Source: an uncultured virus (IMG/VR IMGVR_UViG_3300027754_000050)
Lineage: Duplodnaviria > Heunggongvirae > Uroviricota > Caudoviricetes
Direction: 5' to 3' (one strand)
Virus record (IMG/VR): IMGVR_UViG_3300027754_000050
Length of the DNA stretch: 60,677 bases
In this document: positions 1 through 60,677 of the stretch, in pieces
Numbering within the stretch: position 1 is the first letter of the stretch
Layout of the letters: each line of letters begins with the position of its first letter
Translations under genes and position numbers: made by a program
The notes under the pieces: generated by a model
Databases searched by the model: none
The model's input: only the letters and a program-made list of their open reading frames with translations
What the model was told of the DNA's origin: nothing

Positions 1-110
1 TGTTACTATTTGTTACTATTTTTTTTGTTACTATTTTAGTAACAACAATAGTAACAACAATAGTAACAACCGCAGTGTACCCTGTTACTATTTTTAGTAA
101 CAGGGTACAC
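1..110. repeat. TGTTACTATT direct and inverted repeats plus a perfect 16-bp hairpin
   Basis: TGTTACTATT x3 followed by inverted TAGTAACA x3; GTGTACCCTGTTACTA (75-90) / TAGTAACAGGGTACAC (95-110). Confidence 0.9.
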
Positions 111-118
111 ACTAGCGA

Positions 119-550
119 TCATTCTACTTCAAATACAAGATGATCTTCCCGCACAACGAAACAAGGGGGTGCAGACTTAGTAGCAGCCGATGGAGACTGG
201 TGAGCCAGCCACTCCTCTTTCGTAGCCACCACTCCATCCACAAACCGCTCGACCACTAGCTTGCCCCCCTCGACCGGATACAGTCTGTAGTACCTTGCCC
301 CATTGTGAGTGATCGTGTACGGGAAGTGTTCCCATTCGCCCCATGATAGGGGCTGGACTTCGCCACGTTCACCGCTGGCGATTCCTTCCTTGACACTTGC
401 GAGGTTGGCAAAGTCTATGCCAGCCCGAAACACGCCTACCGTAGCCTTCTCCAGTACAGTGCCCTTGCTTGCCTTGCAAGGAGTCTGAACCGTCCGGAAG
501 GATGCCTTAATGAATTGTCCTTTGCAGGACAGGAACGTAGACAACTTCAT
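119..550 (-). CDS. hypothetical phage protein
   Basis: 143-aa ORF, GGAGA RBS, downstream of motif 600. Confidence 0.8.
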   Translation of the reverse strand: MKLSTFLSCKGQFIKASFRTVQTPCKASKGTVLEKATVGVFRAGIDFANLASVKEGIASGERGEVQPLSWGEWEHFPYTITHNGARYYRLYPVEGGKLVVERFVDGVVATKEEWLAHQSPSAATKSAPPCFVVREDHLVFEVE

Positions 551-572
551 GGTTTCATTCTCCGGTGATACC

Positions 573-594
573 AGTGGCAGTAACCGCTGCCACT
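573..594 (-). promoter_or_regulatory. Leader stem-loop GTGGCAG-N6-CTGCCAC (also at about 1114, 1553, 2752)
   Basis: Inverted repeat between the motif and the RBS in four units. Confidence 0.75.
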
Positions 595-659
595 ACACCC
601 TATAAGGTACAATTAAATCATAACAATAAATATAATTGTACCTAACCCATACCGCCGGT

Positions 660-688
660 AACGGAAGGGTTTGTGTTCCCCTTCCGTT
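660..688 (-). terminator. AACGGAAGGG...CCCTTCCGTT hairpin after a stop codon (also about 1602-1629, 2256-2284; degenerate about 1172-1192)
   Basis: Repeated inverted repeat just 3' of minus-strand genes; U-tract weak. Confidence 0.5.
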
Positions 689-694
689 GTCCGA

Positions 695-1096
695 TCAGCC
701 GCACCTCACGGCCCCAGTGCCGTGGCACTCATCGCACATGCTATCGTTCCCACTGCAATAGCACTGACTCCATGCATTCGCATTCGCAGCCGGAGCGTGG
801 TACTCCGGAATCCAATTGTATCCATTGCAGTCCTCGTTGGTTTCCCAACGACCGCAATCGGCAGGGGCTGGAGAGCGGTAGGCCGCTCCGTTCCATTCCA
901 CGCTTGCAGCGTCATCGCAGGCATCGTCATCGCAGGCATCGTCGCACGGTGCGGCGACTCTGGCCGCAAGTTCTTCAACGTTATCATTCCAGTCTGCGGG
1001 CTCGCCGCAGTCAACGCACACCTCTCTAAAAGTGTCTTTCATGTCGACACTAGCGCCGCAACTTCGACAGATACTGAAATTGAAATTATTCATCAT
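695..1096 (-). CDS. Cys-rich hypothetical protein with CxxC motifs and DDAC repeats
   Basis: 133-aa ORF; CRSC, CVDC, CDECHGTG; RBS present. Confidence 0.7.
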   Translation of the reverse strand: MMNNFNFSICRSCGASVDMKDTFREVCVDCGEPADWNDNVEELAARVAAPCDDACDDDACDDAASVEWNGAAYRSPAPADCGRWETNEDCNGYNWIPEYHAPAANANAWSQCYCSGNDSMCDECHGTGAVRCG

Positions 1097-1192
1097 ATAG
1101 CTCCGGTGATACCAGTGGCAGTGTCTGCTGCCACTACCCTATAAGGTACAATTAAATTAAATTATAATAACTGGAAGGTTTGGTGTTCCCTT

Positions 1193-1531
1193 TTACAGAC
1201 CGCCGCCGGAGGTTTTCAGCCCATTGTATCCGATGGGCATTCCAATATCGTCGGCAATTATTTCTCCTGGTGCAACAACATCGTCCCTATCGAGAACCCG
1301 ATCAGCCACGACCGGATCGACGATAAATATTGTATCTTCGACTGGATCAGGCAAGCCAAATATTTCGTATACGGTTTCTACCAGCAGGAATGGTCCCAGT
1401 CCCCCGGCCATTTCAATGCTCGTGGTGACCACGTGAGCCACTGTGCCATCAGGAGGCAGCGGCCACATCTCTCCCAGCCCACCCCGAATTTTAAGAGTGG
1501 CTCCAGTTAGGTTCACAAACTTCAATTTCAT
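1193..1531 (-). CDS. conserved-looking phage hypothetical protein
   Basis: 112-aa ORF with NLT..LPPxG..GLPxP..IV pattern; GAGGA RBS. Confidence 0.75.
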   Translation of the reverse strand: MKLKFVNLTGATLKIRGGLGEMWPLPPDGTVAHVVTTSIEMAGGLGPFLLVETVYEIFGLPDPVEDTIFIVDPVVADRVLDRDDVVAPGEIIADDIGMPIGYNGLKTSGGGL

Positions 1532-1634
1532 GAGATTTATCCTCGATAACAGGTGGCAGGTACCGCTGCCACAACATAAGGTACAATTAAATTATAGTAA
1601 CCGGAAGGGTCTGGCGTTCCCCTTCCGTTGTGAA

Positions 1635-1871
1635 TCATGCCTGCTGGGGCAAGGGCAGCAGGGCGTAAGCCTCAGGCAGGCTGTACTCACCGCTAATAGC
1701 CTCGGAGATGCTGTCGATGTTGCCGTGGAGACTTACGGCATATCCGCCGTTCGTCTTCACAATGTTCAAGAGGTCATTCGCCTCTTGAACGTCGTACGCG
1801 ACACCGATGTGGCAATCGCCACTAACTCCCGCCTCCAGCTTGCCGCCGATACCGTAAATCATGATTTTCAT
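1635..1871 (-). CDS. hypothetical protein
   Basis: 78-aa ORF, GGAGA RBS, between motif copies. Confidence 0.7.
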   Translation of the reverse strand: MKIMIYGIGGKLEAGVSGDCHIGVAYDVQEANDLLNIVKTNGGYAVSLHGNIDSISEAISGEYSLPEAYALLPLPQQA

Positions 1872-1933
1872 CGTTCTTCTCCGTTGATAACAGGGGACAG
1901 TATCCTATGCCACTATAAGGTACAATTAATTCC

Positions 1934-2161
1934 TCAAGCCCCTCTGGACAAGATAATATGTTCTGAGAACTGTTCTAGCAGTTCCCGTTTGAGTCGTGCC
2001 GGAACGATTCCTGCTTCTGCAAGAATCTTCCGCACTATCGTCGCAACGCTTCGCCCAGACGAGTGTTTCATACCTAGCGTCTCCAACTTTAGGGCACTCT
2101 TTATCGAGAGAAGACGCCACATCTCGATGTTATCTTTTCCAGTGATGACAAATTCTGCCAT
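1934..2161 (-). CDS. hypothetical protein (MAEFVIT...)
   Basis: Start moved to the ATG after the AGGAGA RBS. Confidence 0.75.
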   Translation of the reverse strand: MAEFVITGKDNIEMWRLLSIKSALKLETLGMKHSSGRSVATIVRKILAEAGIVPARLKRELLEQFSEHIILSRGA

Positions 2162-2291
2162 TTTGATTCTCCTATATTGGGGACTCCGATACACCCTATA
2201 AGGTACAATTAAATTATAAGAACGGATATAATTGTACCTAACCCATGCTGCCGGTAACGGAAGGGTTGGCGTTCCCCTTCCGTTGTTGGCA

Positions 2292-2732
2292 TCAGGCAGC
2301 AACCCGATCAATCCCATCCGCAGAGATTTCAAGGACAACGTCGCAGACGGTTTTTCCCGTCCGACTCTTTGGCGGCAGTGCATCGAGGACGGCAGCGACC
2401 GTCTCAAACGCCGAATCAACGTCTTTCATTCTCGCCTTCAGAGCCGCATCTCCGCTTTTTTCCCCTTCGATTGCTTCCGTCATCGCCTCTACCAGCACTT
2501 TCATCGCAGCCTCACGAGTCGCCCCCAATCGGGGAATCAGAGTTGCCATGATCGCCTTTAGGGGCATGGCGATTGTCGGGGTGTACTGCTCATCCTGCGA
2601 CTTCTTCACTTCGCCCTTCACCCTCATGGTGATCGTTTCATCCACCATATAGACCCCCACCGCAAGATTAGAGGCTTTTGCCATCTTGCCAAGAGTGGAT
2701 GCCAATGCCGTGAGAACAACATCATTCATCAT
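2292..2732 (-). CDS. hypothetical protein
   Basis: Start moved to MMNDVV after AGGAGA. Confidence 0.8.
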   Translation of the reverse strand: MMNDVVLTALASTLGKMAKASNLAVGVYMVDETITMRVKGEVKKSQDEQYTPTIAMPLKAIMATLIPRLGATREAAMKVLVEAMTEAIEGEKSGDAALKARMKDVDSAFETVAAVLDALPPKSRTGKTVCDVVLEISADGIDRVAA

Positions 2733-2809
2733 TTTTCTCCTTGGATAACCGGTGGCAGGTACTGCTGCCACACCCTATAAGGTACAATTGAATTTATTAG
2801 ATCGTAAAT

Positions 2810-3010
2810 TCAGCTTTCATCAAAATCCCTTTCCTCACTATCGTCATCACTTTCGTCATAGACAAGCAGGGGTTCGGATACCCCGCCGAGTCTGGGGCGT
2901 ATTGCTTCCACAGAAACCACTACACCAGTTTTTAGGTGTATGGCATCAGCGTACTGGCACGCCGCCACAAGACTAGCAAACTTTTTGCGGTTATTTACGA
3001 TGTATTTCAT
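2810..3010 (-). CDS. hypothetical protein, acidic tail shared with the neighbouring gene
   Basis: 66 aa; RBS present. Confidence 0.65.
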   Translation of the reverse strand: MKYIVNNRKKFASLVAACQYADAIHLKTGVVVSVEAIRPRLGGVSEPLLVYDESDDDSEERDFDES

Positions 3011-3062
3011 GATAGTCTCCTGATAGTCTCCTGATACACCTTATAAGGTACAATAAATTTTA

Positions 3063-3251
3063 TCATTCATAGTCTTCATCGTTCCCGTGTCCAGCGGATG
3101 CCATGCCGCTATCCCAATCTCCATCCATGCTCTCATCAAAATCCCTTTCCTCACTCTCCATTTCCTCACTATCGTCATCACTTTCGTCTTCATATGAAAC
3201 GAATCCGTCAAGTTCTTCCTGTAAATCTCTAGCAATTTCAGAATTATTCAT
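3063..3251 (-). CDS. acidic hypothetical protein
   Basis: 62 aa between motif copies. Confidence 0.65.
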   Translation of the reverse strand: MNNSEIARDLQEELDGFVSYEDESDDDSEEMESEERDFDESMDGDWDSGMASAGHGNDEDYE

Positions 3252-3307
3252 TATATTCCTTTACTATGAAGGGTAGACACACCCTATAAGGTACAATTAA
3301 AAAATAA

Positions 3308-3559
3308 TTACTGAGCAGCAATGTCACTGAGAACGGCTTGTCGGCAATCCGGCGGTAGGTCGTGCAGTCCTATCCGCTTGCCAAGATGACGGCCCGGCAT
3401 TGCGGTACAGTGCTGCCCGAATCCTTGCGGATGGAAGGGATGTTTGCTCATTCCGAGTGCTGAATACAACCGCTTGCCTTCCCGTTGGTTCATATAGACC
3501 GCCGTGTAGCGGTCAATCGTTTTGCCGCCGTTATCGTAGATTCGGAGCGAGGGATTCAT
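3308..3559 (-). CDS. phage hypothetical protein (YDNGGxTxDRYT)
   Basis: 83 aa, AGGAGA RBS. Confidence 0.8.
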   Translation of the reverse strand: MNPSLRIYDNGGKTIDRYTAVYMNQREGKRLYSALGMSKHPFHPQGFGQHCTAMPGRHLGKRIGLHDLPPDCRQAVLSDIAAQ

Positions 3560-3609
3560 TTTATATCTCCTTTAGTAGGGTGCAATTGGTTTATAAGGTA
3601 CAATACGAA

Positions 3610-3912
3610 TCAGGTCACAATGTTATCCCCGCCCCATACTCTCATGTTCAGAGCTTTCATGAATTCCTTATTGTAACTGGCGTGCGAGTCGCCAGCATTG
3701 AACTGTGCTTCCGCCTGTTCCAACACCGATGCCAGTTTTTCGACCGCCACCGTTAGTGTGCGTGCGAGTTCCTCCTGATAGCAGATGACCGCTCGCACCT
3801 CAGAAAGCAGCACGGACGACACGGTCGGTACGCGAACCTCGACCAGTGGCGGACGTTGATAAAACTTATGGTTGGTCTTTAATAGGACTTTGCAATCTTC
3901 AATGAATGACAT
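3610..3912 (-). CDS. hypothetical protein
   Basis: 100 aa between motif copies. Confidence 0.7.
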   Translation of the reverse strand: MSFIEDCKVLLKTNHKFYQRPPLVEVRVPTVSSVLLSEVRAVICYQEELARTLTVAVEKLASVLEQAEAQFNAGDSHASYNKEFMKALNMRVWGGDNIVT

Positions 3913-4151
3913 TATTTTTATCCTTTTTCTATTTTATAAACCGTTCACATTATAAGGTACAATACGATATTACCATCCATCCGTTCTTTACTACCATCGT
4001 GGAGCCACGAGGATCGCTTCACAAGCCAATCCAGTAGTAGTTCCTATGAATACTAGGTCTGGGAGTTAAACCCAGCGTCAAGAATATATAAGATTCTTCT
4101 GCCAATCGGTTTCCACCTAGTGTATGCCCTATAAGGTACAATAAAAAGTGG

Positions 4152-4277
4152 AAGTCGTAAGTCGTTGTTGCCATTGGGTTTACAACTTCTAAGGTTATAG
4201 TAGAAGTCATAAGTCGTTATGGGACAAGCACTTACGAGTTGTCAAGTCGTAAGTCGTTATCACCATTAGGTTTACAA
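4152..4277. repeat. Imperfect repeats AAGTCGTAAGTCGTT...GGTTTACAA
   Basis: Copies at about 4152, 4204 and 4244. Confidence 0.8.
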
Positions 4278-4820
4278 TCAATTTGCCCCAAAAACGGTAC
4301 ACCACCAAACGTGTCCGTCACTTGTTTTGGTATATCCTGTTCCAATTTCCTTAAATTTTTCATTTAGGATAGCGTCCCTATGTCCTTTTGAGTTCATCCA
4401 ACCTTTCATTATTGTTATCATATTTTCAGCACCGCTGCCTGGCTCACCGTGTGCGATATTTTCTCCTACAGTCGCCCGACATGGGTTTCGGGCTGCTATA
4501 CTTTCACCACCTTTGATAACCTCGTAAATGTCTTCAAACTTGAAGTATCCGGTATTGATAACGCGATTCACAGGATGCCAATTGCTTTTCTTCCAATCCG
4601 CGAGATTATCTGGCACATTTCCTCTTGTATGGCTCATTAACACCACACTTGCCATCCAATTCGTTTGATCCTGTGCTGCCGCATTTAGCCGACTGTTTTG
4701 TTCCAGTGGGGCTAGTGAGGCTTTATACCGTTCTTTGTTCACAAGACACGTTAGTGCATCATTACCGTGGCATACACTGCACAGAAGTACGATACATGAT
4801 AGTAGTAGTTTTTGTATCAT
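4278..4820 (-). CDS. CAP/SCP domain secreted protein
   Basis: Signal-peptide-like N-terminus; GENIA, WMNSKGHRDAILN, EIGTG motifs. Confidence 0.9.
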   Translation of the reverse strand: MIQKLLLSCIVLLCSVCHGNDALTCLVNKERYKASLAPLEQNSRLNAAAQDQTNWMASVVLMSHTRGNVPDNLADWKKSNWHPVNRVINTGYFKFEDIYEVIKGGESIAARNPCRATVGENIAHGEPGSGAENMITIMKGWMNSKGHRDAILNEKFKEIGTGYTKTSDGHVWWCTVFGAN

Positions 4821-4947
4821 TTTTCCTTTACAATCTGCCAATTTCCATTACGGATGGTTCTGCTGTGGTCGCAACCCCATAGGGGATAATCATCCACAAA
4901 TTTTTGTGCTTGTTCCTCTGTGGCGTATTGGATAAGGTCACGGTCGT

Positions 4948-5208
4948 TCACTCGTTCTGGGGCATCACAATCTCAACAAACCGCGACAGCATTCGCAGAC
5001 GATCCAACCGGATTGTGCGGGTCGAACGCTCGTTGCAAAGATCGTCGATGTACCCGACCGCACTGCGTGGAATTCGCTGATCCAGAGACAACGCAAGCCG
5101 CTCAGTGACGATCTCACTGGTTGGATTCCCTCCAACTAGGATGCCCATGCTCTCGACCGCTTGCGTGTCACCTGAGAGCAAATACCCATCGTAAATTTTT
5201 GTCGTCAT
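4948..5208 (-). CDS. hypothetical protein
   Basis: MTTKIY start after AGGAG. Confidence 0.55.
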   Translation of the reverse strand: MTTKIYDGYLLSGDTQAVESMGILVGGNPTSEIVTERLALSLDQRIPRSAVGYIDDLCNERSTRTIRLDRLRMLSRFVEIVMPQNE

Positions 5209-5355
5209 CGCTCGTCTCCTCCTCTGGTTTCCACGTTCCGGTGGGCACACATTGCACCCACTCCTCGTATCGTTCACTCGTTCGGGGTTATCGGATTGCT
5301 TTCCGCATGATCTCTAGGTGTTGGTCGCTCAATCGGTTTCCACCTAGTGTATGCC

Positions 5356-5532
5356 CTATAAGGTATCTTTTACAATCTGCCAATTTCCATTCCGGATGGT
5401 TCTGCTGTGGTCACAACCCCATAGGGGATAATCGTCCACAAATTTTTGTGCGGCGGCTTCTGTGGCGTATTGGATAGTTGTCATTGGTATCCAATCTTCT
5501 TGTCGTTTATCAAAAATATAAATTTTATACAC
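5356..5532 (-). CDS. 58-aa hypothetical protein ending in a half motif; partial second copy at about 4817-4935
   Basis: Hand-translated (below the ORF track cutoff); GTG start after GGAGGAG. Confidence 0.6.
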   Translation of the reverse strand: MYKIYIFDKRQEDWIPMTTIQYATEAAAQKFVDDYPLWGCDHSRTIRNGNWQIVKDTL

Positions 5533-5561
5533 GTTAAATTTCTCCTCCCTATAAGGTACAA

Positions 5562-5750
5562 TTAAATAGGGAGTATATTGTTTGCGATAAAACCTGCCGT
5601 ATTACAGGTGTTCTCCCGTGAGGAATTTATAGCATCGAATATTTTTGTGATTGTGTTGGAATCGAGGTATAGTATATCTATTTCCCATTCATCACTGAGG
5701 TATTTCAGAACGGATACAGTGAAAGCACATTCGTTTGGGTTCGTATTCAT
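5562..5750 (-). CDS. hypothetical protein
   Basis: 62 aa; stop inside the motif. Confidence 0.65.
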   Translation of the reverse strand: MNTNPNECAFTVSVLKYLSDEWEIDILYLDSNTITKIFDAINSSRENTCNTAGFIANNILPI

Positions 5751-5788
5751 CCATCATGGCTCCTTATATTAAAATATACCGTGCCAGT

Positions 5789-6358
5789 TCAAAGTTTTAA
5801 TTTAAATTTAGGATAAATTTCAATTTTATTATCTTCTGCCAACCAACCATCCACATCAAAATCATGCCAACTGATCTGTCTCATACCACACCACAAGAAA
5901 TTTAAAAATTGATTATTAATACATTCTGAATATTTTTTTCTTTTGCAGACCTGTCGTTCATAAGATAAAATATCTAAATCGTTAGGATTTTTAGAGCCAT
6001 TAGCCATACTTCCAAACACCCAGACATTATGGACAATATGGTATCTAAAATCTGTATTATTATTTCCTACAAAAACCCCCTCTATAATTTTTAATCTTTC
6101 ATGTATTGTTTTGCAATATTCAAAAGCCTTTTCTCTATCAAGATTTTTTTTATTCTTTTTATGTTTTTCAATTACCAAATCATCAGGATTTTCTTTTATG
6201 GGCTTTCTGATCTTCCAGTCCAAAGCCCGTCGAATACAAGTATCTTTGTTGGCAAATTTTAGAGCTTCCAATATTTTATTTTTGCCGATCTTTTCGATAA
6301 AAGCATCCTCACAACAATGGTATCTTGAGACTATTCTGAGTAAATCTTCTAATAGCAC
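5789..6358 (-). CDS. Pol-beta-like nucleotidyltransferase domain protein
   Basis: VWVFGS...NDLDIL (hGS..DxD) motif. Confidence 0.65.
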   Translation of the reverse strand: MLLEDLLRIVSRYHCCEDAFIEKIGKNKILEALKFANKDTCIRRALDWKIRKPIKENPDDLVIEKHKKNKKNLDREKAFEYCKTIHERLKIIEGVFVGNNNTDFRYHIVHNVWVFGSMANGSKNPNDLDILSYERQVCKRKKYSECINNQFLNFLWCGMRQISWHDFDVDGWLAEDNKIEIYPKFKLKL

Positions 6359-6370
6359 AATAACACTTTG

Positions 6371-6568
6371 TTATTCTTTTTCTATTGTTTCTGTTGTAAA
6401 TCTTTCGCCCCAACAGGCCCGCTCACTCACATCGGCTCCGGTGGCAAAAACTTCAGAGCCGTCCTCATTAGAAATGAATAGGGAAAGGTGATCGTCCGTA
6501 TCCCTGACGATCATCACCTTCCAAGAGCCGATTGATACAGTCTCAGATTCATGGTTAATCGTCGTCAT
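6371..6568 (-). CDS. hypothetical protein
   Basis: ORF, start adjusted to MTTINH. Confidence 0.6.
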   Translation of the reverse strand: MTTINHESETVSIGSWKVMIVRDTDDHLSLFISNEDGSEVFATGADVSERACWGERFTTETIEKE

Positions 6569-6761
6569 CGTCGCACAATATCCCTTCATTACTGGACGAT
6601 ATTTCTTCCCAAAGCTCCTCATCGCTGGCGGCTTCTAGTCTTTCAACAATATCGTTGAAAACGTGCATACTAATATCTTTCTGAGACATCCCTTCCAGTA
6701 TTGACTCAGCATGGCGATACACAAGATCACTACGATTTGCGTCTGTAATTTCTGTAATCAT
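6555..6761 (-). CDS. hypothetical protein
   Basis: 68 aa, RBS. Confidence 0.65.
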   Translation of the reverse strand: MITEITDANRSDLVYRHAESILEGMSQKDISMHVFNDIVERLEAASDEELWEEISSSNEGILCDDDDD

Positions 6762-6769
6762 GATTACTC

Positions 6770-7084
6770 CTATTTTCTTCCTTGATGAGCTGGAAATCGA
6801 GAGTACAATTCCTCTCGTAGATCAGTGAGGTCAACATTAAGATAAACGGGGCCTTTATTCCCTCCGTCGATAAAATTTTCGTGATAAAAGAAGTCTAAAC
6901 TACTTGTGGCAATTAGCTCTTTCCCGTGGTATAAAAGAATGATGAACGAATCACCTTCTTTTTCGATGACGATTTTGCCGTCGTGCAGTACGCTGTTTCT
7001 GACTGCTCGCATCAACCCACCTGCCAGTGGCTCGTCACGGGTGTATTGAACATCCACTTCAATAGTGCGGTATTTTTCGGCCAT
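6770..7084 (-). CDS. hypothetical protein
   Basis: 104-aa ORF. Confidence 0.7.
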   Translation of the reverse strand: MAEKYRTIEVDVQYTRDEPLAGGLMRAVRNSVLHDGKIVIEKEGDSFIILLYHGKELIATSSLDFFYHENFIDGGNKGPVYLNVDLTDLREELYSRFPAHQGRK

Positions 7085-7177
7085 TGTGATTCTCTTTCTT
7101 GAAATCGCCTACAAGCCCATACCCTATAAGGTACAATTAAACTTCATTTATGTTTTTGCCGTTTTTCAGAATAACCG

Positions 7178-7582
7178 TCAGGCATCACTAAAACAGCGTG
7201 GTTTGAAACAATCTAGTATTTCAAGTTTCTTTAAGTTAGCCCCCAGAACAACTTCCATGTTAAGCTCTTTTGCGACACTAATGCCGAAATCAAAAACGCA
7301 TTCAACGCCGCCTCGGGGATTCTTCTTTCGGTTGTCAGACAGTTCAAACCTCACAGCCAGACCGTCATTGGTGAAATCGGATGTGACTACTGTTGCCACT
7401 CCATAACCTAACCAAACCACGCCATCATCTGTACAATGTGGCCTATCGCCAGATTGATCTTTGAGTGAGTACCTTTTACTGAGGCGATCAAACCATAAGC
7501 TGTGACCATTTGTTCCATCTGTGAAGCACAGCTTCCAATCGTAATCATTGCTATCTCTAATCATTTTTTCTCTCTTTGTCAT
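7178..7582 (-). CDS. hypothetical protein
   Basis: Start adjusted to the ATG downstream of motif 7603. Confidence 0.7.
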   Translation of the reverse strand: MTKREKMIRDSNDYDWKLCFTDGTNGHSLWFDRLSKRYSLKDQSGDRPHCTDDGVVWLGYGVATVVTSDFTNDGLAVRFELSDNRKKNPRGGVECVFDFGISVAKELNMEVVLGANLKKLEILDCFKPRCFSDA

Positions 7583-7615
7583 CTGGGAATAGTAGTCATA
7601 CCCTATAAGGTACAA

Positions 7616-7960
7616 TTAAACTTCATTTATGTTTTTGCCGTTTTTCAGAATAACCGTTTTTATATCACCATAATACTGGCGGGCGTATTCGTTTGCGGCA
7701 AGATCATTTATTGTGCGAATACTTTCTAATATTTTCCATCCATCACCGTCTTTCACTGCGATCTCGTAGCTTATCGCCCATGTTTCGTTCATAAGATCAT
7801 TGCAGGCAGCGGCAGCGTGGGATATTTCCCCTTCGTTATAGTGAGGAAATATATTTATTAGATCGGATATATTCGCATTTGCACCGTTGTCATCCCATGA
7901 AATTTTTACCTCATGACCGTCTACATTCACGCTATCTCGGCTTGTTGTTGTATTATTCAT
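7616..7960 (-). CDS. hypothetical protein
   Basis: 114 aa; stop inside the motif. Confidence 0.7.
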   Translation of the reverse strand: MNNTTTSRDSVNVDGHEVKISWDDNGANANISDLINIFPHYNEGEISHAAAACNDLMNETWAISYEIAVKDGDGWKILESIRTINDLAANEYARQYYGDIKTVILKNGKNINEV

Positions 7961-8282
7961 TATATTTTCCTGGGATGTTCCATGCCTTGCTATCCTTATT
8001 GTATCCTGTTAATTCCGTTAAGAATACGACTGCATCCTCTGAATTTTGGAAATCCTGTATCCAGCGTATATCGCATCCTTCTCGATACCATGCGTATACT
8101 GTATAGGTTGTTGTATTGCTTTCATCGAAATGTTCGATGTATTCCGACTCTTTGATATATGGGCGGCGATTCGGAACGGTGGCATTATCAGTAACGGTAA
8201 CGATTACGAAACTTTTATATTTCGAGCGTTTGTTCGGATTCTTTACTGTTCCTGTAAAGAATCTTGTTTTAATATCATTCAT
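7953..8282 (-). CDS. hypothetical protein
   Basis: 109 aa, overlaps neighbours. Confidence 0.7.
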   Translation of the reverse strand: MNDIKTRFFTGTVKNPNKRSKYKSFVIVTVTDNATVPNRRPYIKESEYIEHFDESNTTTYTVYAWYREGCDIRWIQDFQNSEDAVVFLTELTGYNKDSKAWNIPGKYNE

Positions 8283-8430
8283 TGTGTTGTCTCGGTCGTA
8301 ATATATTCGCTACGTTTTCGATTCTTCCTGCTTCCGCAAGCATCTCACCTGCAATGTTTCTCAGGGAGGCGGCTTTCGCTCGCAAACTCTCCGCTTCGTC
8401 CGTGATTCTTTCTTTTGGTGTCTTTTCCAT
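8275..8430 (-). CDS. 51-aa hypothetical protein
   Basis: Hand-translated, TGATG-coupled to the upstream ORF. Confidence 0.55.
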   Translation of the reverse strand: MEKTPKERITDEAESLRAKAASLRNIAGEMLAEAGRIENVANILRPRQHNE

Positions 8431-8594
8431 CACTCCGTGTCCTCAGTGATTTCGCCAACAACAATATCCCCTATCTGATGCGAGTTCGACAGTTCGTCTA
8501 CTCTTTGCTGCATTGCATCTTCTCCAGAAACCACTTCCCAGAAACGATGAGGCACAGCATTACCCCAAACCCAACAAACAACATAGTCGCTCAT
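8430..8594 (-). CDS. 54-aa hypothetical protein
   Basis: Hand-translated, AAGGA RBS. Confidence 0.55.
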   Translation of the reverse strand: MSDYVVCWVWGNAVPHRFWEVVSGEDAMQQRVDELSNSHQIGDIVVGEITEDTE

Positions 8595-8726
8595 CGCTAA
8601 AATCCTTTGGTGTCTTAACTATAAGATAAGGTACAATTAAATAATATCAACGGCAGAAAGTCTGTATTCTCTGGCTTTTTCTTCCAACCGAGAGGCGGTG
8701 CCTTCGTTTATTTCGCCAATATCATT

Positions 8727-8939
8727 CTAACTATTTCTGGGTCTTCCACGGTACTGTGGCATCTCCTCTAAGCGATTTTTCTCAGCAGCGACTTCTTCGT
8801 GATCCGTACTGTGCCCCCCGATCCCTAGGCACGCTTCGGAGTCAAGCACTGAAAGCATCAGTCCACCGTCGTCAACATAGACATGTGCGTCTTTTGGGAG
8901 GGTGTTAAGCCATCTCTTCAGTTCTTTTGCTGTGATCAT
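8727..8939 (-). CDS. hypothetical protein
   Basis: 70-aa ORF. Confidence 0.7.
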   Translation of the reverse strand: MITAKELKRWLNTLPKDAHVYVDDGGLMLSVLDSEACLGIGGHSTDHEEVAAEKNRLEEMPQYRGRPRNS

Positions 8940-8976
8940 GTCTCAATAAATTCCTTTGTTACAAGATAAGGTACAA

Positions 8977-9225
8977 TTAAATAACATCAACGGCAGACAG
9001 TCTGTATTCTCTGGCTTTTTCTTCCAACCGAGAGGCTACCTCGTTGTATGCATCGGCTTTGGACTTGCGACTCAGCATCCGGTGGTAACCAGAACCCCGT
9101 CCTTGTTCTCCTTTGCGTCTGGCATAAACGAAGTGGTCATCTTCTCGTAATAGTTCAAGTTCCACTACGGATAAATCCCACGTGATGATCCAGATTGTTT
9201 CCCTAGGAGATTTCATGACTCCCAA
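8977..9225 (-). CDS. hypothetical protein
   Basis: 82 aa; stop inside the motif. Confidence 0.65.
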   Translation of the reverse strand: MGVMKSPRETIWIITWDLSVVELELLREDDHFVYARRKGEQGRGSGYHRMLSRKSKADAYNEVASRLEEKAREYRLSAVDVI

Positions 9226-9324
9226 TCGTTAGAATAAATATCGTAGATGCCAACATCGTCATATTCGGTATCCATCGTATTCTCCGTTAACGTGTCTTAA
9301 CTCTACACTATAAGGTACAAATAT

Positions 9325-9795
9325 TTATTCTATGCTGGAATTAAGGAAGATTGTACTTTCCCCGTATTTTGCGATGATCTTAGCCATGAGTTCTGGCGAA
9401 AACGCTCCAATTGCTGTATCATACTCACCATCGGAGTATTTTACATTTGGTTTTCTGAAAAGCACTTTATTTTTACAAAGTTTTTTCAAATATTTATTCT
9501 CCAAAATATCTTGAAGTAGTGTTTCAACGACTGTTTCGCCGGTTTGCGGAGAATATCGGTTTTTATGACCGATAAAACTCTCACAAACTTCTGCTAGGTC
9601 TACAGGTGGTAGGGTTGCAGCATATTCATCCAAAGTTATTCGGAATGAGTTTGGGAAGATGCTTGTGTTGCCGCCCTTTCCATCGTTCGATGCAGAGCCC
9701 ATTTTTACACCGTCAACGTAAATGCTGCACTCGAAGCATTCTGTTTCTTGGCTACCAAGTGCAGAGTGTTTAACATTTTTAAGTACGATATTCAT
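9325..9795 (-). CDS. phage hypothetical protein (SxETxCF...NDGxGG)
   Basis: 156 aa filling the interval between two motif copies. Confidence 0.8.
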   Translation of the reverse strand: MNIVLKNVKHSALGSQETECFECSIYVDGVKMGSASNDGKGGNTSIFPNSFRITLDEYAATLPPVDLAEVCESFIGHKNRYSPQTGETVVETLLQDILENKYLKKLCKNKVLFRKPNVKYSDGEYDTAIGAFSPELMAKIIAKYGESTIFLNSSIE

Positions 9796-9828
9796 TTTTT
9801 ATCCTTATGCTCTATAAGGTACAATTGA

Positions 9829-10068
9829 TTATAGCCCTGCCCTTGTTCGTGCCATGCCAGCATGTGCTGCTGCCACACCATCTCGGCTCTCTGCTGCCAG
9901 ACTTTTCGCCCATTTCAACTTTTGCTGATGAGTCATCGTCGGCAAATCAACTCTTGCCGCCATCCAAGCCCCGATGGTCGTGTGTACAAATCCGTCGAGA
10001 TCGCTTTTCATGTTCTCTCCGTAATCCCCAAGATTCGTTTTGTGAAAACTGCTCATTCGTCCACACAC
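9829..10068 (-). CDS. hypothetical protein
   Basis: 79-aa ORF. Confidence 0.55.
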   Translation of the reverse strand: MCGRMSSFHKTNLGDYGENMKSDLDGFVHTTIGAWMAARVDLPTMTHQQKLKWAKSLAAESRDGVAAAHAGMARTRAGL

Positions 10069-10271
10069 GAATCATCATATTCCATCATGTCATATAGCCT
10101 GTCGTGAGTGTTCGACCAGTCCATGTTGTCATCGATGATGTCACAGTCGATAGCCCATGCGTCGTTGTCTTGCCGGTCGAACTCCTGCGATTTCCACCAC
10201 GCAAAAATGATGTTTTTTGTTCCCTCTTTTTTTGCATTCTGGAGTTGTTCAATAGCATCATCAATTTTCAT
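10053..10271 (-). CDS. hypothetical protein
   Basis: 72 aa, RBS. Confidence 0.7.
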   Translation of the reverse strand: MKIDDAIEQLQNAKKEGTKNIIFAWWKSQEFDRQDNDAWAIDCDIIDDNMDWSNTHDRLYDMMEYDDSCVDE

Positions 10272-10324
10272 GCTTAATTCCTTATGAAAGGTATCCCGTC
10301 ATCCTTACATACTATAAGGTACAA

Positions 10325-10504
10325 TTAATTATTAGATTCAATCCAATGCACGGGTTTGCCCTCTTCCGCAAAGTCGGCAAGTACCATAGCTCTTGCTGCG
10401 GCTTCGGTATTGGCTTGTTTGCTGCAACCATATTTTTGGTGATCGTCTTCTGAATCATCATCGTATCTGTCCTCAGACATAACCGTAAAGTAGAATGTTT
10501 TCAT
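10325..10504 (-). CDS. hypothetical protein
   Basis: ATGA-coupled; stop inside the motif. Confidence 0.6.
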   Translation of the reverse strand: MKTFYFTVMSEDRYDDDSEDDHQKYGCSKQANTEAAARAMVLADFAEEGKPVHWIESNN

Positions 10505-10758
10505 CTCTTTCGTATCCTTCGGCAACTGGTCGCCTGCATTTCCTGTGCCTCATTGTCCGTGCTCCGACATGAAGTCAGTGGGGTGCAGTCTTCAAATCCT
10601 GCTGCATAAACATCTACCCCAACGCCTTCATCCGTACGAATGATATGGATGGAGAACATCTTGACTTCTATCCAAGTGTCCTCGGCTTCAGGTGCAAGCA
10701 ATGAATCGCTTTCTTCGTCTAAAATGGGATGACTGGCTGGCAAGTTATTCGACATCAT
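10501..10758 (-). CDS. hypothetical protein
   Basis: 85 aa, RBS. Confidence 0.7.
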   Translation of the reverse strand: MMSNNLPASHPILDEESDSLLAPEAEDTWIEVKMFSIHIIRTDEGVGVDVYAAGFEDCTPLTSCRSTDNEAQEMQATSCRRIRKR

Positions 10759-10794
10759 GTAGTCTCCTTTGTTTCCTTACACTATAAGGTACAA

Positions 10795-11163
10795 TTAATT
10801 TACTTTAATATCTTTGGTGTGTGTTTCACTAACTCCGAAGGCATTCTTGCATGAGAACTTTAGCGTTACCGTATTCCCGCTAACTTTTGTGCTAAATTCA
10901 TGGAATACCAATGAGTCTGGAAAATTCACTGAGGCTCGGACAATTTCCTTTGCCTTTAGAATCTTGTCAATATCATCGCTCGTAGTCCTGACGGTGGCGA
11001 AACCAGATTTTCTGCACATTCGACAGGGTGGCGCCGCTTCTTCCATGAGCTTTGCAGCATCTGGGTTTACTACAATTTTTCTCGCCTCTTTTACTCCTAC
11101 GGCATTGCTAATGCCTTGGAAAATACAAAATGCAAATAGCATAACAAAAATTATCGTTTTCAT
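10795..11163 (-). CDS. putative exported or membrane-anchored protein
   Basis: Hydrophobic N-terminus, FPDS..F and KNAFGV motifs. Confidence 0.75.
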   Translation of the reverse strand: MKTIIFVMLFAFCIFQGISNAVGVKEARKIVVNPDAAKLMEEAAPPCRMCRKSGFATVRTTSDDIDKILKAKEIVRASVNFPDSLVFHEFSTKVSGNTVTLKFSCKNAFGVSETHTKDIKVN

Positions 11164-11172
11164 ATCACTCCT

Positions 11173-11391
11173 TTAGTTTAGTGTAACAAGTCCCATAAGT
11201 AGCAATTCTTCTAATCCGTAAACTTTTGATCTTTCACAAACATCGCAGTTGTACTCTTGCGCATCTGGTTCTACGCCTTCGGAGAACGATCCGCAACCCG
11301 TACATGCACCAGTGTAGTTTTCGCTGCCTTCTATGTACTCATATTCTTTCATTTCAAAACAATATGTACTGCCATTTTCTTTTGCTAACAT
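11173..11391 (-). CDS. small zinc-ribbon protein
   Basis: CTGC...EPDA...CDVC...VYG.EELL. Confidence 0.75.
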   Translation of the reverse strand: MLAKENGSTYCFEMKEYEYIEGSENYTGACTGCGSFSEGVEPDAQEYNCDVCERSKVYGLEELLLMGLVTLN

Positions 11392-11430
11392 AATTTCTCC
11401 TCACCCCTTAAGGTACAATTATTTTGAGGT

Positions 11431-11748
11431 TTATTCAATATCCCGAAAAAAGCCGCCATCCATGCCTATGCGTCTATCCACTGCTTTCATTAAATCTTTT
11501 ATCCACACCGTGCGACTCATATTTTTAACATTAAGTTTTAATCCGATACAGGAATTCAGATGATCTTTACTTATGTAGAAACTGTTAGGCGCGGGCCTCA
11601 CCTTGAAAACCTCACGATCTAAAGCTCTGGAGAATTGCATACGGAACAGCCATTCATCCATATTGTCCGAGTTGAGTTCGTCTAGTCCGATTACATATCG
11701 GTTAGACATCAGCACCTCGACTACAGCCTGCTTTACTTCTGTTGTCAT
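11431..11748 (-). CDS. hypothetical protein
   Basis: 105-aa ORF. Confidence 0.7.
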   Translation of the reverse strand: MTTEVKQAVVEVLMSNRYVIGLDELNSDNMDEWLFRMQFSRALDREVFKVRPAPNSFYISKDHLNSCIGLKLNVKNMSRTVWIKDLMKAVDRRIGMDGGFFRDIE

Positions 11749-11976
11749 TTAAAGCAACTTTCTTCGTCCTTCATAGACCGTCTCAATGTATAACTTTCCA
11801 GAATCATCTTCATGAATCGTCTCTTTATTACTTTGCTCGGAATAGTCATAATTCCTAACAATAAGGTTAACCGTAGATGGTACAAACACAGGTACAATAA
11901 CCCCTTCATCTAACAAAATAACTACGTCATCAGTTTTGATAGGTCTGCCTAGTATCTGCTTCGGGATATTATTCAT
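11749..11976 (-). CDS. hypothetical protein
   Basis: 75 aa, coupled. Confidence 0.7.
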   Translation of the reverse strand: MNNIPKQILGRPIKTDDVVILLDEGVIVPVFVPSTVNLIVRNYDYSEQSNKETIHEDDSGKLYIETVYEGRRKLL

Positions 11977-12179
11977 GTTGCACCGCCACGCAATAGCTGT
12001 GCCCCAGTTGGATCACCCTTAACGATCTTCACAGTCCAGCCTGCACGACCTGCCAGTGACTCTACGGACTTTTTATCAAGGATTTCCCCAATGCTGTATG
12101 CGACGGAATTTACCATCTCCTTCACCGTAAATGTTCGCACTCCACCGACATTGCTTTCGCCTAAAATCATCTTTTTCAT
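11973..12179 (-). CDS. hypothetical protein
   Basis: 68 aa, RBS. Confidence 0.7.
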   Translation of the reverse strand: MKKMILGESNVGGVRTFTVKEMVNSVAYSIGEILDKKSVESLAGRAGWTVKIVKGDPTGAQLLRGGAT

Positions 12180-12231
12180 CTTATTCTCCTTTATCCTATA
12201 AGGTACAATTAAAAACTGAATAACTCTCTAT

Positions 12232-12510
12232 TCAAACCAGTTCTTCTCGTTCCTTGAGCCAGTTTTCGCACCAGCGTTGAACAGAACGATCTACTGGCGG
12301 GTCACCTGCGAGTTGACAAACACGACTTCCGTCCATACTGACTGAATCTACGGCGACACTATCTTCATCGGCCCGATCCGCGATAAAATCGCTGTCGTCT
12401 TGCGTCATGTCGCTAGCCATCTCTGCTGCAACATCATCATTTGGAGCCTCGAAAATCACTTTGGCTTCAAACGACTTAACAACGGTAAAACTTTGTGTGT
12501 ACTTCGGCAT
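12232..12510 (-). CDS. hypothetical protein
   Basis: Start adjusted to MPKYTQ after AGGAGA. Confidence 0.7.
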   Translation of the reverse strand: MPKYTQSFTVVKSFEAKVIFEAPNDDVAAEMASDMTQDDSDFIADRADEDSVAVDSVSMDGSRVCQLAGDPPVDRSVQRWCENWLKEREELV

Positions 12511-12604
12511 GATTGTCTTGTCTCCTATTAAAAAGTTAATCGAACTAAACACTACACCATATAAGGTACAATTAAAAACTGAACGATCTCTCGTCCTAAT
12601 AACC

Positions 12605-13288
12605 TCAGCCAAACACATGTACCATCTCGAAAAGATCGTCCATGTAAGTGTGATGGGGGTTGCGTTCCATCACTGGGCCGATTTTGTCGTGTGAGAAGTA
12701 GTTTTCGTTGGCCACCACCTTGCGGATCACAGCCTCCAAGATGTTCCACTCCGGAGAATCTTTGACCTTCTCATCGATCAATTCTTTCGCAATTTCCGGC
12801 TTGGTAGCCAACTCCCTTGACCAGCGGTCGCAGTTTTCCTTCCACTTTGCGACGAAGGACTTGATCGCATCCACTGTCATGTCCAAATCCAGATCGACCA
12901 ACTCCTTGATCTCGTCCTCATTCAGATAGCAAGCCTCATCGATGATTTTTTCGGCAAGTTGAGTTGGGATGGCAAGCAGTCCATCGCATCCACTCGTGGA
13001 ATTGTCATCCGCCCAAGGGTCTGCGCAAACCACAACGTCCTTTGATTCGTTGACTATTTGCTTTAAACATTCTACGATGCCAGCCTCGTCATCGCAGTGA
13101 AAATGTTCTATGCCAACACTATCAAGATAATCTGTCCAATCTTTTCTGGTGAACTTTTGCTGGCGAGTCAGGTCAGAGGAATTGGTTTTTAGGCTCATAC
13201 TATCAATAAGCTCTTCATATCGGTCTTCAATAATTTTGTATATCTTCTTTTCCAGATCACAGCCATTTTTTTTAGTTTTAATAATCAT
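12605..13288 (-). CDS. hypothetical protein
   Basis: 227-aa ORF. Confidence 0.75.
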   Translation of the reverse strand: MIIKTKKNGCDLEKKIYKIIEDRYEELIDSMSLKTNSSDLTRQQKFTRKDWTDYLDSVGIEHFHCDDEAGIVECLKQIVNESKDVVVCADPWADDNSTSGCDGLLAIPTQLAEKIIDEACYLNEDEIKELVDLDLDMTVDAIKSFVAKWKENCDRWSRELATKPEIAKELIDEKVKDSPEWNILEAVIRKVVANENYFSHDKIGPVMERNPHHTYMDDLFEMVHVFG

Positions 13289-13364
13289 TGTCCACTCTTT
13301 CTCTTGTTTTTTCAGGAAACATCACTACAACATATAAGGTACAATTAAAAACTGAACAACTCTC

Positions 13365-13757
13365 TCATCCGAATCCTGTCCACATTTGAAATTCCACAAT
13401 ATCATTAAACTTCACGCCTGCTGGGCTAAGGGTAGTCATGCCTGAGACACTCCAGTTTGCCCCATCTTCCAATTCGTCTTGCCGTCCTCCGTCCTCGGAA
13501 GGATAGTAGAAGATACTAAGCTCTAAACCCGTGCCGTTCACTTCTGTAATTTTTTCAAATTCTTTCAGCAGGGCGGAGTAGCAAATATCAACCTCTCCCT
13601 CGCCGTCTGGATTCGGCTCTTCGGCAGCATACTCGTCTAGGCTGATGCCCTCACCTTCGCATGCGGCTTCAAGCCGTTCCGCTTGAAGAGGACACAATTT
13701 TTTAATGTTGTCCCAAGAAACAATATAACCAGACGCAGGATACGAGTCCATTCCCAT
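13365..13757 (-). CDS. hypothetical protein
   Basis: 130 aa between motif copies. Confidence 0.75.
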   Translation of the reverse strand: MGMDSYPASGYIVSWDNIKKLCPLQAERLEAACEGEGISLDEYAAEEPNPDGEGEVDICYSALLKEFEKITEVNGTGLELSIFYYPSEDGGRQDELEDGANWSVSGMTTLSPAGVKFNDIVEFQMWTGFG

Positions 13758-13823
13758 TGTTTTATTCCGTTATTTGTATTATGTAAAATTCACTACAACA
13801 TATAAGGTACAATTAAAAACTGT

Positions 13824-14000
13824 TTAAGGTCGCCCATTTTTATCGACCCATCCATATCGTACTGGATCAAAAGACTCCTCTTCTTCATCAGACTGAACTT
13901 CTGTCTCGGCATTTTCTGCGTAGCATTTGTCCAGCAGTATACATTCTTCTAACAGTGCAGCAGAATCTTCGTCACTGTTATTGTCTCGGTATCGAATCAT
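13824..14000 (-). CDS. 58-aa acidic hypothetical protein
   Basis: Hand-translated. Confidence 0.55.
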   Translation of the reverse strand: MIRYRDNNSDEDSAALLEECILLDKCYAENAETEVQSDEEEESFDPVRYGWVDKNGRP

Positions 14001-14006
14001 ATTTAA

Positions 14007-14378
14007 CTACCCCTGCAACTGGTGTGGTTTGATAGAGTAGACTTTTTTGAACTTTCTATCTTCATTGCATTTCAAAGTGAGGCTGTTCTCTTCTGCTGTG
14101 AGTACATAATTGTACTCTTGTTCATCATCCTCCGTAGTGGCATACAAGCCGCCAGGACCGTCCTTAAAATGACAAACTAACTGTAGGGCAAAACATTCTA
14201 CACCATTAAAAATACGCAGATCAGAAGCAGCACCGGAAATTCCATTAACGAATTTACCCGATTCAATAAAACTCTTCAAATCCTGTCCCCATGCTTCTGG
14301 GCTTCCGTCGAATTGTTTGTATAGAGACAGTATACAATTCTTGTCGCTATAAATCTTCGTTGTGCTTCTGGTTCCCAT
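14007..14378 (-). CDS. phage hypothetical protein (MGTRS..Y.Q.DG.P...G..L)
   Basis: 123 aa. Confidence 0.8.
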   Translation of the reverse strand: MGTRSTTKIYSDKNCILSLYKQFDGSPEAWGQDLKSFIESGKFVNGISGAASDLRIFNGVECFALQLVCHFKDGPGGLYATTEDDEQEYNYVLTAEENSLTLKCNEDRKFKKVYSIKPHQLQG

Positions 14379-14431
14379 GATATTTTATCCTGTTAGTTTT
14401 TGTCGTTACACCCTATAAGGTACAATTAAAT

Positions 14432-15847
14432 TCACGCTGCACCCAGTACCAATTCTTTCTGTTTTGCAAGCGAATCGAGATGACCGCGATATTCATCGAG
14501 GAATAATGCTTCCTCTTCGGTAGTGTCCCTGTTGTTTTGTCCACGGCACTGCAAAACACGACCGTCTTTCACTTGGACTGTTACCATGCTTTTCGCCTTT
14601 TCCTCAATGAGTCGCATAAACATGATTGCCCACTCTCCGTTTACTACACCTTCGATGTAACTCTTGACGCAGTGATTGAGGCTTGCTCCTTCTTGGACGA
14701 TACTACCCAAACTTTCTGGTGATACTATAGCAAACTTTTTGTTCTCGAACTCCAAGGGACGATTACTTTCTTTAACCTGCTCATATTTGTTGTTGAGAAC
14801 GATGCTTTTTTTGACCTCGTAATTTTTTGTAGCAACGTCATGGAATGTTTTCAAATATTTTGGATACTTTTCGTAGTCGCAATTCATTTCTACGCTCATT
14901 TTAACGTAGTCGTGAAGGCAGTCCAGTCCGGTATGATCGGTCATGGACGGGCAAATGCCTTGTGCTGGCAAATCTCGGAATATGTAATCCATTAAGCGTT
15001 TCTGATCGTATCCCCATTTTACAACGGCATTTAGTTTTTCTGCCCATTGCCGAAAATAGTAGTCATCGACGCTCAGGACGAACTTGTATTTCTCCCATAC
15101 ATATCGGAATACGTCGCCGTGCCCCTTTGCTACAAACATCCTATATGCTGGGATATAGTTGCCTAATATGTATTCTCGTGTTACATCGTCAGCGTAGGCA
15201 TCCACGGCATCGCCATATCTGTTACGAGTGCGAACGTATTGCGGGTGAACTCCCTCGGCAACATGGCTCATAAACCAAGCATCGAGTCCGTCGCTTTTCA
15301 TTTCAGTGTATGATAAAACTCGTCCATTTTTTAACACCTGATCGCAGAGCCGATCAATGTTCATTTGCCCGACAAAATTGTTTTTTGCCAGGCTCTCAAT
15401 AGGAGCGACGATGGCTCCATCTGTCATTGTAACAAGGCTGTTAATCTTCTTCTCAAATCGTTTTGTATGTGGTTCCGCACCGTGATTTGATACTCTGTGC
15501 TTCTCATTCTTAATGGCATTTTGGATATACTTTTTCAAAATCGTGAAATAAGTCTGAATCCATCCGGTCTTTGCTCGGCTTGCCAAAATATCGAAAAACT
15601 TTGGGTGGCCTGGCTTGAGGAACTGTTTAAGGTCGCCCATTTTTATCGAATCTTCTTCGCACGCCCACAGTATGTTCTTGAAATGACACGCAGCAAATTC
15701 GTTGCCATTTTCGTGATAAAACTTGTAGTCAAATACACACCAAGTGAAGGCAGTGCCGTTGCTGAAACGGAAGGTCATCCGCTTGTTGTCTCCGGTTGGC
15801 TCGATAAGTTCCAAACCTTTGTATTCTGTCTTGTTTCGTAGGCTCAT
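14432..15847 (-). CDS. PcfJ-like domain protein
   Basis: C-terminal EG..LNHCV.SY...I.FMR...TVQV...Q.RG..N pattern. Confidence 0.8.
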   Translation of the reverse strand: MSLRNKTEYKGLELIEPTGDNKRMTFRFSNGTAFTWCVFDYKFYHENGNEFAACHFKNILWACEEDSIKMGDLKQFLKPGHPKFFDILASRAKTGWIQTYFTILKKYIQNAIKNEKHRVSNHGAEPHTKRFEKKINSLVTMTDGAIVAPIESLAKNNFVGQMNIDRLCDQVLKNGRVLSYTEMKSDGLDAWFMSHVAEGVHPQYVRTRNRYGDAVDAYADDVTREYILGNYIPAYRMFVAKGHGDVFRYVWEKYKFVLSVDDYYFRQWAEKLNAVVKWGYDQKRLMDYIFRDLPAQGICPSMTDHTGLDCLHDYVKMSVEMNCDYEKYPKYLKTFHDVATKNYEVKKSIVLNNKYEQVKESNRPLEFENKKFAIVSPESLGSIVQEGASLNHCVKSYIEGVVNGEWAIMFMRLIEEKAKSMVTVQVKDGRVLQCRGQNNRDTTEEEALFLDEYRGHLDSLAKQKELVLGAA

Positions 15848-15922
15848 TTTAATTCCTTTTAATTGTGGGTTACACTCTATAAGGTACAATTAAATTTATT
15901 AAATCGTAAATTCAGTTGGCAT

Positions 15923-16087
15923 TCATAATTCTAATTCGTGTTCATAAAAATACGGACAACTCCATTTTGCCGAATCGCATTTTAGTTTAACCATCGTTCC
16001 TTTATGGCAACCAGTTTCAACTACCGTTGCCAGACCGGATTTTTTTGTCTGAACCCTGTCCCCTGATTTAAGTTTATTAAATGTCAT
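15923..16087 (-). CDS. 54-aa hypothetical protein
   Basis: Hand-translated, between motif copies. Confidence 0.55.
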   Translation of the reverse strand: MTFNKLKSGDRVQTKKSGLATVVETGCHKGTMVKLKCDSAKWSCPYFYEHELEL

Positions 16088-16124
16088 TGCTATGCCTTTT
16101 ACACTCTATAAGGTACAATTAAAT

Positions 16125-16517
16125 TTATTCATAGTGTCTACATCCTACACTACTAAGGCTACCTGCTCTGATCTCTCGTGCAACAAAATACGATTCTTCG
16201 CCGTCTACCTCCGGCAGGTAATCGGAGTCCAGTCCTCTTGCGTCGAGCCATTTGCACTGTGACAAGCAAGCGTTGCCGAAACTCTTAGCTGCATCACGGG
16301 TAAGGCTTTCGGCTAATTCGCAAACCTTAGCCTGAACAACATCTGCCTCTTCATCGTTGGCACAGATTTGATATGCGACGAGCTTACAGTCCTCACCCCA
16401 CCACCCACCTTCCTCTGGGCCTCCGTAATATGAGCTGTTTACATAAAGACTTACATAGCTTGCCCTCCCTGTCTTCGCATCGCTGCATACGGCGAAAAAC
16501 GCTTCTTTAATGCTCAT
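16125..16517 (-). CDS. phage hypothetical protein (YGGPEEGGWW)
   Basis: 130 aa. Confidence 0.8.
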   Translation of the reverse strand: MSIKEAFFAVCSDAKTGRASYVSLYVNSSYYGGPEEGGWWGEDCKLVAYQICANDEEADVVQAKVCELAESLTRDAAKSFGNACLSQCKWLDARGLDSDYLPEVDGEESYFVAREIRAGSLSSVGCRHYE

Positions 16518-16571
16518 TGTTTATTCCTTAGAGGGGTTGTTCTACACTATAAGGTACAATTAAATGCTGGT

Positions 16572-16772
16572 TTACTCAAAACCTCGTTCTAGACTAGCCC
16601 GAATGTCTTTTTCCCATTGGGTTAGTGGTCGAACCTCGTGGTCTGATTCCATCAACAATGCCCGTGCAGCATCATCTGCTGCGAGTTCGTTTGCCTTCTT
16701 CCGCTCTGCAGCAGCATCATCTGCTGCGAGTTCGTTTGACATGCGTGGATAATCCTCATTGCTGCTCATCAT
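16572..16772 (-). CDS. hypothetical protein with an internal NELAADDAA duplication
   Basis: 66 aa, RBS. Confidence 0.65.
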   Translation of the reverse strand: MMSSNEDYPRMSNELAADDAAAERKKANELAADDAARALLMESDHEVRPLTQWEKDIRASLERGFE

Positions 16773-16818
16773 ATTCTCCTTTGGCTTTTGGGCTACACCC
16801 TATAAGGTACAATTAAAA

Positions 16819-17157
16819 CTACTTGCCGTTATTGTACTCATCATTGACGGAGAATTCAGCACGGTCATAAATCAAGCCGTCTAAGCCCAACTCCGCCATT
16901 TCTTTCTCACTGACGATCCACTTTTCGTCTCCTTTTTTGTCTTCGCATCGCAAGCAAATAGCAAGATCGCAGGCTCGTCCGTCCGGAAGCGTGAATCCGT
17001 AGATGTTTCCGCTTGCGTCGTACAACGGACTCAATTTGTCATCAATGTTTGCGAATTCACCACTAATTTCAAAAACATATTGGCTAGTAGTCGTCTCTGT
17101 TTGCAGAATTATTGAATCGACTCGCCGCTGATGGGCTGCATTATGATTTTTTTTCAT
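16819..17157 (-). CDS. hypothetical protein
   Basis: Start adjusted to MKKNHN. Confidence 0.65.
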   Translation of the reverse strand: MKKNHNAAHQRRVDSIILQTETTTSQYVFEISGEFANIDDKLSPLYDASGNIYGFTLPDGRACDLAICLRCEDKKGDEKWIVSEKEMAELGLDGLIYDRAEFSVNDEYNNGK

Positions 17158-17324
17158 CTTAATAAAACCTTTCTTTGTCCCTATCTGAACTCTACCCACC
17201 CGCCCCATACTATCTGGTATCCTTTGGGTTGCTCTTACCGAGTGTCCAGACTCAGCAGCGGAACGTATTGCTGTCAAATGGGTAGAGTTCAAATTGTCGT
17301 TGGGCTACACCCTATAAGGTACAA

Positions 17325-18440
17325 TTATTCTTCATCGTTGTTTTGTTTGTAGACGAGTTGCTCGATTCTACAATCTCTGCTCTCGATGTCGTTTCTTACG
17401 CCCAAAAATGTTGGCTGGAAAAGCGATCCTCCCACAAAAGCGTAAAGATAACGAACCTCCACAATGTCATTTATTTTTGGAACATCAAAGTTTGCTGGGA
17501 TCGATACATTCCCAACAGGCTCATACTCGGTTCCTCCTGCATACAAACCAATTCCTACGCTTCTTTTTTGATTCGTTACCGTCACGATACAACTACAAGT
17601 CTTGTAAAACTTGTGCTTGAGATAGTTGCCACCGCTTGCTGGTCTTCCAACCGTATAGAATGCACTGCGGTGTTTCAGTACAATTCCCTCTCCGTTGTCT
17701 CGCTTGATTTCTTCCCACAGTTTCTTTTTCTGTTCAGTGGACGCAGCAACGTCCACAAAAATGACATTCTCAGAAATTCCGAACACCTCTTCATCTTTTC
17801 CGATGCTGATAATAGCATGGTTCGCAAACATCTTTTTGAGAATGGCGATTCTGTTCTTTACACTTTTGTCTTGTACGCTTTCGCCTTGGTATGACAATAT
17901 GTCGAAAACGTAGTACGTTTCACCGATCAATTCCCCATCTACTGTGCAATTATCTAGGGGTGCAAACCCTTTCTGAATAACGTGCGGCACAGACACAACA
18001 TTTCCTTTGCGGTTGTATCCTGTGATTTTGTCCTCGTTCTTTTTTAGTGTTAATCGTGTGCCGTCGAACTTTTCTTGAGCGTACCAATTGTCATTGGAAA
18101 GCAAGATATATGCTGCTTCTTCCTCGATTGCGTTTAGCAGTACGCACATAGCAGCAGTTTTGGTATTTGGCAGCACCGTTGGGATACCTTCTTCGTTATC
18201 ATCAAAAACTTGGTATCCCTTTTTCTTTTTTTCGTTTACGAGTTTTTCGTGAACGATTTCAGCCTTTTTTAGATCAACAGGGGAACTTGTTTTTGTGCCA
18301 GTATTCATACTGGCTCCTCTTCGACCGTATGCGAAGTTCACACTGTATCCCGATGCTTCATCGCCTTCGATGGTTGCTTTGTAGACTTTATCACTGCTTC
18401 CCTCTTTGAAATAGAGCGAAACGCTTTTAATAGTTTTCAT
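17325..18440 (-). CDS. WGR-domain ATP-dependent DNA ligase-like protein
   Basis: N-terminal SDKVY...YGRRG (WGR-like); QEKFDG, DGELIG, VFDIL, EGIVLK, LKHK; OB-like C-terminus. Confidence 0.85.
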   Translation of the reverse strand: MKTIKSVSLYFKEGSSDKVYKATIEGDEASGYSVNFAYGRRGASMNTGTKTSSPVDLKKAEIVHEKLVNEKKKKGYQVFDDNEEGIPTVLPNTKTAAMCVLLNAIEEEAAYILLSNDNWYAQEKFDGTRLTLKKNEDKITGYNRKGNVVSVPHVIQKGFAPLDNCTVDGELIGETYYVFDILSYQGESVQDKSVKNRIAILKKMFANHAIISIGKDEEVFGISENVIFVDVAASTEQKKKLWEEIKRDNGEGIVLKHRSAFYTVGRPASGGNYLKHKFYKTCSCIVTVTNQKRSVGIGLYAGGTEYEPVGNVSIPANFDVPKINDIVEVRYLYAFVGGSLFQPTFLGVRNDIESRDCRIEQLVYKQNNDEE

Positions 18441-18534
18441 GTTTATCTCCTACACAATAAGGTACAATTATAATTTAGAATCGAGCAACTTGTAATATCG
18501 GTACAAGTTCCTCTTAACATACAATAAGGTACAA

Positions 18535-18864
18535 TTATTCGGTCATTGGCTTTAGAACCGACACACTTCCAGTTGGAGCGTCGTGATGTGATAGAGAATA
18601 TACAACTCGGTCATCGAATACGGTGTATTTGATGTGCCATTCTGCATTCACTGTCATTCCCCGAATTATCTCGGAAATGTTTTTTGCGTGGAAAGTCCCG
18701 CCTGTAGTTCTGTTCCATAACGGGATGCCAGAAACATCCCACATACCTGATGGATTATTATCCATCAGTTCTTTAATATCCTCTGCGAACATTTCTTGCT
18801 TCGCTTCCCAACAATATCCATCACAGATGCCTTCTTCGCAATCGCATACATTTGAAAGTTCCAT
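18535..18864 (-). CDS. hypothetical protein
   Basis: 109 aa; stop inside the motif. Confidence 0.75.
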   Translation of the reverse strand: MELSNVCDCEEGICDGYCWEAKQEMFAEDIKELMDNNPSGMWDVSGIPLWNRTTGGTFHAKNISEIIRGMTVNAEWHIKYTVFDDRVVYSLSHHDAPTGSVSVLKPMTE

Positions 18865-19162
18865 CGATACACTCCTTGTTATTTGGGATACTGCTCTATA
18901 AGGTACAATTAAACCTCTTCATCGTCACACATTCGGTCAAAAACCAAGTCTTGGGTGGCGACACAAGCCGATATTCCTAGAACAAATCCTGCCAGAAGGA
19001 TAGACCAGTCGATGCAGTCCATATTTATCATTGCTTATTACTCCTTTTATAAAAAGCACCACCCGCCCCGTGCTGACCTTCACTGTTATACAGTACCTAA
19101 TGCACAAGGGGCGAGCGGTGTTATTTTAGCAACTACGAGGCGACACATCCTATTAGGTACAA

Positions 19163-19531
19163 TTATCGACTACGCCATGCTGCTCCACTTTCAGTAACTT
19201 TCTTCCTTGCAGCGACTTTCCTTACAAGTTTCTTATTTTTTCGCAGCCCAATAAGAGCGTCAAACAACATACGCTCCTTATAGTCATTTCCGTATTCATT
19301 TTGGAATGTTTTTACAAGTTTCCTGAACTCTGGTGTATAAGGGAGTTTGTCTGTAGCCAACGTTTGCATGTGATATAGTCGAATAAGCAGTGCTGTTTGT
19401 GCTGAACTGAGTGCTTCCACACATGCTTTGAGAGAGCCTGTGGGCGACGGATGCTTGGAAAATTTCTTTTCATTATTCATAAATGATCCTTTGGGGGTTA
19501 GTGCAACTTCTGTTTCGATTTCTTTTGTCAT
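19163..19531 (-). CDS. hypothetical protein
   Basis: 122 aa; stop inside a variant motif. Confidence 0.7.
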   Translation of the reverse strand: MTKEIETEVALTPKGSFMNNEKKFSKHPSPTGSLKACVEALSSAQTALLIRLYHMQTLATDKLPYTPEFRKLVKTFQNEYGNDYKERMLFDALIGLRKNKKLVRKVAARKKVTESGAAWRSR

Positions 19532-19534
19532 TAT

Positions 19535-20188
19535 TCAATCTCGTTTTGGTAGCCCGAGTAGGAACCCTTTTGCTCTTGTCATCATATCGCCAGTGATTTT
19601 CGGCATAGGTGTTTTGTATTCATTACTGCACAAATCGCTATTCAAAAAATCGTCATCCCAAAGAATAGTATTTGCTAAAGGCCCTAAGATAACATAGCTC
19701 CAATCTTCTATGTTGTCGCACTTTGGGTCGATGTAGTTTTCTTCCTCATCGTCGGGAAGCTGTTCCCTCTCGGCCTCGCTGACGATTTTTCTCATCCGGT
19801 ATTGGAGCCCTTCTTCGAGTTCCCCCTTCTTTATCGCATCCTCGTAGTAGCTCATCATGTCTATTTCGGACTCCACAGCACAATTTATCATCTCGAAGAC
19901 TGCGTAGACGCTGCTCTCGTTCCACTGAAATAATTCGGGGGGTTTACAATTGGTGGTCAAGCACCTTGTTATTTCGGCAATTGCATAAAGTTTTTTCTTA
20001 TTAGAGAACTTGTCGTATGGTGCGGAGCAAACGTCATCTTTTGTAGATATGTCCTCTCCATCGCCGCCTCCCCATTTACAGTAGCCTAACTCTAACCAGT
20101 TGTCGATTGCCTCGTAAACTCCTTCAAGGAACAACTTCTTGAATTTTCCTTCGATTATGAGTTCTCTGCTTGCCGGTGCGTGCCACAT
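19535..20188 (-). CDS. hypothetical protein
   Basis: 217 aa. Confidence 0.8.
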   Translation of the reverse strand: MWHAPASRELIIEGKFKKLFLEGVYEAIDNWLELGYCKWGGGDGEDISTKDDVCSAPYDKFSNKKKLYAIAEITRCLTTNCKPPELFQWNESSVYAVFEMINCAVESEIDMMSYYEDAIKKGELEEGLQYRMRKIVSEAEREQLPDDEEENYIDPKCDNIEDWSYVILGPLANTILWDDDFLNSDLCSNEYKTPMPKITGDMMTRAKGFLLGLPKRD

Positions 20189-20227
20189 TCTTTCTATCCT
20201 TTGGTTTACCGAGTGAATCAGACAATC

Positions 20228-20461
20228 TTACTCTTCTAGGAATAGTTCTGCAAGCACATCTTTTCGCCATTGAGTAAGTCCTGCTTCGGCAACAGCAGTC
20301 TTTTCAATCGCCACTTTTTGTAGTTCTTCTGCACGTTCTACGGTCATTCCGTCTAAACCAGAGGTTAGCCAGCCTGTTGCGGTAAGGTAGACGTATCCGT
20401 CATCATCGGAAGGAAGATTTTTCCCAAACCTCCCAAATTTGCTTTTGTGGTATACTATCAT
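20228..20461 (-). CDS. hypothetical protein
   Basis: 77 aa, RBS. Confidence 0.65.
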   Translation of the reverse strand: MIVYHKSKFGRFGKNLPSDDDGYVYLTATGWLTSGLDGMTVERAEELQKVAIEKTAVAEAGLTQWRKDVLAELFLEE

Positions 20462-20506
20462 CTTCTTCTCCTGCCCTAATAAGGTACAATTAAAACCATT
20501 TTTCGG

Positions 20507-20875
20507 TCATACAGCAGCACATTCTTTATTCTCTAAAATATCTTCTAATTTAACCGGCGGTTCTCCCATCCATTTTTGTGGTCGAATGTGGGTGAACCAA
20601 TCTTGGATGCTGGGGATGAATCCGCAATCTTCTTTAACGTGTTGTTCCCCGATCCATCTTGTAGGGATAATCCGTCCTGTACTAAGAGTGATTGTATGTC
20701 CAAACAGACGTTCACACATAAAAATACCTTCGGCATGATGCCGCAAGGCTCTATGTCTGAAATCTGCCCACATTTCCTTACTACCATCAAACCAATCGTG
20801 AATGGACTGATAATCCTCAGTCACTCCACCCCATTTTTTGACGCTGCTGAGACTATGATGATAAGGGTTTGCCAT
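20507..20875 (-). CDS. DUF6915-like protein
   Basis: P..H..SS.KKWGG..EDY..IH.WFD.SK...D.RHRALRHHAEGIF...GEQHV.ED, recognised from memory. Confidence 0.75.
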   Translation of the reverse strand: MANPYHHSLSSVKKWGGVTEDYQSIHDWFDGSKEMWADFRHRALRHHAEGIFMCERLFGHTITLSTGRIIPTRWIGEQHVKEDCGFIPSIQDWFTHIRPQKWMGEPPVKLEDILENKECAAV

Positions 20876-21046
20876 TTTTTTATCCTTGTGCTAGATAAGG
20901 TACAATTATAATTTACTCGCCCTTCTTCTCCCACTCAAAGCGATATGAATAATTTAAAATATGGTACGGGTGGTACGCCCATAGAGTAGTGGCCGAGCCA
21001 AAGTTCTTCATATCTTTTTTTGGTTAAACCGTACACAACGCTCCTT

Positions 21047-21310
21047 TCAAACTATGTCATTTCTGTTTGACTCAAGTGCGCCGTCGAGACACAGTCTTCC
21101 TGTGGGAGCGTCTTGGTTTATGTTTCCCCAAACAGTTACCCATACGCTTCCTTCGTGATACTCGATGCCTATTGGAGCGCCAGAACCGCTTTCGCTGGAG
21201 TAGTCTCCATAGCCGTCTACTTGCACGTAAATGCTGTTGCCTAAAAACTCTACGGCGCAAGAAACTGTTTTACCGCTTTCACGATCTTTCAACTCATATT
21301 GTTGGGCCAT
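21047..21310 (-). CDS. hypothetical protein
   Basis: Start adjusted to MAQQY. Confidence 0.7.
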   Translation of the reverse strand: MAQQYELKDRESGKTVSCAVEFLGNSIYVQVDGYGDYSSESGSGAPIGIEYHEGSVWVTVWGNINQDAPTGRLCLDGALESNRNDIV

Positions 21311-21344
21311 GCTTATTCCTCTCCTGTGGGTACAGATGTCACTC

Positions 21345-21674
21345 TTAACCATAAATCACTTCTCCAAAAATCACAAGTTGAATGTACGCATCAAAGTCGG
21401 TCGCATCGGCTTGACAAAGCCAATCATCACAGACTTCCTTATTCAGCAGGAGTCCCTGCGGCACTGGAGTTAGTCCCTTGCTCCATTTGTCTGTAAAGAG
21501 GCTAGGAACTGCCGACAGTAGCTTTTTCTTACCTAATTTATAAACAACTTCATCTTCATCCTCGAAAATATACTTCCACTTATCATAGTGCCACCCAAGG
21601 CAGCGTAGGCTAGAGCCTGAGCTTGCTTCGGGAAAGTTTTCCATGATGTTTTTCACAAGATATTCGTTTAGCAT
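21345..21674 (-). CDS. hypothetical protein
   Basis: 109 aa. Confidence 0.75.
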   Translation of the reverse strand: MLNEYLVKNIMENFPEASSGSSLRCLGWHYDKWKYIFEDEDEVVYKLGKKKLLSAVPSLFTDKWSKGLTPVPQGLLLNKEVCDDWLCQADATDFDAYIQLVIFGEVIYG

Positions 21675-21735
21675 AGTTTAAACCCTTACGTATCAATAAC
21701 CTGCCACACACTATAAGGTACAATTAAAGATATAA

Positions 21736-22119
21736 TTACATTTTAAGAATATAAAGGCGTTTACCACCACTCACAACAGTATTTACTCGGATCATCTCGT
21801 AGTTGTCAGAATCTCCATCAATCTTCCAATACGGGTTGATTTTGGGATCGTAAACCACTCTCGGCAATTCTTGAACAGAAATATTTGCTTCGTGAGTAAA
21901 GCTCTGGCATTCTACCCATCCGCACACATCACGAACTTGACTCTTGAAGACTTTTTTAGCCTTGCCGGTATTGCTTCGTAGAGTACAATCCACTAATTCT
22001 AGCTGAACAATTGCTGGATCAAAATACTCTACCTTGTCACGTTGTCCCTTGACAACCGTGCGAATCTGCCAATGCTTGAAGTGAACTCCTGCCCCACGAT
22101 GAAATCTTACTTTATACAT
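21736..22119 (-). CDS. phage hypothetical protein
   Basis: 127 aa, RBS. Confidence 0.8.
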   Translation of the reverse strand: MYKVRFHRGAGVHFKHWQIRTVVKGQRDKVEYFDPAIVQLELVDCTLRSNTGKAKKVFKSQVRDVCGWVECQSFTHEANISVQELPRVVYDPKINPYWKIDGDSDNYEMIRVNTVVSGGKRLYILKM

Positions 22120-22178
22120 TACATACTCCTTTTTGGATTGGATTACCTATCACATAAGGTACAATTAAAAACGCTGGA

Positions 22179-22775
22179 TTACTTGGTGCAAGTTCTGATA
22201 TACTCCACCAACTCTACATTTTTTGGATCAGCAATAGCTTCTACTAGTAGCCGAGTGTGCAGTGCTTTTGGCATAGGTTTACCCTTACAGTGGAGCAGTA
22301 GGAAATGGCAGTCGAACACATTCCGCTCACTGTCAGAGCATTCTTCGTCATTTTCGTACAGCATATCGCTCCATGATTCCTCGATCTGTTCTCGCTCTCC
22401 ATCTTCATTTTCATCCTCACCATCTTCAACATCTGTGTAGTCTACGCCAGAAAGCTCAACAGTTCCATTTATTGCATTCCATTCTACTGACCCAGAAACA
22501 AAGTACCCACCACCATCAGCAAAACTGCCATGTTTATCCCAGATTGGTTCACTCAGGTTTTCCTCGCTGTCAATCCATTCTGGATTACAACCGTCTATCA
22601 TCTTTCCGTCACCATCGTATACCCATATTTCGTCCACGCACCCACTGTCTCCACCCCCGCTGTAGCTGACGGTGATCTTGCCAATCCCAGATGCTGCCAT
22701 GTATGCAAACAACCTTCTTTCATAACATCCGTATGATAGTTGATTATACAAAGCTTCTTCGTTTTCGTTAGACAT
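22179..22775 (-). CDS. DUF6878-like protein, paralog of 24986-25615
   Basis: YSGGGDSG motif; DNA identity with the paralog. Confidence 0.7.
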   Translation of the reverse strand: MSNENEEALYNQLSYGCYERRLFAYMAASGIGKITVSYSGGGDSGCVDEIWVYDGDGKMIDGCNPEWIDSEENLSEPIWDKHGSFADGGGYFVSGSVEWNAINGTVELSGVDYTDVEDGEDENEDGEREQIEESWSDMLYENDEECSDSERNVFDCHFLLLHCKGKPMPKALHTRLLVEAIADPKNVELVEYIRTCTK

Positions 22776-22873
22776 TTTATATTCCTTTTTGAACTGTTAA
22801 TAGTACATCCTATAAGGTACAATTATTACTCCTCCTTGAATTATCGAATCTGCGAACACCCTATAAGGTACAA

Positions 22874-23221
22874 TTATATCTGTGTGCCCTCTAGGTCAAT
22901 TAGTGTTTCTGGATCAAGTAGTTTGACTCTCGCCATCATCCTCCGAACACTATCCATGTCCGAATTGCTTCCTCCGACTGACTCCCCCTCTTCCAGACAT
23001 GACTCAAGCCACGCAATCAAACTATTCCGACTAATTAGCCTCAGCGGGACACAATCGTATTCTTTAAAGCTCTCTTCATTCACAGCAACGCACAAATCCT
23101 CCAGAAGTCGCCAAGCAGCATCATAATGTTGGAAGACTGCCGCTCCGTCGATGAATGCAACTTTTTTCGGGGCAGGCAACATTCTCTTCCACCGCTCCAA
23201 ATTATTTTCTTCCACCAGCAT
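22874..23221 (-). CDS. hypothetical protein
   Basis: 115 aa; stop inside the motif. Confidence 0.7.
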   Translation of the reverse strand: MLVEENNLERWKRMLPAPKKVAFIDGAAVFQHYDAAWRLLEDLCVAVNEESFKEYDCVPLRLISRNSLIAWLESCLEEGESVGGSNSDMDSVRRMMARVKLLDPETLIDLEGTQI

Positions 23222-23242
23222 TGTTTTCTCCAGATAAAAGGT

Positions 23243-23611
23243 TCACGATCCGTTTGAAACGGCCCAGACTGGCAACCAGTTCCGCTCGACTCCCCCAACG
23301 ACTCTCCCACCGATCTGACCGTGAACAGTGCCACCAACATCTCCGCAAATGTCCTCGCCAACGCTGCCGCCAATACGCTTGCCGACGCTTCCACCGACGC
23401 TGAATCGGATGTCGCCGCCGACGCTGCCGCCAACGTCCCCGCCGATGTCGCCGCTGATTTTACCCTCAACGCTACCAACGTCTCCTTCAACGCATTCTAC
23501 GTTTCCGTAAACACTACCAACGTTTCCGTAAACGCATCCGACTACCCACTCCCCGTCGAGTTGTGAGAAAGACACCAAGTCCAGCACTTCGGCCATAGTA
23601 ATTTTTTTCAT
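23243..23611 (-). CDS. Gly-Val repeat (G[SD]VG) beta-helix-like protein
   Basis: Tetrapeptide-like repeats, RBS. Confidence 0.7.
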   Translation of the reverse strand: MKKITMAEVLDLVSFSQLDGEWVVGCVYGNVGSVYGNVECVEGDVGSVEGKISGDIGGDVGGSVGGDIRFSVGGSVGKRIGGSVGEDICGDVGGTVHGQIGGRVVGGVERNWLPVWAVSNGS

Positions 23612-23629
23612 CTTCTTCTCCAGTAAAAT

Positions 23630-23803
23630 TTAGTTTACACGAATCATCATGTGACCATCATTCGGACATTTCTTTGAACCGGGAATTTCATATTCTTGAA
23701 TTAACTTGCACTTTGGGCAGCGATACTTATAAACCTTATTCGCCGCAAAAGCGGTGCTTCCCAAAACAACAAACAACAAAGTTAAAATCAATCTACGTTT
23801 CAT
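23630..23803 (-). CDS. 57-aa signal-peptide-bearing protein with CPKC/CPND motifs
   Basis: Hand-translated. Confidence 0.6.
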   Translation of the reverse strand: MKRRLILTLLFVVLGSTAFAANKVYKYRCPKCKLIQEYEIPGSKKCPNDGHMMIRVN

Positions 23804-23814
23804 ATTTTCTTTCT

Positions 23815-24066
23815 TTATTCTAGGTCTTCTAAAAACATTGGAGTTCCATCACCAACATATGCTCCGATAATATTATATTCAAAATACTCTTCGGCTTCTT
23901 CACAGGTCATCCATTCCATAAGTTTTTTAATGACTTTAGATTTGTCGTATATTACCTTATACTTATCGAAGGAACGACCAAGACCGATTACTGCATCGTC
24001 AAAACCATCTGCAAATAAAACATCAATTTCGTTTTCAGCACAAAACTTTTCGATTCGATCTTTCAT
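23815..24066 (-). CDS. phage hypothetical protein (ADGFDDAVIG...NIIGAYVG..TP)
   Basis: Common phage pattern; start adjusted. Confidence 0.8.
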   Translation of the reverse strand: MKDRIEKFCAENEIDVLFADGFDDAVIGLGRSFDKYKVIYDKSKVIKKLMEWMTCEEAEEYFEYNIIGAYVGDGTPMFLEDLE

Positions 24067-24192
24067 AATAATCTCCCTAATAAAAGGCAAAGCAGACACG
24101 ACAAACTCCTACGACTAGAAATGTCCTACCCATAGGGTAGAGAGCCGCAGCCGGTTGGGGATGCGTTGCCGTGCCTGCTTTGCCAAATACGT

Positions 24193-24315
24193 TTATGACC
24201 TGTAACACAAACGATACAAACGATTCAGAACAACCTTTAGTGTGCCTGTTTTCCATGCCCACAAAAAGTCCATTACGATCATTCCAGCCACAAAACATAA
24301 AATTCCTAAGATCAT
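24193..24315 (-). CDS. small membrane peptide
   Basis: Hydrophobic 40 aa after AAGGA. Confidence 0.5.
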   Translation of the reverse strand: MILGILCFVAGMIVMDFLWAWKTGTLKVVLNRLYRLCYRS

Positions 24316-24329
24316 AATCAATTCCTTCC

Positions 24330-24593
24330 TTATGCTGCTTTGCGCGGGCCTCGATAAAACTTCACTCGTCGCCGTGCTGCCAACTGTTGCAGAGCAGGAA
24401 GGCTCAATGAAACTCGTTCGACCTTGCCCTTCAAGTTGCCACAACCACGCACGCCATTCAGAACATGATCCAGCAACCACTGATAACCACCGCTGAGTCC
24501 ACGATCCTTCAGAACGGCAGCGATTTCCCGTTCTGTCTTAGCATCATACTTGAATGAACCTTCAGGGCGAAAGTTCTTTTTCCTACCGTCCAT
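24330..24593 (-). CDS. hypothetical protein
   Basis: 87 aa, RBS. Confidence 0.7.
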   Translation of the reverse strand: MDGRKKNFRPEGSFKYDAKTEREIAAVLKDRGLSGGYQWLLDHVLNGVRGCGNLKGKVERVSLSLPALQQLAARRRVKFYRGPRKAA

Positions 24594-24657
24594 TATAAAA
24601 CTCCTTGTTTATTCTCTCTGATTTCACTACACACTACATAAGGTACAATTAAAATTC

Positions 24658-24936
24658 TCATTCACACTCAGAAATCGGGCAGCACTTAAAAAACTTATCC
24701 CGTTCGATTCTTCCACCGATTGACATGAGTTCCGATAGCGTAAAATATCCCATTTCACGTTCCATGCCGCAAACAACACCAAAAAACGTATCTTCCCCGT
24801 CAAACTCTGTGGCATACCAAGTCCACGATGAGTATGGATCAAAAAACTTTACATGAGCAATGGCGGATTCACCAGACTCGTCCTGATCCCCTAACTTGGG
24901 CAACGCACCCAGTATCTCTTTCGTCAAAAGTTTCAT
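24658..24936 (-). CDS. DUF2958 protein
   Basis: KFF.P....TWY.TE.D....FFG.V.G.E.E.GYF.L.EL. Confidence 0.8.
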   Translation of the reverse strand: MKLLTKEILGALPKLGDQDESGESAIAHVKFFDPYSSWTWYATEFDGEDTFFGVVCGMEREMGYFTLSELMSIGGRIERDKFFKCCPISECE

Positions 24937-24985
24937 CTTAATAATTCCTTTTCTTGTGGGACACACCCTATAAGGTACAATTAAA

Positions 24986-25615
24986 CTACGTGCTTTGCGG
25001 CAGAAGTTTCATATATTCAATCAATTCTACGCTTTTTGGATTGCAAATAGCTTCTGCTACAACACGAAGGTGCATTTCCTTTGGAAGTGGCTGAACACAT
25101 TTTGCGTACAGCAGCAAAAAATGTACGTCGAATCCTTGTTCTTCGGAAATAATGCTCGACACTTTACCTTCTCGAAATCTGTCCTCGGAATCGTATAATT
25201 CATCACACCATTCCGATGCTTCCTGTTCATGTTCGCTATCGTAGGCTAGTTCCTGAGCTTCCTCGTCCTCAGAATCAACTTCTGGATACACATCGTTGTA
25301 GTCTGTCCCAGACATTTCAACGGTTCCATTTATTGCATTCCATTCTACCGCACCAGAAACAAAGAAACCGCCACCATCAGCAAAACTGCCGTGTTTATCC
25401 CAGATTGGTTTTTCAAGGTGTTCCTCTTTATGAATCCATTCTGGACTTGCGATACACTTTCCTTCGGCATTGCATACCGTGCGGCTATCAATACACCCGC
25501 TGTCCCCGCCACCACTATATTCGAGTGTAATCGTGCCGATCCCAGTTGCACGCATGAATGCAAACAACCTTTTTTCATAGCATCCAGTTGCAAGATCGGA
25601 CAAATTAGTTTTCAT
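24986..25615 (-). CDS. DUF6878-like protein
   Basis: YSGGGDSG motif. Confidence 0.7.
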   Translation of the reverse strand: MKTNLSDLATGCYEKRLFAFMRATGIGTITLEYSGGGDSGCIDSRTVCNAEGKCIASPEWIHKEEHLEKPIWDKHGSFADGGGFFVSGAVEWNAINGTVEMSGTDYNDVYPEVDSEDEEAQELAYDSEHEQEASEWCDELYDSEDRFREGKVSSIISEEQGFDVHFLLLYAKCVQPLPKEMHLRVVAEAICNPKSVELIEYMKLLPQST

Positions 25616-25669
25616 GGCATTACCTTTGGGTCTAATGTGAGTTCGTCACATTCATAAGGTACAATTAAA

Positions 25670-26995
25670 TTACGTGTCTCTGTCTTCTTCATAGAGATAT
25701 TTAAAAGTTGGAAATCTTAGGCTAATGCCGCCTTTTTCATTCGTTGTTTCCTCAAAATACTGCACATTTATAAGTTTTCCCACAATATTGGAGGGATTTT
25801 TATAAAATTCTTGTCTTTGTTCCACCGAGAATCCTGATCCAACTCCAACGTAGTTGTTTTTATGAAGAATTATAACGCTGGAAAGCATAGTTTCTTCACA
25901 TTCCTTGCCATCCTTAATGTATCTGAATGGCCCCATCTCTGTGTTTACAACCTCGTATTCTGCGTCAGAAAAGGCTTTATATTTTAACAGGTCTTTTGAC
26001 CGTTTACCTTTGTATGGCTTGTCTGCACGAAGCATGAGCCCTTCCCATCGACTCACGCTTGATACTTCGATAAGGGTTTTAAAAGCATCATCATTTTCTA
26101 CCAGTATTTGTTCTAAAACAGTTAAACACAGTCCAGAGTTTTTATCCATAATTTCTTTGAGTTTATTAAATCTATTCCCAAAGGCATTATTGACTTTGCC
26201 TTTTTGGGTGTAAAATTCATCCTGACTCAAAATATCAAACAACTTATACGATGGATTTGGTATTGTGTGGTCTTTCTTGCGTAATTCTTTCATTACTCCT
26301 TGAAAATCTTCATTTCCAAGACTGTCCACTAAGCACAGTTCTCCATCTAGCACAACATTATTAACTCCTAAATCCTTAATGGCATCCGCAACAACTCCAA
26401 GAGTATAAAATGGCTTGCCTGTGCGAGAAAAGAAGGATGCGTTTCCAGTGCTGTCAACTATGGCAATACATCTCACACCATCAATTTTACGACTAACATA
26501 CCAACCATTATCCCAATTCACATTTTTAGCGTCATATTTATCTGCCAAAGCAACTTCAAAAGTAGGAATAAGGTCTGGAACAACCTTATTTATGATTTTA
26601 TCTCCTGCTCTCGTCTTTAGGTCTTTATCGAGTATGTTATGAATTAGTTCTTTGTGCTCAGGGTACTGTGAAACAAATGTATTAACTGCTCCGATAGCAT
26701 CATGTCCAGTAATGGTTCTGTTCTTTAGATCATCTAAAAGAACAAAAATATCTTTCTCCTGTGGTCGAAGAGCATGTGCCACCAATTCGCTCTTTTTTAG
26801 CAAGTTATCGCTTGTAACAAAGAATTGATACGTTGGATGATAAACGTATTGTATAAGCCTGAGTAAATCTTGGCTATGATAATTGGTTACTAAGTGTTTT
26901 TTCAGAATAGCAATCTTATCATTGCTACTGCTAGTTCCCTTGAGTTCCTCTACAAGGGTGCTCAAATCTTTCAACAACGATCTTGTATCTTGCAT
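25670..26995 (-). CDS. ATP-dependent DNA ligase (T4 gp30-like)
   Basis: SRKIDGVRC, LDGEL, FDIL, EGLMLR, LLKYK, VGSGF, SLRFP. Confidence 0.92.
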   Translation of the reverse strand: MQDTRSLLKDLSTLVEELKGTSSSNDKIAILKKHLVTNYHSQDLLRLIQYVYHPTYQFFVTSDNLLKKSELVAHALRPQEKDIFVLLDDLKNRTITGHDAIGAVNTFVSQYPEHKELIHNILDKDLKTRAGDKIINKVVPDLIPTFEVALADKYDAKNVNWDNGWYVSRKIDGVRCIAIVDSTGNASFFSRTGKPFYTLGVVADAIKDLGVNNVVLDGELCLVDSLGNEDFQGVMKELRKKDHTIPNPSYKLFDILSQDEFYTQKGKVNNAFGNRFNKLKEIMDKNSGLCLTVLEQILVENDDAFKTLIEVSSVSRWEGLMLRADKPYKGKRSKDLLKYKAFSDAEYEVVNTEMGPFRYIKDGKECEETMLSSVIILHKNNYVGVGSGFSVEQRQEFYKNPSNIVGKLINVQYFEETTNEKGGISLRFPTFKYLYEEDRDT

Positions 26996-27546
26996 TTTAG
27001 TCTCTTTTGTTTTGTCACCCGTATACCCTTTAAGGTACAATATTTTTTTGCACCTAGATACTTCTTCACATATTTATCCGAACTATCAATCATGCCAAAA
27101 ACTATCATTTTGTTGTGCATGGTTGACGGCAACCGACCTTTAATCACATCTTTTGCGTAAGTGTACAGCCAACATGGGCACATCACGGCTAGTTCTGGTG
27201 TCCAGATGCATCGGAGTACATCTTTTGCATACAGATAAGACAACTCTGAATCTTTTATTATTGCGGCTTCTCCAAGTTCGAATCTTCCGCCTATTACATC
27301 TTTTGCATAAAAAGAAGAACACCATGCATCGGCACTTATCGCAGCTTCGCCAAGATGGAATCGAGCTTTTAATACCTGTCTTGCATAATAAAAAGAATAA
27401 TATGTATGTTGGCTGATAATCTGTTCTAGCGATTCACGATCCTTATGGTTAGGATCGCCGGATAATATCTCATACGCTTGATGTGCGTCGGAAAACCAGG
27501 GACCTCGCGCAAAAGCTACCGGTGCCGGTCGAAAAACTTTAATCAT
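26971..27546 (-). CDS. 26-aa repeat family protein (dispersed paralog)
   Basis: YA..VI.GRF.LGEAAI repeats plus GRLP..MHNKM C-terminal module. Confidence 0.85.
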   Translation of the reverse strand: MIKVFRPAPVAFARGPWFSDAHQAYEILSGDPNHKDRESLEQIISQHTYYSFYYARQVLKARFHLGEAAISADAWCSSFYAKDVIGGRFELGEAAIIKDSELSYLYAKDVLRCIWTPELAVMCPCWLYTYAKDVIKGRLPSTMHNKMIVFGMIDSSDKYVKKYLGAKKYCTLKGIRVTKQKRLKCKIQDRC

Positions 27547-27722
27547 TTTTTACCATCAACGTCGGAAAAAACTGCTTATTGAATCTATTATACAAGCGAT
27601 AGATTGCGTAGTTTCACAATCAGTTCCTAACATTTGTCCGAAACGAATTAAGCACAAACTTCTGATTAAAGCTGACCAGTTTACCTTCATTTTGGCCTCC
27701 TTGCCTATGTTATAAGGTACAA

Positions 27723-28493
27723 TTAAAATATGAAGTCTTCTGGAATCTCCTGTTCACTTCCTAGTGTATCGGCAAACTCAGACTCCAATAAATCTAAAAA
27801 GTACAAATCTTTCTGTCTGTTTTGAATGGCATCAACAAGAGTTCTTACAGTTTCAATTACGCTTTGACTTTTTCCATACGCTTCACCTTCTGTTCCAAAA
27901 ACACACCAGCATGGAACTTCTATAAAAGATGCTATAGTTTTATTTTCCTTAATACCAACTTTTATAGTGATATAATGTTCTCGGTCATCTCTAACTTCTA
28001 TTACTTTTTCTTTTTCTTTTATATCAAAAATAACATCTTTTGATAAAGGAAAAAAGTTTTCTATTGCCATGCTGCAATAACTCTTTAAAGATTCCCAATA
28101 ATTGTCTTGAAAATGTACAGTGTCATTCGATCTAATTTTCCTTATATTTTGAATAGATTCCTTGCCAACATGATATATCACACCTTCAGCATATACCTGT
28201 AAGCGGTCGCTCCATTCTGCGTCGATTATTTCATCAATTGTTGTGACTACACCGCGAACCCATTTTGTTTCGTTAGAATCTATTTTGATGAAAACTTGTG
28301 ATTCCATTGCGTTCTCCAATAAATATTTTGCATGCTTCACATCTTTACATTTAGAACAAGCTCTATAGATTTTTTTGTTATTATGGTCAACTACATTTTC
28401 TGATAGTTCTTCACTACCACAAGTACATTCGTGTGGTAGACGATAAAATCGTCCCAAGTTGTTTAATTCTGATTTAATACTCATAAATTTCAC
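27723..28493 (-). CDS. hypothetical protein with an N-terminal zinc finger
   Basis: CTCGS...CSKC. Confidence 0.75.
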   Translation of the reverse strand: MKFMSIKSELNNLGRFYRLPHECTCGSEELSENVVDHNNKKIYRACSKCKDVKHAKYLLENAMESQVFIKIDSNETKWVRGVVTTIDEIIDAEWSDRLQVYAEGVIYHVGKESIQNIRKIRSNDTVHFQDNYWESLKSYCSMAIENFFPLSKDVIFDIKEKEKVIEVRDDREHYITIKVGIKENKTIASFIEVPCWCVFGTEGEAYGKSQSVIETVRTLVDAIQNRQKDLYFLDLLESEFADTLGSEQEIPEDFIF

Positions 28494-28789
28494 TTACTCC
28501 AACGAATGATCCACCGTTTGAACCGCAACCACGGTGTGTCGAGTCTGTTCTCACAGATGTACTTCTTATAAGCCCACTCAATCGCCTCATCAGCACTGCC
28601 GTCTGTCACTGCAATGTTGCAATCGTCGCAACGCATGCATGGCACAGCAAACACAGGCACAGCATACATCTTGCCGTCGATACGCATATTCCGAGTATCG
28701 CTGAACGTATACACAAGGAATGGTTTGCCGCAGCCATAGCAGCAAACAGGTTTGTACTTCGCCGTATCAGTCTTCATCATTGTTCTCAA
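28490..28789 (-). CDS. zinc-finger protein (YgiT/MqsA-N-like spacing)
   Basis: CYGC...VPC..CDDC. Confidence 0.6.
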   Translation of the reverse strand: MRTMMKTDTAKYKPVCCYGCGKPFLVYTFSDTRNMRIDGKMYAVPVFAVPCMRCDDCNIAVTDGSADEAIEWAYKKYICENRLDTPWLRFKRWIIRWSK

Positions 28790-29145
28790 CCTGAACTGTC
28801 AACTTCCCACTGCTTGCCACACACAGAGCATTCATGTAGTTTTAGACAGTTTCCTGTGTTTCGTACCCATTTCCAATCATGGACATGACCGCTGTCCTCT
28901 AATCTCACAAAACCGTGTCCATTACATTGACCGCAATGGCATCGAAAATGACTAAACAAGTGCCTGTTCTCTGGCGTGTTTTCCTTGTCTCGTAGATTGT
29001 AAGCGTTGAGCCTCAAATTCCAACCACCGTACCCATGACACTTTGGGCATTCGATTGGCGCCCATTCGGTAGGTTCTTGCTTCGCCCAGTCTATGAATGC
29101 GTCATGATCGGTAGGTTCGATGTATTTATTTTCCATTTTATTCAC
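28786..29145 (-). CDS. CxxCxGxG zinc-finger protein
   Basis: CPKCHGYGG, CGQCNGHG, CSVC. Confidence 0.75.
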   Translation of the reverse strand: MNKMENKYIEPTDHDAFIDWAKQEPTEWAPIECPKCHGYGGWNLRLNAYNLRDKENTPENRHLFSHFRCHCGQCNGHGFVRLEDSGHVHDWKWVRNTGNCLKLHECSVCGKQWEVDSSG

Positions 29146-29186
29146 TTATAGGGAGGATGCCTCTGCCTTATAAGGTACAATTAAAA

Positions 29187-29260
29187 TGTGCCCGGCTGGG
29201 CTCGAACCAGCGACCCTGGGATTAGAAATCCCATGCTCTATCCAACTGAGCTACGGGCAC
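29187..29260 (-). tRNA. tRNA-Arg(TCT)
   Basis: Cloverleaf GTGCCCG..TGGGA-TTTCTAA-TCCCA..GGTTCGAG..CGGGCAC-A; no encoded CCA. Confidence 0.95.
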
Positions 29261-29283
29261 AAGTTCCATCCATACGTCTCCGA

Positions 29284-29727
29284 TTACACAGATTTAAAAA
29301 GATATTCGTCGTTGCCGTGTTTCTCAAAAAAATCGTTTAAAAGTTGTTCGCCAGCATCGTCATCGCCATCAACTCTAGCCCAAGCATCGCCCTGCCGTGC
29401 TCCAATTTGAAGGCAATTGAAAAACACGTTCTCGCATTTGTTGCCAAATCTTTCCTCGATAAACATCTTTATTTCATCAAGCAACACTTCCTCGTCATAA
29501 GCATCGCCATTAGTATATGTCAGCGACGTAGGACAGATACTAATGTCAATAACAAAGGCATCTACCCCAACACAGTAGGGTTTTGTTAGAGGCTTTTCTT
29601 TTTCACTAAACGCATTGTTCAGAAACGCAGCCAACGCTTCCTGCTCCGTTCGATAAAGTTCTGTACGAAGATTATCAAACGCCACTGAATCTGCATAATA
29701 TGTTATCATAACCCTTTTCCTATCCAA
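29284..29727 (-). CDS. hypothetical protein
   Basis: 147 aa; start abuts the motif (alternative ATG at about 29709). Confidence 0.7.
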   Translation of the reverse strand: MDRKRVMITYYADSVAFDNLRTELYRTEQEALAAFLNNAFSEKEKPLTKPYCVGVDAFVIDISICPTSLTYTNGDAYDEEVLLDEIKMFIEERFGNKCENVFFNCLQIGARQGDAWARVDGDDDAGEQLLNDFFEKHGNDEYLFKSV

Positions 29728-29742
29728 TAAGGTACAATTAAA

Positions 29743-30453
29743 TTACCGTGCCCACTTCGGAGGAATAGAGTCTTGGTTAGAAGACTCACAATGCGTCTGT
29801 AATTGCGGTTTATACGAAAACGAGTCAGACGGTGGAATACTGGCTCCGTATTGATTCGTTGCTGCCCTAATTATTCGTATAACATCGATTGCGTCACTCA
29901 AACCATCATGTTGCACACACTCCTCCAAACCGCTTCTTGACTTGCAGTCTGAAAGACCGGGCAACGCATTGTCCTTCGACCAATCTGCGACTAAAATAGC
30001 TGGATCAAGTATGCGGCTACGGATTTTAACTTTAGACTTCCAGTTTGGAATGAGTGTTTCTAGCCAGACTTTATCGAACGCTGCAAAGTTTTTCCCAGCA
30101 GCATTTATGATAACTCTTTCTTCATCCGTTTCACATCCACACGATCTACACCAATCAGAAAAAACTACCGCCACATAAGATATATTTAAAATGTTATGTT
30201 TCTTTCGATAGTCAACTCGTTTTTCTTTTTTTGTTGTTTGTAAATTTGCAATGATCTCAATTAGTCTATGGTTCATATTGATTGCAAAAGCCGAACCAGT
30301 TATACAAGGATTCTCAACGATACAATTAAACTTTGGCAACTCAGAAATTGGGATGACATTATTTGTATCTTCTGCAACTGCACCAATTTGTAGAATTTGG
30401 CAAGTGTTGATGTCCAACCCAGTTGTCTCAAGATCAATTGAAATGTATTTCAT
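29743..30453 (-). CDS. DEDDh 3'-5' exonuclease
   Basis: IDLETTG, GKN..AFD, LDPA, HDGLSDA. Confidence 0.88.
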   Translation of the reverse strand: MKYISIDLETTGLDINTCQILQIGAVAEDTNNVIPISELPKFNCIVENPCITGSAFAINMNHRLIEIIANLQTTKKEKRVDYRKKHNILNISYVAVVFSDWCRSCGCETDEERVIINAAGKNFAAFDKVWLETLIPNWKSKVKIRSRILDPAILVADWSKDNALPGLSDCKSRSGLEECVQHDGLSDAIDVIRIIRAATNQYGASIPPSDSFSYKPQLQTHCESSNQDSIPPKWAR

Positions 30454-30475
30454 AATTTCTTCCTTGTATACCACC

Positions 30476-30511
30476 GTTCATCTGCGGCAGTTTATTCCAC
30501 CGCAGATGAAC
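30476..30511 (-). promoter_or_regulatory. Leader hairpin, 12-bp stem
   Basis: GTTCATCTGCGG / CCGCAGATGAAC directly after motif 30515 on the minus strand. Confidence 0.6.
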
Positions 30512-30527
30512 ATCCTATAAGGTACAA

Positions 30528-31607
30528 TTACATACTAATCGCCTTCTGCAAATGGTCGCCGTGCTTGTCGAACCATTTTTCACCGTTTGGCACAGTTACA
30601 ATCAGTTGCTTCAAATCTTCGCCGCCTTGAAGCAAGCAATACCGCATGAAGACCATCGCAGGCTCACCAGACATATTATTGATTGCCTGCCCGAAACAAT
30701 TATCAACTATTGACTTTGTGGCTTTTCCACGAAGCAGATGAATAGCGAGTGCCGATGCAACCGCATAGCTCAAGGTGACATTCTTGTTGTCTTGCTCAAA
30801 CTTTGACTTGCCCTCAATAATATCTAGGATATTGGGGATGCTACTGCATACCGCTTGATAAGCCATGAACTCGTTTGCCACAGGCCCAACAATCGAACGA
30901 ACATCACTAAGTTCCCGTTGGTCTGCCTTGAGGCGTTGAGAAACATAATACCATGAACGTGGACTCGGATTTGCACCTTCATCATCTAGGCTAGGCTGGA
31001 TGAGCATATCAGGCTTGAAGTTGATAAACCCGATAACATCTGGATGAACATCATGGGTAACAGCCCAGTTGCTCCAAGAGTCCATATCTGGCTCATAATG
31101 GTAGATCGCAAATCGCTGACGCAAAGCAGCAGAAATAGGATGAACATGAGCCTTGTCGCAACTCTTGTTTCCAGCAGCAACAATATACCAATCTCGTCCA
31201 AGCGTATGCGAACCAACCTTACGATCAAGTACAAGTTGCAGAGCTGGATTCTGTACGCTAGGAGGTGCAGTGTTGATTTCGTCTAGGAAGAGAATACCTT
31301 TCCCTTCAAACGGAATGAACTCTGGACGAACCCATTCTACCTGTGTTGGGTTGCCGTTCGCATCCTTTTTAATCACCGGCAGTCCACGCATATCAATAGA
31401 GTCTAGCGTGTTCAACCGAAGATCAATCATGGTATCGCCATCTTCAAGAGCATCATAAACTTGCTCGGACTTGCCGCTGCCAGGTGCACCAAAAATCATC
31501 ATTGGCAAACCTTGACCCTTACTCGTGCGAACCGCTCGACAGCGTCGGATTTCCTTGACAAGACTGCCGGTGATAGGATTCCCAGATTGAAGCAATTTCT
31601 CTGACAT
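30528..31607 (-). CDS. MoxR-like AAA+ ATPase
   Basis: GAPGSGKS, LFLDEIN, AAGN, AL..RF, PSPRSW. Confidence 0.9.
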   Translation of the reverse strand: MSEKLLQSGNPITGSLVKEIRRCRAVRTSKGQGLPMMIFGAPGSGKSEQVYDALEDGDTMIDLRLNTLDSIDMRGLPVIKKDANGNPTQVEWVRPEFIPFEGKGILFLDEINTAPPSVQNPALQLVLDRKVGSHTLGRDWYIVAAGNKSCDKAHVHPISAALRQRFAIYHYEPDMDSWSNWAVTHDVHPDVIGFINFKPDMLIQPSLDDEGANPSPRSWYYVSQRLKADQRELSDVRSIVGPVANEFMAYQAVCSSIPNILDIIEGKSKFEQDNKNVTLSYAVASALAIHLLRGKATKSIVDNCFGQAINNMSGEPAMVFMRYCLLQGGEDLKQLIVTVPNGEKWFDKHGDHLQKAISM

Positions 31608-31668
31608 TTTATTTTCCTTTAAGTTATTTTAGAAACAGGTTGAACACTCTATAAGGTACAATTAAATT

Positions 31669-32514
31669 TCAAACGCTCTCGACCAGTTGAGACCAATGTT
31701 CTTGCGGCACGGCATTGATTCCATGAGAATATAAGATATTGTCACGGTACTCGCCAGTTTCGGTAATTTCATAATCGAAATCACCAGCACCAGTTTTTAC
31801 CTTCTTTAATCTCGGTGTCCGATCTCTCTGAAAATAAAGACCTTCTAGAACCCCCTGCGTTCCAAAAACGCACAACGAAAAACCGTATTCAGGATTTGGG
31901 AGTGAGTCCAGAAGACTTTCTACAGTTTGTTTCGCCTCGGCAAAGGAACTAAAAACAGCAGCACAAACTTTGGGGTTATTCTTACCAATGGTATTTTTAA
32001 TGAAATCACTTCTTTCGGCAAATACTCGATCCTGTTCATATTCGTCATCCTCCGTTTCGGCATACTCCCAAGCCACGTCTTGATAGTTATCGTAAGAGGA
32101 ACGCCATGCGTTGTAATCTTGCAGTTCGTACCCACTAGCAGTTTTGACGACGTAGAACTCCCATCGCTGTGTTTCTTCCTTCTCTCGGTGGTAATGAAGA
32201 ACATCAATCACAGGCTTGAAAAGAATTTCTTTATTTTCATCGAAACCCTTCAAGAAAGCAAGAGCGGCATTGCCGAACCCTTGATTGCCTGCGTGGCGGC
32301 TCCCAGACTCATCAAGTCGTGCTTCAGCGGGTGCTTTCTGATAGCACGCTTCATGCCAACAAACAGGAGATCCGCCACCACTATTACTCCAGTCGAAGCC
32401 TCCGCTACAACCACCGTAGCCATCATAGGTTCCCTTACAGCCATTCAGCCGCACGTATTCGCTTGTGACTAATTCGTGCCCGCAACCTTTGCAGCACCAA
32501 GAAAACATACCCAT
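31669..32514 (-). CDS. hypothetical protein
   Basis: 281 aa; MG.FSW.C..C...YDGYG. Confidence 0.8.
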   Translation of the reverse strand: MGMFSWCCKGCGHELVTSEYVRLNGCKGTYDGYGGCSGGFDWSNSGGGSPVCWHEACYQKAPAEARLDESGSRHAGNQGFGNAALAFLKGFDENKEILFKPVIDVLHYHREKEETQRWEFYVVKTASGYELQDYNAWRSSYDNYQDVAWEYAETEDDEYEQDRVFAERSDFIKNTIGKNNPKVCAAVFSSFAEAKQTVESLLDSLPNPEYGFSLCVFGTQGVLEGLYFQRDRTPRLKKVKTGAGDFDYEITETGEYRDNILYSHGINAVPQEHWSQLVESV

Positions 32515-32572
32515 TTTAATTCCTATGTTAAGTTATCTGCTGGACACTCTATAAGGTACAATTAAATTCGGC

Positions 32573-33106
32573 TCAAAGACTCATCAAGTTCAAAGCACTC
32601 TGCCTATTGCATAATCTTTGTAAGGTTTTTGAAACTTCATCTTTTATTTGTTCAGTTGAAAGATCATCTACTTTTATGTTGCATGAAACTGCCGTTTGTA
32701 CAATATCAAGCCATTCTTGATCAATAGGTGTGAAATACTTGTTTTGAGAGATAATGTTATTGAGTACATCTGTTTTTTCGTATATCTTAAAGCACATTAT
32801 TTTTGGCATAGAAGATAAAGTTATATCATGGTGAACATCATTTTCATCTACTACCCAAGCATGACTGATTGGAAGTCCTATGCTGGTAACTACTATTCCT
32901 TCTGCATATCGTAGTTTATGCAAGTTCTGCATTACAATCCTTTGGGCATTTGCAAAGCATTGTTTAGCTTGTGGTCTAAAATTAGCAACTCTAATAGATT
33001 CTTTAATGTGTTTTGGATGGTGTTTATAAGGAACGGGACACCACCCATTCTTCATTAGCTTGTCAAATATATCGTTCATTACATTGCACCAAGAAAACAT
33101 ACCCAT
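32573..33106 (-). CDS. hypothetical protein with a possible Cys-His-Asp triad (CF.NA...Y.EG...HAW...D.T)
   Basis: 177 aa; first 7 codons identical to the neighbour's start. Confidence 0.65.
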   Translation of the reverse strand: MGMFSWCNVMNDIFDKLMKNGWCPVPYKHHPKHIKESIRVANFRPQAKQCFANAQRIVMQNLHKLRYAEGIVVTSIGLPISHAWVVDENDVHHDITLSSMPKIMCFKIYEKTDVLNNIISQNKYFTPIDQEWLDIVQTAVSCNIKVDDLSTEQIKDEVSKTLQRLCNRQSALNLMSL

Positions 33107-33141
33107 TTTAAGTTATCTGCTGGACACACTATAAGGTACAA

Positions 33142-33972
33142 TTAAATTCCTTTATCAGAACACACTACCTCATCAGCACTTGTATCGGGAGAAACAACAA
33201 CAACTTTTGGGACTCTATGCTTGACGATCTTATGATACTTTTTTGCCTTAAAATATCTTTTGATCCAATAGTTATTTGGGGCGGTCATTGCATGAACAAT
33301 CATAGAATTATGCAGGTAGCTGGATAGTTTTCCTCGCACCTTATTTTTCGCATAATTGTAGCACCAACATGGATTCATGGCGATAGTCTCTTCGCTCCAT
33401 TCCTTCCAATCATTGCAAAACCGATTAAGGTACTGCCGGTCTTCACCTCTATTCGTAGTATCCTCTTTGCAAGTGTCTGCTATTGCCCTTTCACCAGCAA
33501 GAAATCGTTCTCTAATAATACCTGAGTATTCAAAAGAATAGTGTCCATCGGTAGCAATAATGCTCTCGGCTTTTGTCCATCTTGCTTTTTCGAGCTTATA
33601 ACCTGCCGATGCGAAGTAATTCCAGACTAACCGCACACTAGGATTGTTCAGTAAAAACTGATCTTCCATTTTATCCCATTCAAAAATACCATTGTCGAGG
33701 GTTTTCTTATGGTTATTTTTGAGCCTAGTAATATATTTACAAATTGAATTCTTTAGGTCGATGTCTTCTTCACCTTCTGCCGCCTTTAAAATCATAGAAA
33801 ACATTAAGTCTTCTGCCTCTTTCCACCGACCTTTAACGCTGTCGGTAGCATAGGCTGTAAGCAAATCAATGTTATCCGCTTGAAGCAAAAACACTTCAAA
33901 CTCTGGAACTCTTTTCCCGCCTGCACAATAATTCATGTGTTGTGCCAGATTTTTCCAATGTTCAGCAAGCAT
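33142..33972 (-). CDS. divergent 26-aa repeat family protein
   Basis: GRW..AE..I repeats, L..YLHNSMI C-terminal module. Confidence 0.8.
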   Translation of the reverse strand: MLAEHWKNLAQHMNYCAGGKRVPEFEVFLLQADNIDLLTAYATDSVKGRWKEAEDLMFSMILKAAEGEEDIDLKNSICKYITRLKNNHKKTLDNGIFEWDKMEDQFLLNNPSVRLVWNYFASAGYKLEKARWTKAESIIATDGHYSFEYSGIIRERFLAGERAIADTCKEDTTNRGEDRQYLNRFCNDWKEWSEETIAMNPCWCYNYAKNKVRGKLSSYLHNSMIVHAMTAPNNYWIKRYFKAKKYHKIVKHRVPKVVVVSPDTSADEVVCSDKGI

Positions 33973-34017
33973 GGTATTTTCCTTGTTATTTGTTGTTGAC
34001 TACACTATAAGGTACAA

Positions 34018-34842
34018 TTAAAAACGATACTTCTTTGCCGAAAAATATACCTTCACATAATAGTCTTTTGGGTTTTTCATTGCATGAGCAATCATAGAGT
34101 TATGCAAAAACTTTGGCAGTTTGCCCTTGCACACATCTTTTGCAAACAGATAACTCCAACAACTACTTAAAGCAATAGTTTCCTCAGACCATTCACTCCA
34201 ATCATTGCAAAACTTAGTTGCGTAAAGATACGATGGCAAAGACTGTAAATTTGCAAACGGCAAATTCAATCTTCGGGCTTCCATATCACACTTTGCGATG
34301 CTAGGTTCTCCAAGAAGAAATCTTTCGTTCGTATCAAAAGCATAGTTGTAACTATGACTACTGTTTTTGGCAATGAAGGGTTCAATTTGTTCCCACCGAG
34401 ATGGATACATATTGCCATCTTCAATGGCTCCACGAACAACAAGCATCCAATAATTCCACGCATGTTTTTCGTTTAGAAAAAGATGCTCTGCTTCCCTCCA
34501 TCGACCTTTTACGATGAACCGAGCATAATCGCAAGCAGCGTTAATATTGTCACTGCTACCATCTCTTTCACACAATTCAATAATAGCGTCTTCTGCTTCA
34601 AGCCATCTTCCCTCTATAATATTTCTAGCATACGTTTTCATTGCCCGCACACTGCACTTGAGAATATATTTCTCAAAATCTGGATGGCGGTCTACGATAC
34701 GGAAAGTAGGCGACAACTTCGTGTACTCTCTACTCCATTGACTCCAGTATTGCGACAAGAGGAGTCCTATAGGATGGTTTATTCTACTTTCCTGAGTCCA
34801 GTTGCGAGATCGGACTCGGCTGTTATCTTGTGTCTTTTGCAT
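34018..34842 (-). CDS. divergent 26-aa repeat family protein
   Basis: YA..I..GRW.EAE repeats, GKLPKFLHNSMI. Confidence 0.8.
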   Translation of the reverse strand: MQKTQDNSRVRSRNWTQESRINHPIGLLLSQYWSQWSREYTKLSPTFRIVDRHPDFEKYILKCSVRAMKTYARNIIEGRWLEAEDAIIELCERDGSSDNINAACDYARFIVKGRWREAEHLFLNEKHAWNYWMLVVRGAIEDGNMYPSRWEQIEPFIAKNSSHSYNYAFDTNERFLLGEPSIAKCDMEARRLNLPFANLQSLPSYLYATKFCNDWSEWSEETIALSSCWSYLFAKDVCKGKLPKFLHNSMIAHAMKNPKDYYVKVYFSAKKYRF

Positions 34843-34871
34843 AACAAACCATAAGGTACAATTTTAATTTC

Positions 34872-36179
34872 CTACCCTTCGTATGGCACATTGACGCGAA
34901 CAACTTCTCCGAATGGAGGAACTACATTTGACGTTAAAACCCACAAGGTTTCAAATGGTGGTTTTTCGTCGCCAAAGTTACCCTCGCCATCCGTAAAAAA
35001 GCAACAATAATCTGGCCTGATCCGTTCACGAATCAAATGGTTGAAAACAGGAACGAAATCAGTTCCACCACCACCGCTAAGAGTTGGCAATTCTTCGTGC
35101 GGCATAATCCATTTGCTGCTATGCAGATCGGCATCACAAGCAATGAAATACACCTGTGCTTGAAACTTTTTCCGTATGTCTTCAAGTTCGCTCATAGCCT
35201 GTGTCAGATCAGTTTCGCTCATGCTTCCGCTTGTGTCAACAGCATACACAATTTTTGGAGATGCCGGGCCAACATTGCTTGGGAAAATAAAGTCTGCACC
35301 GAGAAACCTACGATTTGGGGTACTCCAACTTGTGTCTCGCTTTTCAACACGACTCACTCCGTAGCGTAACTTCTGTCGAAGTGCTGCCATCCAATCAATT
35401 TGTGGTCGAAGTAATTTTCTAATAGCCCGATCAAAATCGGCTGGCAACTTGCCCTGTGTTTTTGCAACAGCATACGCCTCTTGTGTTCCAGCCTTGACCC
35501 AATCAGATATGATTCTTTGAGCCTCTGCTTTTGTTTTGCCCGAAGTGTCTGGCAGAGGAACCCTACGCTCTCGACCAGTTACGCTACCATTACCGATAGC
35601 ATCATCATCCAAATCTTTCATATCATCATCATTGCTATCTTCATTTTCTTTTTCTTCATCCTTGATTTTCTCGTAGATAGATTCGGCACTCATACCCTCA
35701 TACTGTTCGTCAAGGCAACCACCCTCAATAAAGAATTCGGGGCTTTTTTCAAATTGATAATGAAGCAAAAGGTTGATCGCATAATCACAAGCCTTATTGA
35801 AAATATGGTGATCTCGCATTCCCTTACGGGAGGCGTGTTCAAAAGCGAAGTGACTAATCTCATGGGCTACAAGAAACAAGACTTTCTTGTAATAGAGTTT
35901 CCCATGATCTTGTCGCAGCTTTTCAAGAAAGTCCACATTAAAAAGAATATGTCCGGTCGCTGTAATTCCCGCAGTAGGAACCAATGTCTTGGTTAAAGAA
36001 AACGTGCATCTTTCGCTAATCACACCCCAAAAAGGAAACTCCAAAGAATACTTGCAGGTAATAACATCAATATCAGCACGAAACTTCTTAAAATCTTCTT
36101 GCTCAATTTGCAAAGATTTTAAGGCATCAGACACAACGCTGTTTTCTGACGATACTTTTGGGGCTTTAGTTCTTGGCAT
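34872..36179 (-). CDS. DUF2201-like metallopeptidase plus vWA domain protein
   Basis: HEISH, N.ACD.AIN, DTSGS MIDAS, GGGGTDF, FTDG. Confidence 0.88.
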   Translation of the reverse strand: MPRTKAPKVSSENSVVSDALKSLQIEQEDFKKFRADIDVITCKYSLEFPFWGVISERCTFSLTKTLVPTAGITATGHILFNVDFLEKLRQDHGKLYYKKVLFLVAHEISHFAFEHASRKGMRDHHIFNKACDYAINLLLHYQFEKSPEFFIEGGCLDEQYEGMSAESIYEKIKDEEKENEDSNDDDMKDLDDDAIGNGSVTGRERRVPLPDTSGKTKAEAQRIISDWVKAGTQEAYAVAKTQGKLPADFDRAIRKLLRPQIDWMAALRQKLRYGVSRVEKRDTSWSTPNRRFLGADFIFPSNVGPASPKIVYAVDTSGSMSETDLTQAMSELEDIRKKFQAQVYFIACDADLHSSKWIMPHEELPTLSGGGGTDFVPVFNHLIRERIRPDYCCFFTDGEGNFGDEKPPFETLWVLTSNVVPPFGEVVRVNVPYEG

Positions 36180-36225
36180 TTTTGTTTCTTTCTTTTAAGT
36201 TCACGATACACCGTATAAGGTACAA

Positions 36226-36675
36226 TTAAACCGGCACGGTCTGATGTCGTGGTGGCAGCTCAGTCCATTTAGATTTAATACAATCCTTGAGCATACCGTC
36301 TATGTGCTTCGATCCAAGCTGAAACATGAGCATAGCTCCCGTGCTTTTGGAATTCATTTTTTGGTTCAGCCTGCACATAGGTTGACCCATGCTTTTTAAG
36401 AGAGCAGTGCCCTCCGCCGAACGTGCTCCAGTATCTTGCAGTGTCTTGCCCGCAACCTTTTCGGCAGCGCGGACTAGCCCAGTGGCTAGACCTCTGCGAC
36501 GATACCTCTCCTCAATCCGAACAATCTCTAGCTTGCCGGGAGCCTTGTCGAAGGTGCAGAAGCCAACCACGTGCCCGTATTTGCCGTTGTGGCACACGCA
36601 CAATACGCAATCCGTTGAGCTAAGGTCGGAGATGTCCGCTTCCGCCCAGTAAAACTTTTCAATCTCTTGATTCAT
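36226..36675 (-). CDS. GNAT acetyltransferase
   Basis: YRRRGLAT acetyl-CoA-binding motif. Confidence 0.75.
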   Translation of the reverse strand: MNQEIEKFYWAEADISDLSSTDCVLCVCHNGKYGHVVGFCTFDKAPGKLEIVRIEERYRRRGLATGLVRAAEKVAGKTLQDTGARSAEGTALLKSMGQPMCRLNQKMNSKSTGAMLMFQLGSKHIDGMLKDCIKSKWTELPPRHQTVPV

Positions 36676-36719
36676 TTTAGTTTCTTTCTTTTAAGCTACA
36701 CACACCGTATAAGGTACAA

Positions 36720-37160
36720 TTAAAACCATTCCACCACATCTTTGGGTCTCACAGTTGTCATCTCAATGTCATGTTCTATACCTGCAATGGTCGCAAAATA
36801 CTCCTTCACCCACTCGTCGGAACTGTCCATTATACCAAATGCCAGCATTTTTCGGTGCATAATGTCTGGCAATCGTCCTTGGATTGCCCATCGTGAGTAA
36901 AAAAAAGACATTTCTGCACTCGTACTTATCGCAGCTTCGCCAAGCACGAATCGACCGCCGATTATCTCTACTGCATAATGGTAAGAATAATATGCACTCG
37001 TACTTATCGCAGCTTCACCAAGTTCCCATCGACACTGTTTTACAGCTATTGCATAGCAATAAGAAGCATCTGCTTCCCCACTGATAATCTGCTCCAGTGA
37101 TTCACGATCCTTATGGTTCTTGTCTTCACATAGTTTTCTATAAGCTTGTTCTGGATTCAT
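36720..37160 (-). CDS. 26-aa repeat family protein
   Basis: Tandem paralog. Confidence 0.85.
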   Translation of the reverse strand: MNPEQAYRKLCEDKNHKDRESLEQIISGEADASYCYAIAVKQCRWELGEAAISTSAYYSYHYAVEIIGGRFVLGEAAISTSAEMSFFYSRWAIQGRLPDIMHRKMLAFGIMDSSDEWVKEYFATIAGIEHDIEMTTVRPKDVVEWF

Positions 37161-37722
37161 TTTTAGTGTCCTTACGCTTTAAGGTACAAACTTTTCCAAA
37201 ATACTTCTTCACATCTTTGTCAGAACTGTCCGTTATACCAAATGCCAGCATTTTTCGGTGCATAATGTCTGGCAATCGTCCTTGTATTACATCTATTGCA
37301 TATAAATAAGACCATCTTGGGGCGGCTTGACTTATCGCGGCTTCGCCAAGTTCCCATCGTCCTTCGATTACATGTCGTGCATAGAAGTAAGACGATCTTG
37401 CTTCTTGACTTATCGCAGCTTCGCCAAGTTCGAATCGACCCTTGATTACATGATTTGCATAGTTAAAAGAAGTATATGCATCCTCGCTTATTGCAGCTTC
37501 ACCAAGTACGAATCGTTCGTGGATTACATATTTTGCATATTCACACGAATATTCTGCGTCCTTGCTTATGACATATTCACCAAGTACGAATCTTCCTTTG
37601 ATTACATGTTCTGCATAAAGACAAGAATATTCCGCACTTGTGCTAATAATCTGTTCTAGTGCGTCACGATCCTTATGATTAGGATCTTTATGCAATATAT
37701 CATATGCCCAATTTGGATTCAT
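37138..37722 (-). CDS. 26-aa repeat family protein
   Basis: Tandem paralog. Confidence 0.85.
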   Translation of the reverse strand: MNPNWAYDILHKDPNHKDRDALEQIISTSAEYSCLYAEHVIKGRFVLGEYVISKDAEYSCEYAKYVIHERFVLGEAAISEDAYTSFNYANHVIKGRFELGEAAISQEARSSYFYARHVIEGRWELGEAAISQAAPRWSYLYAIDVIQGRLPDIMHRKMLAFGITDSSDKDVKKYFGKVCTLKRKDTKNESRTSL

Positions 37723-38218
37723 TTTTAGTGTCCTTACGCTTTAAGGTACAATACTTTTTAGATCCTAGATACTTCTTCACATATTTGTCTGAACTGTCAA
37801 TTATACCAAATGCAATCATTTTATTGTGCATTACGGTTGGCAATCGTCCTTTGATCACATCTTTTGCGTAAATGTACAGCCATGCTGGACACTTCATTGC
37901 GAGTTCTTCTGTCCAATTTCTTCTGATAACATACTTTCCATACCAATATGAATAATATTCATATTTACATATTGTTTCTTCTGCAAGTTCGAATCGCCCA
38001 TGGATTACATTTCTTGCATAACCACAAGAATAACCTGCATTTTTGCTTATAGCAGCTTCGCCCAGTACGAATCGGCCTACCATACCCCGACGACAACATA
38101 CATTTCTTGCGTAAAGATAAGAATACTTAGAATGTGTGCTGATATCCCGCTCTAGATATTCCAGATTTTTATGGTTGTTGTTTTTTCGTAATGTTTTATA
38201 AGCTTGTTCTGGAGTCAT
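37700..38218 (-). CDS. 26-aa repeat family protein
   Basis: Tandem paralog. Confidence 0.85.
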   Translation of the reverse strand: MTPEQAYKTLRKNNNHKNLEYLERDISTHSKYSYLYARNVCCRRGMVGRFVLGEAAISKNAGYSCGYARNVIHGRFELAEETICKYEYYSYWYGKYVIRRNWTEELAMKCPAWLYIYAKDVIKGRLPTVMHNKMIAFGIIDSSDKYVKKYLGSKKYCTLKRKDTKNESKLGI

Positions 38219-38238
38219 TTTTAGTGCCCTTCCTTACA

Positions 38239-39093
38239 CTATAAGGTACAATACTTTTTAGATCCTAAATAACGCTTCACATATCTGTTCGAACTATCAA
38301 TCATACCAAAAACTAGCATTTTGTTGTGCATGGTTGTTGGTAGCCGTCCTTTGCTCACATCTTTTGCGTAGAGATAAAGCCATATAGGACACATCACGGC
38401 TAGTTCTTGCGTCCAATTTCCTCGGACCAAATCATTTGCATAAAAATTAGCATAAACTTCTTTTTTGCTTATCGCAGCTTCGCCAAGTTCGAATCGACCG
38501 CCTATTACTTCTTTTGCATAATAATAAGAAGCGTCGGCATCTTTGCTTATTGCATCTTCACCAAGTTCCCATCGCCCGCCTATTACCTCTTTTGCATACC
38601 ACTGGGACCATCTTGCTTTTTGACTTATCGCAGCTTCGCCAAGTATGAATCGTCCGCCTAATACATTTGTTGCATACTCATAAGAATGAATTGCGTCCTC
38701 GCTTATCACAGCTTCGCCAAGTTCGAATCTTCCTTCGATTACATGTTCTGCATAAAGACAAGAAACTAATGCATCCTCGCTTATTGCAGCTTCACCAAGT
38801 ACGAATCTTCCTTTGATTATATATCTTGCATACCAATAAGAATGTTCTGCATCCTTGCTGATAGCCTCTTCGCCAAGCATGAATCGACTTTCGATTGCAT
38901 ACTTTGCATACTGATAAGAATGCATTGTACTTTTGCTTATTGTAGCTTCGCCAAGTATGAATCTTCCTTGAACTACACTACTTGCATACTCCACAGAATA
39001 TTCTGCGTCCTCGCTTATAATGTGCTCCAGTGATTCACGATCCTTATGGTTCTGGTCTGCACATAATTTTTCAAACGCTTGATTTGGATTCAT
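38239..39093 (-). CDS. 26-aa repeat family protein (about 7 full repeats)
   Basis: Tandem paralog. Confidence 0.88.
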   Translation of the reverse strand: MNPNQAFEKLCADQNHKDRESLEHIISEDAEYSVEYASSVVQGRFILGEATISKSTMHSYQYAKYAIESRFMLGEEAISKDAEHSYWYARYIIKGRFVLGEAAISEDALVSCLYAEHVIEGRFELGEAVISEDAIHSYEYATNVLGGRFILGEAAISQKARWSQWYAKEVIGGRWELGEDAISKDADASYYYAKEVIGGRFELGEAAISKKEVYANFYANDLVRGNWTQELAVMCPIWLYLYAKDVSKGRLPTTMHNKMLVFGMIDSSNRYVKRYLGSKKYCTL

Positions 39094-39817
39094 TTTTAGT
39101 GTCCTTACGCTTTAAGGTACAATACTTTTTAGATCCTAAATAACGCTTCACATATTTGTCCGAACTATCCATTATACCAAAGGCTATCATTTTATTGTGC
39201 AGTACGGTTGGCAATCGACCTTTGACAACATCTTTTGCGTAAATGTATAGCCATGCTGGACACATAGCGGCGAGTTCTGGCGTCCAGTCTCGGATCGCAC
39301 ATACTGCGTAACGAAAAGACCACAGGGCATCTTTGCTTATCGCAGCTTCGCCTAATACGAATCGTTCGTGGATTATATCCCGAGCATACCAATAAGAATA
39401 CAGAGAACTCTCGCTTATTGCAGATTCGCCAAGTTCGAATCGACCTCCTATTACATGCTCTGCATAAAGACAAGAATATTCAGAACTTTTACATATTGCA
39501 GGTTCACCAAGTATGAATCGGCTTTTCAGTACATATTTTGCATAATAATGAGAATACTCTGCATCTTTGCTGATTGCTTCTTCTCCAAGTTCCCATCGTC
39601 CTTTTATGAAATGTTTTGCATAACGTTCAGCATATTCTGCATTTTTGCTTATTGCAGCTTCACCAAGCATGAATCGACACCTGAGTCTTCCTTCTGCATA
39701 ATTATAAGAATGTTCTGCACTCTCACTGATAATCTGCTCCAGTGATTCACGCTGGCGCTTCGGCAGAAGCCACTGATTATGTCCGCATAATATTCTATAC
39801 GCTATTTCTGGAGTCAT
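39071..39817 (-). CDS. 26-aa repeat family protein (about 5 full repeats)
   Basis: Tandem paralog. Confidence 0.88.
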   Translation of the reverse strand: MTPEIAYRILCGHNQWLLPKRQRESLEQIISESAEHSYNYAEGRLRCRFMLGEAAISKNAEYAERYAKHFIKGRWELGEEAISKDAEYSHYYAKYVLKSRFILGEPAICKSSEYSCLYAEHVIGGRFELGESAISESSLYSYWYARDIIHERFVLGEAAISKDALWSFRYAVCAIRDWTPELAAMCPAWLYIYAKDVVKGRLPTVLHNKMIAFGIMDSSDKYVKRYLGSKKYCTLKRKDTKNESKSSV

Positions 39818-40295
39818 GTTTTAACTTTTTTGCTAGATACTTCTTCACATATTTGTCAGAACTATCAATCATGCCAAAAACTAGCATTTTATTGTGCATG
39901 GCTTTTGGTAGCCGTCCTTTGCTCACATCTTTTGAGTAGAAAAATAGCCAGCATGGACACATCACGGCGAGTTCTTGTGTCCAATTTCCTCGGATTACAT
40001 ATTTCGCATATAGAAAAGCGTAGCGGTCACTTTTACTTATCGCAGCTTCACCAAGTTCGAATCGTGCACCGCAGAAGCCAGAGTCTCCGATTTCTGTATA
40101 CCATACAACCTTATAGCAGCCGGGCCACTTATACCACGGTAATGATGCATTTCTTTCATACGAATATATCGTTCGTCGAAAGCGTGCATAGTTGCAAGAC
40201 CACTTTGCATCACTGCATATTGTGTGTTCTAGTGATTCACGATCCTTATGGTTAGGATCTTTTTCTAAAATAGAAAACGCTATTTCTGGAGTCAT
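39795..40295 (-). CDS. 26-aa repeat family protein with an insertion
   Basis: Tandem paralog. Confidence 0.8.
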   Translation of the reverse strand: MTPEIAFSILEKDPNHKDRESLEHTICSDAKWSCNYARFRRTIYSYERNASLPWYKWPGCYKVVWYTEIGDSGFCGARFELGEAAISKSDRYAFLYAKYVIRGNWTQELAVMCPCWLFFYSKDVSKGRLPKAMHNKMLVFGMIDSSDKYVKKYLAKKLKHDSRNSV

Positions 40296-40313
40296 GTTTA
40301 ATATCTTTACCCT

Positions 40314-40856
40314 TTAAGGTACAATACTTTTTTCTAGATACTTCTTCACATATTTGTCAGAACTATCAATCATGCCAAAAACTAGCATTTTATTGTGCAT
40401 GGCTTTTGGTAGCCGTCCTTTGCTCACATCTTTTGCGTAGAGAAATAGCCAGCATGGACACATCACGGCTAGTTCTTGTGTCCAGCTTCCTCGGATTCGG
40501 ATTACATATTTCGCATACCAAAAAGAATACTCTGCATCTTTGCTTATCGCATCTTCACCAAGTTCCCAGCGACCCTTGATTACATTTATTGCATATTCAT
40601 AAGACAACTCTGCATCCTTGCTTATCGCAGCTTCACCAAGCACGAATCTTCCTTCGATTATATATTTTGCATACCAATAAGACCGCTCTGCACTCTCACT
40701 TATTGCAGCTTCGCCAAGTTTCCAGCGACCCTTGATTACATTTATTGCATATTTGTAAGACCAAAACGCATCACTGCATATTGTGTGTTCTAGTGACTCA
40801 CGATCCTTATGGTTATGATCGTTTTCTAAAATATCATACGCTTGTTCTGGAGTCAT
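40314..40856 (-). CDS. 26-aa repeat family protein
   Basis: Tandem paralog. Confidence 0.85.
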   Translation of the reverse strand: MTPEQAYDILENDHNHKDRESLEHTICSDAFWSYKYAINVIKGRWKLGEAAISESAERSYWYAKYIIEGRFVLGEAAISKDAELSYEYAINVIKGRWELGEDAISKDAEYSFWYAKYVIRIRGSWTQELAVMCPCWLFLYAKDVSKGRLPKAMHNKMLVFGMIDSSDKYVKKYLEKSIVP

Positions 40857-41469
40857 GTTTAGTGTCCTTACGCTTTAAGGTACAATACTTTTTTGCACCT
40901 AAATACTTCTTCACATATTTGTCAGAACTACCAATTATACCAAAAGAGATCATTTTATTGTGCATTACGGCTGGCAATCGACCTTTGACAACATCTTTGG
41001 CGTAAGTGTACAGCCAACATGGGCACATCACGGCTAGTTCTGGTGTCCAGTTTCCTCGGATTACATCTTTTGCATAGTCATAAGACAACTCTGCCTCTTT
41101 GCTTATTGCAGCTTCTCCAAGTTTGAATCGCTCCCAGATTATCTCTTTTGCATACCAATAAGAATACCATGCATTCTCGCTTATTGCAGCTTCTCCAAGT
41201 TCGAATCGACCGCCTATTACCCATTCTGCATACTGGTAAGAATATTCATCACTCGTACTTATCGCAGCTTCACCAAGTACGAATCGCCTCTTTATTACAT
41301 TTCTTGCAAGATCCCAGGAATTTTCTGCATTCATAACATATCGTGCATATTTATAAGAACATTCTGCATCGCTGCACAGTGTTTGTTCTAGTGCTTCACG
41401 ATCCTTATGCAGTGGCTCGTTGCGTAATATTCCATACGCTGCTATTTCTGGAGTCATTTTGCCATACAT
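40834..41469 (-). CDS. 26-aa repeat family protein
   Basis: Tandem paralog. Confidence 0.85.
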   Translation of the reverse strand: MYGKMTPEIAAYGILRNEPLHKDREALEQTLCSDAECSYKYARYVMNAENSWDLARNVIKRRFVLGEAAISTSDEYSYQYAEWVIGGRFELGEAAISENAWYSYWYAKEIIWERFKLGEAAISKEAELSYDYAKDVIRGNWTPELAVMCPCWLYTYAKDVVKGRLPAVMHNKMISFGIIGSSDKYVKKYLGAKKYCTLKRKDTKHDSRTSV

Positions 41470-41518
41470 GTGGTAATATCCTTACCCTTTAAGGTACAAT
41501 ATTATCGTTCCCGAATTA

Positions 41519-42202
41519 TCACTCGTCAAAATCTGGCGGCTCAAAGTCAATTAAAGGGTATTCTTTAGGATTGAATGTAATATAACAATGCTTTAGATCA
41601 GGAGCTTTGTTTATGATATACATTGCATCATGTAGTTTTGTTTCATTGCTGAAACATACACTTCCAATGTTTGCTTTGTTGCTTTTATAAAATTTTGCAC
41701 CACTTTTAAAACAATAACTCTGTAGCAATTTTGTATTACAGTTATTAAAACTTACATTAATCTTATAGCTACCATGGGAAACCACTGAAAGATTATTAGG
41801 AAGTGAGGAACCCGATGTGAAACAACCATAGTCAGGCTCAAAAACAAGACAACATCCTATAATTTCATTCAGGAACTTTAACTCCATATTTTCTTTATCT
41901 TCATTTTTTTCATTTTTAGATGAAACACCAAAGAAATGCGGATACGTGCCATCACAAGAAAATTCTTGTTCTATTAATTTTACCTTCAGTATGTCTCCAA
42001 AACTTACAGATGGCGTAAAAATTGGTGATTCACATAATTTTACGTATGACTTTCCTACAATTTCTGCCTTTACAATCTCAAGAACATCATTCTGATCAGT
42101 AAAACCTAAAACAGAAATATTTTCATCCTCTAAAGGTTCACTCCAAGGCCAAACATCCTTAAAACTTCGAAATACCACATAAATATCACCAGAATTTTCC
42201 AT
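41519..42202 (-). CDS. hypothetical protein
   Basis: 227 aa, RBS. Confidence 0.75.
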   Translation of the reverse strand: MENSGDIYVVFRSFKDVWPWSEPLEDENISVLGFTDQNDVLEIVKAEIVGKSYVKLCESPIFTPSVSFGDILKVKLIEQEFSCDGTYPHFFGVSSKNEKNEDKENMELKFLNEIIGCCLVFEPDYGCFTSGSSLPNNLSVVSHGSYKINVSFNNCNTKLLQSYCFKSGAKFYKSNKANIGSVCFSNETKLHDAMYIINKAPDLKHCYITFNPKEYPLIDFEPPDFDE

Positions 42203-42935
42203 ATTGCCGTTCCTTTTTTAGGTTTTGAATAGTCTACAGTCATCCAGACATCCTTGTCTAGCGAATAAGGTACAATTATTTCCTAATTCTCGATCTTTTT
42301 CAGGATAAAAACTCATTTTTTTTGCTTGTAAACAGTGTTTTTCTGGTTTCAGGTCCTCGATGGATCCCAAAAAAACATTGTTTTTCAACACGCGCGTTCA
42401 GGTCAACACCTTGGAAACGTTGTTTTCCAAACTCCCGAGCTGACGTGCACCCATAAAAACGTTGTTTTTCATGCTAGGGCCCGCCTGCAGGCATGAAAAT
42501 ATTATGTTTTTCAAAAAATGGGTCCTTGGCTGCTCAAAAAAAACGTTGTTTTTCGGGTTAATAGCTAGCTATCGGACACATTCCCTATGAAAACGTTGTT
42601 TTTCATGCTCAGACTCCGCCGGTTGGCATGTTTTTTGACCTACCCAAATATGGTAGGTCCCCAACAAATGCTATTGACCAACTCTGTCAAGGCATCGCTT
42701 TTATGATTCGGTTAAAGGAGACCCCCATGAAAATAAACCTAAAAGGCACGGAATCACAGCGGTATCGTGAGATTCGCAAGGTCAAGCAGTTTGTTCTGAT
42801 GCCCGACAAGCGTGCGATGACGCACCGACCGAAGATTGTTTCCTGCTGCTTGACCCCCAGACAGCAGCACAAAAAAATGGAAATGTACTCCGAAGGCGAC
42901 CAATGAAATGTCGTCTCACACCTCGTAAGCTGGGG

Positions 42936-43124
42936 TCAGAGATACGTCGTTCCGATCTGAAGATGAACCTGCAATACACCATGTTCCTCATACGAGATTA
43001 CACGTTTCAGTGCATCGCATGATTCGCACAGATAAAATCCATAAACTTGAATGCTTGGCTTACTAACTACACAGCAGCAACAATGCAGTGCGTCTCCATG
43101 TCCTGCTGCGTATTCGTTAATCAT
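42936..43124 (-). CDS. small Cys-rich hypothetical protein
   Basis: 62 aa, ATGA-coupled. Confidence 0.5.
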   Translation of the reverse strand: MINEYAAGHGDALHCCCCVVSKPSIQVYGFYLCESCDALKRVISYEEHGVLQVHLQIGTTYL

Positions 43125-43360
43125 TTCGCAGTCTCACTCAGAAAGTTCTGTGCCGCACGCTCGTCAGAAAACTGAAGCTCTAGCGAGTAGGTTTCTGGAA
43201 GAGGGCTGTAGAGGAAGTGGGCCAGAATGCGGGTTGAGTGCCGGTCGATGAGATTCTGGAGGTTCTGTATCTGTCCAGCATTACCGGTGAGGTGAACTTG
43301 TGGGTCCCATTCATGATCCCGTTCCCACTGCGGCGCAGTCGGTGCATTTATGTTTAGCAT
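43121..43360 (-). CDS. hypothetical protein
   Basis: 79 aa, AGGAGA RBS. Confidence 0.65.
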   Translation of the reverse strand: MLNINAPTAPQWERDHEWDPQVHLTGNAGQIQNLQNLIDRHSTRILAHFLYSPLPETYSLELQFSDERAAQNFLSETAK

Positions 43361-43686
43361 GGTTTCTCCTTTGTGGTTTCTTATCTGGCGTATTCATTGT
43401 ATCCGGAAGCCTGGACAGATTTGGTACAGGTCACCAACGTCCGAAAAACGTGTTTTTACGCTCGAGCCCACGTCCATGACACAAAAAATGTCGTTTTTGT
43501 CCCTACCAGAATACGGTAGGTCACCAACAAATGAACTTTTTGCCTGTCAGGACCTCAAAAGTTATGTTTTTCAACATGCTATCCTGGGTACCAATAGGAA
43601 AAACCATGCCGTTACGACGTCCGGAATCCCGAAAACGTGTTTTTCATGAGCCCGCAGGACGACATGCCACAAAAATGTCGTTTTTT

Positions 43687-44091
43687 TCATGCTCGCAAAA
43701 AAGAATAGTTTTTATTTTCGTAGTCCGAAAGAATCTCGACAGCAGCAAGGATCTTAGACCGGAACACATCAGTTTCAAATTGGAATTCAAGTATTTTCTT
43801 GTTTTTACTGCCTTCTAAATAGGTCTGGATATTATTTGTCAGTTCATGTGCCACTTTATTTATTTGTTCGAGCACAGTTCTCTCTTTAAAATAAATTCGC
43901 ACATCTCTTTTTTTATTGAAGATATGATAATGACCCTGTTCTACACCAAAAAAGTCGAATTTTAGATACTCAATATCATATAGATAAAGACCAAGTGCAG
44001 GTCCAAATCCAATATCTAAATTCTTATGATACACAAGCATATACGCATTTTCTTGTATCTCTATTTTTAAAACGTCTTTACGAACAGTCAT
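43687..44091 (-). CDS. hypothetical protein
   Basis: 134 aa. Confidence 0.7.
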   Translation of the reverse strand: MTVRKDVLKIEIQENAYMLVYHKNLDIGFGPALGLYLYDIEYLKFDFFGVEQGHYHIFNKKRDVRIYFKERTVLEQINKVAHELTNNIQTYLEGSKNKKILEFQFETDVFRSKILAAVEILSDYENKNYSFLRA

Positions 44092-44240
44092 GAATGTATG
44101 TAGAAGCTAAAGCATTGATCTATACTTTGCACAATCCGCACCATTCTGGGTAAAGTATCAATCATCTGGAACCGTTGTTTTTCACTCTCGGGCAGCATGC
44201 TGCGAGTCCCGAAAACGTGTTTTTACGCTCGAGCCCGCGT

Positions 44241-44546
44241 TCATGACACAAAAAATGTCGTTTTAACTTTGCTTTTCCGTGCAGACCACCGTGCAGAACA
44301 GTCAGGACACATCCAATAAGAAACTCCGTCGTAGTATTCCTGAATTTCCACTCCAATTAAACGAGACCAACGATACGGAGGACGTCCATAATTTTGGAAA
44401 ATATGATCTCGAAGATCATCATCGCTGGTGTCCGCACACCACGCTTGACCACGCAAAGTCTCAAAAATATCGCCGCCGTCCCAAGAAGAGTTACAGTTTG
44501 GGCAGCGACCATGCCGGTCCAAGCCAGGCTCACAAGAAACATGCAT
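44241..44546 (-). CDS. zinc-ribbon phage protein (CPNC...YDGVSYW.CPDC)
   Basis: 101 aa. Confidence 0.75.
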   Translation of the reverse strand: MHVSCEPGLDRHGRCPNCNSSWDGGDIFETLRGQAWCADTSDDDLRDHIFQNYGRPPYRWSRLIGVEIQEYYDGVSYWMCPDCSARWSARKSKVKTTFFVS

Positions 44547-44634
44547 ACTTCACCTTGAAAGGGGGAAAAATAGGAAGATCAGAATTTGAAATAACGACCA
44601 AAAAAATAATTATTGGTCGTTACTACATTAAGAT

Positions 44635-45132
44635 ATGAAATGCTCAAATTGCGGTTCTTCAGTGAAAAGACTTCCATCTGAAATAAGAAAGAGCAAGTCT
44701 GGAAATTCGTTTTGCTCAAAGTCTTGTGCGGCTGTTTTTAACAACAAGAAATATCCAAAAAGACATAGAACTAGAAGATGCGACATCTGCAATGAACTTG
44801 TTCGGTCGGATAGCAAGTATTGCAGTGGTTGCTATAGAAGAAAACACTACCTAGAAGACAAAACTTTGGCCGAGGCAACAGCAGATCGCAAAGACAATAA
44901 CAGGTACACATCTATAAGACAAGTGTCTAGGAAAACATATTTGAGATCAAATAAACCAAAGTGCTGTGCCGAATGCGGGTATAGCAATCACATAGAAGTA
45001 TGCCACATTAGAGATATACCTGACTTTCCTCCCTCTGCTTTGGTGCGGGAAATAAACGACTTGAGCAATTTGATAGCCCTTTGTCCCAATCACCATTGGG
45101 AATTTGACAATGGCTTGATTGAAAATAAATAG
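44635..45132 (+). CDS. HNH endonuclease with N-terminal zinc fingers
   Basis: FCS.SC, C..CGY..HIEVCHI...N...NL..LCPNHH.EFD. Confidence 0.88.
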   Translation: MKCSNCGSSVKRLPSEIRKSKSGNSFCSKSCAAVFNNKKYPKRHRTRRCDICNELVRSDSKYCSGCYRRKHYLEDKTLAEATADRKDNNRYTSIRQVSRKTYLRSNKPKCCAECGYSNHIEVCHIRDIPDFPPSALVREINDLSNLIALCPNHHWEFDNGLIENK

Positions 45133-45203
45133 GCTCGGAGGGAATCGAACCCCCAATTTCATCGATTATGAGTCGAGTCCTTTAACCGTTAAGGTACGAG
45201 CCC
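45130..45203 (-). tRNA. tRNA with CAT anticodon (probably Ile2, possibly Met)
   Basis: GGGCTCG..TCGA-CTCATAA-TCGA..GGTTCGATT..CGAGCCT-A; adjacent to tilS. Confidence 0.88.
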
Positions 45204-45247
45204 AATTTGTTCTAGCGATTGAGACGAATCCCAAGTAGGAGCAGATT

Positions 45248-45276
45248 ATTTTATCATATCATGTCATCCTTGTCAA
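45248..45276 (-). promoter_or_regulatory. sigma70-type promoter for the CAT tRNA
   Basis: TTGACA-17-TAAAAT with TGn extension. Confidence 0.7.
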
Positions 45277-45907
45277 CGGTTTCAACCTGCTTCATGATAC
45301 GTCTTACAGCATATTTATTCAAACATACCTTTTGTCCCGCCATACTAGGGATAATCGAATTCCGTAGCCAGTTTCTCCGTGATCCCTTTATCAAAAAATT
45401 CGAATCATCCTCCACAACGTAACTGCTCCATCCATTTCTTTCTACAAATACTCTAAAATCACTTTTTTTACAAAGCAAAAAAGGATGAGATATTGTGAAA
45501 TCCGGAAATTTACTCTCCAATTCAAACGGAACCTTGTCGCAGTGACCACGGAAACAGTTCATAATGTATGACTCAACCCAGTCGTTCACATGGTGTGCCG
45601 TGATGATTGTACCACCCGGTGCCACTCTCGAATAAAAATCTAACCTCGCACCACGACACTCATTCTCGGTACTAAGACCACCCCCAGTTTCAGCGATTCC
45701 AAGGGTGCACAGAGTATCACATAATTCATAGAATTTCTTCATCATAATACCATTCTGAGGTCTTATGTTGTGATTGAAATGTATTGGGGTGACGGAGTAT
45801 CCCTTTCGGTACAGCCACAATAAAGCAGCTACACTGTCTACACCCATCGATACCGCCATGTGGTAGTGACGGTCCTTACGAAGTATTGACTTTATAAGAT
45901 TTATCAT
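45254..45907 (-). CDS. tilS: tRNA(Ile)-lysidine synthetase, catalytic domain only
   Basis: AVS.GVDS PP-loop, HFNH..R, E...R.AR, TAHH.ND..E, P.L, ED.SN, RN.LR..IIP. Confidence 0.88.
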   Translation of the reverse strand: MINLIKSILRKDRHYHMAVSMGVDSVAALLWLYRKGYSVTPIHFNHNIRPQNGIMMKKFYELCDTLCTLGIAETGGGLSTENECRGARLDFYSRVAPGGTIITAHHVNDWVESYIMNCFRGHCDKVPFELESKFPDFTISHPFLLCKKSDFRVFVERNGWSSYVVEDDSNFLIKGSRRNWLRNSIIPSMAGQKVCLNKYAVRRIMKQVETVDKDDMI

Positions 45908-45916
45908 TTTATAAAA

Positions 45917-45956
45917 ACTGCACGGCTAAAAGAAAATCCTCTTTTAGCCGTGCAGT
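45917..45956 (-). terminator. intrinsic terminator
   Basis: Perfect 17-bp stem ACTGCACGGCTAAAAGA followed by a T-tract on the minus strand. Confidence 0.8.
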
Positions 45957-45973
45957 GCAGCAAGGTATACGAT

Positions 45974-46324
45974 TTAGCGGTAGCGTACACATGCGTACCA
46001 ACCCTTTAAACCACGGGCGACTCCAATATCAATTGGTGTCTTTTTACCCCAATAACAACAGTTCTTAATAGCATCATCTGAACTATAAGAACTGTAGCCA
46101 ACTCCTTCAGATCCACGATTGCCACCACAATGACCAAGGTAGCCACGGGACGCTTGAATCTCTGCCACTCCTTGAGCAGTAGAATTGGATGATACAAAAC
46201 TATAACTCTTAACCGCTGGCAAACTTTTAATTACCGGCATGCTACTGCCCTTACGAACGACAACATCCTGCGCCGAACATACAGTACCAAAGAAAAACAA
46301 ACAAAAAATAGCAAACGCCTTCAT
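45974..46324 (-). CDS. secreted CAP-like protein
   Basis: Signal peptide; H.GG...EGVG, CCYWG, GVARG..GWYA. Confidence 0.7.
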   Translation of the reverse strand: MKAFAIFCLFFFGTVCSAQDVVVRKGSSMPVIKSLPAVKSYSFVSSNSTAQGVAEIQASRGYLGHCGGNRGSEGVGYSSYSSDDAIKNCCYWGKKTPIDIGVARGLKGWYACVRYR

Positions 46325-46365
46325 AGCAGCCTCCTAGTTACAAATTAAAAGACAATACAGAGGAT

Positions 46366-46394
46366 ATTATAGGATTAAAAGGGCGGCTTGTCAA
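46366..46394 (-). promoter_or_regulatory. consensus sigma70 promoter
   Basis: TTGACA-17-TATAAT. Confidence 0.85.
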
Positions 46395-46397
46395 CCT

Positions 46398-46574
46398 TTA
46401 GACAATATTAAACACTTTAAGCAAAATTATTCCAGACAAACCCAAGCCAAGTATGCTCGTAATTGTACGAACTAACTCAAATTTATGATTGTGTTTATCT
46501 ACCCACAATTCAAAGTCATCACGCAACTTACCCGAATCGCGCAGCTCCTTCATTTTACGCTTGCTAATACACAT
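46398..46574 (-). CDS. small membrane protein
   Basis: C-terminal hydrophobic helix; start adjusted. Confidence 0.6.
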   Translation of the reverse strand: MCISKRKMKELRDSGKLRDDFELWVDKHNHKFELVRTITSILGLGLSGIILLKVFNIV

Positions 46575-46593
46575 TTTATTGCCTTTCATAAAT

Positions 46594-47184
46594 TTATTTG
46601 TTTCTCCAAAAAAACTGGTACCCCATAGAACACGGAAAGTTATTCGTCTTTTGCATATAATCAAAAATAACTTTTCCTTTCCCATACACCATATTATCTA
46701 ATAACCAACAATCATCAACTCCAATTAATGCATCATGCTTTAATGAAGGCAATATTGTCGTGTATTCATAAAAATGATGCAGTGCACTCATGTAGCTAGC
46801 ATCAGGATTTTCTTTCGGTGAATCTAAACTGTCTAAATATAAAAAATCAATCTTTTTGTTAACATGTAAAAGATGAGAATTTAATTTCTTTAGGTAAGAT
46901 AGACTATCATCTAAAATAACAACCGTACTTGGAGAAACTTTACCAGCACAATATCGCACACTCTCTGCGGAGTTATCAACAGTATGAAACTCCCCACCAT
47001 ACTCATTTATGTACGAATCAAACAGCAAGCTGCTAAGACCATCACCAGAATAATTATCTTCTTTTCTTGCACATCCTGTTTCTACAATATATGGATTTTG
47101 TAAACCTCTAAGATATTCAAAAATAAAATCAAAACCAACGGCTCTATGTTCTAAACGATGCCGTATTTTTTCATAAAATAACAT
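46594..47184 (-). CDS. class I SAM-dependent methyltransferase-like protein
   Basis: IVETG, TVD, DS..YL, IDFLYLDS, I.VDD. Confidence 0.75.
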   Translation of the reverse strand: MLFYEKIRHRLEHRAVGFDFIFEYLRGLQNPYIVETGCARKEDNYSGDGLSSLLFDSYINEYGGEFHTVDNSAESVRYCAGKVSPSTVVILDDSLSYLKKLNSHLLHVNKKIDFLYLDSLDSPKENPDASYMSALHHFYEYTTILPSLKHDALIGVDDCWLLDNMVYGKGKVIFDYMQKTNNFPCSMGYQFFWRNK

Positions 47185-47188
47185 CGTA

Positions 47189-47827
47189 TCAGTGTACTAA
47201 CTCACACTTAAAATTTTTCAACTCTATTCCAGCCGAGTTCTCACTGCCCAAAACCCACCCTACTAACATTTCATTCGCCCGAGGCACTACATTATCAATA
47301 GGTTGCACAGCATTCTTGGAAATCAAAGCCCTGTTCCAAGCATCGCCATAATGAACAACAACACTACCACTACAAACTAATTTGCTAGTATTCTTGAATT
47401 TCAACAACATCTCATCGGTTAAACGTAACCTATAATAATTCATGCTATAAGAAGCGAATAAATCGTCCGGAGGACCTAAGGATAAAGTATACACTCCATT
47501 GAATGGTCCCACAATATCAGTTACAGGAAACGAAACCTTTAAAGACTTTCCATTAAATTCCTGCATCTTTTTTACGAGCGCATTCTCTAATAATACCCTC
47601 TTAGAGAAAAACTCATCGCTACCACCGCACACAATATCTCTCGCAAGACTGCTTAAAGCACGCAATGCAGCATCATTATCAGGCTCACGTGAATGCCTAT
47701 TCCAAAAGCCACCCTCCAAAGAACCAGTATGCGATGGCTCAACACCACGTGAATGGCACGTTAAAATGCAAAAAACAAAAAGTAAAAAAAATATTCTCAT
47801 AATTCTATAGAATATGGATACAAACAT
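47189..47827 (-). CDS. putative exported protein
   Basis: Hydrophobic N-terminus, 212 aa. Confidence 0.65.
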   Translation of the reverse strand: MFVSIFYRIMRIFFLLFVFCILTCHSRGVEPSHTGSLEGGFWNRHSREPDNDAALRALSSLARDIVCGGSDEFFSKRVLLENALVKKMQEFNGKSLKVSFPVTDIVGPFNGVYTLSLGPPDDLFASYSMNYYRLRLTDEMLLKFKNTSKLVCSGSVVVHYGDAWNRALISKNAVQPIDNVVPRANEMLVGWVLGSENSAGIELKNFKCELVH

Positions 47828-48072
47828 CGACCGTGAGGAATAAGACCGGATATATCCGCCAATACTTCAAAATCATTGCAAGCACCAAAACTCGTAAGAA
47901 CTTCTATTAAAGGAAGCATTTCTAAATCATGCAGTTCTGCAAACCGCTCCACAAGAAAAAAAGGACGCCCTGATTCTAAACTTTCCTTATTCATAATATT
48001 CTCCTCTAAAAAAAGATATAAATAAGAATAAGTTGCCACCGGTTTCACACCTTTCATTCGCACGCCCTGCAA
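47797..48072 (-). CDS. hypothetical protein
   Basis: ORF; true start probably internal (MNKES). Confidence 0.5.
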   Translation of the reverse strand: MQGVRMKGVKPVATYSYLYLFLEENIMNKESLESGRPFFLVERFAELHDLEMLPLIEVLTSFGACNDFEVLADISGLIPHGRCLYPYSIEL

Positions 48073-48383
48073 TAATTTTCCTGATGTTCCACAAATTTAT
48101 TCTCCGTAATGGTATTGAAAATATCCTTCGCTGCAAGGGATAATTCGTCGCAGTGGTTCCAAACGATAACGACCACCGCCTCCTCAGCTTTTATAGCCGC
48201 ACGGCGAGATTTAAACGTTTTGACGACGCCCGTAAGATCCCAAAGCCTTACAGTCTTATTTTTATCGTTCATCGTACTCGGAAGTTCCTTCACACCGGTA
48301 CGCCTCCAAAGAAATTTATCGCGGTCTTTTACAATCTCCACTCCGTGATCGTTTGCCCACTTTTTAATTTCACTCCAAAGCAT
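48054..48383 (-). CDS. hypothetical protein
   Basis: 109 aa. Confidence 0.65.
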   Translation of the reverse strand: MLWSEIKKWANDHGVEIVKDRDKFLWRRTGVKELPSTMNDKNKTVRLWDLTGVVKTFKSRRAAIKAEEAVVVIVWNHCDELSLAAKDIFNTITENKFVEHQENYCRACE

Positions 48384-48459
48384 AAAAATCTTTCATTCCA
48401 AAGCATAAAACTACGAACAAGAGTAGGCGACATTGCCGCGAAGCACAATTAAAATCTTG

Positions 48460-48531
48460 TACCCCGTGTCGGTAACGCTCCGACGTCTCAGCCTTGAAAG
48501 GGCCGTGTACTAACTTCTATACGAACGGGGC
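48460..48531 (-). tRNA. tRNA-Glu(TTC) with a non-canonical T-loop
   Basis: GCCCCGT..CGGCC-CTTTCAA-GGCTG..GTCGG-AGCGTTA-CCGAC-ACGGGGT-A. Confidence 0.8.
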
Positions 48532-48535
48532 GGAA

Positions 48536-48608
48536 TGGGTGATGAAGGACTCGAACCTTCGACCTAAGCGTTAAAAGCACCTTGCTCTACCAACTGAGCT
48601 AATCACCC
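48536..48608 (-). tRNA. tRNA-Lys(TTT)
   Basis: GGGTGAT-TAGCTCAGTTGGTAGAGC..CTTTTAA..GGTTCGAGTCC..ATCACCC-A. Confidence 0.95.
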
Positions 48609-48634
48609 GACTACACTTTAAGGTACAATAAAAT

Positions 48635-49591
48635 TCACAAAACCCTCTCTATATTAGGGATTATGTAATTTTTCGTGTAATACTCCGCACGATACTTCTT
48701 AGACGTATCATAAGATCGTACATAAATGTCATAAAGATCATCACGGTGTGCCGATTCATACAAATCTTGGAACATATTTTCACTCCGGATACGAAGGCAG
48801 TTCACTCCATGATCGAAAGGAACACTCCATGCTAAATTATCATACTGCATTGCCATAATAGATCCAACATTTGCCTCGCCATGACGAAAACATTTCACCC
48901 CACAACCAGGTAAACTCACACTAATTTTACTCTCGTTTTGAAACCGTATTATTTCATTATAATGCACACGGGCAAAATGCGGTGTGAAAATTGGTGCCCA
49001 TGTCTCTCCACGGGGTGAAGAGAAATATTTTTCGTAATGACCCCATTCTGAAATTATTTCATAGTTCTGCATCTTAGAGAATATTTCACCATGCAATAAC
49101 ATGCGGGATGGATGCGAATAACCCCAATTATAAAACACAGTTATACGTCTAGAATCAAATACGGCTTTACCGCAAAGATCCGGTTCCGGCCACCACGTGA
49201 CGTATTCAATCGGCATCACACGCTCCGATACGTCACTCGCTAGCAACTCTCGCTTAAAATAAAGAACCGGCGGAACATCCCTAAAAAATTCCTCTAGCTT
49301 GCTGTACTCGGGTCCGGAAACCTTGGAGAACGCACCACTGTTCACACCAAAAAGATGAGACTCCACTCGGTCCCAATCCCATCCGTATTCCATAGAATCA
49401 AAGGCAATCCATGGGGTCTTTATCCGATACAGATCCTTGTTAAACTCATAATCGTTATAATAAGAAACAGGTACGATCACCGCATCCGCAGACTCGTAAC
49501 GATCCACAATCTCCATATTGCGAACGATAGGTGATAATAATATATTATCATTATGTCCACGACCCTCGCCACTCATAATAAAGAATTTCAT
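48635..49591 (-). CDS. hypothetical protein, possibly glycosyltransferase-like
   Basis: 318 aa; SKIS.SLPG.G..CFRH.E pattern. Confidence 0.6.
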   Translation of the reverse strand: MKFFIMSGEGRGHNDNILLSPIVRNMEIVDRYESADAVIVPVSYYNDYEFNKDLYRIKTPWIAFDSMEYGWDWDRVESHLFGVNSGAFSKVSGPEYSKLEEFFRDVPPVLYFKRELLASDVSERVMPIEYVTWWPEPDLCGKAVFDSRRITVFYNWGYSHPSRMLLHGEIFSKMQNYEIISEWGHYEKYFSSPRGETWAPIFTPHFARVHYNEIIRFQNESKISVSLPGCGVKCFRHGEANVGSIMAMQYDNLAWSVPFDHGVNCLRIRSENMFQDLYESAHRDDLYDIYVRSYDTSKKYRAEYYTKNYIIPNIERVL

Positions 49592-51027
49592 GATAATTTA
49601 AACCAAGAAGGATCCGAAAGAGCTTTGTATGCTAACATACTGCCCAATTTTGTCAAGCATTCATGATAGCTCGACTCATAATGCCATCCCGCAGTATGAC
49701 CAAGTTCATGAATAATTAAATTCAGCATAGAACACGATACAACACCATTCTTTAAAACCCATTCCTTATCACTAAAATGAGCGACGTTAAACCGCAGCAC
49801 ATGCGACGAGGAACAATAATCAGCCTTAGAACTGCTGTCCGGAGAACTATAAAATATCACAGAACAACGTACGTCGAGCATCTCATGTGCTATACGTTTG
49901 CAAAAATTTCCAATGATAACCATTTCCGGTGATGGAGTCACCACCTCACCACTGCATATGTTGGTTTTAAAAATCGCAGAACTACTCGACATCAAACCGC
50001 CCGAACGAACCTTGCCCCACTCTTCCTTGTTCATCTCAGATGAATACACAACATTATAATTGTTGCTAATCGCTTCATCCATAGAACGCTTGTCAAAAGG
50101 ATTCGCAATACAACGCTTGTTTCCATATCGAGTATCCAATACATGGTCACAAACATCTTTTTCACTTCGCTCAGTACAGAACCCTTCCCGTACCCAAACT
50201 GCACTCGCACTCTCTGGAGTGATCTCATCAATCACAACATTCAGCAGTTCACCATATACTAGCTTTAAATACTTCGGGTCTACCGTATCTCTATCAATGC
50301 TAAGAGGAACCCGCATACCAATATCACAAGAATACTCACAGTCTATTTCTGTAATCGGAATGCCCATTTCATAGATGTATGATGCCCCGTCGCTCTTGTG
50401 AACGTGTACGTCTGTAACCTTGTGCGTCTTACGCATAACACCGCCCGATAGTGCCACGGTCGGCAGTAATGCACTAAAAGAGGCATGTGGCTTCTTATAG
50501 GAATACTCGATACGTACCCCATCAACACTCGCTAGGAATTTTAACCCTTTTGGAACGAGTATTCGACGTAGATAATGGCAGCATGATTCATAAGACTCTC
50601 TTGTCATTTTCACAAGTACACTCACTTCACTGCCAATTTCTCGCTTACGACGACCGTGAGACCGTACGCCACGAATCAAATCGAAAGAAATGCACCCCTT
50701 TGTAGAAACTATGACGGCACTCTCTGCCATGCACAGAACCTGCTTCTCTCCTAAATTAAACCGTCCCCTCTTGTGAATGTTCCCACGCTTACTCGTAGTT
50801 TTAAATAATGTGTAAGCATCACTTAAATCCTGGAAACCATCGGGAGAGTCATCCTCCACAACAATATTCGCTCGACCACGACTGTAGCTCATATTTACAG
50901 ACACAGAACTTATTTTTTCATCCAAAGCATTCTGAATTAACTCACGAACGATAAACCAAACCGGCTTTTCAGCTTGAAGTTCTCGTAAACCATCAATATC
51001 AACAACGAATATATTGTTATTTTTCAT
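49588..51027 (-). CDS. GHKL (HSP90-like) ATPase with a C-terminal HExxH
   Basis: RELIQNALD, EDD...G, RGRFNLGEK, GSEV; IIHELGH. Confidence 0.82.
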   Translation of the reverse strand: MKNNNIFVVDIDGLRELQAEKPVWFIVRELIQNALDEKISSVSVNMSYSRGRANIVVEDDSPDGFQDLSDAYTLFKTTSKRGNIHKRGRFNLGEKQVLCMAESAVIVSTKGCISFDLIRGVRSHGRRKREIGSEVSVLVKMTRESYESCCHYLRRILVPKGLKFLASVDGVRIEYSYKKPHASFSALLPTVALSGGVMRKTHKVTDVHVHKSDGASYIYEMGIPITEIDCEYSCDIGMRVPLSIDRDTVDPKYLKLVYGELLNVVIDEITPESASAVWVREGFCTERSEKDVCDHVLDTRYGNKRCIANPFDKRSMDEAISNNYNVVYSSEMNKEEWGKVRSGGLMSSSSAIFKTNICSGEVVTPSPEMVIIGNFCKRIAHEMLDVRCSVIFYSSPDSSSKADYCSSSHVLRFNVAHFSDKEWVLKNGVVSCSMLNLIIHELGHTAGWHYESSYHECLTKLGSMLAYKALSDPSWFKLS

Positions 51028-51076
51028 GCTTCACCATGGGTTAAGGATATCATTCTCACTATAAGGTACAATTAAA

Positions 51077-51370
51077 TCATCCTTTTTTCGCCGGATAATT
51101 TTTACTCCTGTCGCCATCTTTTAGCTCCAGAGTAATCCAGGCGATTTCGAAGTTCTGCAGGACGCCCGAATACATTGTTTCTAAGTATTCTCGCACGGCA
51201 CGAAACGTACCACCTCGCACCTCACCATGAATTGGACCTATTACTCCCTCATACGCTGTATGAGGTAAATCCTCGAGGTTTTCATCCTCCCAATCAATAT
51301 CTTCATGCCGTGGGCGCAAAAAAGCAAAAAACAAACATCGAGGCTTAAACGGTGGAATAACTTTCTTCAT
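51077..51370 (-). CDS. hypothetical protein
   Basis: 97 aa between motif copies, RBS. Confidence 0.7.
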   Translation of the reverse strand: MKKVIPPFKPRCLFFAFLRPRHEDIDWEDENLEDLPHTAYEGVIGPIHGEVRGGTFRAVREYLETMYSGVLQNFEIAWITLELKDGDRSKNYPAKKG

Positions 51371-51402
51371 ACGATTCTCCTATCCTATAAGGTACAATAA
51401 AT

Positions 51403-52320
51403 TTATGCGCCATAACCGGTTGGGATCGCACTTATTTTCTTCCTGTGCACTATTGAACCACGCCGAACACGTATTTTTGGAATTTTACGTCCAACCCCTG
51501 TCCAATACAGTGCTGCAAGGCATGGACCACGAAGATGAGGTGAGATTTCTATACTTTTGCCAACACTCCAACCTACCTTACCTCGACCGTGTGCCCTAAC
51601 AATATACTTTTCATCATGACATGCTTCGAATTTGGAAACATCTCCATTCAACACCTCTGGCACTACAACTTCAGGATCAGAAGCCAATAAGCATACAGTA
51701 CAGATTAAACGTGTAATGTCTCGTATAATATCTTCTGGATACAGAACTCCATCACTGCTAGAATCATGTGCAGGAATGTTCGTCAAACTCCATTCTATAG
51801 TTTTCCCTGTTTCACATAAAATATGCTTATAAAGAACACGACGTAATCCATCCCCTATGATTTCATTTATGTCTACCCAAAAACTAATTGCTCGTACCGG
51901 CTCACAAAAAGGTTTATGAAGATACGAGTTTTCACACAATATGCTACAAATACGATGTTCTTTGTCGCCATGCATGAATCGTAAAGGATGATTCTCATTC
52001 ACAGGAAGCCGTAACAATAAAGTATCCACCGGCAACCGGAAATAACCAGAATCAACATCTAACTTTATCCGCAATAATGCAGGAATAATACCTGGATATA
52101 TATCATAATACGGACGCCGTGATTCGATCCACCGCTGCTCAAGAGTTAAAAGAGCAGGAGTAAAAGGATCTAGGTCAGACAGTTCCTTGTATCCAAGATC
52201 CCGTGCTTGAGCCTCCATCCGGTCCAAATAACTCCTCGTGAAAACCTGTACGTTTTCTGTGTGAGGCATTTTTTTGCCCTTGCCCCAATTGAAATGAGTC
52301 TCATAATCATGAAATTTCAT
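51403..52320 (-). CDS. hypothetical protein
   Basis: 305 aa; PH.R...W.G.GR C-terminal pattern. Confidence 0.8.
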   Translation of the reverse strand: MKFHDYETHFNWGKGKKMPHTENVQVFTRSYLDRMEAQARDLGYKELSDLDPFTPALLTLEQRWIESRRPYYDIYPGIIPALLRIKLDVDSGYFRLPVDTLLLRLPVNENHPLRFMHGDKEHRICSILCENSYLHKPFCEPVRAISFWVDINEIIGDGLRRVLYKHILCETGKTIEWSLTNIPAHDSSSDGVLYPEDIIRDITRLICTVCLLASDPEVVVPEVLNGDVSKFEACHDEKYIVRAHGRGKVGWSVGKSIEISPHLRGPCLAALYWTGVGRKIPKIRVRRGSIVHRKKISAIPTGYGA

Positions 52321-52722
52321 AATTTTTCACCTTGACAAAAGATTTCTTGAGGACTACAACGGTCGGAACGACCGGTTTCACCGGATGCGAAAAACATCGT
52401 TCCCAGTATAAGGTACAATAAAATAGGAGTCTATGGAATGAAAAACGCTTTAACTACCACCGTTTTAGCCGCAGCGTGATTGAGCTTCTTGTTCAGCGTG
52501 ACTTTGTGGTTTAACGGAGTTTCATGGGATGTGTCGCCAGAAACATCCAAACAATACGGAATATTTGTCGGATTATGGGTACCGTCTATATTAGGGTTAG
52601 GGTGCTACTTCAAAAAGGATGTGTAATGGAATCCTTAATATTTTGTGCTGGAGGCTTCGTTTCGCTTCTGCTAATGGTTGGAATAATACTGGAATACCGT
52701 GGAATCCCATGATTCCGCTACC

Positions 52723-52751
52723 ATTATAGCATAATACTGCGATTTTGTCAA
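52723..52751 (-). promoter_or_regulatory. consensus extended sigma70 promoter facing the array
   Basis: TTGACA-17-TATAAT preceded by TGC. Confidence 0.85.
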
Positions 52752-52788
52752 CGTACCGGGATTCTACGTTTCTAGGACGGAAAATAGG

Positions 52789-53454
52789 GTGAAAATCATG
52801 GTAAAGCTAGTTTCATGTACTGTTCCTAAAATTCATCCCGATATCGTGTCTCCCGAAGATCTTATCGTTTATTGTGCACGGGTATCGAATCCCAGTAATC
52901 AATGCAATACTGAAACATCTCCTAAATTGTTGAAGTATTTGATCAAAAATGAACATTGGTCACCGATGGAAATGGCAAGCATGTGTGTGGAAATTAAAAC
53001 ATCTCGAGCCATTGCTGCACAACTCATTCGACATCGTAGCTTCTCTTTCCAAGAATTCTCCATGCGTTATTCTGATGTGAATTCTATGGAATATATTGAA
53101 TGGAGATTACAAGGTACGGGAAATAGAATGGTCGGAGAAGATGTATTATCTCTTTCTAATGAACTCAGCGAACGAGTAACATTACTACAAAAAGAATGCG
53201 TCGATGTTTATAATGAGCTTTTGAACAAGGGATACGCTAAAGAATGCTCTAGAATGATCCTTCCATTGAACTCGTCCACTACACTTTATATGTATGGAAG
53301 TGTACGTTCTTGGATTCATTATATTGGTATTCGAACTAAAGCTAATACTATGAAAGAACACCGAATTATAGCAATAAAAATACGTGATATATTCATAGAG
53401 AATTTTCCTATGATAGCCGAAGCATGCGATATGATTCCGTCATCACCCGAATAA
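52789..53454 (+). CDS. thyX: flavin-dependent thymidylate synthase
   Basis: ARVS, HWSP.E, SRAIAAQL.RHRSFSFQEFS.RY, AKE..R..LP. Confidence 0.95.
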   Translation: MKIMVKLVSCTVPKIHPDIVSPEDLIVYCARVSNPSNQCNTETSPKLLKYLIKNEHWSPMEMASMCVEIKTSRAIAAQLIRHRSFSFQEFSMRYSDVNSMEYIEWRLQGTGNRMVGEDVLSLSNELSERVTLLQKECVDVYNELLNKGYAKECSRMILPLNSSTTLYMYGSVRSWIHYIGIRTKANTMKEHRIIAIKIRDIFIENFPMIAEACDMIPSSPE

Positions 53455-53459
53455 ACTAT

Positions 53460-53880
53460 TATAATAAGTCCTAGCGAGTCCTACGGCACTCGGAATGAGC
53501 CTTTCTTATATTTTAATAGTACTTATTCTGTTATTATAATAATACTCTTGAGAGTGCATAGGACTGGCATAGGACGGCTATGCGGGGCTAGGACTCAGGA
53601 GGAAGGTATTTTGTATAGGACTCGGTAGGACGCAATAGGACGCAATAGAAGGCTGGCTAGACCGTGTCCTATTGTTTTGTTATACTGCAATATTATGAAA
53701 TAAATTTAATTTGTAATATGTAATTATAAATTAATTACATGATATCTGGCATGAAACCCACAAGAATACCAATAAACCCACAAGAATAACAATAAAACAA
53801 TCTTTTATGGCATAAAACCCACAAAGTTTAAAAATTCACACTAATCCTTATTAATTATTCCTGAAACACACAAAGAATGG
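53460..53880. repeat. AT-rich non-coding region with TAGGAC and CCACAAGAATA short repeats
   Basis: Several TAGGAC/GTCCTA copies at 53468-53671; AAACCCACAAGAATA x2 plus variants. Confidence 0.7.
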
Positions 53881-53890
53881 AAACCAAAAA

Positions 53891-54319
53891 ATGATAAACC
53901 TGAGTACTTTAAAAAGCGTTTTGTTCACGAACAAAGATGTTGGCATGATGATAATGCTTCCAGATGGTAGTACTGTGCCACCTCATTTCCATATTACTGA
54001 AGTTGGCAAAGTTGTAAAAGAATTTATCGATTGTGGTGGAACTTCTCGGTCGGTTACTTCCTGTAATCTCCAGATATACGTTGCAAATGATACTCATCAC
54101 AGAGTTAATAGTACAAAATTAAGATCCATATTTGAATTTGCTATTAATCTTTTTCCTTCGGAAGATATTACTGTAGAAATTGAATATGAATGTGAGTTCC
54201 TTGCGGTATTTCCGATAGCTTCTATAGAAGTAAATGATGCTGGCTTATTGTTTATTTTAGGTAAAAAGCACACTGCTTGTCTTGCTCCTGATGCTTGTGG
54301 CATTGGTGAATGTTGTTAA
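53891..54319 (+). CDS. DUF6428 family protein
   Basis: HFHITEVG..FIDCGG..R, D..HR...KL, T.CLA.D.CG. Confidence 0.8.
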   Translation: MINLSTLKSVLFTNKDVGMMIMLPDGSTVPPHFHITEVGKVVKEFIDCGGTSRSVTSCNLQIYVANDTHHRVNSTKLRSIFEFAINLFPSEDITVEIEYECEFLAVFPIASIEVNDAGLLFILGKKHTACLAPDACGIGECC

Positions 54320-54341
54320 TAATCTATTAATATTACTTTCT

Positions 54342-54405
54342 GGATTCCCCAATCGTATCTCAGAATCGATGAAAAGCGTGGGTTTTCTAATACGATTGGG
54401 GATCC
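54342..54405. terminator. Hairpin between convergent genes
   Basis: CCCCAATCGTAT / ATACGATTGGGG. Confidence 0.55.
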
Positions 54406-54438
54406 TATAATATACTTTTACGTTTATTATTGGACTGA

Positions 54439-54873
54439 TTACATGTGGTCGCCGTGAAAGAGTGAAGCTTGTTTAGCCTTACTTAGGATGGCATTCAAAG
54501 TTTTTATATATAATTCAAAATCTTCTTTGCCAAAGCCTGGATAATATTTTAGAATACCATCATCATCGGAGCCTGTGTCGAGATAATTTTGTACTTGTGT
54601 TATTGTGATATTCATCCAATCCTCCAGTACAAGTTCAATTTGATTTACAAGGTAGTCCATCGGCAAATATTTTGCAGGGTCTTCCATCCCTTTAATCATC
54701 GCTTTAACTTTTGTTAACACCTTTGTATTCGATGAGCAGTATTCCATTGCTATTTGGTGTATTTCTAAAAAGAAATTATGAATTATATTTTCTTTATCCT
54801 CGGAAGCTTCTTGATATTGGTTTTCACTGATAACCCCGCTTAAATACAGTTGGTATATGCTTGATTTTTTCAT
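54439..54873 (-). CDS. hypothetical protein
   Basis: Start adjusted to MKKSS after AAGGA. Confidence 0.7.
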   Translation of the reverse strand: MKKSSIYQLYLSGVISENQYQEASEDKENIIHNFFLEIHQIAMEYCSSNTKVLTKVKAMIKGMEDPAKYLPMDYLVNQIELVLEDWMNITITQVQNYLDTGSDDDGILKYYPGFGKEDFELYIKTLNAILSKAKQASLFHGDHM

Positions 54874-54916
54874 GACTTCCTTTAAATTTGTTTTTTGATG
54901 TTTCCGGTAAGGTTTG

Positions 54917-55771
54917 CTAATTATGTATGCCGTCGCTTGGGATTTCGCTTGTTTCCGTCGCTTCGTTATTTGCTGGTGGGAGTGGGTTTTGGGATGACTG
55001 AGACTTTCCTGCATAGATTCCTAAGCTATTAGGTTTAACATATTCTTTTGTTTTCGTGTTGTATATGTACAGAAGTCTGGTGTTTTTTACGGCTGATTGA
55101 TTCCAGATTACTCCGCTTGGCAAATCCCAATATTCTTGCCATTGGTGGCTTTTTAGACCTCCGCCGGATATTTCTACTCCAAAGTATTCTTTCTCAACAT
55201 CGGGCCAGTTCATTAATGTTTCGGGGTGTATCTTTTCGAAGGGTTCGGATATAGTTTTTTCTTTATCGTTGAGTTTTATAAAGTTCTTTTTGCCCTTTTT
55301 GCCATCGTCTGTGAGGTAGAATTCAAAGCCATATCTTTTTTCGAAGTTATCATTAGAGGCTTTTGAATTAATAATAGCGATTTTGTTTGTATCTAGTATT
55401 AATTCATGAATAAACATGTGTATCATGTTAGGAACATTGTTATAGGCAAAATCTAACCATCCTGATCCTATACCGTACCATAGACCGCCTATTGGTTTTC
55501 TTCCGTAATGATGGTCTATTTTTATATCTTGGTTTTTTATTGGAGTAGCTATTGGTGGTTGTCTGTATTTTGAGACTACTATCCGTCTATTCCCGAGAGA
55601 GATTTTAGCTTTAGAGCTTTCTGTATCAGCGTATTTAACAAATGCGGCAGCGGCTTTCATTCTATCTTGAACTTCTGGGTGTGACTTGTTGTCTTGAGAT
55701 CTCACGTTTAGATCATCATAGGTGTATTCGTGTTCTTTAAAAAACTCTTTAAATGTAGTAGCAGATTTCAT
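54917..55771 (-). CDS. hypothetical protein (KP.G.LWY ... WD..SG.IWN), candidate internal virion protein
   Basis: 284 aa; TFKEFFKE N-terminus. Confidence 0.75.
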   Translation of the reverse strand: MKSATTFKEFFKEHEYTYDDLNVRSQDNKSHPEVQDRMKAAAAFVKYADTESSKAKISLGNRRIVVSKYRQPPIATPIKNQDIKIDHHYGRKPIGGLWYGIGSGWLDFAYNNVPNMIHMFIHELILDTNKIAIINSKASNDNFEKRYGFEFYLTDDGKKGKKNFIKLNDKEKTISEPFEKIHPETLMNWPDVEKEYFGVEISGGGLKSHQWQEYWDLPSGVIWNQSAVKNTRLLYIYNTKTKEYVKPNSLGIYAGKSQSSQNPLPPANNEATETSEIPSDGIHN

Positions 55772-55885
55772 GCCCTATCTATCCCTGTTCAATTCATGTT
55801 TACAATAAGAAAAGTATGAAAAGATTTATAATAAAAATTAATACTGGGCTGTCCTAGATACTTTTATATTATTTTAGGAGTTATT

Positions 55886-56353
55886 ATGAAAAGTTTCCAT
55901 GAGTGGCTTGAGGAAAAGCATGAAAATGATATGGGAGCAAATGCCATGTCAGGCGAAGTAAATCATGAATTTCTTCAAGCTGTAGGAGAGGCAAGACAAA
56001 AATTGGCTGAAATGCATAAAACACTACAAAAAAATAAAGATCCACAATACCAAAAAGGACTGGTCGATTATATGAAAAACGCTAGAGCACATCTAAGTCA
56101 ATTGCTCATGCCATTTGATAGAAAACCTGTATCAGGAACCACAGAGTTTAGAATGTCCAATATGGGAACATTACAGCAACTTGCTATGGACAACAGAATG
56201 GGGCAAGATAGCATTGAAAAATCAATCTTAAATGGAAGAATAGACGACTTAATTGTAACTGTTGCGAGTGCCGAGAAGAGTTTGGGGGATTGGTTTAGCT
56301 CATCATCTCCAAGAAATGCGATACTTCACCAACAAAATCCTTCTATGATTTGA
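55886..56353 (+). CDS. hypothetical protein, candidate internal virion protein
   Basis: MKSFHEWLEE N-terminus, AGGAG RBS. Confidence 0.75.
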   Translation: MKSFHEWLEEKHENDMGANAMSGEVNHEFLQAVGEARQKLAEMHKTLQKNKDPQYQKGLVDYMKNARAHLSQLLMPFDRKPVSGTTEFRMSNMGTLQQLAMDNRMGQDSIEKSILNGRIDDLIVTVASAEKSLGDWFSSSSPRNAILHQQNPSMI

Positions 56354-56848
56354 ATGCACATGAAAACATTCCATCAATGGCTTGAAAATCAACAAGTCAA
56401 TATCATTGAAGGTCTTAGAAGTCCAGAAAGAGCAGTTAAACTCGGCAATTATTTAGCAAAAAAATCTCAAGAAGGCTGGGAAAAAGAACCTACTGGTTAT
56501 TATACGAATTCCATGATAAGCAGGAGTGGTGGTAATAAAACACATAAACTTTTCCAGAACTATAAAAAAGGAAGAGAAATTGGTGATATTGGTAGGAATG
56601 CTTATAAGAAAAGACCCAACATCTTTTTAAAACCACCAAATATCCAATCGGTTAAACTATCAGATTTGATATTAACACAAGCACATACTGATTGGGATGA
56701 AAAAAAAGCCAATTTGAAATTAAAAGATGAAGCCCCGATAAACGTATTTCAATATGAAGGAAAAATGTATGTTATTGATGGACACCATAGATTTGTCGTT
56801 CATCAATTGTTGGGTAAAAAACATATTAGTGCAAATGTTCAGTCATGA
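56354..56848 (+). CDS. ParB/Srx-like domain protein
   Basis: L..TQ, PI.V, YVIDGHHR; MKTFHQWLE N-terminus. Confidence 0.8.
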   Translation: MHMKTFHQWLENQQVNIIEGLRSPERAVKLGNYLAKKSQEGWEKEPTGYYTNSMISRSGGNKTHKLFQNYKKGREIGDIGRNAYKKRPNIFLKPPNIQSVKLSDLILTQAHTDWDEKKANLKLKDEAPINVFQYEGKMYVIDGHHRFVVHQLLGKKHISANVQS

Positions 56849-56858
56849 TTTTCGCACC

Positions 56859-57866
56859 CTATAATATACTTTTAAATTTATTAAAGATATATTCATTGAA
56901 AAGATTCATTATATTCTTTGGAGTATAGTATGAATACGCATTCCAGTCGCATCTTGAACTTATTATGTTTCTGATATTAGTGAATATTGAAATCAAAGAT
57001 TCCTCATTAGTGTAAATTATAGCCTTATCGCCCAGTATACGAACGTGTTCAAGGTCGCCGGTTAGGGATGTTATAACAGGCTTATTTCGTACGGAGAACT
57101 CTGCAACTGCTAATCCGAATGTTTCACCATCGGCTCTTGCATGTATCATTGCATCGCATGTGTTTACAAACTTTACCTTAAAACCACAATCGATGGATTT
57201 ATTGCAGTAAATGATATTTTTATGAACAGCAAAAACTTTTGTATTCATGAATAGAAAATAAACATTATGATCAGCGTGCTCCGAATTTAAATAAGATATT
57301 ACTGCAGAAACACCGAATTCTAAGTTGAATTGGTAATATCCTCCATATCTTCCGATAACAATAGCATTCTGAGGAATTCGGTACTCGTTTCGCAGGTTTT
57401 CATGGGATACAGGTTCTGTGGAAACGATATGCGGTATTACTGGAATCTTAGTATGGTACTTATCGTTTAGGTATTCTGAAATGCTAATATGGAAATCACC
57501 TTCGGGGCAATTTGTTTTGAATACACAATGTTTTATAGTTTTACAATTTTGCCATATTTCTTTATTATGAAAGCGATAAAAATCTTTTTCTTCTTTTCCG
57601 TGTGTTAGAGTGTGGAAGAAATTTATTTTGTTATATCTTATTACACTTGAAATATCTCGAATATCTTTTATTTCGTGTGCCCCGAATCGAGATTTGAATT
57701 TATAGTAAACGTCTTTATTGTCTTCATTTTTTAATGGCATGTGGACTATGAATGATTTATTTCCCAGTATTTCCTCATTATACTTGGCATAATCATATAT
57801 TGCTATTTCCGTACCTCTTTCGCTCCATCCTTTAACATAAAATATAACATTGTTCGTTTTTGCCAT
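56859..57866 (-). CDS. GT-B (GT4-like) glycosyltransferase
   Basis: RGTE.A.YDYA, HAR.DGETFGLAVAEF...KPVIT. Confidence 0.85.
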   Translation of the reverse strand: MAKTNNVIFYVKGWSERGTEIAIYDYAKYNEEILGNKSFIVHMPLKNEDNKDVYYKFKSRFGAHEIKDIRDISSVIRYNKINFFHTLTHGKEEKDFYRFHNKEIWQNCKTIKHCVFKTNCPEGDFHISISEYLNDKYHTKIPVIPHIVSTEPVSHENLRNEYRIPQNAIVIGRYGGYYQFNLEFGVSAVISYLNSEHADHNVYFLFMNTKVFAVHKNIIYCNKSIDCGFKVKFVNTCDAMIHARADGETFGLAVAEFSVRNKPVITSLTGDLEHVRILGDKAIIYTNEESLISIFTNIRNIISSRCDWNAYSYYTPKNIMNLFNEYIFNKFKSIL

Positions 57867-57869
57867 ATT

Positions 57870-59108
57870 TTATTGTGTTTTAATTTTTTGCGGGAAATCG
57901 TTTGTGGAGTGGCAATTATTAGCGTTATTAACAATTAAGGTTGTACTTCTTGCGGTAACACGCACCAAATTTTTGACTCTGGGATCTGGTCTGAATTCTA
58001 GTTTTTTCCCATGCACATCCATGAGTATGAATGCTCCACTTGTTCTTTTGCCCATTACGAACGCTATTTTACCTTTGTATAAGACTTTATCAAATTTTCT
58101 AAATCCATGCAATTTTCCGGTTGGAATTTTAATTTCTGAACGTCTTCCTTTATTCTGTTGATAATCACCGCCTGCTACGTTTTTCAAGGTAAAGCAGTTT
58201 GCCGGTTGTACATTGAGAGCGGCAGATGCATTATTGAGTGCGGAATGTGGTAGATTTAACTTTATTCTTTGTGCTTTAACTTGAAAGCCATAAATATTTT
58301 GTACGGGTACATTTTTGAAATCTAGGTATTTTCTAATAATAGCACAAACTGTATCTTGTTTTGCTGTTTTATGAACGACATTTCCTATTTTAATAGATAC
58401 TCCTTTGTGAAGATCTACATGACACTTTTTGCATAGTGTTACAAGGTTAGTAAGAGTATCCGGACCATTTTGACTTCTTGGTATAATGTGATGGGCATGG
58501 AGTTCTGTTCTGCCTGCTTTACAACATCTACATTTATATCCATCTCGTTTAAAGACCTTGCTTTGAATGTTAAGCCATTTCTCATCCGGTTTTCCATTCC
58601 ACTCTTCGGCGGTTGCAGATTTTACAGTATACCATGAAGCGATAGGAAGTATACTTTGTACTCGTTTTATTTCTCGAAGGTGTGATTGTAGTTTGCTATT
58701 AATAGTAGGATTGTGAAGCCAATTTCTAATTCTGTTGTTGAATCTTGCCTGTCTGTACCGTGTTTTTCTGTTTCTTCTCGTGCGGCGGTAATTGGATCGT
58801 TTTTCCATATTACCTGAAACGTTCGTTCTTGGTTCTGTGGCTGAAGAAAATAAACAAACTTCACCGCATTTTGCAGCGATTCCTATTACATATGAGCTTG
58901 GAATACATGCTGCTACAACACTTTGCACCTCATTTTTACATGGGAAGCGCAGTTTAATAGTATAAGGGCACTTTGATACTACTCTTGCTTTCTCTGCTTT
59001 TAACAAATGCCGTGCTTTCGCCTGTGTTGTTGGCATAAGCGGGTTTCCATGTACGTTCTGCACAAAAACGTGGTTAATAACAGGTTTAATAGTTTTCACC
59101 TCGTTCAT
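57870..59108 (-). CDS. iscB: IscB-family (RRXRR plus HNH) protein with degenerate RuvC
   Basis: PLMPT, RRTRRNRKTRYRQARFNNR bridge helix, HHIIPRS..G.D...NL.TLC..CH, GFR.FD.V. Confidence 0.88.
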   Translation of the reverse strand: MNEVKTIKPVINHVFVQNVHGNPLMPTTQAKARHLLKAEKARVVSKCPYTIKLRFPCKNEVQSVVAACIPSSYVIGIAAKCGEVCLFSSATEPRTNVSGNMEKRSNYRRTRRNRKTRYRQARFNNRIRNWLHNPTINSKLQSHLREIKRVQSILPIASWYTVKSATAEEWNGKPDEKWLNIQSKVFKRDGYKCRCCKAGRTELHAHHIIPRSQNGPDTLTNLVTLCKKCHVDLHKGVSIKIGNVVHKTAKQDTVCAIIRKYLDFKNVPVQNIYGFQVKAQRIKLNLPHSALNNASAALNVQPANCFTLKNVAGGDYQQNKGRRSEIKIPTGKLHGFRKFDKVLYKGKIAFVMGKRTSGAFILMDVHGKKLEFRPDPRVKNLVRVTARSTTLIVNNANNCHSTNDFPQKIKTQ

Positions 59109-59110
59109 AT

Positions 59111-59503
59111 TGTTTTCCTGAAAGGGTAATATTTATACTTCAGAAACAGAAACAGCTTGACAGGCGGAAGCCCCAAACTCTCCCATCATTTTGTATACCA
59201 TCGAAAGATTATTAATGCCGGAAAAAACCGACCGAGAAATCTACCTTCTGCATGATGCCGAAGAAACTCGAAATGCCTGTTTTCAAACTTTTACCATTTA
59301 AAACTTAGGACTTCCTCTCGATAATGTTATCTAGCCTTAATATGTGGTCTGACTGAGAAAGTCTAAGACTCTCTCTGTTTACAGAGTCACGAAAACATTG
59401 CTACGAACTGAGGCGGCATTCGTAGGTTTCTCTATGCTAAATAACGTAGCTTTTATTTCTAAAAACTTAATCTGGTATAAATATTACCCCTTTTAGGAAA
59501 ACA
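59111..59503 (-). ncRNA. omegaRNA (OMEGA/HEARO-like) upstream of iscB
   Basis: ACCAGATTAAG, CTACGTTAT, CCTCAGT, TAAACAG, ATAACATT.TCGAG blocks recalled as typical; ends joined by an inverted repeat; boundaries approximate. Confidence 0.7.
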
Positions 59504-59606
59504 AAAATACCCGCAGGTGACAAAAACACCGTCTGGTCCGCTCGCCCCCGCCACAACATAAGGTGTGCCGCAACAAATCGAGACAGCGATCCTGGTGCTC
59601 CCCACG

Positions 59607-59635
59607 ATTTTACCTTATGTTATGATATTTGTCAA
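59607..59635 (-). promoter_or_regulatory. sigma70-type promoter upstream of omegaRNA/iscB
   Basis: TTGACA-17-TAAAAT. Confidence 0.7.
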
Positions 59636-59641
59636 GACATA

Positions 59642-60466
59642 TTATTTTGTTTTAACAGTAGGTCGAACAAATTGCGAAGGTGACCCGTGAGTCTTATGCA
59701 TTGTTCCTCCACAATCTCTACATCGTGCTTTTCCTGCGTTAATGTCATACTCTGAGGCTTTTCCGGGATTTCCACATCGGGCACAAACGGCAGCGGCTTC
59801 AGACAGGCTTGCTATTCGATCATTATACCATTCGCTATATTTTTTCATATTTTCCTTATTTTTCATTTTCCATGATATTGGTTTGCTTGATTTTTTTTTG
59901 TTTTTAGATTTATTACAAGAACTTAGTGTTGGTCTACACGCTGGATATTTTCTTTCGGCACCTTTTCCAGTTTTATTTCGTCCACAAGGCACAAGATTGC
60001 CTTTACGGCTAGCTTTGCAATCTATCCAGCCTTTTCCTTTGTTTCTTGAAAACCAACCGTGTAATCCTTTTTCTTTTTCTGTATCAAAAGTTCCTTCTAT
60101 GAAGTCTTCTTTTCTAGTATTTTCTTTAGCCACAGATTTTATTCTTGCTGCAAATATTTCCATACTTGTATCTTCAGGAGGACTTCTTCCCATAGAGATC
60201 AAGGTTTTTATTATAACATCTGATGGTGCAGACGATGCATCTACACCGTTATATTGAAGTCCCATTATTGCGTTGGCGGCATCATCGTATTGTTTAGGAT
60301 GTTGTAAAGCTTCATTCTTAGAATTTCCCCAATTTGCAGCACCCATTTTTCTACATTTTACGAGCGCACCAGAGGAGTAGGCAGAAGGCCAAACGCGATA
60401 TCTGCTTTTTACTTTATGATAGCAAGCGTCTTTTCCTTCAAGAAACTCAATAAAAGTTTTCATCAT
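59642..60466 (-). CDS. T4-like phage conserved protein (DACY.KVKSRY.VWPSAY.SGALVKCR), candidate virion protein
   Basis: 274 aa; MKTFIEFLE N-terminus. Confidence 0.8.
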   Translation of the reverse strand: MMKTFIEFLEGKDACYHKVKSRYRVWPSAYSSGALVKCRKMGAANWGNSKNEALQHPKQYDDAANAIMGLQYNGVDASSAPSDVIIKTLISMGRSPPEDTSMEIFAARIKSVAKENTRKEDFIEGTFDTEKEKGLHGWFSRNKGKGWIDCKASRKGNLVPCGRNKTGKGAERKYPACRPTLSSCNKSKNKKKSSKPISWKMKNKENMKKYSEWYNDRIASLSEAAAVCARCGNPGKASEYDINAGKARCRDCGGTMHKTHGSPSQFVRPTVKTK

Positions 60467-60470
60467 AAGT

Positions 60471-60478
60471 TATTTATG
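60471..60478 (-). promoter_or_regulatory. possible T4-like late promoter (CATAAATA)
   Basis: 7/8 match to TATAAATA immediately upstream of the ATG. Confidence 0.4.
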
Positions 60479-60677
60479 ATGATGAACTCATTTTTTCCAT
60501 ACTTCATAGAAATGCGAGAATGGTCTTTGTAAGCGGCATATTTCTTTTCCATACTTCATAGAAGCAATGCGAGCATGGTCCTGGTGATGGATATATTTCT
60601 CGATAATCAATAACAAAATTATTTTCTATTAACGTTTTATCAATATATTCTTTTTCCCATTCTGTTTTCGGTTCCGA

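Follow-up and report, generated by a model that had tools for sequence, protein, structure and literature searches.

A 24-base repeat in a large uncultured freshwater phage is probably a phage-specific promoter class that also serves as short homology for gene exchange

What is the role of a short site that recurs throughout an array of small phage genes, always in one orientation and at gene boundaries? A preliminary description of this DNA, a stretch of 60,677 nucleotides (the window) from a large uncultured freshwater phage of more than 100 kb, counted about 68 copies and proposed either an integron-like array or a single-box phage promoter doubling as a recombination hotspot. We scanned both strands of the window with a 24-nt position weight matrix (PWM; cut-off at least 15 bits). 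The earlier count proved exact, with 68 sites spanning 595 to 52424, and the single orientation held for all of them (68/68 in the minus-strand, or gene, sense). No match in the plus sense was found in the whole window and none on either strand past 52424, in agreement with the absence described beyond 52.4 kb. Scores were bimodal: none fell in the interval 8-14 bits, and 20 shuffles gave a maximum of 10.2. A 17-mer search allowing up to two mismatches gave 57 matches, every one as read on the + strand (0.03 expected), and the core AGGTACAA occurred 69 times on + and twice on − (1.7 expected). Two inverted partial copies, absent from the preliminary description, were also found.

The terminal blocks of the array lie at 595-618 (first) and 52401-52424 (last), and the array may continue leftward of the window. 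Since the median spacing between sites is 561 bp and 64 sites are packed into 41.7 kb (612 to 42275), most units consist of one or two genes; the units of mostly 1-5 genes proposed earlier are too large. The stretch at 42.3-52.4 kb holds just four more sites, including a 6.35-kb gap.

In the transcription sense, the conserved block reads TTTAA-TTGTACC-TTATA-GGGTGT, a contiguous 23-24 nt that, in the logo, contains no variable spacer and about 29 bits of information in total. Its conservation is asymmetric, continuing for 6 more nucleotides downstream but not upstream. Most copies have imperfect inverted arms, which are 5 bp long: the perfect TATAA/TTATA pair reported at 22862-22878 does exist, but the consensus arm is TTTAA, and the position that would give symmetry is A in just 19 of 71 copies. 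Close relatives differ at 2.1% of positions in the block and at 3.3% around it, a slight advantage only.

The placement of the block relative to genes is regular. A Shine-Dalgarno (SD)-like sequence and a start codon follow 65 of the 71 TTGTACC copies, 15-197 nt (median 33) from the G after TATA. On the other side, the block usually starts at, or shortly past, the stop codon of the preceding gene. An upstream ORF of at least 45 aa ends within the block or at most 60 nt upstream of it at 55 of 68 sites; at 15 of those 55 the TAA within the block is that gene's stop codon, and at three sites the upstream gene contains the block within its 3' end. One site heads a tRNA-Lys, 8 nt ahead of it. In a tandem array of paralogues, each gene has a promoter variant inside, or directly past, the 3' end of the preceding copy.

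Most likely the 24-base signal is a promoter belonging to the phage itself, standing before almost every small gene. Transcription would start at the G after TATA, so that the block would cover about −17 to +6; its putative parts would be A/T-rich upstream sequence, a specificity core of 8 nt, TATA (−4 to −1) and a start rich in G. This putative layout matches the promoters of T7-type single-subunit phage RNA polymerases. As a passage in PMC3037004 puts it, T7-like phage promoters are related to a 23-bp consensus in which −17 to −8 confers phage specificity. A single RNA run (n=1) gave short contigs only, which are no proof of transcription.

Table 1 Features of the array. Scores are PWM bits; MFE, minimum free energy.
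Feature	Position	Strand	Score	Remark
whole array	595..52424	-		68 co-oriented blocks, roughly 90-100 small minus-strand genes, 4 tRNAs
perfect sigma-70 consensus promoter	52723..52751	-		both hexamers, 17-nt spacer, TG before -10
putative promoter	52401..52424	-	27.9	most upstream
putative promoter	51380..51403	-	31.0	
putative promoter	51054..51077	-	31.3	
putative promoter	48611..48634	-	31.4	ahead of tRNA-Lys and tRNA-Glu (8 nt)
second perfect sigma-70 consensus promoter	46366..46394	-		in stretch without phage motif
putative promoter	42258..42281	-	23.8	
tandem array of about 9 paralogous genes	36720..42202	-		
putative promoter	41482..41505	-	26.6	paralogue array variant, TTAAAG
putative promoter	40868..40891	-	24.0	paralogue array variant
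putative promoter	40307..40330	-	26.2	paralogue array variant
putative promoter	39105..39128	-	24.0	paralogue array variant
putative promoter	38234..38257	-	28.1	paralogue array
putative promoter	37734..37757	-	24.0	paralogue array variant
putative promoter	37172..37195	-	15.3	weakest score
putative promoter	36702..36725	-	34.2	
putative promoter	36208..36231	-	33.1	
putative promoter	34844..34867	-	24.5	
putative promoter	34000..34023	-	35.0	
putative promoter	33124..33147	-	37.1	
putative promoter	32544..32567	-	36.0	
putative promoter	31644..31667	-	36.0	
putative promoter	30510..30533	-	30.6	strong leader stem-loop, -24.4 kcal/mol
putative promoter	29720..29743	-	31.1	
putative promoter	29163..29186	-	30.5	adjoins 3' end of tRNA-Arg
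putative promoter	27705..27728	-	28.0	
putative promoter	27023..27046	-	26.2	
putative promoter	25647..25670	-	17.7	
putative promoter	24963..24986	-	36.0	
putative promoter	24631..24654	-	30.0	
putative promoter	22856..22879	-	36.5	perfect TATAA/TTATA arms; extra 394-nt cassette here in relatives
putative promoter	22805..22828	-	31.4	51 nt past copy at 22856..22879
putative promoter	22147..22170	-	28.1	
putative promoter	21706..21729	-	33.1	
putative promoter	20888..20911	-	21.1	edge of 429-432-nt indel (4 contigs, 3 runs)
putative promoter	20472..20495	-	23.2	
putative promoter	19145..19168	-	16.2	weak
putative promoter	18891..18914	-	30.3	
putative promoter	18517..18540	-	26.2	
putative promoter	18450..18473	-	30.4	
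putative promoter	17307..17330	-	33.0	
putative promoter	16795..16818	-	37.2	
putative promoter	16542..16565	-	35.9	
putative promoter	16101..16124	-	36.0	hybrid junction with 15872-15895; 295-297-nt cassette inserted in relatives
putative promoter	15872..15895	-	36.0	hybrid junction with 16101..16124 (relative L037; runs X2, X4)
putative promoter	14408..14431	-	38.1	top score; 294-nt gene inserted just past +6 in one relative
putative promoter	13795..13818	-	31.0	
putative promoter	13327..13350	-	31.0	
putative promoter	12554..12577	-	34.7	
putative promoter	12191..12214	-	32.9	
putative promoter	11401..11424	-	28.4	
putative promoter	10777..10800	-	33.9	
putative promoter	10307..10330	-	32.8	edge of replacements in 3 relatives
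putative promoter	9807..9830	-	27.6	
putative promoter	9303..9326	-	28.3	
putative promoter	8959..8982	-	29.8	38 nt common to copy 8619-8642
putative promoter	8619..8642	-	27.5	partner of 8959..8982 in 340-nt deletion (runs X2, X4)
putative promoter	7598..7621	-	35.5	
putative promoter	7119..7142	-	35.5	
putative promoter	5544..5567	-	32.7	
putative promoter	4124..4147	-	32.6	
putative promoter	3945..3968	-	25.0	
putative promoter	3586..3609	-	16.1	hybrid junction with 3279-3302; 294 nt between absent in L029, L053
putative promoter	3279..3302	-	37.2	hybrid junction with 3586..3609
putative promoter	3036..3059	-	31.8	
putative promoter	2770..2793	-	34.2	596-nt two-cassette insertion in L053, motif copies at its bounds
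second inverted partial copy	2232-2239			
putative promoter	2191..2214	-	38.1	
putative promoter	1908..1931	-	27.7	
putative promoter	1569..1592	-	31.2	
putative promoter	1134..1157	-	36.9	
inverted partial copy, motif's upstream half	636..643	+		~18 nt upstream of promoter 612; 10-bp stem possible with it
putative promoter	595..618	-	38.1	last in window
leader with G+C-rich stem-loop	551..600	-		directly after putative start; MFE -19.1

We compared the window with 29 related lake-metagenome contigs, about 85-99% identical to it, and identified 50 distinct indel or replacement events with 88 breakpoints. Thirty of the 88 fell on the block (±5 nt), against 4.6 expected and a maximum of 13 in 5,000 randomisations. 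The other 58 lay elsewhere. Both ends touched a block in 10 events, one end in 15 and neither in 25. The on-block breakpoints occurred at both block edges and, taken with the 58 off the block, indicate no single crossover point; about 20 further breakpoints lay in leaders or at most 60 nt from a block.

Hybrid junctions in L029 and L037 combined the upstream flank of one copy of the promoter with the downstream flank of another. Junction overlaps measured 13-38 nt and equalled the shared motif. Insertions in L030 and L053 had motif copies at their bounds, and those of L030 at window position 16100 and L068 at 14407 had one at just one end; two inserted cassettes were 68-86% paralogues of cassettes elsewhere in the window. 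Promoter-to-promoter deletions of 340 and 229 nt (38 and 31 nt shared) recurred in Logan contigs of the further runs X2 and X4, although in short-read assemblies such deletions could partly be repeat-collapse artefacts. The relatives contained 221 motif copies, 59 of them in segments without a 90% match in the window, which indicates that unseen cassettes bear the same promoter.

Could the block be a promoter only, with no causal part in recombination? Intergenic gaps are short and largely promoter, the block making up roughly 40% of each, and indels of whole genes must break there; for that reason, many breakpoints would be expected on the block from selection for intact genes alone. The 25 events without block contact, the breakpoints in or near leaders and the two insertions with a motif copy at one end all suit this explanation, which we nevertheless regard as unlikely. 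Evidence for a part of the motif itself in breakage comes solely from hybrid junctions that are in register: such hybrids of two copies are expected from repeat-mediated exchange, not from random intergenic breakage, which would not yield overlaps equal to the shared motif either. Insertions with two bounding copies are likewise as expected from repeat-mediated exchange.

We consider it probable that the repeat is a phage-specific promoter class that also acts as short homology for gene exchange, and not a site for site-specific recombination. A direct repeat of 24-38 nt recurring about every 660 bp would provide short homology for homologous recombination or replication slippage, by which genes may be deleted, duplicated, moved or replaced promoter to promoter. 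Each event would leave a complete promoter behind, and the rearranged genes would thus still be expressed. For this second role we observed the pattern and infer the mechanism. The promoter-and-hotspot alternative of the preliminary description fits the contiguous block, its position before the SD and ATG, the co-orientation, the share of breakpoints on the block and the hybrid junctions.

Two perfect sigma-70 consensus promoters occur in the window, against 0.07 expected. The first precedes the most upstream phage-type promoter by about 300 nt; downstream of the second are a 116-aa gene and then a terminator with an 18-bp stem at 45917-45956. In a scan that covered 1-20000 (best score 10) and 42-60.7 kb, pairs with 11 or 12 of 12 consensus matches were found only in the motif-poor 42-60.7 kb, which fits a separate promoter class. 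The two perfect promoters in the promoter-poor upstream 10 kb suggest that the host polymerase begins expression there first. A terminator scan of 1-20000 gave just three minus-strand matches, none of them clearly strong; with terminators this scarce, read-through and nested transcripts are probable.

Neither an RNA polymerase nor a sigma factor, nor any other transcription protein, turned up in the window, and the polymerase that reads the block would be encoded outside it. The chances that this enzyme is T7-type are about even, and another phage-encoded polymerase is conceivable but doubtful. An improbable alternative is the host enzyme under the direction of a sigma-like protein or appropriator from the phage, of the kind known from late transcription in T4 and middle/late transcription in phiEco32. 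The lack of a phage polymerase among the window's ORFs and the phage's use of host-type sigma-70 promoters speak for such a factor; the window, however, shows no sigma-like protein either, and the block has no bipartite −35/−10 spacing. The single boxes of the T4 and phiEco32 systems are 8-9 nt, and the contiguous block is much longer.

A signal acting at the RNA level, where a phage protein would cleave or bind long polycistronic transcripts at the start of every cistron, would explain the intercistronic position and the fairly constant distance to the SD. We found no self-complementarity in the block and no excess of folding: mean MFE was −4.3 in leaders vs −5.4 in random windows and −6.1 vs −6.2 upstream of the block, and 7 of 68 leaders reached −10 or below, vs 12.75% of random windows. 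The G+C-rich stem-loop leader at the end of the array, with similar leaders after the copies at 1151, 1586 and 2787, is a subset feature, not a general one. A strictly conserved linear processing site of 24 nt would be unusual, and TATA followed by G suits initiation, which makes an RNA-level role very unlikely.

An integron-like or Xer-type site, where a recombinase encoded elsewhere would cut and join DNA within the 7-bp core as cassettes enter and leave, is not supported and scarcely credible: copies that are direct repeats at cassette bounds, the 10 events with both ends on blocks and the perfect arms of one copy favour it, but the arms are short and mostly imperfect, conservation runs to +6 on one side, none of 76 ORFs (Pfam, PHROGs) or 27 ORFs (NCBIfam) matched a recombinase family, just as none had been visible earlier, breakpoints occur at either edge of the block and outside it with no fixed crossover, and every cassette has promoter-to-SD geometry, the motif forecasting gene starts far better than any recombination scar.

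Integron cassettes also differ from the present units, every one of which bears its own promoter. The parallel drawn previously, with the promoter-stem-loop repeats (PeSLs) of T4-type phages, holds for behaviour, the pattern here resembling the homology-driven shuffling at those repeats, but not for membership, since the promoter here is not sigma-70-like and is not generally accompanied by a stem-loop.

The 24-nt block recurs throughout the minus-strand array, always in the same sense. A 24-nt weight matrix built from the motif copies and applied with a threshold of at least 15 bits yielded 68 sites, 68/68 in the sense of the minus-strand genes and 0 in the opposite sense. Scores left a gap at 8–14 bits, and the top score in 20 shuffles was 10.2. 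The 17-mer of the preliminary description, allowing up to two mismatches, gave 57 matches, all on the plus strand, against 0.03 expected, and the core AGGTACAA occurred 69 times on the plus strand and twice on the minus strand, against 1.7 expected. The outermost blocks lie at 595-618 and 52401-52424, with none past 52424 in the weight-matrix scan of the window. Sixty-four sites fall within 612-42275, on average one every 661 bp (median spacing 561 bp), and the upstream 10 kb of the array holds only four further sites. The copy number of about 68, the single orientation and the absence of the motif beyond 52.4 kb, all claimed in the preliminary description, were thus confirmed, the count being exactly 68 and far beyond chance.

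In gene sense, the conserved stretch reads (A)TTTAA-TTGTACC-TTATA-GGGTGT. The logo comprises 23–24 consecutive conserved positions totalling about 29 bits, without a variable spacer, and the flanks are at background on both sides. Conservation within the block is asymmetric: the five bases 5' of the core are TTTAA in most copies, and the A that would mirror TTATA is present in only 19/71 copies, which makes the perfect arms at 22862-22878 an exception. The inverted arms described earlier therefore exist as a perfect pair at that position but do not characterize the repeat as a whole. A G directly follows TATA in 48/71 copies.

We examined where the blocks lie relative to genes. An SD-like sequence and a start codon (ORF of at least 30 aa) were found downstream of 65/71 core copies, and the distance from the G behind TATA to the start region is 15–197 nt (median 33 nt). 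A tRNA-Lys and tRNA-Glu pair begins 8 nt after one block, and the 3' end of a tRNA-Arg directly abuts another. On the upstream side, an ORF of at least 45 aa ends within the block or no more than 60 nt from it at 55/68 sites; in 15 of those 55, its stop codon is the internal TAA of the block. At three sites, all in the tandem paralogue array, the preceding gene contains the block within its 3' end. This gene family carries a promoter variant, TTAAAG rather than TTATAG, embedded at each junction, and its copy number seems to vary among three related contigs (L021, L023 and L042).

A general hairpin was not found at the blocks. The 45 nt upstream of them folded at -6.13 kcal/mol, compared with -6.16 kcal/mol for random windows, and the leaders folded less well than random windows (-4.32 vs. 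-5.42 kcal/mol). Only 7/68 leaders reached -10 or below, which is not above chance; these include a G+C-rich stem-loop family after the leftmost copies. Just upstream of the blocks at 612 and 2208 lies, in each case, a partial copy in inverted orientation with which the block could pair. The leftmost region (1-4000), which holds the copies with G+C-rich leader stem-loops and inverted partial copies, has a G+C content of 47–50%, compared with about 42% in the rest of the arm; among relatives, no other part diverges or is rearranged as much (85–88% identity in L041, L053 and L065).

Its length, contiguity, strict co-orientation, position before SD and ATG, and the copy heading the tRNA pair indicate that the block is very probably a promoter of a phage-specific class. 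Promoters of T7-type single-subunit polymerases have an A/T-rich upstream end, a phage-specific core and TATA before a G-rich start; T7 carries about 17 copies, and T7-like phage genomes measure about 40 kb. If transcription of the array starts at the G behind TATA, the block would span about -17 to +6: first an A/T-rich section, then the 8-nt core, then TATA (-4 to -1) and finally G-rich bases at the start. On the strength of this likeness, we give roughly even chances to the block being read by a T7-type polymerase encoded outside the window. Promoters of T7-like phages have been related to a 23-bp consensus, in which the -17 to -8 part sets phage specificity, in sections of a report on such phages (PMC3037004). 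The motif shares with T7, T3, SP6 and ICP3 promoters this contiguous, spacerless block of about 23 nt and the order of its elements, and with T7-type promoters the position upstream of and co-oriented with genes and the presence of several copies per genome. It differs in its 68 copies in 52 kb, about one per gene, compared with 14 in ICP3 according to sections of the same source (PMC3037004), in a genome of more than 100 kb, and in a new core sequence without a match in the papers searched or among 50,697 phage records.

A T7-like polymerase (Pfam RNA_pol, PF00940) had no match among the 76 window ORFs, the largest of which encodes 485 aa, and searches against Pfam, PHROGs, NCBIfam and PDB sequences detected no RNA polymerase, sigma factor or recombinase in the window; for the recombinase, this agrees with the preliminary description. 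In an RNA sequencing run (X20), a small share of the stretch was recovered as short contigs, two of which end 7 and 19 nt short of predicted starts while two others cross promoter copies; contigs cannot show starts, and the library may contain DNA.

Single-box promoters recognized by phage sigma-like factors are 8–9 nt long. Phages with their own multisubunit RNA polymerases, such as phiKZ and AR9, have in common with this phage many co-oriented phage-specific promoters heading small genes in large genomes. However, the AR9 late consensus is short, with four conserved bases at -11 to -8 plus the start in the portion of PMC5449584 that describes it, whereas 23–24 contiguous positions are conserved here. 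For large promoter-rich phages with their own polymerase, our literature search found nothing comparable. If the T7-type reading is correct, a phage of more than 100 kb would run a 50-kb accessory arm on one promoter per gene, a kind of promoter use otherwise known from 40-kb T7-like phages. It would also provide a new orthogonal promoter sequence, presumably a new polymerase, and 68 natural variants for strength calibration.

The window also contains two perfect sigma-70 consensus promoters (0.07 expected), both of them on the gene strand and both in the motif-poor stretch. The phage thus appears to use two promoter classes; judged by position, the host-type class appears to sit at the head of the arm. 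Scans of 1-20000 and 42000-60677 gave few terminator-like hairpins; the sole strong one in these two stretches closes a self-contained host-type unit that looks like a moron. To the right of the array (52424-60677), G+C falls to 34–38%, both strands carry genes (ThyX, DUF6428, RRXRR-HNH) and, one sigma-70 match aside, no promoter of either class stands out.

Sigma-70-type promoters and other individual features of the window
Feature	Position	Strand	Remark
Perfect sigma-70 promoter	52723-52751	-	300 nt upstream of first phage-type copy
Perfect sigma-70 promoter	46366-46394	-	in motif-poor stretch
Near-consensus sigma-70 promoter	45248-45276		11/12; immediately before CAT-anticodon tRNA
Sigma-70 match	59607-59635		11/12; right of array
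Host-type unit	45917-46394	-	perfect sigma-70 promoter, 116-aa gene, hairpin
Terminator-like hairpin	45917-45956		18-bp stem and T run
TilS-like protein and CAT-anticodon tRNA	45129-45907	-	protein of 217 aa
Tandem paralogous genes	36720-42202	-	about nine, 146-284 aa, no family match
Tenth paralogue	26971-27546	-	10 kb from tandem array
ATP-dependent DNA-ligase-like gene	17328-18440	-	
ATP-dependent DNA-ligase-like gene	25673-27040	-	
MoxR-like AAA ATPase	30531-31607	-	phrog_1297
Metallopeptidase-plus-vWA protein	34875-36179	-	DUF2201
CAP/SCP domain protein	4281-4841	-	cysteine-rich secretory protein family, E 4e-15
335-aa protein	56862-57866	-	faint glycosyltransferase-1 match

By a crude ORF call, the arm holds roughly 90–100 small minus-strand ORFs, and 53/76 larger ORFs lack a Pfam family at E 0.001 or better. 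An exonuclease, a PcfJ-like protein and a GNAT were recognizable in the arm; ThyX and an RRXRR-HNH protein are encoded beyond the array's right end, and the window holds four tRNAs. The similarity of the TilS-like protein to tRNA lysidine synthetase (TilS) is confined to the N-terminal PP-loop domain (E 2.8e-20, a match below the curated cut-off), and its gene immediately precedes the tRNA with anticodon CAT; this arrangement suggests that the phage may bring a tRNA-Ile2-like tRNA together with its modifying enzyme. Two ligase-like genes occur in the one arm, the smaller of which combines an N-terminal WGR domain with additional matches to the RNA-ligase and capping-enzyme nucleotidyltransferase families. 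A CAP/SCP domain protein is likewise encoded in the accessory arm. The vWA protein is the partner of the MoxR-like ATPase, and its closest phage matches (about 28–31%) are from N4-like Vibrio and Pseudoalteromonas phages, Thermus phage phiFa and Rak2-like jumbo phages; the PHROGs label 'HNH endonuclease' on this family looks like an annotation error.

We searched for relatives of the phage and of its motif. A lake-metagenome contig of 95,719 bp is 99.99–100% identical to window positions 4948-44020 and would reach about 40 kb past the right end of the window, implying a genome of more than 100 kb. A record of 108 kb is present in run X7. Region 14001-24000 or its close relatives were also indexed for another 19 DNA runs, all of freshwater or lake metagenomes (42–57% of sampled words), and three of the 19 runs, when checked, contained contigs 90–99% similar over nearly all of 20 kb. 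Such public population data make the rates and units of cassette turnover measurable in nature. A near-identity search of 20 kb against the 50,697 phage records gave no match, and neither did a 33-nt promoter query in distant mode. A motif 16-mer gave 16 single matches in IMG/VR, all within unrelated coding sequences, a 19-mer gave one chance match among GTDB genomes, in Terribacillus, and the papers searched yielded no relevant match, only two by chance.

At the protein level, the ATPase had no IMG/VR relative, and tblastn of the vWA and PcfJ-like proteins gave matches of at most about 42% identity (vWA at most 31%) in N4-like, Rak2-like, Thermus and Bacillus phages. The 335-aa protein has 183 IMG/VR relatives at 35–58% identity, many on contigs binned as giant viruses. 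We rejected the best 80 of these 183 loci as phage relatives, since they share essentially no other window gene; a weak ThyX match (27–28%) was present in three of those 80. From its distribution, the gene appears to be one that aquatic viruses exchange widely and singly.

To compare gene order, we scanned metagenomes and obtained 53 loci, from which eight unrelated chance matches, 10 loci of the near-identical contig and six redundant sub-loci were removed. Loci L017, L020, L024, L031, L040, L051, L064 and L067 were unrelated to the window, and the five TTGTACC copies in L024 and L040 had no shared context. The 29 contigs retained are about 85–99% identical to the window. Alignments were chained per contig, and indels or replacements of at least 30 nt were counted as events, giving 50 distinct events with 88 distinct breakpoints. 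Thirty of the 88 breakpoints fell on a block (±5 nt), compared with 4.6 expected and a maximum of 13 in 5,000 randomisations. They cluster at the two edges of the block, as expected where alignments from either side traverse a shared repeat. Both ends lay on blocks in 10 events, one end in 15 and neither in 25.

Some individual events are especially clear. Two contigs (L029 and L053) lack 294 nt and have a single promoter that joins the upstream flank of the 3603 copy to the downstream flank of the 3296 copy; L037 has the same kind of hybrid between the copies at 16118 and 15889. Three contigs (L019, L030 and L037) have an additional 394-nt gene at 22877 with a copy on each side, and L053 has two additional cassettes at 2793, flanked by copies. 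For two of the inserted cassettes, paralogues (86% and 68%) exist at other window positions, suggesting that units also move between slots. In the relatives, 59/221 motif copies are in segments without a 90% match in the window, indicating that cassettes absent from the window bring the same promoter. Two deletions that run from promoter to promoter recur in Logan contigs from runs X2 and X4, one of 340 nt between copies sharing 38 nt and one of 229 nt between copies sharing 31 nt, with the caveat that short-read assemblies can collapse repeats. An apparent 7.1-kb deletion in L044 (8982 to 16099) was better explained by an 86% paralogue of cassette 8727-8982 in slot 16100, and long-range joints (such as 10325 to 21706 and 14431 to 24959), with only 20–25 nt on one side, were discarded as contig ends entering the repeat.

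The in-register hybrid junctions probably arose by repeat-mediated homologous exchange or slippage. Other observations weigh against the block itself causing the exchange: 58/88 breakpoints lie elsewhere, and two insertions have a copy at one end only. The block takes up about 40% of every short intergenic gap, so breakpoints would be enriched on it even if nothing but the integrity of genes were selected. Conservation among the close relatives is also only a little higher in the block than around it (2.1% vs. 3.3% differing positions). Overall, the contiguous block before SD and ATG and the enrichment of breakpoints on it support the proposal in the preliminary description that a phage promoter also serves as a hotspot of recombination.

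Another reading, which we regard as very unlikely, is a phage counterpart of the integron: a dedicated recombination system, encoded in the genome beyond the window, that crosses over at the promoter core, so that each cassette, with its own promoter, could leave as a circle and enter the array again at any other copy. Such a system would be consistent with hybrid promoters joined in register and with paralogous cassettes occupying different slots. The other suggestion of the preliminary description, an integron-like array on a minimal or Xer-type site, was rejected: the array shares with integron attC/attI and Xer dif/pdif systems its co-oriented cassettes and the recurring short site between them, but the block has imperfect 5-bp arms and no excess folding in place of the long, hairpin-forming imperfect palindromes of attC, there is no fixed crossover point, and each unit opens with its own putative promoter followed by SD and ATG, whereas integron cassettes are promoterless. 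Xer dif/pdif sites consist of two inverted binding arms of about 11 bp around a 6–8-bp spacer, in contrast to the short, asymmetrically conserved arms here, and none of the 76 window ORFs matched an integrase, Xer or any other recombinase family.

The probable homologous exchange between repeated promoters has a parallel in the PeSLs (promoter-early stem-loops) of T4-like phages. As set out in parts of PMC2839356 and PMC4122927, these consist of a sigma-70-like promoter and a terminator stem-loop and are repeated in hyperplastic regions of small non-essential ORFans, where close relatives differ by indels and replacements whose breakpoints fall at the repeats, a pattern that has been read as homologous recombination between them. 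Mini-circles have been physically demonstrated for PeSLs according to the same parts (PMC2839356, PMC4122927). In the contigs of the present array, the 15 joints listed of 33 include no back-joining joint of the kind that a mini-circle would give. As far as those parts describe PeSLs, the two have in common short repeated regulatory cassettes, breakpoints at the repeats and modular shuffling. They differ in that the block is not sigma-70-like, having no -35/-10 geometry (the two perfect sigma-70 promoters of the window lie elsewhere), and in that adjacent stem-loops are not enriched, hairpins occurring in a subset of copies only. The parallel with T4 drawn in the preliminary description thus holds for the shuffling behaviour but not for membership in the PeSL class. 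No further type of recombination system is added by the array. What it would extend is the PeSL concept, in which repeated promoters serve as the joints of modular gene exchange: from the sigma-70 promoters of T4-like phages to what is very probably a phage-specific promoter class.

Follow-up and report, generated by a model that had tools for sequence, protein, structure and literature searches.

Many unrelated genes in the genome of this lake phage end at the same position of a short repeated site, which raises the question of whether genes were joined to the site, as cassettes are in an integron, or whether the overlap is a by-product of how the genome is packed. We examined the site across the window, that is, the whole 60,677-nt stretch of DNA analyzed (Table 1), and in strains and related phages. 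The window start was rejected as a genome end, as a contig extends ~5.4 kb beyond it. In total, the window holds 68 direct and two inverted copies, with the coding-strand consensus (AT-rich) A-TTGTACCTTA-T-AG-N-GTGT. All direct copies point in the direction of gene reading, one of them heading the array and another preceding tRNA-Lys. The site combines an invariant 10-mer, TTGTACCYTA, with an AT-rich flank upstream; TAA stands directly before the TTGTACC core in 49 of the 68 copies, and coding sequence takes its place in the other 19. An Rfam search of the window returned four tRNAs and nothing else.

Table 1. Location of site copies and associated features in the window.
Feature	Position	Strand	Remark
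Array of direct site copies	596..52422	−	68 copies; most genes or small groups of genes have one ahead of them
Array core positions (+ strand numbering)	606, 1145, 1580, 1919, 2202, 2781, 3047, 3290, 3597, 3956, 4135, 5555		
Array core positions, far end (+ strand numbering)	... 42269, 48622, 51065, 51391, 52412		
Stops at site TAA (15)	5562..36722	−	5562, 7616, 8977, 10325, 10795, 17325, 18535, 19163, 22874, 27723, 30528, 33142, 34018, 36226, 36720
Typical copy	30511..30530	−	TAA of AAA ATPase gene 30528-30530, core 30521-30527
Copy giving TAA of ORF 10795	10778..10797	−	
Copy giving TAA of WGR-domain ligase gene (17325)	17308..17327	−	C-terminal tail length normal
Broken copy	5340..5375	−	ORF 5356 joined within core, with short filler
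Inverted copy	630..646	+	Paired back to back with 606; no start-point step at +16
Second inverted back-to-back pair	2202 with 2229		
Variant B site	54403..54421	−	Different 7-nt core, flanks unchanged; convergent genes on either side
Variant B site	56852..56876	−	ORF 56859-57866 stops at its TAG; convergent genes on either side
Copy before tRNA-Lys	48609..48631	−	20 nt ahead of tRNA-Lys; predicted start (48612) leaves 4-nt leader
tRNA-Arg adjoining a copy	29174..29261	−	Strain L031 has ~1 kb of other DNA instead; homology stops at site
Cassette (ORF 3308-3559)	3285..3604	−	Missing in strains L039 and L079; only 13 bp common to its two sites
26-residue-repeat tandem gene family	36720..41499	−	Further member 26971-27546
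Fossil tail	7130..7178	−	Final 42 nt of gene 7616 before another site
Fossil tail	8630-8696		60 nt of gene 8977
Fossil tails of 18-45 nt	12202, 13338, 15883, 18461, 18902, 31655		

The preliminary description had reported 15 ORFs stopping at the site's TAA, and all 15 do end directly before TTGTACC on the minus strand. Its further examples, ORF 38239 with a TAG 10 nt into the site and ORF 40314 with a TAA 8 nt in, were likewise recovered. ORF 5356 does carry a TAG in the proposed register of the other arm, but the copy there is broken; tRNA-Arg (3′ end at 29186 by ARAGORN and 29187 by Rfam), described as ending about 1 bp from a copy, abuts the T-run but lies 3–4 nt from the TAA. Among 63 hand-curated upstream gene stops, 15 fall at the site TAA, 25 more lie 7–20 nt before the core and five genes read through it. 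This pile-up is real when compared to evenly spread gene ends. The fixed register is a separate matter. Under a null in which, given that genes end near the site, every stop triplet present is equally likely, 12.4 of 42 stops between −20 and +12 are expected in this register (15 observed, z 1.0); other tallies gave expectations of 10.8 of 49 (z 1.6) and 9.1 of 52 (z 2.3). Once genes end close to the site, the stop register is near chance. At 24 hand-picked site-free junctions, six share one common 4-nt overlap, the same rate as 15/63. Phage T7 shows the overlap too: in the NC_001604 annotation, the leading TAA of 7/17 phi promoters is the upstream gene’s stop in fixed register. The T7 promoters, 17 in number, are read by a single-subunit polymerase. 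The overlap frequency fits ordinary genome compaction, an outcome that the preliminary description had named as evidence against joining. In L029, the same tail ends one gene at −8 and yields −3 in another frame. The register also varies between phages, since promoters of phage RB49 (17 matches) do not share a register, no offset being used by more than two, and only 3/65 mechanical gene calls in G001, a related 381-kb phage, stop at −3. We rejected a pure run-on model, which predicts 22–32% of stops at −3 (15/63 observed) but 41–63% at or beyond +8 (7/63 observed); this shortfall disfavors reading through the core and makes run-on alone an incomplete account. Overlap with the upstream stop codon is, thus, most likely ordinary tight packing.

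If joining had cut or replaced gene ends, C-termini would differ from those of homologs. The three proteins that could be tested (ORFs 30528, 10795 and 17325) end as their homologs do. The AAA ATPase (30528) stops at its native residue, as do homologs without a site after the stop, and the homolog of ORF 10795 in a related phage has an identical end point, marked by TGA, with the following 40 nt free of the site. At the join, a few genes received a different C-terminus, namely ORFs 5356, 19163, 33142 and 36720 and the 26-residue-repeat family. Several genes of this family enter or cross the core (stops at +8, +10 and +49), with Lys-Tyr codons in place of the upstream TAA. In the broken copy, codons of ORF 5356 itself stand where the core should have its first three bases; the final two residues of this ORF match neither the copy at 4817 nor the strains. 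Two joins sit inside the core, at different bases. Fossil tails of genes persist before sites (Table 1).

What, then, is the site? We consider it likely to be a phage promoter, with a 10-bp box ~16 to 7 nt before the predicted start point, and its reader is probably a phage-encoded sigma factor. Almost every accessory gene has one copy ahead of it. Outside the invariant box, a pyrimidine–purine step occurs at +16 in 62/68 window copies and at +17 in 58/65 G001 copies; such a step is the rule for transcription start points. Of the 42 sites with a Shine-Dalgarno-like word, nine have it beginning at +16 and only one has it beginning earlier; in the typical copy the predicted start point, 30511, is the beginning of a 12-bp hairpin. 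Strong hairpins (−8 kcal/mol or better, +10..+54) accompany 9/68 copies, and upstream hairpins are present in the first 2.8 kb of the window. The four bases of the predicted tRNA-Lys leader are identical to those preceding tRNA-Lys in phage G004. No −35 box was found at the site, with no base conserved upstream of −7 relative to the core; ordinary sigma-70 promoters are located elsewhere in the window, at 46371 and 59618. A plus-strand promoter with TACAAT as −10 was discarded, as it has no −35 and would be antisense to every gene. Counting against a promoter, the box varies less than most sigma promoters do, the stop register differs between phages as noted above, and a simple promoter explains neither the inverted copies, which are kept in G001, nor the B sites between convergent genes. 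The best-ranked results of a literature search included no published promoter or paper matching this motif.

Related phages offer equivalent elements for comparison. An orthologous VWA gene occurs in four phages, each with its own element after it, and those of G002 and G004 at this junction are putative two-box promoters. The G002 element has a free 14-nt spacer between its boxes (64 forward copies, none in reverse). ATG lies exactly at the predicted start in 8/21 copies in L197 (G002) and 8/26 in L200 (G004). G001 contains 73 copies with the same core (69 forward, four reverse) and a changed ‘arm’; three isolated copies are distant from its array, one of them ~100 nt before a sigma-like gene. 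Profile searches identified three sigma-70 region-2 matches in G001, which also has a RecA-family gene; sigma candidates of G001 lie at L260 6511–7389, L262 1921–2832 and L261 1843–2859. PF07068, taken as a mark of T4-type phages, had no match in five related records, in a search with a silent positive control. Beyond these relatives, the site motif gave 16 stretches in a viral contig collection, all single chance matches, and 23 in a genome contig collection with one match each; multicopy arrays of the G001 motif appeared in the viral collection only in G001 and a near-duplicate record. Querying the viral collection with the AAA ATPase gave no confirmed relative, and all matches of the WGR-domain ligase to phage records were below 60% identity.

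For a promoter so placed, deletions would push the preceding gene up against it. The gene’s own TAA could merge with the flank TAA, leaving the protein intact; a gene having lost its stop would run on to the flank TAA, and its tail would be replaced. The flank TAA may become the stop because it is the sole stop triplet at the same place in most copies. Genes could be gained, lost and swapped between strains by short-homology recombination, which would start or end in copies because these are the only sequence common to unrelated neighbors.

Conspecific strains do differ by gene blocks ending in or beside sites. Of 62 strain breakpoints, 28 lie within −30..+25 of a core, a zone of 8.3% of the sequence, although this baseline overstates the enrichment because most gene borders carry a site. 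By event, 21/31 have at least one end in this zone and ten avoid sites. In clean site-to-site swaps, the core was always within the shared stretch, which measured 13–77 bp. An insertion at 16112 that looks site-to-site is actually one into the predicted start point, where microhomology extends over a few bases. Contigs of a possible source run, which drop rare forms, yielded no convincing excision joint of the kind expected from mini-circles between elements. In contigs from four of 23 listed runs, most long joints resemble repeat artefacts. RNA-run contigs cover 20/30 bins and, carrying no start or strand information, are uninformative on transcription. The proposal that genes were joined to the site, thus, holds in part: genes are gained and lost at sites and a few C-termini were replaced, but the stop overlap is no sign of integron-like joining.

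It is unlikely, but conceivable, that recombination is targeted to the promoter box as well, by a phage enzyme or by the open promoter complex itself. Exchange would then be directed to the 10–13-bp box, each captured gene would arrive with its own promoter, and back-to-back inverted copies and B variants would be special sites. If true, a family of large freshwater phages would possess an integron-like system that lacks an integron integrase.

Rather improbable is a core site for a tyrosine-type recombinase, with TAA/TTA arms, a 7-bp spacer and genes as true cassettes joined at a fixed base. The copies have a dyad look (four or five of five arm bases matched in 37/68), B sites differ in the seven central bases but retain the flanks, and the breakpoint excess and the core within every clean swap, one sharing only 13 bp, fit such a site. 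Between phages, however, the core is kept and the arm changed, with the dyad in only 4/65 G001 copies, and coding sequence replaces the upstream arm in the 19 window copies mentioned above. The equivalent G002 element, having a free spacer, cannot provide strand-exchange identity. Neither PF00589 nor PF00239 matched in G001 (79% complete; positive controls found), and no recombinase or integrase was detected among the 79 window ORFs. The site-avoiding events, persistent 18–60-nt tails and in-core joins at two different bases also argue against it, as does the inflated baseline.

Still less probable, we judge, is that the site serves not as a start signal but to bind a phage protein by which transcription is stopped or silenced at gene ends. 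In mycobacteriophage L5, stoperators bind repressor and terminate transcription in an orientation-dependent manner. An asymmetric, invariant site oriented with transcription and near stop codons would suit this role, as would B sites between convergent gene ends and inverted copies that follow terminator-like hairpins in both the window phage and G001. Against it stand the fixed start-point step, the ribosome-binding sites and hairpins that start just downstream, the copies that head the array and precede a tRNA, and the leaderless starts at a fixed distance from the orthologous G002 and G004 elements. A T7-type promoter, at which a single-subunit RNA polymerase would start from the G run that follows TATA, is very improbable: as in T7 promoters, a G comes after TATAG or TAAAG at the end of the window consensus, and T7 shows the stop overlap described above, but those end bases are unconserved in G001, the start-point step lies at +16/+17 and not +12, and PF00940, representing this polymerase type, had no match in five related records including G001, though the positive control was silent too.

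Returning to the promoter, further known systems invite comparison. The array shares with integron attC arrays, in features generally ascribed to these, a single orientation, a repeated separating site, stops in or beside it and strain-variable content. Core motifs of attC are RYYYAAC and GTTRRRY. These flank 0/68 and 2/68 copies, respectively (background 4.0% and 4.7%), and attC-type long hairpins are absent (median z 0.0 on one strand and −0.2 on the other, with five and six of 68 copies below −2). Unlike in integrons, no integrase was found in the window ORFs or G001, and every gene seems to have a putative promoter of its own. The integron-like conclusion drawn earlier from the stop overlap is, thus, not upheld, as the attC features are missing and the site has promoter marks. 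Closer parallels exist in the PeSLs and PmSLs of T4-type phages, as described in two reports (PMC2839356, PMC4122927). There, too, dozens of promoter copies (putative ones here) each precede an orphan gene in a hyperplastic region, degraded half copies occur, and indels, replacements and displaced genes are found at the elements, with some events elsewhere; in PeSLs the stop codons of upstream genes are typically located in the AT-rich part (PMC2839356), as in the AT-rich flank here. PeSLs, however, are ~100 bp long with sigma-70 −35/−10 boxes and a stem-loop, in contrast to a single shared 10-bp box, no −35 and few strong downstream hairpins at our site. In its workings the system most likely resembles the promoter-cassette shuffling of PeSLs, though the promoter is a different one.

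Stop-codon overlap is in itself ordinary; its value lies in the setting. With ~30 strain contigs, the swapping of accessory genes at a very short putative promoter is densely documented, and in each of four related large phages a different one-per-gene element occupies the same junction, with divergent sigma-like proteins also present. This allows tests of whether PeSL-type shuffling is targeted or simply short-homology recombination, and of how a promoter and the phage sigma factor that reads it change in step.

The window comes from the large genome of a freshwater phage. Its DNA is contained in lake metagenomes, with homologs on contigs of up to 490 kb, and the phage genome extends about 5.4 kb beyond window position 1. 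Gene content comprises small minus-strand orphan genes, four tRNAs, ThyX and two ligases. We counted 68 copies of the repeated site on the coding strand and two inverted, numbering positions from the first T of the core (TTGTACC). Ten bases are near-invariant (TTGTACCTTA, 68 copies); upstream of the core lies a loose AT-rich run with TAA at its end in 49/68 copies, and the downstream consensus is weaker than the ten-base box. No description of the motif came up in the literature listings searched, which cover few subscription journals. One protein combines RRXRR and HNH domains, an IscB-like architecture; Rfam gave no match upstream of its gene. Of eleven 26-residue-repeat paralogs, six were scanned against Pfam, and none of the six had a match.

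According to the preliminary description, the site supplies the stop codons of many genes in a fixed register, from which joining of genes to the site was inferred, with integron cassettes as the comparison. All 15 ORFs that it named do stop at the TAA of the site, at offset −3, and ORFs 38239 and 40314 (named by end coordinate) stop at +10 and +8; ORF 5356 also stops at +10, but of a broken copy. Among hand-curated upstream genes, 42/63 end between −20 and +12 (15 at −3, five at −8 and five at −9), while 5/63 run through the site, stopping at +49 or +67. If all stop triplets near its site were equally likely to be used by a gene, 12.4 of the 42 stops would be expected at −3, against 15 seen (z 1.0); with wider windows the expectation is 10.8 of 49 (z 1.6) and 9.1 of 52 (z 2.3). 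Genes thus crowd against the site, and the register stems largely from TAA being the sole stop at a constant place. One common 4-nt overlap is shared by 6/24 hand-picked site-free junctions, a rate similar to 15/63. In T7, the first TAA of the promoter is the upstream gene's stop at 7/17 annotated promoters; in RB49, offsets are scattered, with at most 2 of 17 alike. This overlap frequency is consistent with ordinary genome compaction.

Comparison of C termini with homologs gave a divided answer. The AAA ATPase (ORF 30528) ends 15 residues past its last conserved Trp, as do 32 of 86 homologs (16 residues in 45), and in the related phages G001, G002 and G004 its orthologs terminate in the same column, and no site follows their stops. 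ORF 10795 has the same end residue as its homolog, which stops at TGA and has no site. For these two genes, homologs lacking the site thus end alike, which speaks against reading their stop overlap as integron-like joining. The WGR ligase (17325) has a six-residue tail versus 1–10 (mode 4) among 118 homologs, and the last six residues of ORF 16125 are the same in G001, where the stop lies at −5 rather than −9. Other tails, in contrast, did change at the site. Most members of the corresponding G001 families are longer than ORFs 34018, 38239 and 40314; tails absent from homologs occur in 19163, 27723 and 36720; 5356 had two residues replaced through a join within the core; and 19163 and 33142 carry different tails in strains that have lost the site. 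In the strain contig L029, a single left-over tail provides the stop at −8 for one gene and at −3 for another in a different frame. Among the loci searched, 7/15 TAA-ending genes had no outside homolog. Some C termini thus match homologs and others changed at the site, so both routes to the TAA stop occur: a native stop can merge with the flank, or a gene can run on until the TAA of the flank ends it.

Scanning metagenome contigs for the motif gave 107 stretches. Conspecific strains at about 85–99% identity accounted for 30 loci, and a further five represented the window sequence itself. Leaving out the terminal 2.9 kb and repeat-gene blocks, strain comparison yielded 34 difference events, reduced to 31 after removal of two chaining artefacts from displaced paralogs and one duplicate. 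Both ends fell within −30 to +25 of a core in seven events, one end in 14 and neither in 10. Near-core ends were therefore 28/62, against 8.3% of sequence, a generous baseline because viable breakpoints favor gene borders, most of which bear a site. In clean gains or losses, the two sites had 13 to 77 bp in common, always including the core (13 bp in the 3290/3597 case). Tails of former neighbors (18–60 nt) persist before several sites, and among 17 strain sites whose upstream flank is absent from the window, three have a stop at −3, including that of the 33142 ortholog. Breakpoint spread and residual tails imply joining at or near sites rather than at one base. The earlier proposal that genes were joined to the site is thus partly supported, through strain gains and losses.

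Among known systems, promoter–stem-loop elements (PeSLs) of T4-type phages come closest, as gene shuffling at the site works as PeSL shuffling does. PMC2839356 describes about 50 promoter–terminator elements per genome, an AT-rich part as the typical place of upstream stops, and circles whose crossover points vary; PMC4122927 describes variants with middle promoters, copies in degraded form, and events located elsewhere than at elements. The site is not a PeSL by definition, because sigma-70 boxes are missing and the phage is not placed among T4-type phages. A targeted exchange mechanism is unlikely. In the 79% complete G001, searches with working controls gave no tyrosine or serine recombinase match; there was one RecA-family match. 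Core motifs and hairpins of an integron attC array are absent at the sites, and the integron-like interpretation is not supported, joining at the site being partly supported.

A pyrimidine–purine step marks transcription start points, and such a step occurs at +16, outside the invariant box, in 62/68 copies. Shine–Dalgarno-like words start at +16 in 9/42 sites and earlier in one, and tRNA-Lys starts at +20 of its site. In G001 (381 kb, 79% complete; AAA and VWA proteins 74% and 66% identical to the window's), WTTGTACCCTA is present in 73 copies, 69 forward, with the step at +17 in 58/65 copies examined. Dyad symmetry drops from 37/68 copies in the window to 4/65 in G001, with the core kept and the supposed right arm changed. 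G001 also gave three sigma-70 region-2 matches, and an isolated site there is followed by a fourth protein, which has no Pfam match and shares 26% identity with the G002 sigma.

In the inverted copies of both phages the start-point step is missing. Two variant copies with a different core (B sites) would, as promoters, fire antisense over plus-strand genes. A simple promoter accounts neither for the inverted copies nor for the B sites. The array end is possibly an origin or genome boundary.

Locations of sites, variants and neighboring repeats
Feature	Location	Observation
Site after tRNA-Glu	Window 48445–48460	Broken within core; strain locus L096 has an intact site with only the 3′ end of tRNA-Glu upstream
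Back-to-back inverted site pairs	Window 602–646, 2198–2242; G001 307984–322629	11–18 nt apart; after terminator-like hairpins at far end of array in window phage and G001
B sites	Window 54403–54421, 56852–56876	Between convergent genes
Array end	Window 1–120; L079 1–200; L259 14000–14270	Inverted pair, C-run and short tandem repeats in both phages
Palindrome of two sites	L079	34 bp, perfect
Hairpin	Window array end	15-bp stem; core contained twice
IscB-like candidate (RRXRR, HNH)	Window 57870–59108	Flanked by a pair of inverted copies (59137, 59476) of a stretch that contains TATAAATA
Eleven paralogs with 26-residue repeats	Window 36720–41469, 26971–27546, 33142–34842	Repeat number and copy number differ between strains
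Two-box element	G002 69166–166037; G004 (L200)	One per gene, many leaderless starts (predicted)
18-bp palindrome	L243 4711–12541 (unrelated phage contig)	10 times between genes
8-nt word	L251 1456–15501	Immediately upstream of the start codon in about 20 genes, often right past previous stop

In G002 and G004, another element follows the VWA ortholog, namely two boxes 14 nt apart, with 64 copies in G002 (one strand) and 17 in G004. It has the same kind of step, with ATG exactly there in 8/21 and 8/26 copies, the pattern predicted for leaderless transcripts. Strand exchange by this element is ruled out because its spacer is free. Taken together, the predicted start step, Shine–Dalgarno-like words, core and arm pattern in G001, sigma matches and two-box elements make a promoter the best reading of the site. 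The phage family apparently has a second class of promoter in the two-box element.

Follow-up and report, generated by a model that had tools for sequence, protein, structure and literature searches.

The locus raises the question of what an IscB protein is for, in a phage genome, when its RuvC nuclease site has been lost and its HNH nuclease site has been kept. The window analyzed here, a stretch of 60,677 nucleotides from an uncultured virus (Caudoviricetes; IMG/VR record IMGVR_UViG_3300027754_000050), carries such a gene on the minus strand at positions 57870..59108. It is a single open frame of 412 amino acid residues (P0001), uninterrupted, as a preliminary description of the locus had stated. 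Profile searches give matches to Pfam RRXRR (131.9 bits) and HNH (45.3 bits) and to the NCBIfam equivalog guided_IscB (195.9 bits, above the cut-off of 175). Among solved structures eleven distinct sequences match at E ≤ 0.01, led by IscB chains (E 3.7e-24 and weaker). AlphaFold2, with an input alignment of 130 sequences, returned a model with a pLDDT of 88.7 and a pTM of 0.87; IscB and IsrB complexes fill the top ten places when this model is searched against the PDB with Foldseek (E 7.2e-26 to 1.7e-16). The modeled fold consists of PLMP, a split RuvC with an inserted HNH and a C-terminal domain, which is the architecture of IscB; by sequence and by predicted fold, P0001 is a true IscB. With canonical OgeuIscB (PDB 7xht, 7utn, 8csz) it shares PLMP, the split RuvC and HNH, the bridge helix and the C-terminal domain.

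Alignment to OgeuIscB and its relatives reveals which parts have been retained, and here the claim that PLMP, bridge helix and HNH are intact was borne out. The PLMP motif (P23-L24-M25-P26) lies at 59031..59042 on the minus strand, the Arg-rich bridge helix is retained, and the HNH domain occupies residues 193–235 (58404..58532, minus strand) with C193, C196, H206, H207, N221, C226, C229, H230 and H234. In the sequence alignment to the solved chains H207 pairs with OgeuIscB H247, which we take to be the HNH catalytic residue of that protein; the catalytic His/Asn/His and the zinc cysteines are all present in P0001. H206, H207, N221, H230, H234 and the four cysteines are unchanged in 14 strain variants of the window gene. 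Across alignments of 27, 16 and 14 sequences the catalytic and zinc residues are conserved with the exception of the third zinc cysteine, which is Cys in the window (C226) and Asp in 6 of the 16 members of the clade described below; the remaining catalytic and zinc positions vary little or not at all across those 16.

The RuvC catalytic residues D, E, H and D, presumably D61, E193, H340 and D343 in OgeuIscB, are replaced in P0001 by I69, V162, A290 and N293, so that four of four are lost. At RuvC-I (VAACIPSS, residues 65–72; 58893..58916, minus strand) I69 occupies the Asp column, VVAACIPSSY standing opposite LVLGIDPGRT of OgeuIscB in the HMMER alignment to the solved chains. At RuvC-II (SWYTVKSA, residues 158–165; 58614..58637, minus strand), where canonical relatives read W.VE.ASFD.H, the Glu column holds V162 and adjoins a deletion of nine residues. 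At RuvC-III (HSALNNAS, residues 288–295; 58224..58247, minus strand) LPHSALNNA lies opposite the canonical LPKTHYNDA, the His column being A290 and the Asp column N293, and a second deletion, of seven residues, follows just past the motif. The four catalytic residues and the nine- and seven-residue segments are thus what separates P0001 from OgeuIscB. The loss of the RuvC catalytic positions, proposed in the preliminary description, applies to all four columns; the loss proposed there at RuvC-III stands as well, although H288, read there as the catalytic His, falls in a Lys column. Since most of the 130 aligned sequences keep the catalytic residues (RuvC-I Asp in 110, RuvC-III Asp in 120 and His in 109), the loss does not simply reflect how the family aligns. 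I69, V162, A290 and N293 are likewise unchanged in the 14 strain variants.

That the RuvC domain is still active by way of acidic residues at shifted positions is very improbable. Alignment to characterized IscBs upheld the loss and revealed no such residues: the three P0001 motifs contain no acidic residue, the Glu-bearing segment carries the nine-residue deletion, and the clade alignment has no clade-specific invariant Asp or Glu in the RuvC segments. Nothing was found in favor of the idea; the AEEW stretch (E168, E169) comes after the RuvC-II deletion, and it is not kept in the clade, where VEGY, KKDY, VKGY and VDGH are found instead.

Upstream of the IscB ORF and on the same strand lies a HEARO-type omegaRNA. 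The Rfam model (RF02033) matches 59306–59487 (minus strand) over its full length with 80.9 bits (E 5.9e-16), 2 bits below the gathering score of 83, and no second HEARO is found in the window at E ≤ 0.01. The start given by Rfam is a local misalignment, because the window RNA lacks most of the first domain. We place the scaffold at 59240..59510 (minus strand), with the true 5′ end at 59510 and with a 3′ hairpin outside the Rfam model. Folding begins the P1 stem (GGUAU/AUACC) at 59511/59510, identity between strains breaks off precisely at 59510/59511, and the RNA is collinear with ten clade omegaRNAs from 59510 through to the conserved 3′ hairpin beyond the Rfam model. The alignment to these ten reveals compensatory changes at 42 of 74 predicted pairs. 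The position of the hairpin agrees with a remark in the Meers et al. preprint (10.1101/2023.03.14.532601) that RF02033 omits downstream omegaRNA elements. Like the canonical IscB-omegaRNA (OMEGA) systems of IS200/IS605, the window has a HEARO-type omegaRNA upstream of the gene, with the putative guide 5′ of the scaffold; it differs from them in the shortened 5′ domain of its RNA. The omegaRNA had not figured in the preliminary reading of the locus.

The 16–20 nt directly 5′ of the scaffold (59511..59530, minus strand) are the putative guide, as judged by their position beside the scaffold and by the break in strain identity at 59510/59511. They form part of a strain-variable leader of 87 nt (59511..59597, minus strand) with about 60% G+C, versus 34–38% in the surrounding region. 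Farther upstream is a sigma-70-type promoter-like site, TTGACA-17-TAAAAT (59607..59635, minus strand), with 11 of 12 consensus matches. It comes from a consensus scan that returned seven sites in the region, versus 8.0 expected in shuffles; because such sites are not enriched, the promoter call rests on the quality and position of this one. The window contains no guide array, and no repeats are found near the locus.

At least 20 listed sequencing runs contain the locus or part of it, and 14 carry half or more of the sampled words; all of the listed runs are from lakes or freshwater (16 studies), and one is possibly the source sample. Two DNA runs were examined, and both hold a 98–99% identical variant of the whole locus (30/30 and 29/30 bins covered) with the IscB locus at the identical position; the copy sits at one fixed locus, which occurs in many lake metagenomes. 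Relative to this variant the IscB gene has 8 synonymous and 7 non-synonymous differences, the neighboring genes being similar at 5:4 and 4:2. None of the 14 strain variants has a broken frame, and a length of 412 residues is found in 12 of 15 listed cluster members. Two metatranscriptome runs from two studies each yielded one contig with at least 99% identity (59200–59510 and 59240–59510), and both cover the omegaRNA stretch and nothing else of the locus. One of these has adapter at the 59240 end and, beyond 59510, 21 letters 5′ of the scaffold that are not those of the window; the other stops precisely at 59510. These are assembled contigs, which carry no information on level, strand or true ends; they are good evidence that the omegaRNA occurs as RNA and a weak hint as to where it ends, and the lack of RNA contigs over the IscB ORF and its neighbors is no proof of silence. 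Taken by its sequence features, the locus amounts to an entire IscB-omegaRNA (OMEGA) module in the genome of a large lake phage.

IscB proteins divide the work between two sites, HNH cutting the strand complementary to the guide and RuvC the opposite one. Because one DNA-cutting site has been destroyed and the other is intact, P0001 probably nicks only. Our main reading, to which we assign a probability of roughly one half, is that of an RNA-guided target-strand nickase serving element homing and maintenance or phage competition. The ribonucleoprotein would pair its 5′ guide with TAM-adjacent DNA, and HNH would then cut the target strand only, which would make P0001 a natural target-strand nickase. 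A nick of this kind in replicating, recombination-proficient phage DNA could lead to copying from the element-bearing genome. The nickase half of the preliminary description (an RNA-guided nickase or a DNA binder) is well supported by anatomy, in that a dead RuvC stands beside an invariant HNH and an omegaRNA that is structurally conserved and present in RNA libraries.

Relatives were collected to place this copy in its family. At E ≤ 1e-10 there are 1146 homologues of P0001; among the best 120 of these, P0002 is 97% identical, P0003–P0016 are 45–51% identical and the remainder 43% or less. An exhaustive search of representatives added one more clade member, P0122. Seventeen IscBs are RuvC-dead in the same manner, all with I or V at the RuvC-I Asp, with common deletions and with the His lost; the RuvC-III Asp column is Asn in nine and still Asp in eight. 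In a tree of 70 rows, made by quick search with the trait's own columns included, the 17 form one side of a branch with an SH-aLRT of 98, and P0001 and P0002 together sit on a long stem branch (1.24). Judged by this tree, the loss of RuvC is ancestral to the clade. The RuvC-I Asp has also been lost in P0126 and in P0131 together with P0150, and since these sit on branches separate from the clade, RuvC loss has occurred more than once.

Clade members were found at 3 of 7 viral loci, 10 of 80 kept metagenome loci and none of 20 genome loci, the best of the latter being 41% identical to P0001; because L003 and L011 are the same sequence, there are 12 distinct clade loci. Their flanks contain phage genes, including those for tail sheath, RecA/UvsX-like, GIY-YIG, ThyX, QueC, Tad2 and Dam methylase proteins, and no Y1 transposase occurs among 67 flanking ORFs. 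Each of the ten loci having upstream DNA possesses a HEARO there with 84–114 bits, at or above the gathering score. Most listed members are 375–416 residues long.

Could such genes be decaying, functionless remnants of an IscB insertion sequence? The dead RuvC, and in the window the missing end hairpin and the lack of TnpA discussed below, fit this idea, as does the damage seen in two of the 12 loci (one in-frame TAA in L002 and an N-terminal frameshift in L015). The substitution rates speak against it: among six related copies dN/dS is 0.14–0.28 in 14 of 15 pairs, the remaining, near-identical pair giving 0.79 at a dS of 0.014, and by this measure the clade is under purifying selection. Together with the frame kept open by the 14 strain variants, the constant length of most cluster members, the covariation of an omegaRNA that is found in RNA libraries and the confidence of the AlphaFold2 model, a dN/dS well below 1 renders decay improbable.

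A second alternative is that the protein binds DNA under RNA guidance and represses without cleavage, in the manner of TldR. As described in a preprint (10.1101/2023.11.30.569447), TldR is a nuclease-dead TnpB repressor with an inactivated RuvC and with guides conserved against promoters. The resemblance lies in the retention, under selection, of a transposon RNA-guided nuclease whose RuvC has been inactivated; the loss of one nuclease site would speak of a relaxed need for double-strand cutting, and the domestication of TnpB along the same lines is recorded in that preprint and in a review (PMC13565253). TldR, however, has no nuclease site left and has conserved promoter guides, whereas P0001 has an intact HNH. 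No guide that is both conserved and able to pair with a promoter was found; each of the ten clade loci has a guide sequence of its own. Because the HNH catalytic and zinc residues, the third Cys excepted, are kept across the clade and in the 14 strain variants, the DNA binder named in the preliminary description is the less likely of its two suggestions, and we regard it as unlikely.

Some relatives of the window copy are still mobile. Over 1511 nt L001 matches L009 at 98.6% identity, and the DNA on either side is otherwise unrelated. The same two exact ends recur in six loci of 84–91% identity (L001, L009, L002, L012, L013 and L014): the 5′ end of the element coincides with the first base of the scaffold, and the 3′ end lies about 54 nt beyond the stop codon and includes the hairpin GGGTCTAAAGACC. 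Because the element begins at the first scaffold base, the guide is flank DNA. The L001 record (90 kb; CheckV completeness 19%) contains two intact Y1 TnpA genes (139.7 and 132.9 bits) 35–45 kb from the IscB, as well as a TnpB-type ORF about 0.8 kb downstream of it and outside the element ends; no TnpA was found in two other records searched, both small fragments. These six loci thus display traits of the non-autonomous IS200/IS605 type, and on their sequences they fit the normal picture of ordinary elements of this type, here with a RuvC-dead IscB, for which TnpA would be supplied in trans.

The window copy does not share these traits, nor does it have the transposon end and TnpA of canonical IscB elements. 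Its 3′ end, read by eye, has no transposon-end hairpin; the ORF runs through the counterpart of the element end, and its stop lies 3 nt before the ATG of the next gene. None of the 72 window ORFs of at least 100 residues matches Y1_Tnp, in agreement with the earlier observation that no tnpA is adjacent, and tblastn of two phage TnpAs against the 60.7-kb window gave a best E of 2.2. With the end hairpin and TnpA missing, classical transposon maintenance is inapplicable, and the window copy looks immobilized. The term domesticated, applied to it in the preliminary description, holds in part: the copy is without the hairpin, appears to have its own promoter and sits at one fixed locus, but the loss of RuvC is, on the tree, ancestral to a clade with still-mobile members, and no host-beneficial target was found. 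Given its own promoter and a fixed locus, the module would therefore persist by vertical descent, homing or an advantage in phage competition.

How a nick might be used across the clade is suggested by precedent. According to the Meers et al. preprint and a review (10.1101/2023.03.14.532601; PMC13565253), IscB and TnpB cut the element-less allele, and recombination then restores or spreads the IS200/IS605 element; the homing logic of IscB-omegaRNA and the RE-bounded HEARO are likewise taken from that preprint. By analogy, the role of the clade is most likely a nick-based version of this cutting of element-less alleles. The module would then be an RNA-guided nicking device for homing and maintenance, analogous to the protein-guided nicking HNH homing endonucleases of phages, where a one-strand nick drives the inheritance of the endonuclease gene itself. 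Such enzymes include the phage endonuclease I-HmuI. A reported cyanophage example is I-PfoP3I (PMC3428280). These read DNA by means of the protein, whereas P0001, for which the likeness is predicted, would use a guide RNA.

Empty sites and targets were sought. The upstream flank of L001 matched its own contig only, and none of 160 IMG/VR loci retrieved with the two neighbor proteins shares at least two local window proteins or an IscB; no empty allele was found among them. The guide of L001 has, in its own 90-kb record, only AT-rich matches with three mismatches, and the 3′ flanks of the six mobile relatives reveal no common TAM-like motif. As to the window guide, its 16-mer has one other match in the window, with three mismatches and thus at chance level, and its 22-mer has no match in IMG/VR viral contigs. 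The leader gave no match in the window or IMG/VR, and neither the leader nor the scaffold gave one in GenBank phages, searched in distant mode.

The leader of the window copy invites a different interpretation. In both DNA runs window positions 59511–59597 are swapped for 52 different letters with the joint at 59510->59598; collinearity is kept, at 98–99% identity, on both flanks and through scaffold, ORF and 3′ junction. The swapped segment, guide included, reaches from about 3–4 nt past the predicted transcription start to the scaffold. A phage-owned programmable nickase or recombination initiator, directed against a competitor, a host locus or the phage's own genome and with its guide renewed by swapping of the leader cassette, is consistent with this, and equally with the 11/12 promoter-like site whose predicted start precedes the variable segment by 3–4 nt, with the 21 non-window letters that precede this scaffold in one RNA contig, and with the lost transposon end and long stem branch of the window lineage. 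Among the 14 strain variants, moreover, 32 protein columns vary, 12 of them within residues 88–113 and 8 within residues 348–382, a part of the C-terminal region that we take to be the TAM-reading region of IscB. Against this interpretation stand the lack of a target in the window, IMG/VR and GenBank phage searches, the lack of a guide array or second omegaRNA in the window, and the behavior of the clade overall as a selfish element; rapid drift of an intergenic leader, or a small insert prone to indels, would explain the swap equally well. We therefore hold it to be a possibility with distinctly less to recommend it than the main reading. A more specific version, an array-less, virus-owned HNH-only nickase with an early-type promoter and with a strain-diversified guide cassette and presumed TAM-reading region, which would nick competitors, the host or a replication-start site, is doubtful.

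Among known systems, the mirror image of P0001 is IsrB. Foldseek pairs the P0001 model with DtIsrB (PDB 8dmb) at an E of 6.1e-20 and TM scores of 0.61/0.75. IsrB is a natural RNA-guided single-strand nickase with an omegaRNA, the role that is predicted for P0001, but it has kept RuvC and is without HNH, whereas P0001 has kept HNH and lost RuvC. IsrB nicks the non-target strand. A RuvC-inactivated, HNH-active IscB, suggested to be a nickase, is presented in Altae-Tran et al. 2023 (PMC10910872) as the partner of an inactivated Cas12. That protein, compared with P0001 by description only, is linked to the inactivated Cas12 and an HTH protein; none of the 72 window ORFs is a Cas12/TnpB (OrfB_IS605/Cas12 families) or HTH partner. 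A RuvC-inactive IscB is thus already in print, whereas P0001 belongs to a phage-borne family. Our literature search found neither a phage-borne RuvC-dead IscB clade nor any account of how it moves or of the swapped leader, and supplements to papers could list variants; the text of Kapitonov 2016 (PMC4810608) contains neither "inactiv" nor "nick." A paper on Gp16 (PMC12817073) proved irrelevant, as it concerns a NinB-HNH fusion.

Compact base editors build on engineered RuvC-dead IscB nickases. A natural, selected and phage-borne lineage of this kind would mean that an OMEGA element can live by target-strand nicking alone, the activity predicted here, and the clade offers ready-made small candidate nickases (375–416 residues in most listed members) with matched omegaRNAs. 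It also opens to testing the idea that RNA-guided homing in phage genomes can proceed from a nick and requires no break. The window copy, which looks immobilized, is apparently equipped with a promoter and is variable in its guide, is a candidate intermediate on the way from a selfish element to a virus-owned RNA-guided tool.

Immediately upstream of the omegaRNA scaffold of the window IscB lies a leader (59511-59597) of 87 nt, which is about 60% G+C as counted from the sequence, versus 34-38% for the surrounding region. In the predicted fold this leader pairs with the guide, and the strain variants recovered from lake metagenomes carry 52 other nucleotides in its place. The interval from the omegaRNA to the IscB start codon (59139-59194) also differs in the variants, which lack 54 nt (59140-59193) and have a 4-nt deletion at 59192. 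Below 59200, one metatranscriptome contig departs from the window sequence.

A gene on the minus strand (56862-57866) starts 3 nt past the IscB stop codon, and no match to it was found among protein families. In IMG/VR, 183 relatives share 35-58% identity with it, and many of them come from contigs that either carry a giant-virus bin label or exceed 100 kb. A conserved intergenic motif, reading CTATAAGGTACAATTAAA on the plus strand and TTTAATTGTACCTTATAG on the coding (minus) strand, occurs at about 40 or more sites within window positions 1-52400 (for instance, 10299-10327, 29715-29745, and 51375-51405) and lies ahead of most genes in the long block on the minus strand. It looks like a phage-specific promoter. 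The IscB-bearing block at 52-60.7 kb lacks the motif, save for one degenerate copy at 56849-56879.

Three further IscB relatives from outside the RuvC-dead clade (P0126, P0131, and P0150) lack the RuvC-I Asp, having Ile or Lys at that position, and the tree places them on separate branches. P0126 shares the N-terminal extension of the window protein and is without its deletions. In L001, the locus of a RuvC-dead clade member on a 90-kb phage record, a tRNA gene (5596-5668) ends 27 nt ahead of the omegaRNA scaffold, such that the 5′-end of the guide could be set by tRNA processing. About 0.8 kb downstream in L001, beyond the ends of the IscB element, is a TnpB-type ORF (OrfB_IS605, 443 aa; 8016-9344).

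Elsewhere in the window, a free-standing HNH_2 endonuclease ORF of 165 aa (44635-45129), located on the opposite (plus) strand and adjoining a tRNA-Met gene (45129-45204), is likely a homing endonuclease. A paralogous family of minus-strand genes (36800-41450 and 27000-27500) consists of repeat units of 78 nt (26 aa), present in as many as 34 copies at 60-78% identity, and has no match in Pfam or PHROG. Two minus-strand genes resemble ATP-dependent DNA ligases (17328-18440 and 25673-27040), one of them possessing a WGR domain. Near these are found an AAA_5 ATPase with a DUF2201 metallopeptidase/VWA pair (30531-31607 and 34875-36179), together with PcfJ-like, ThyX, and PP-loop ATPase genes; this repertoire belongs to a phage of very large size.
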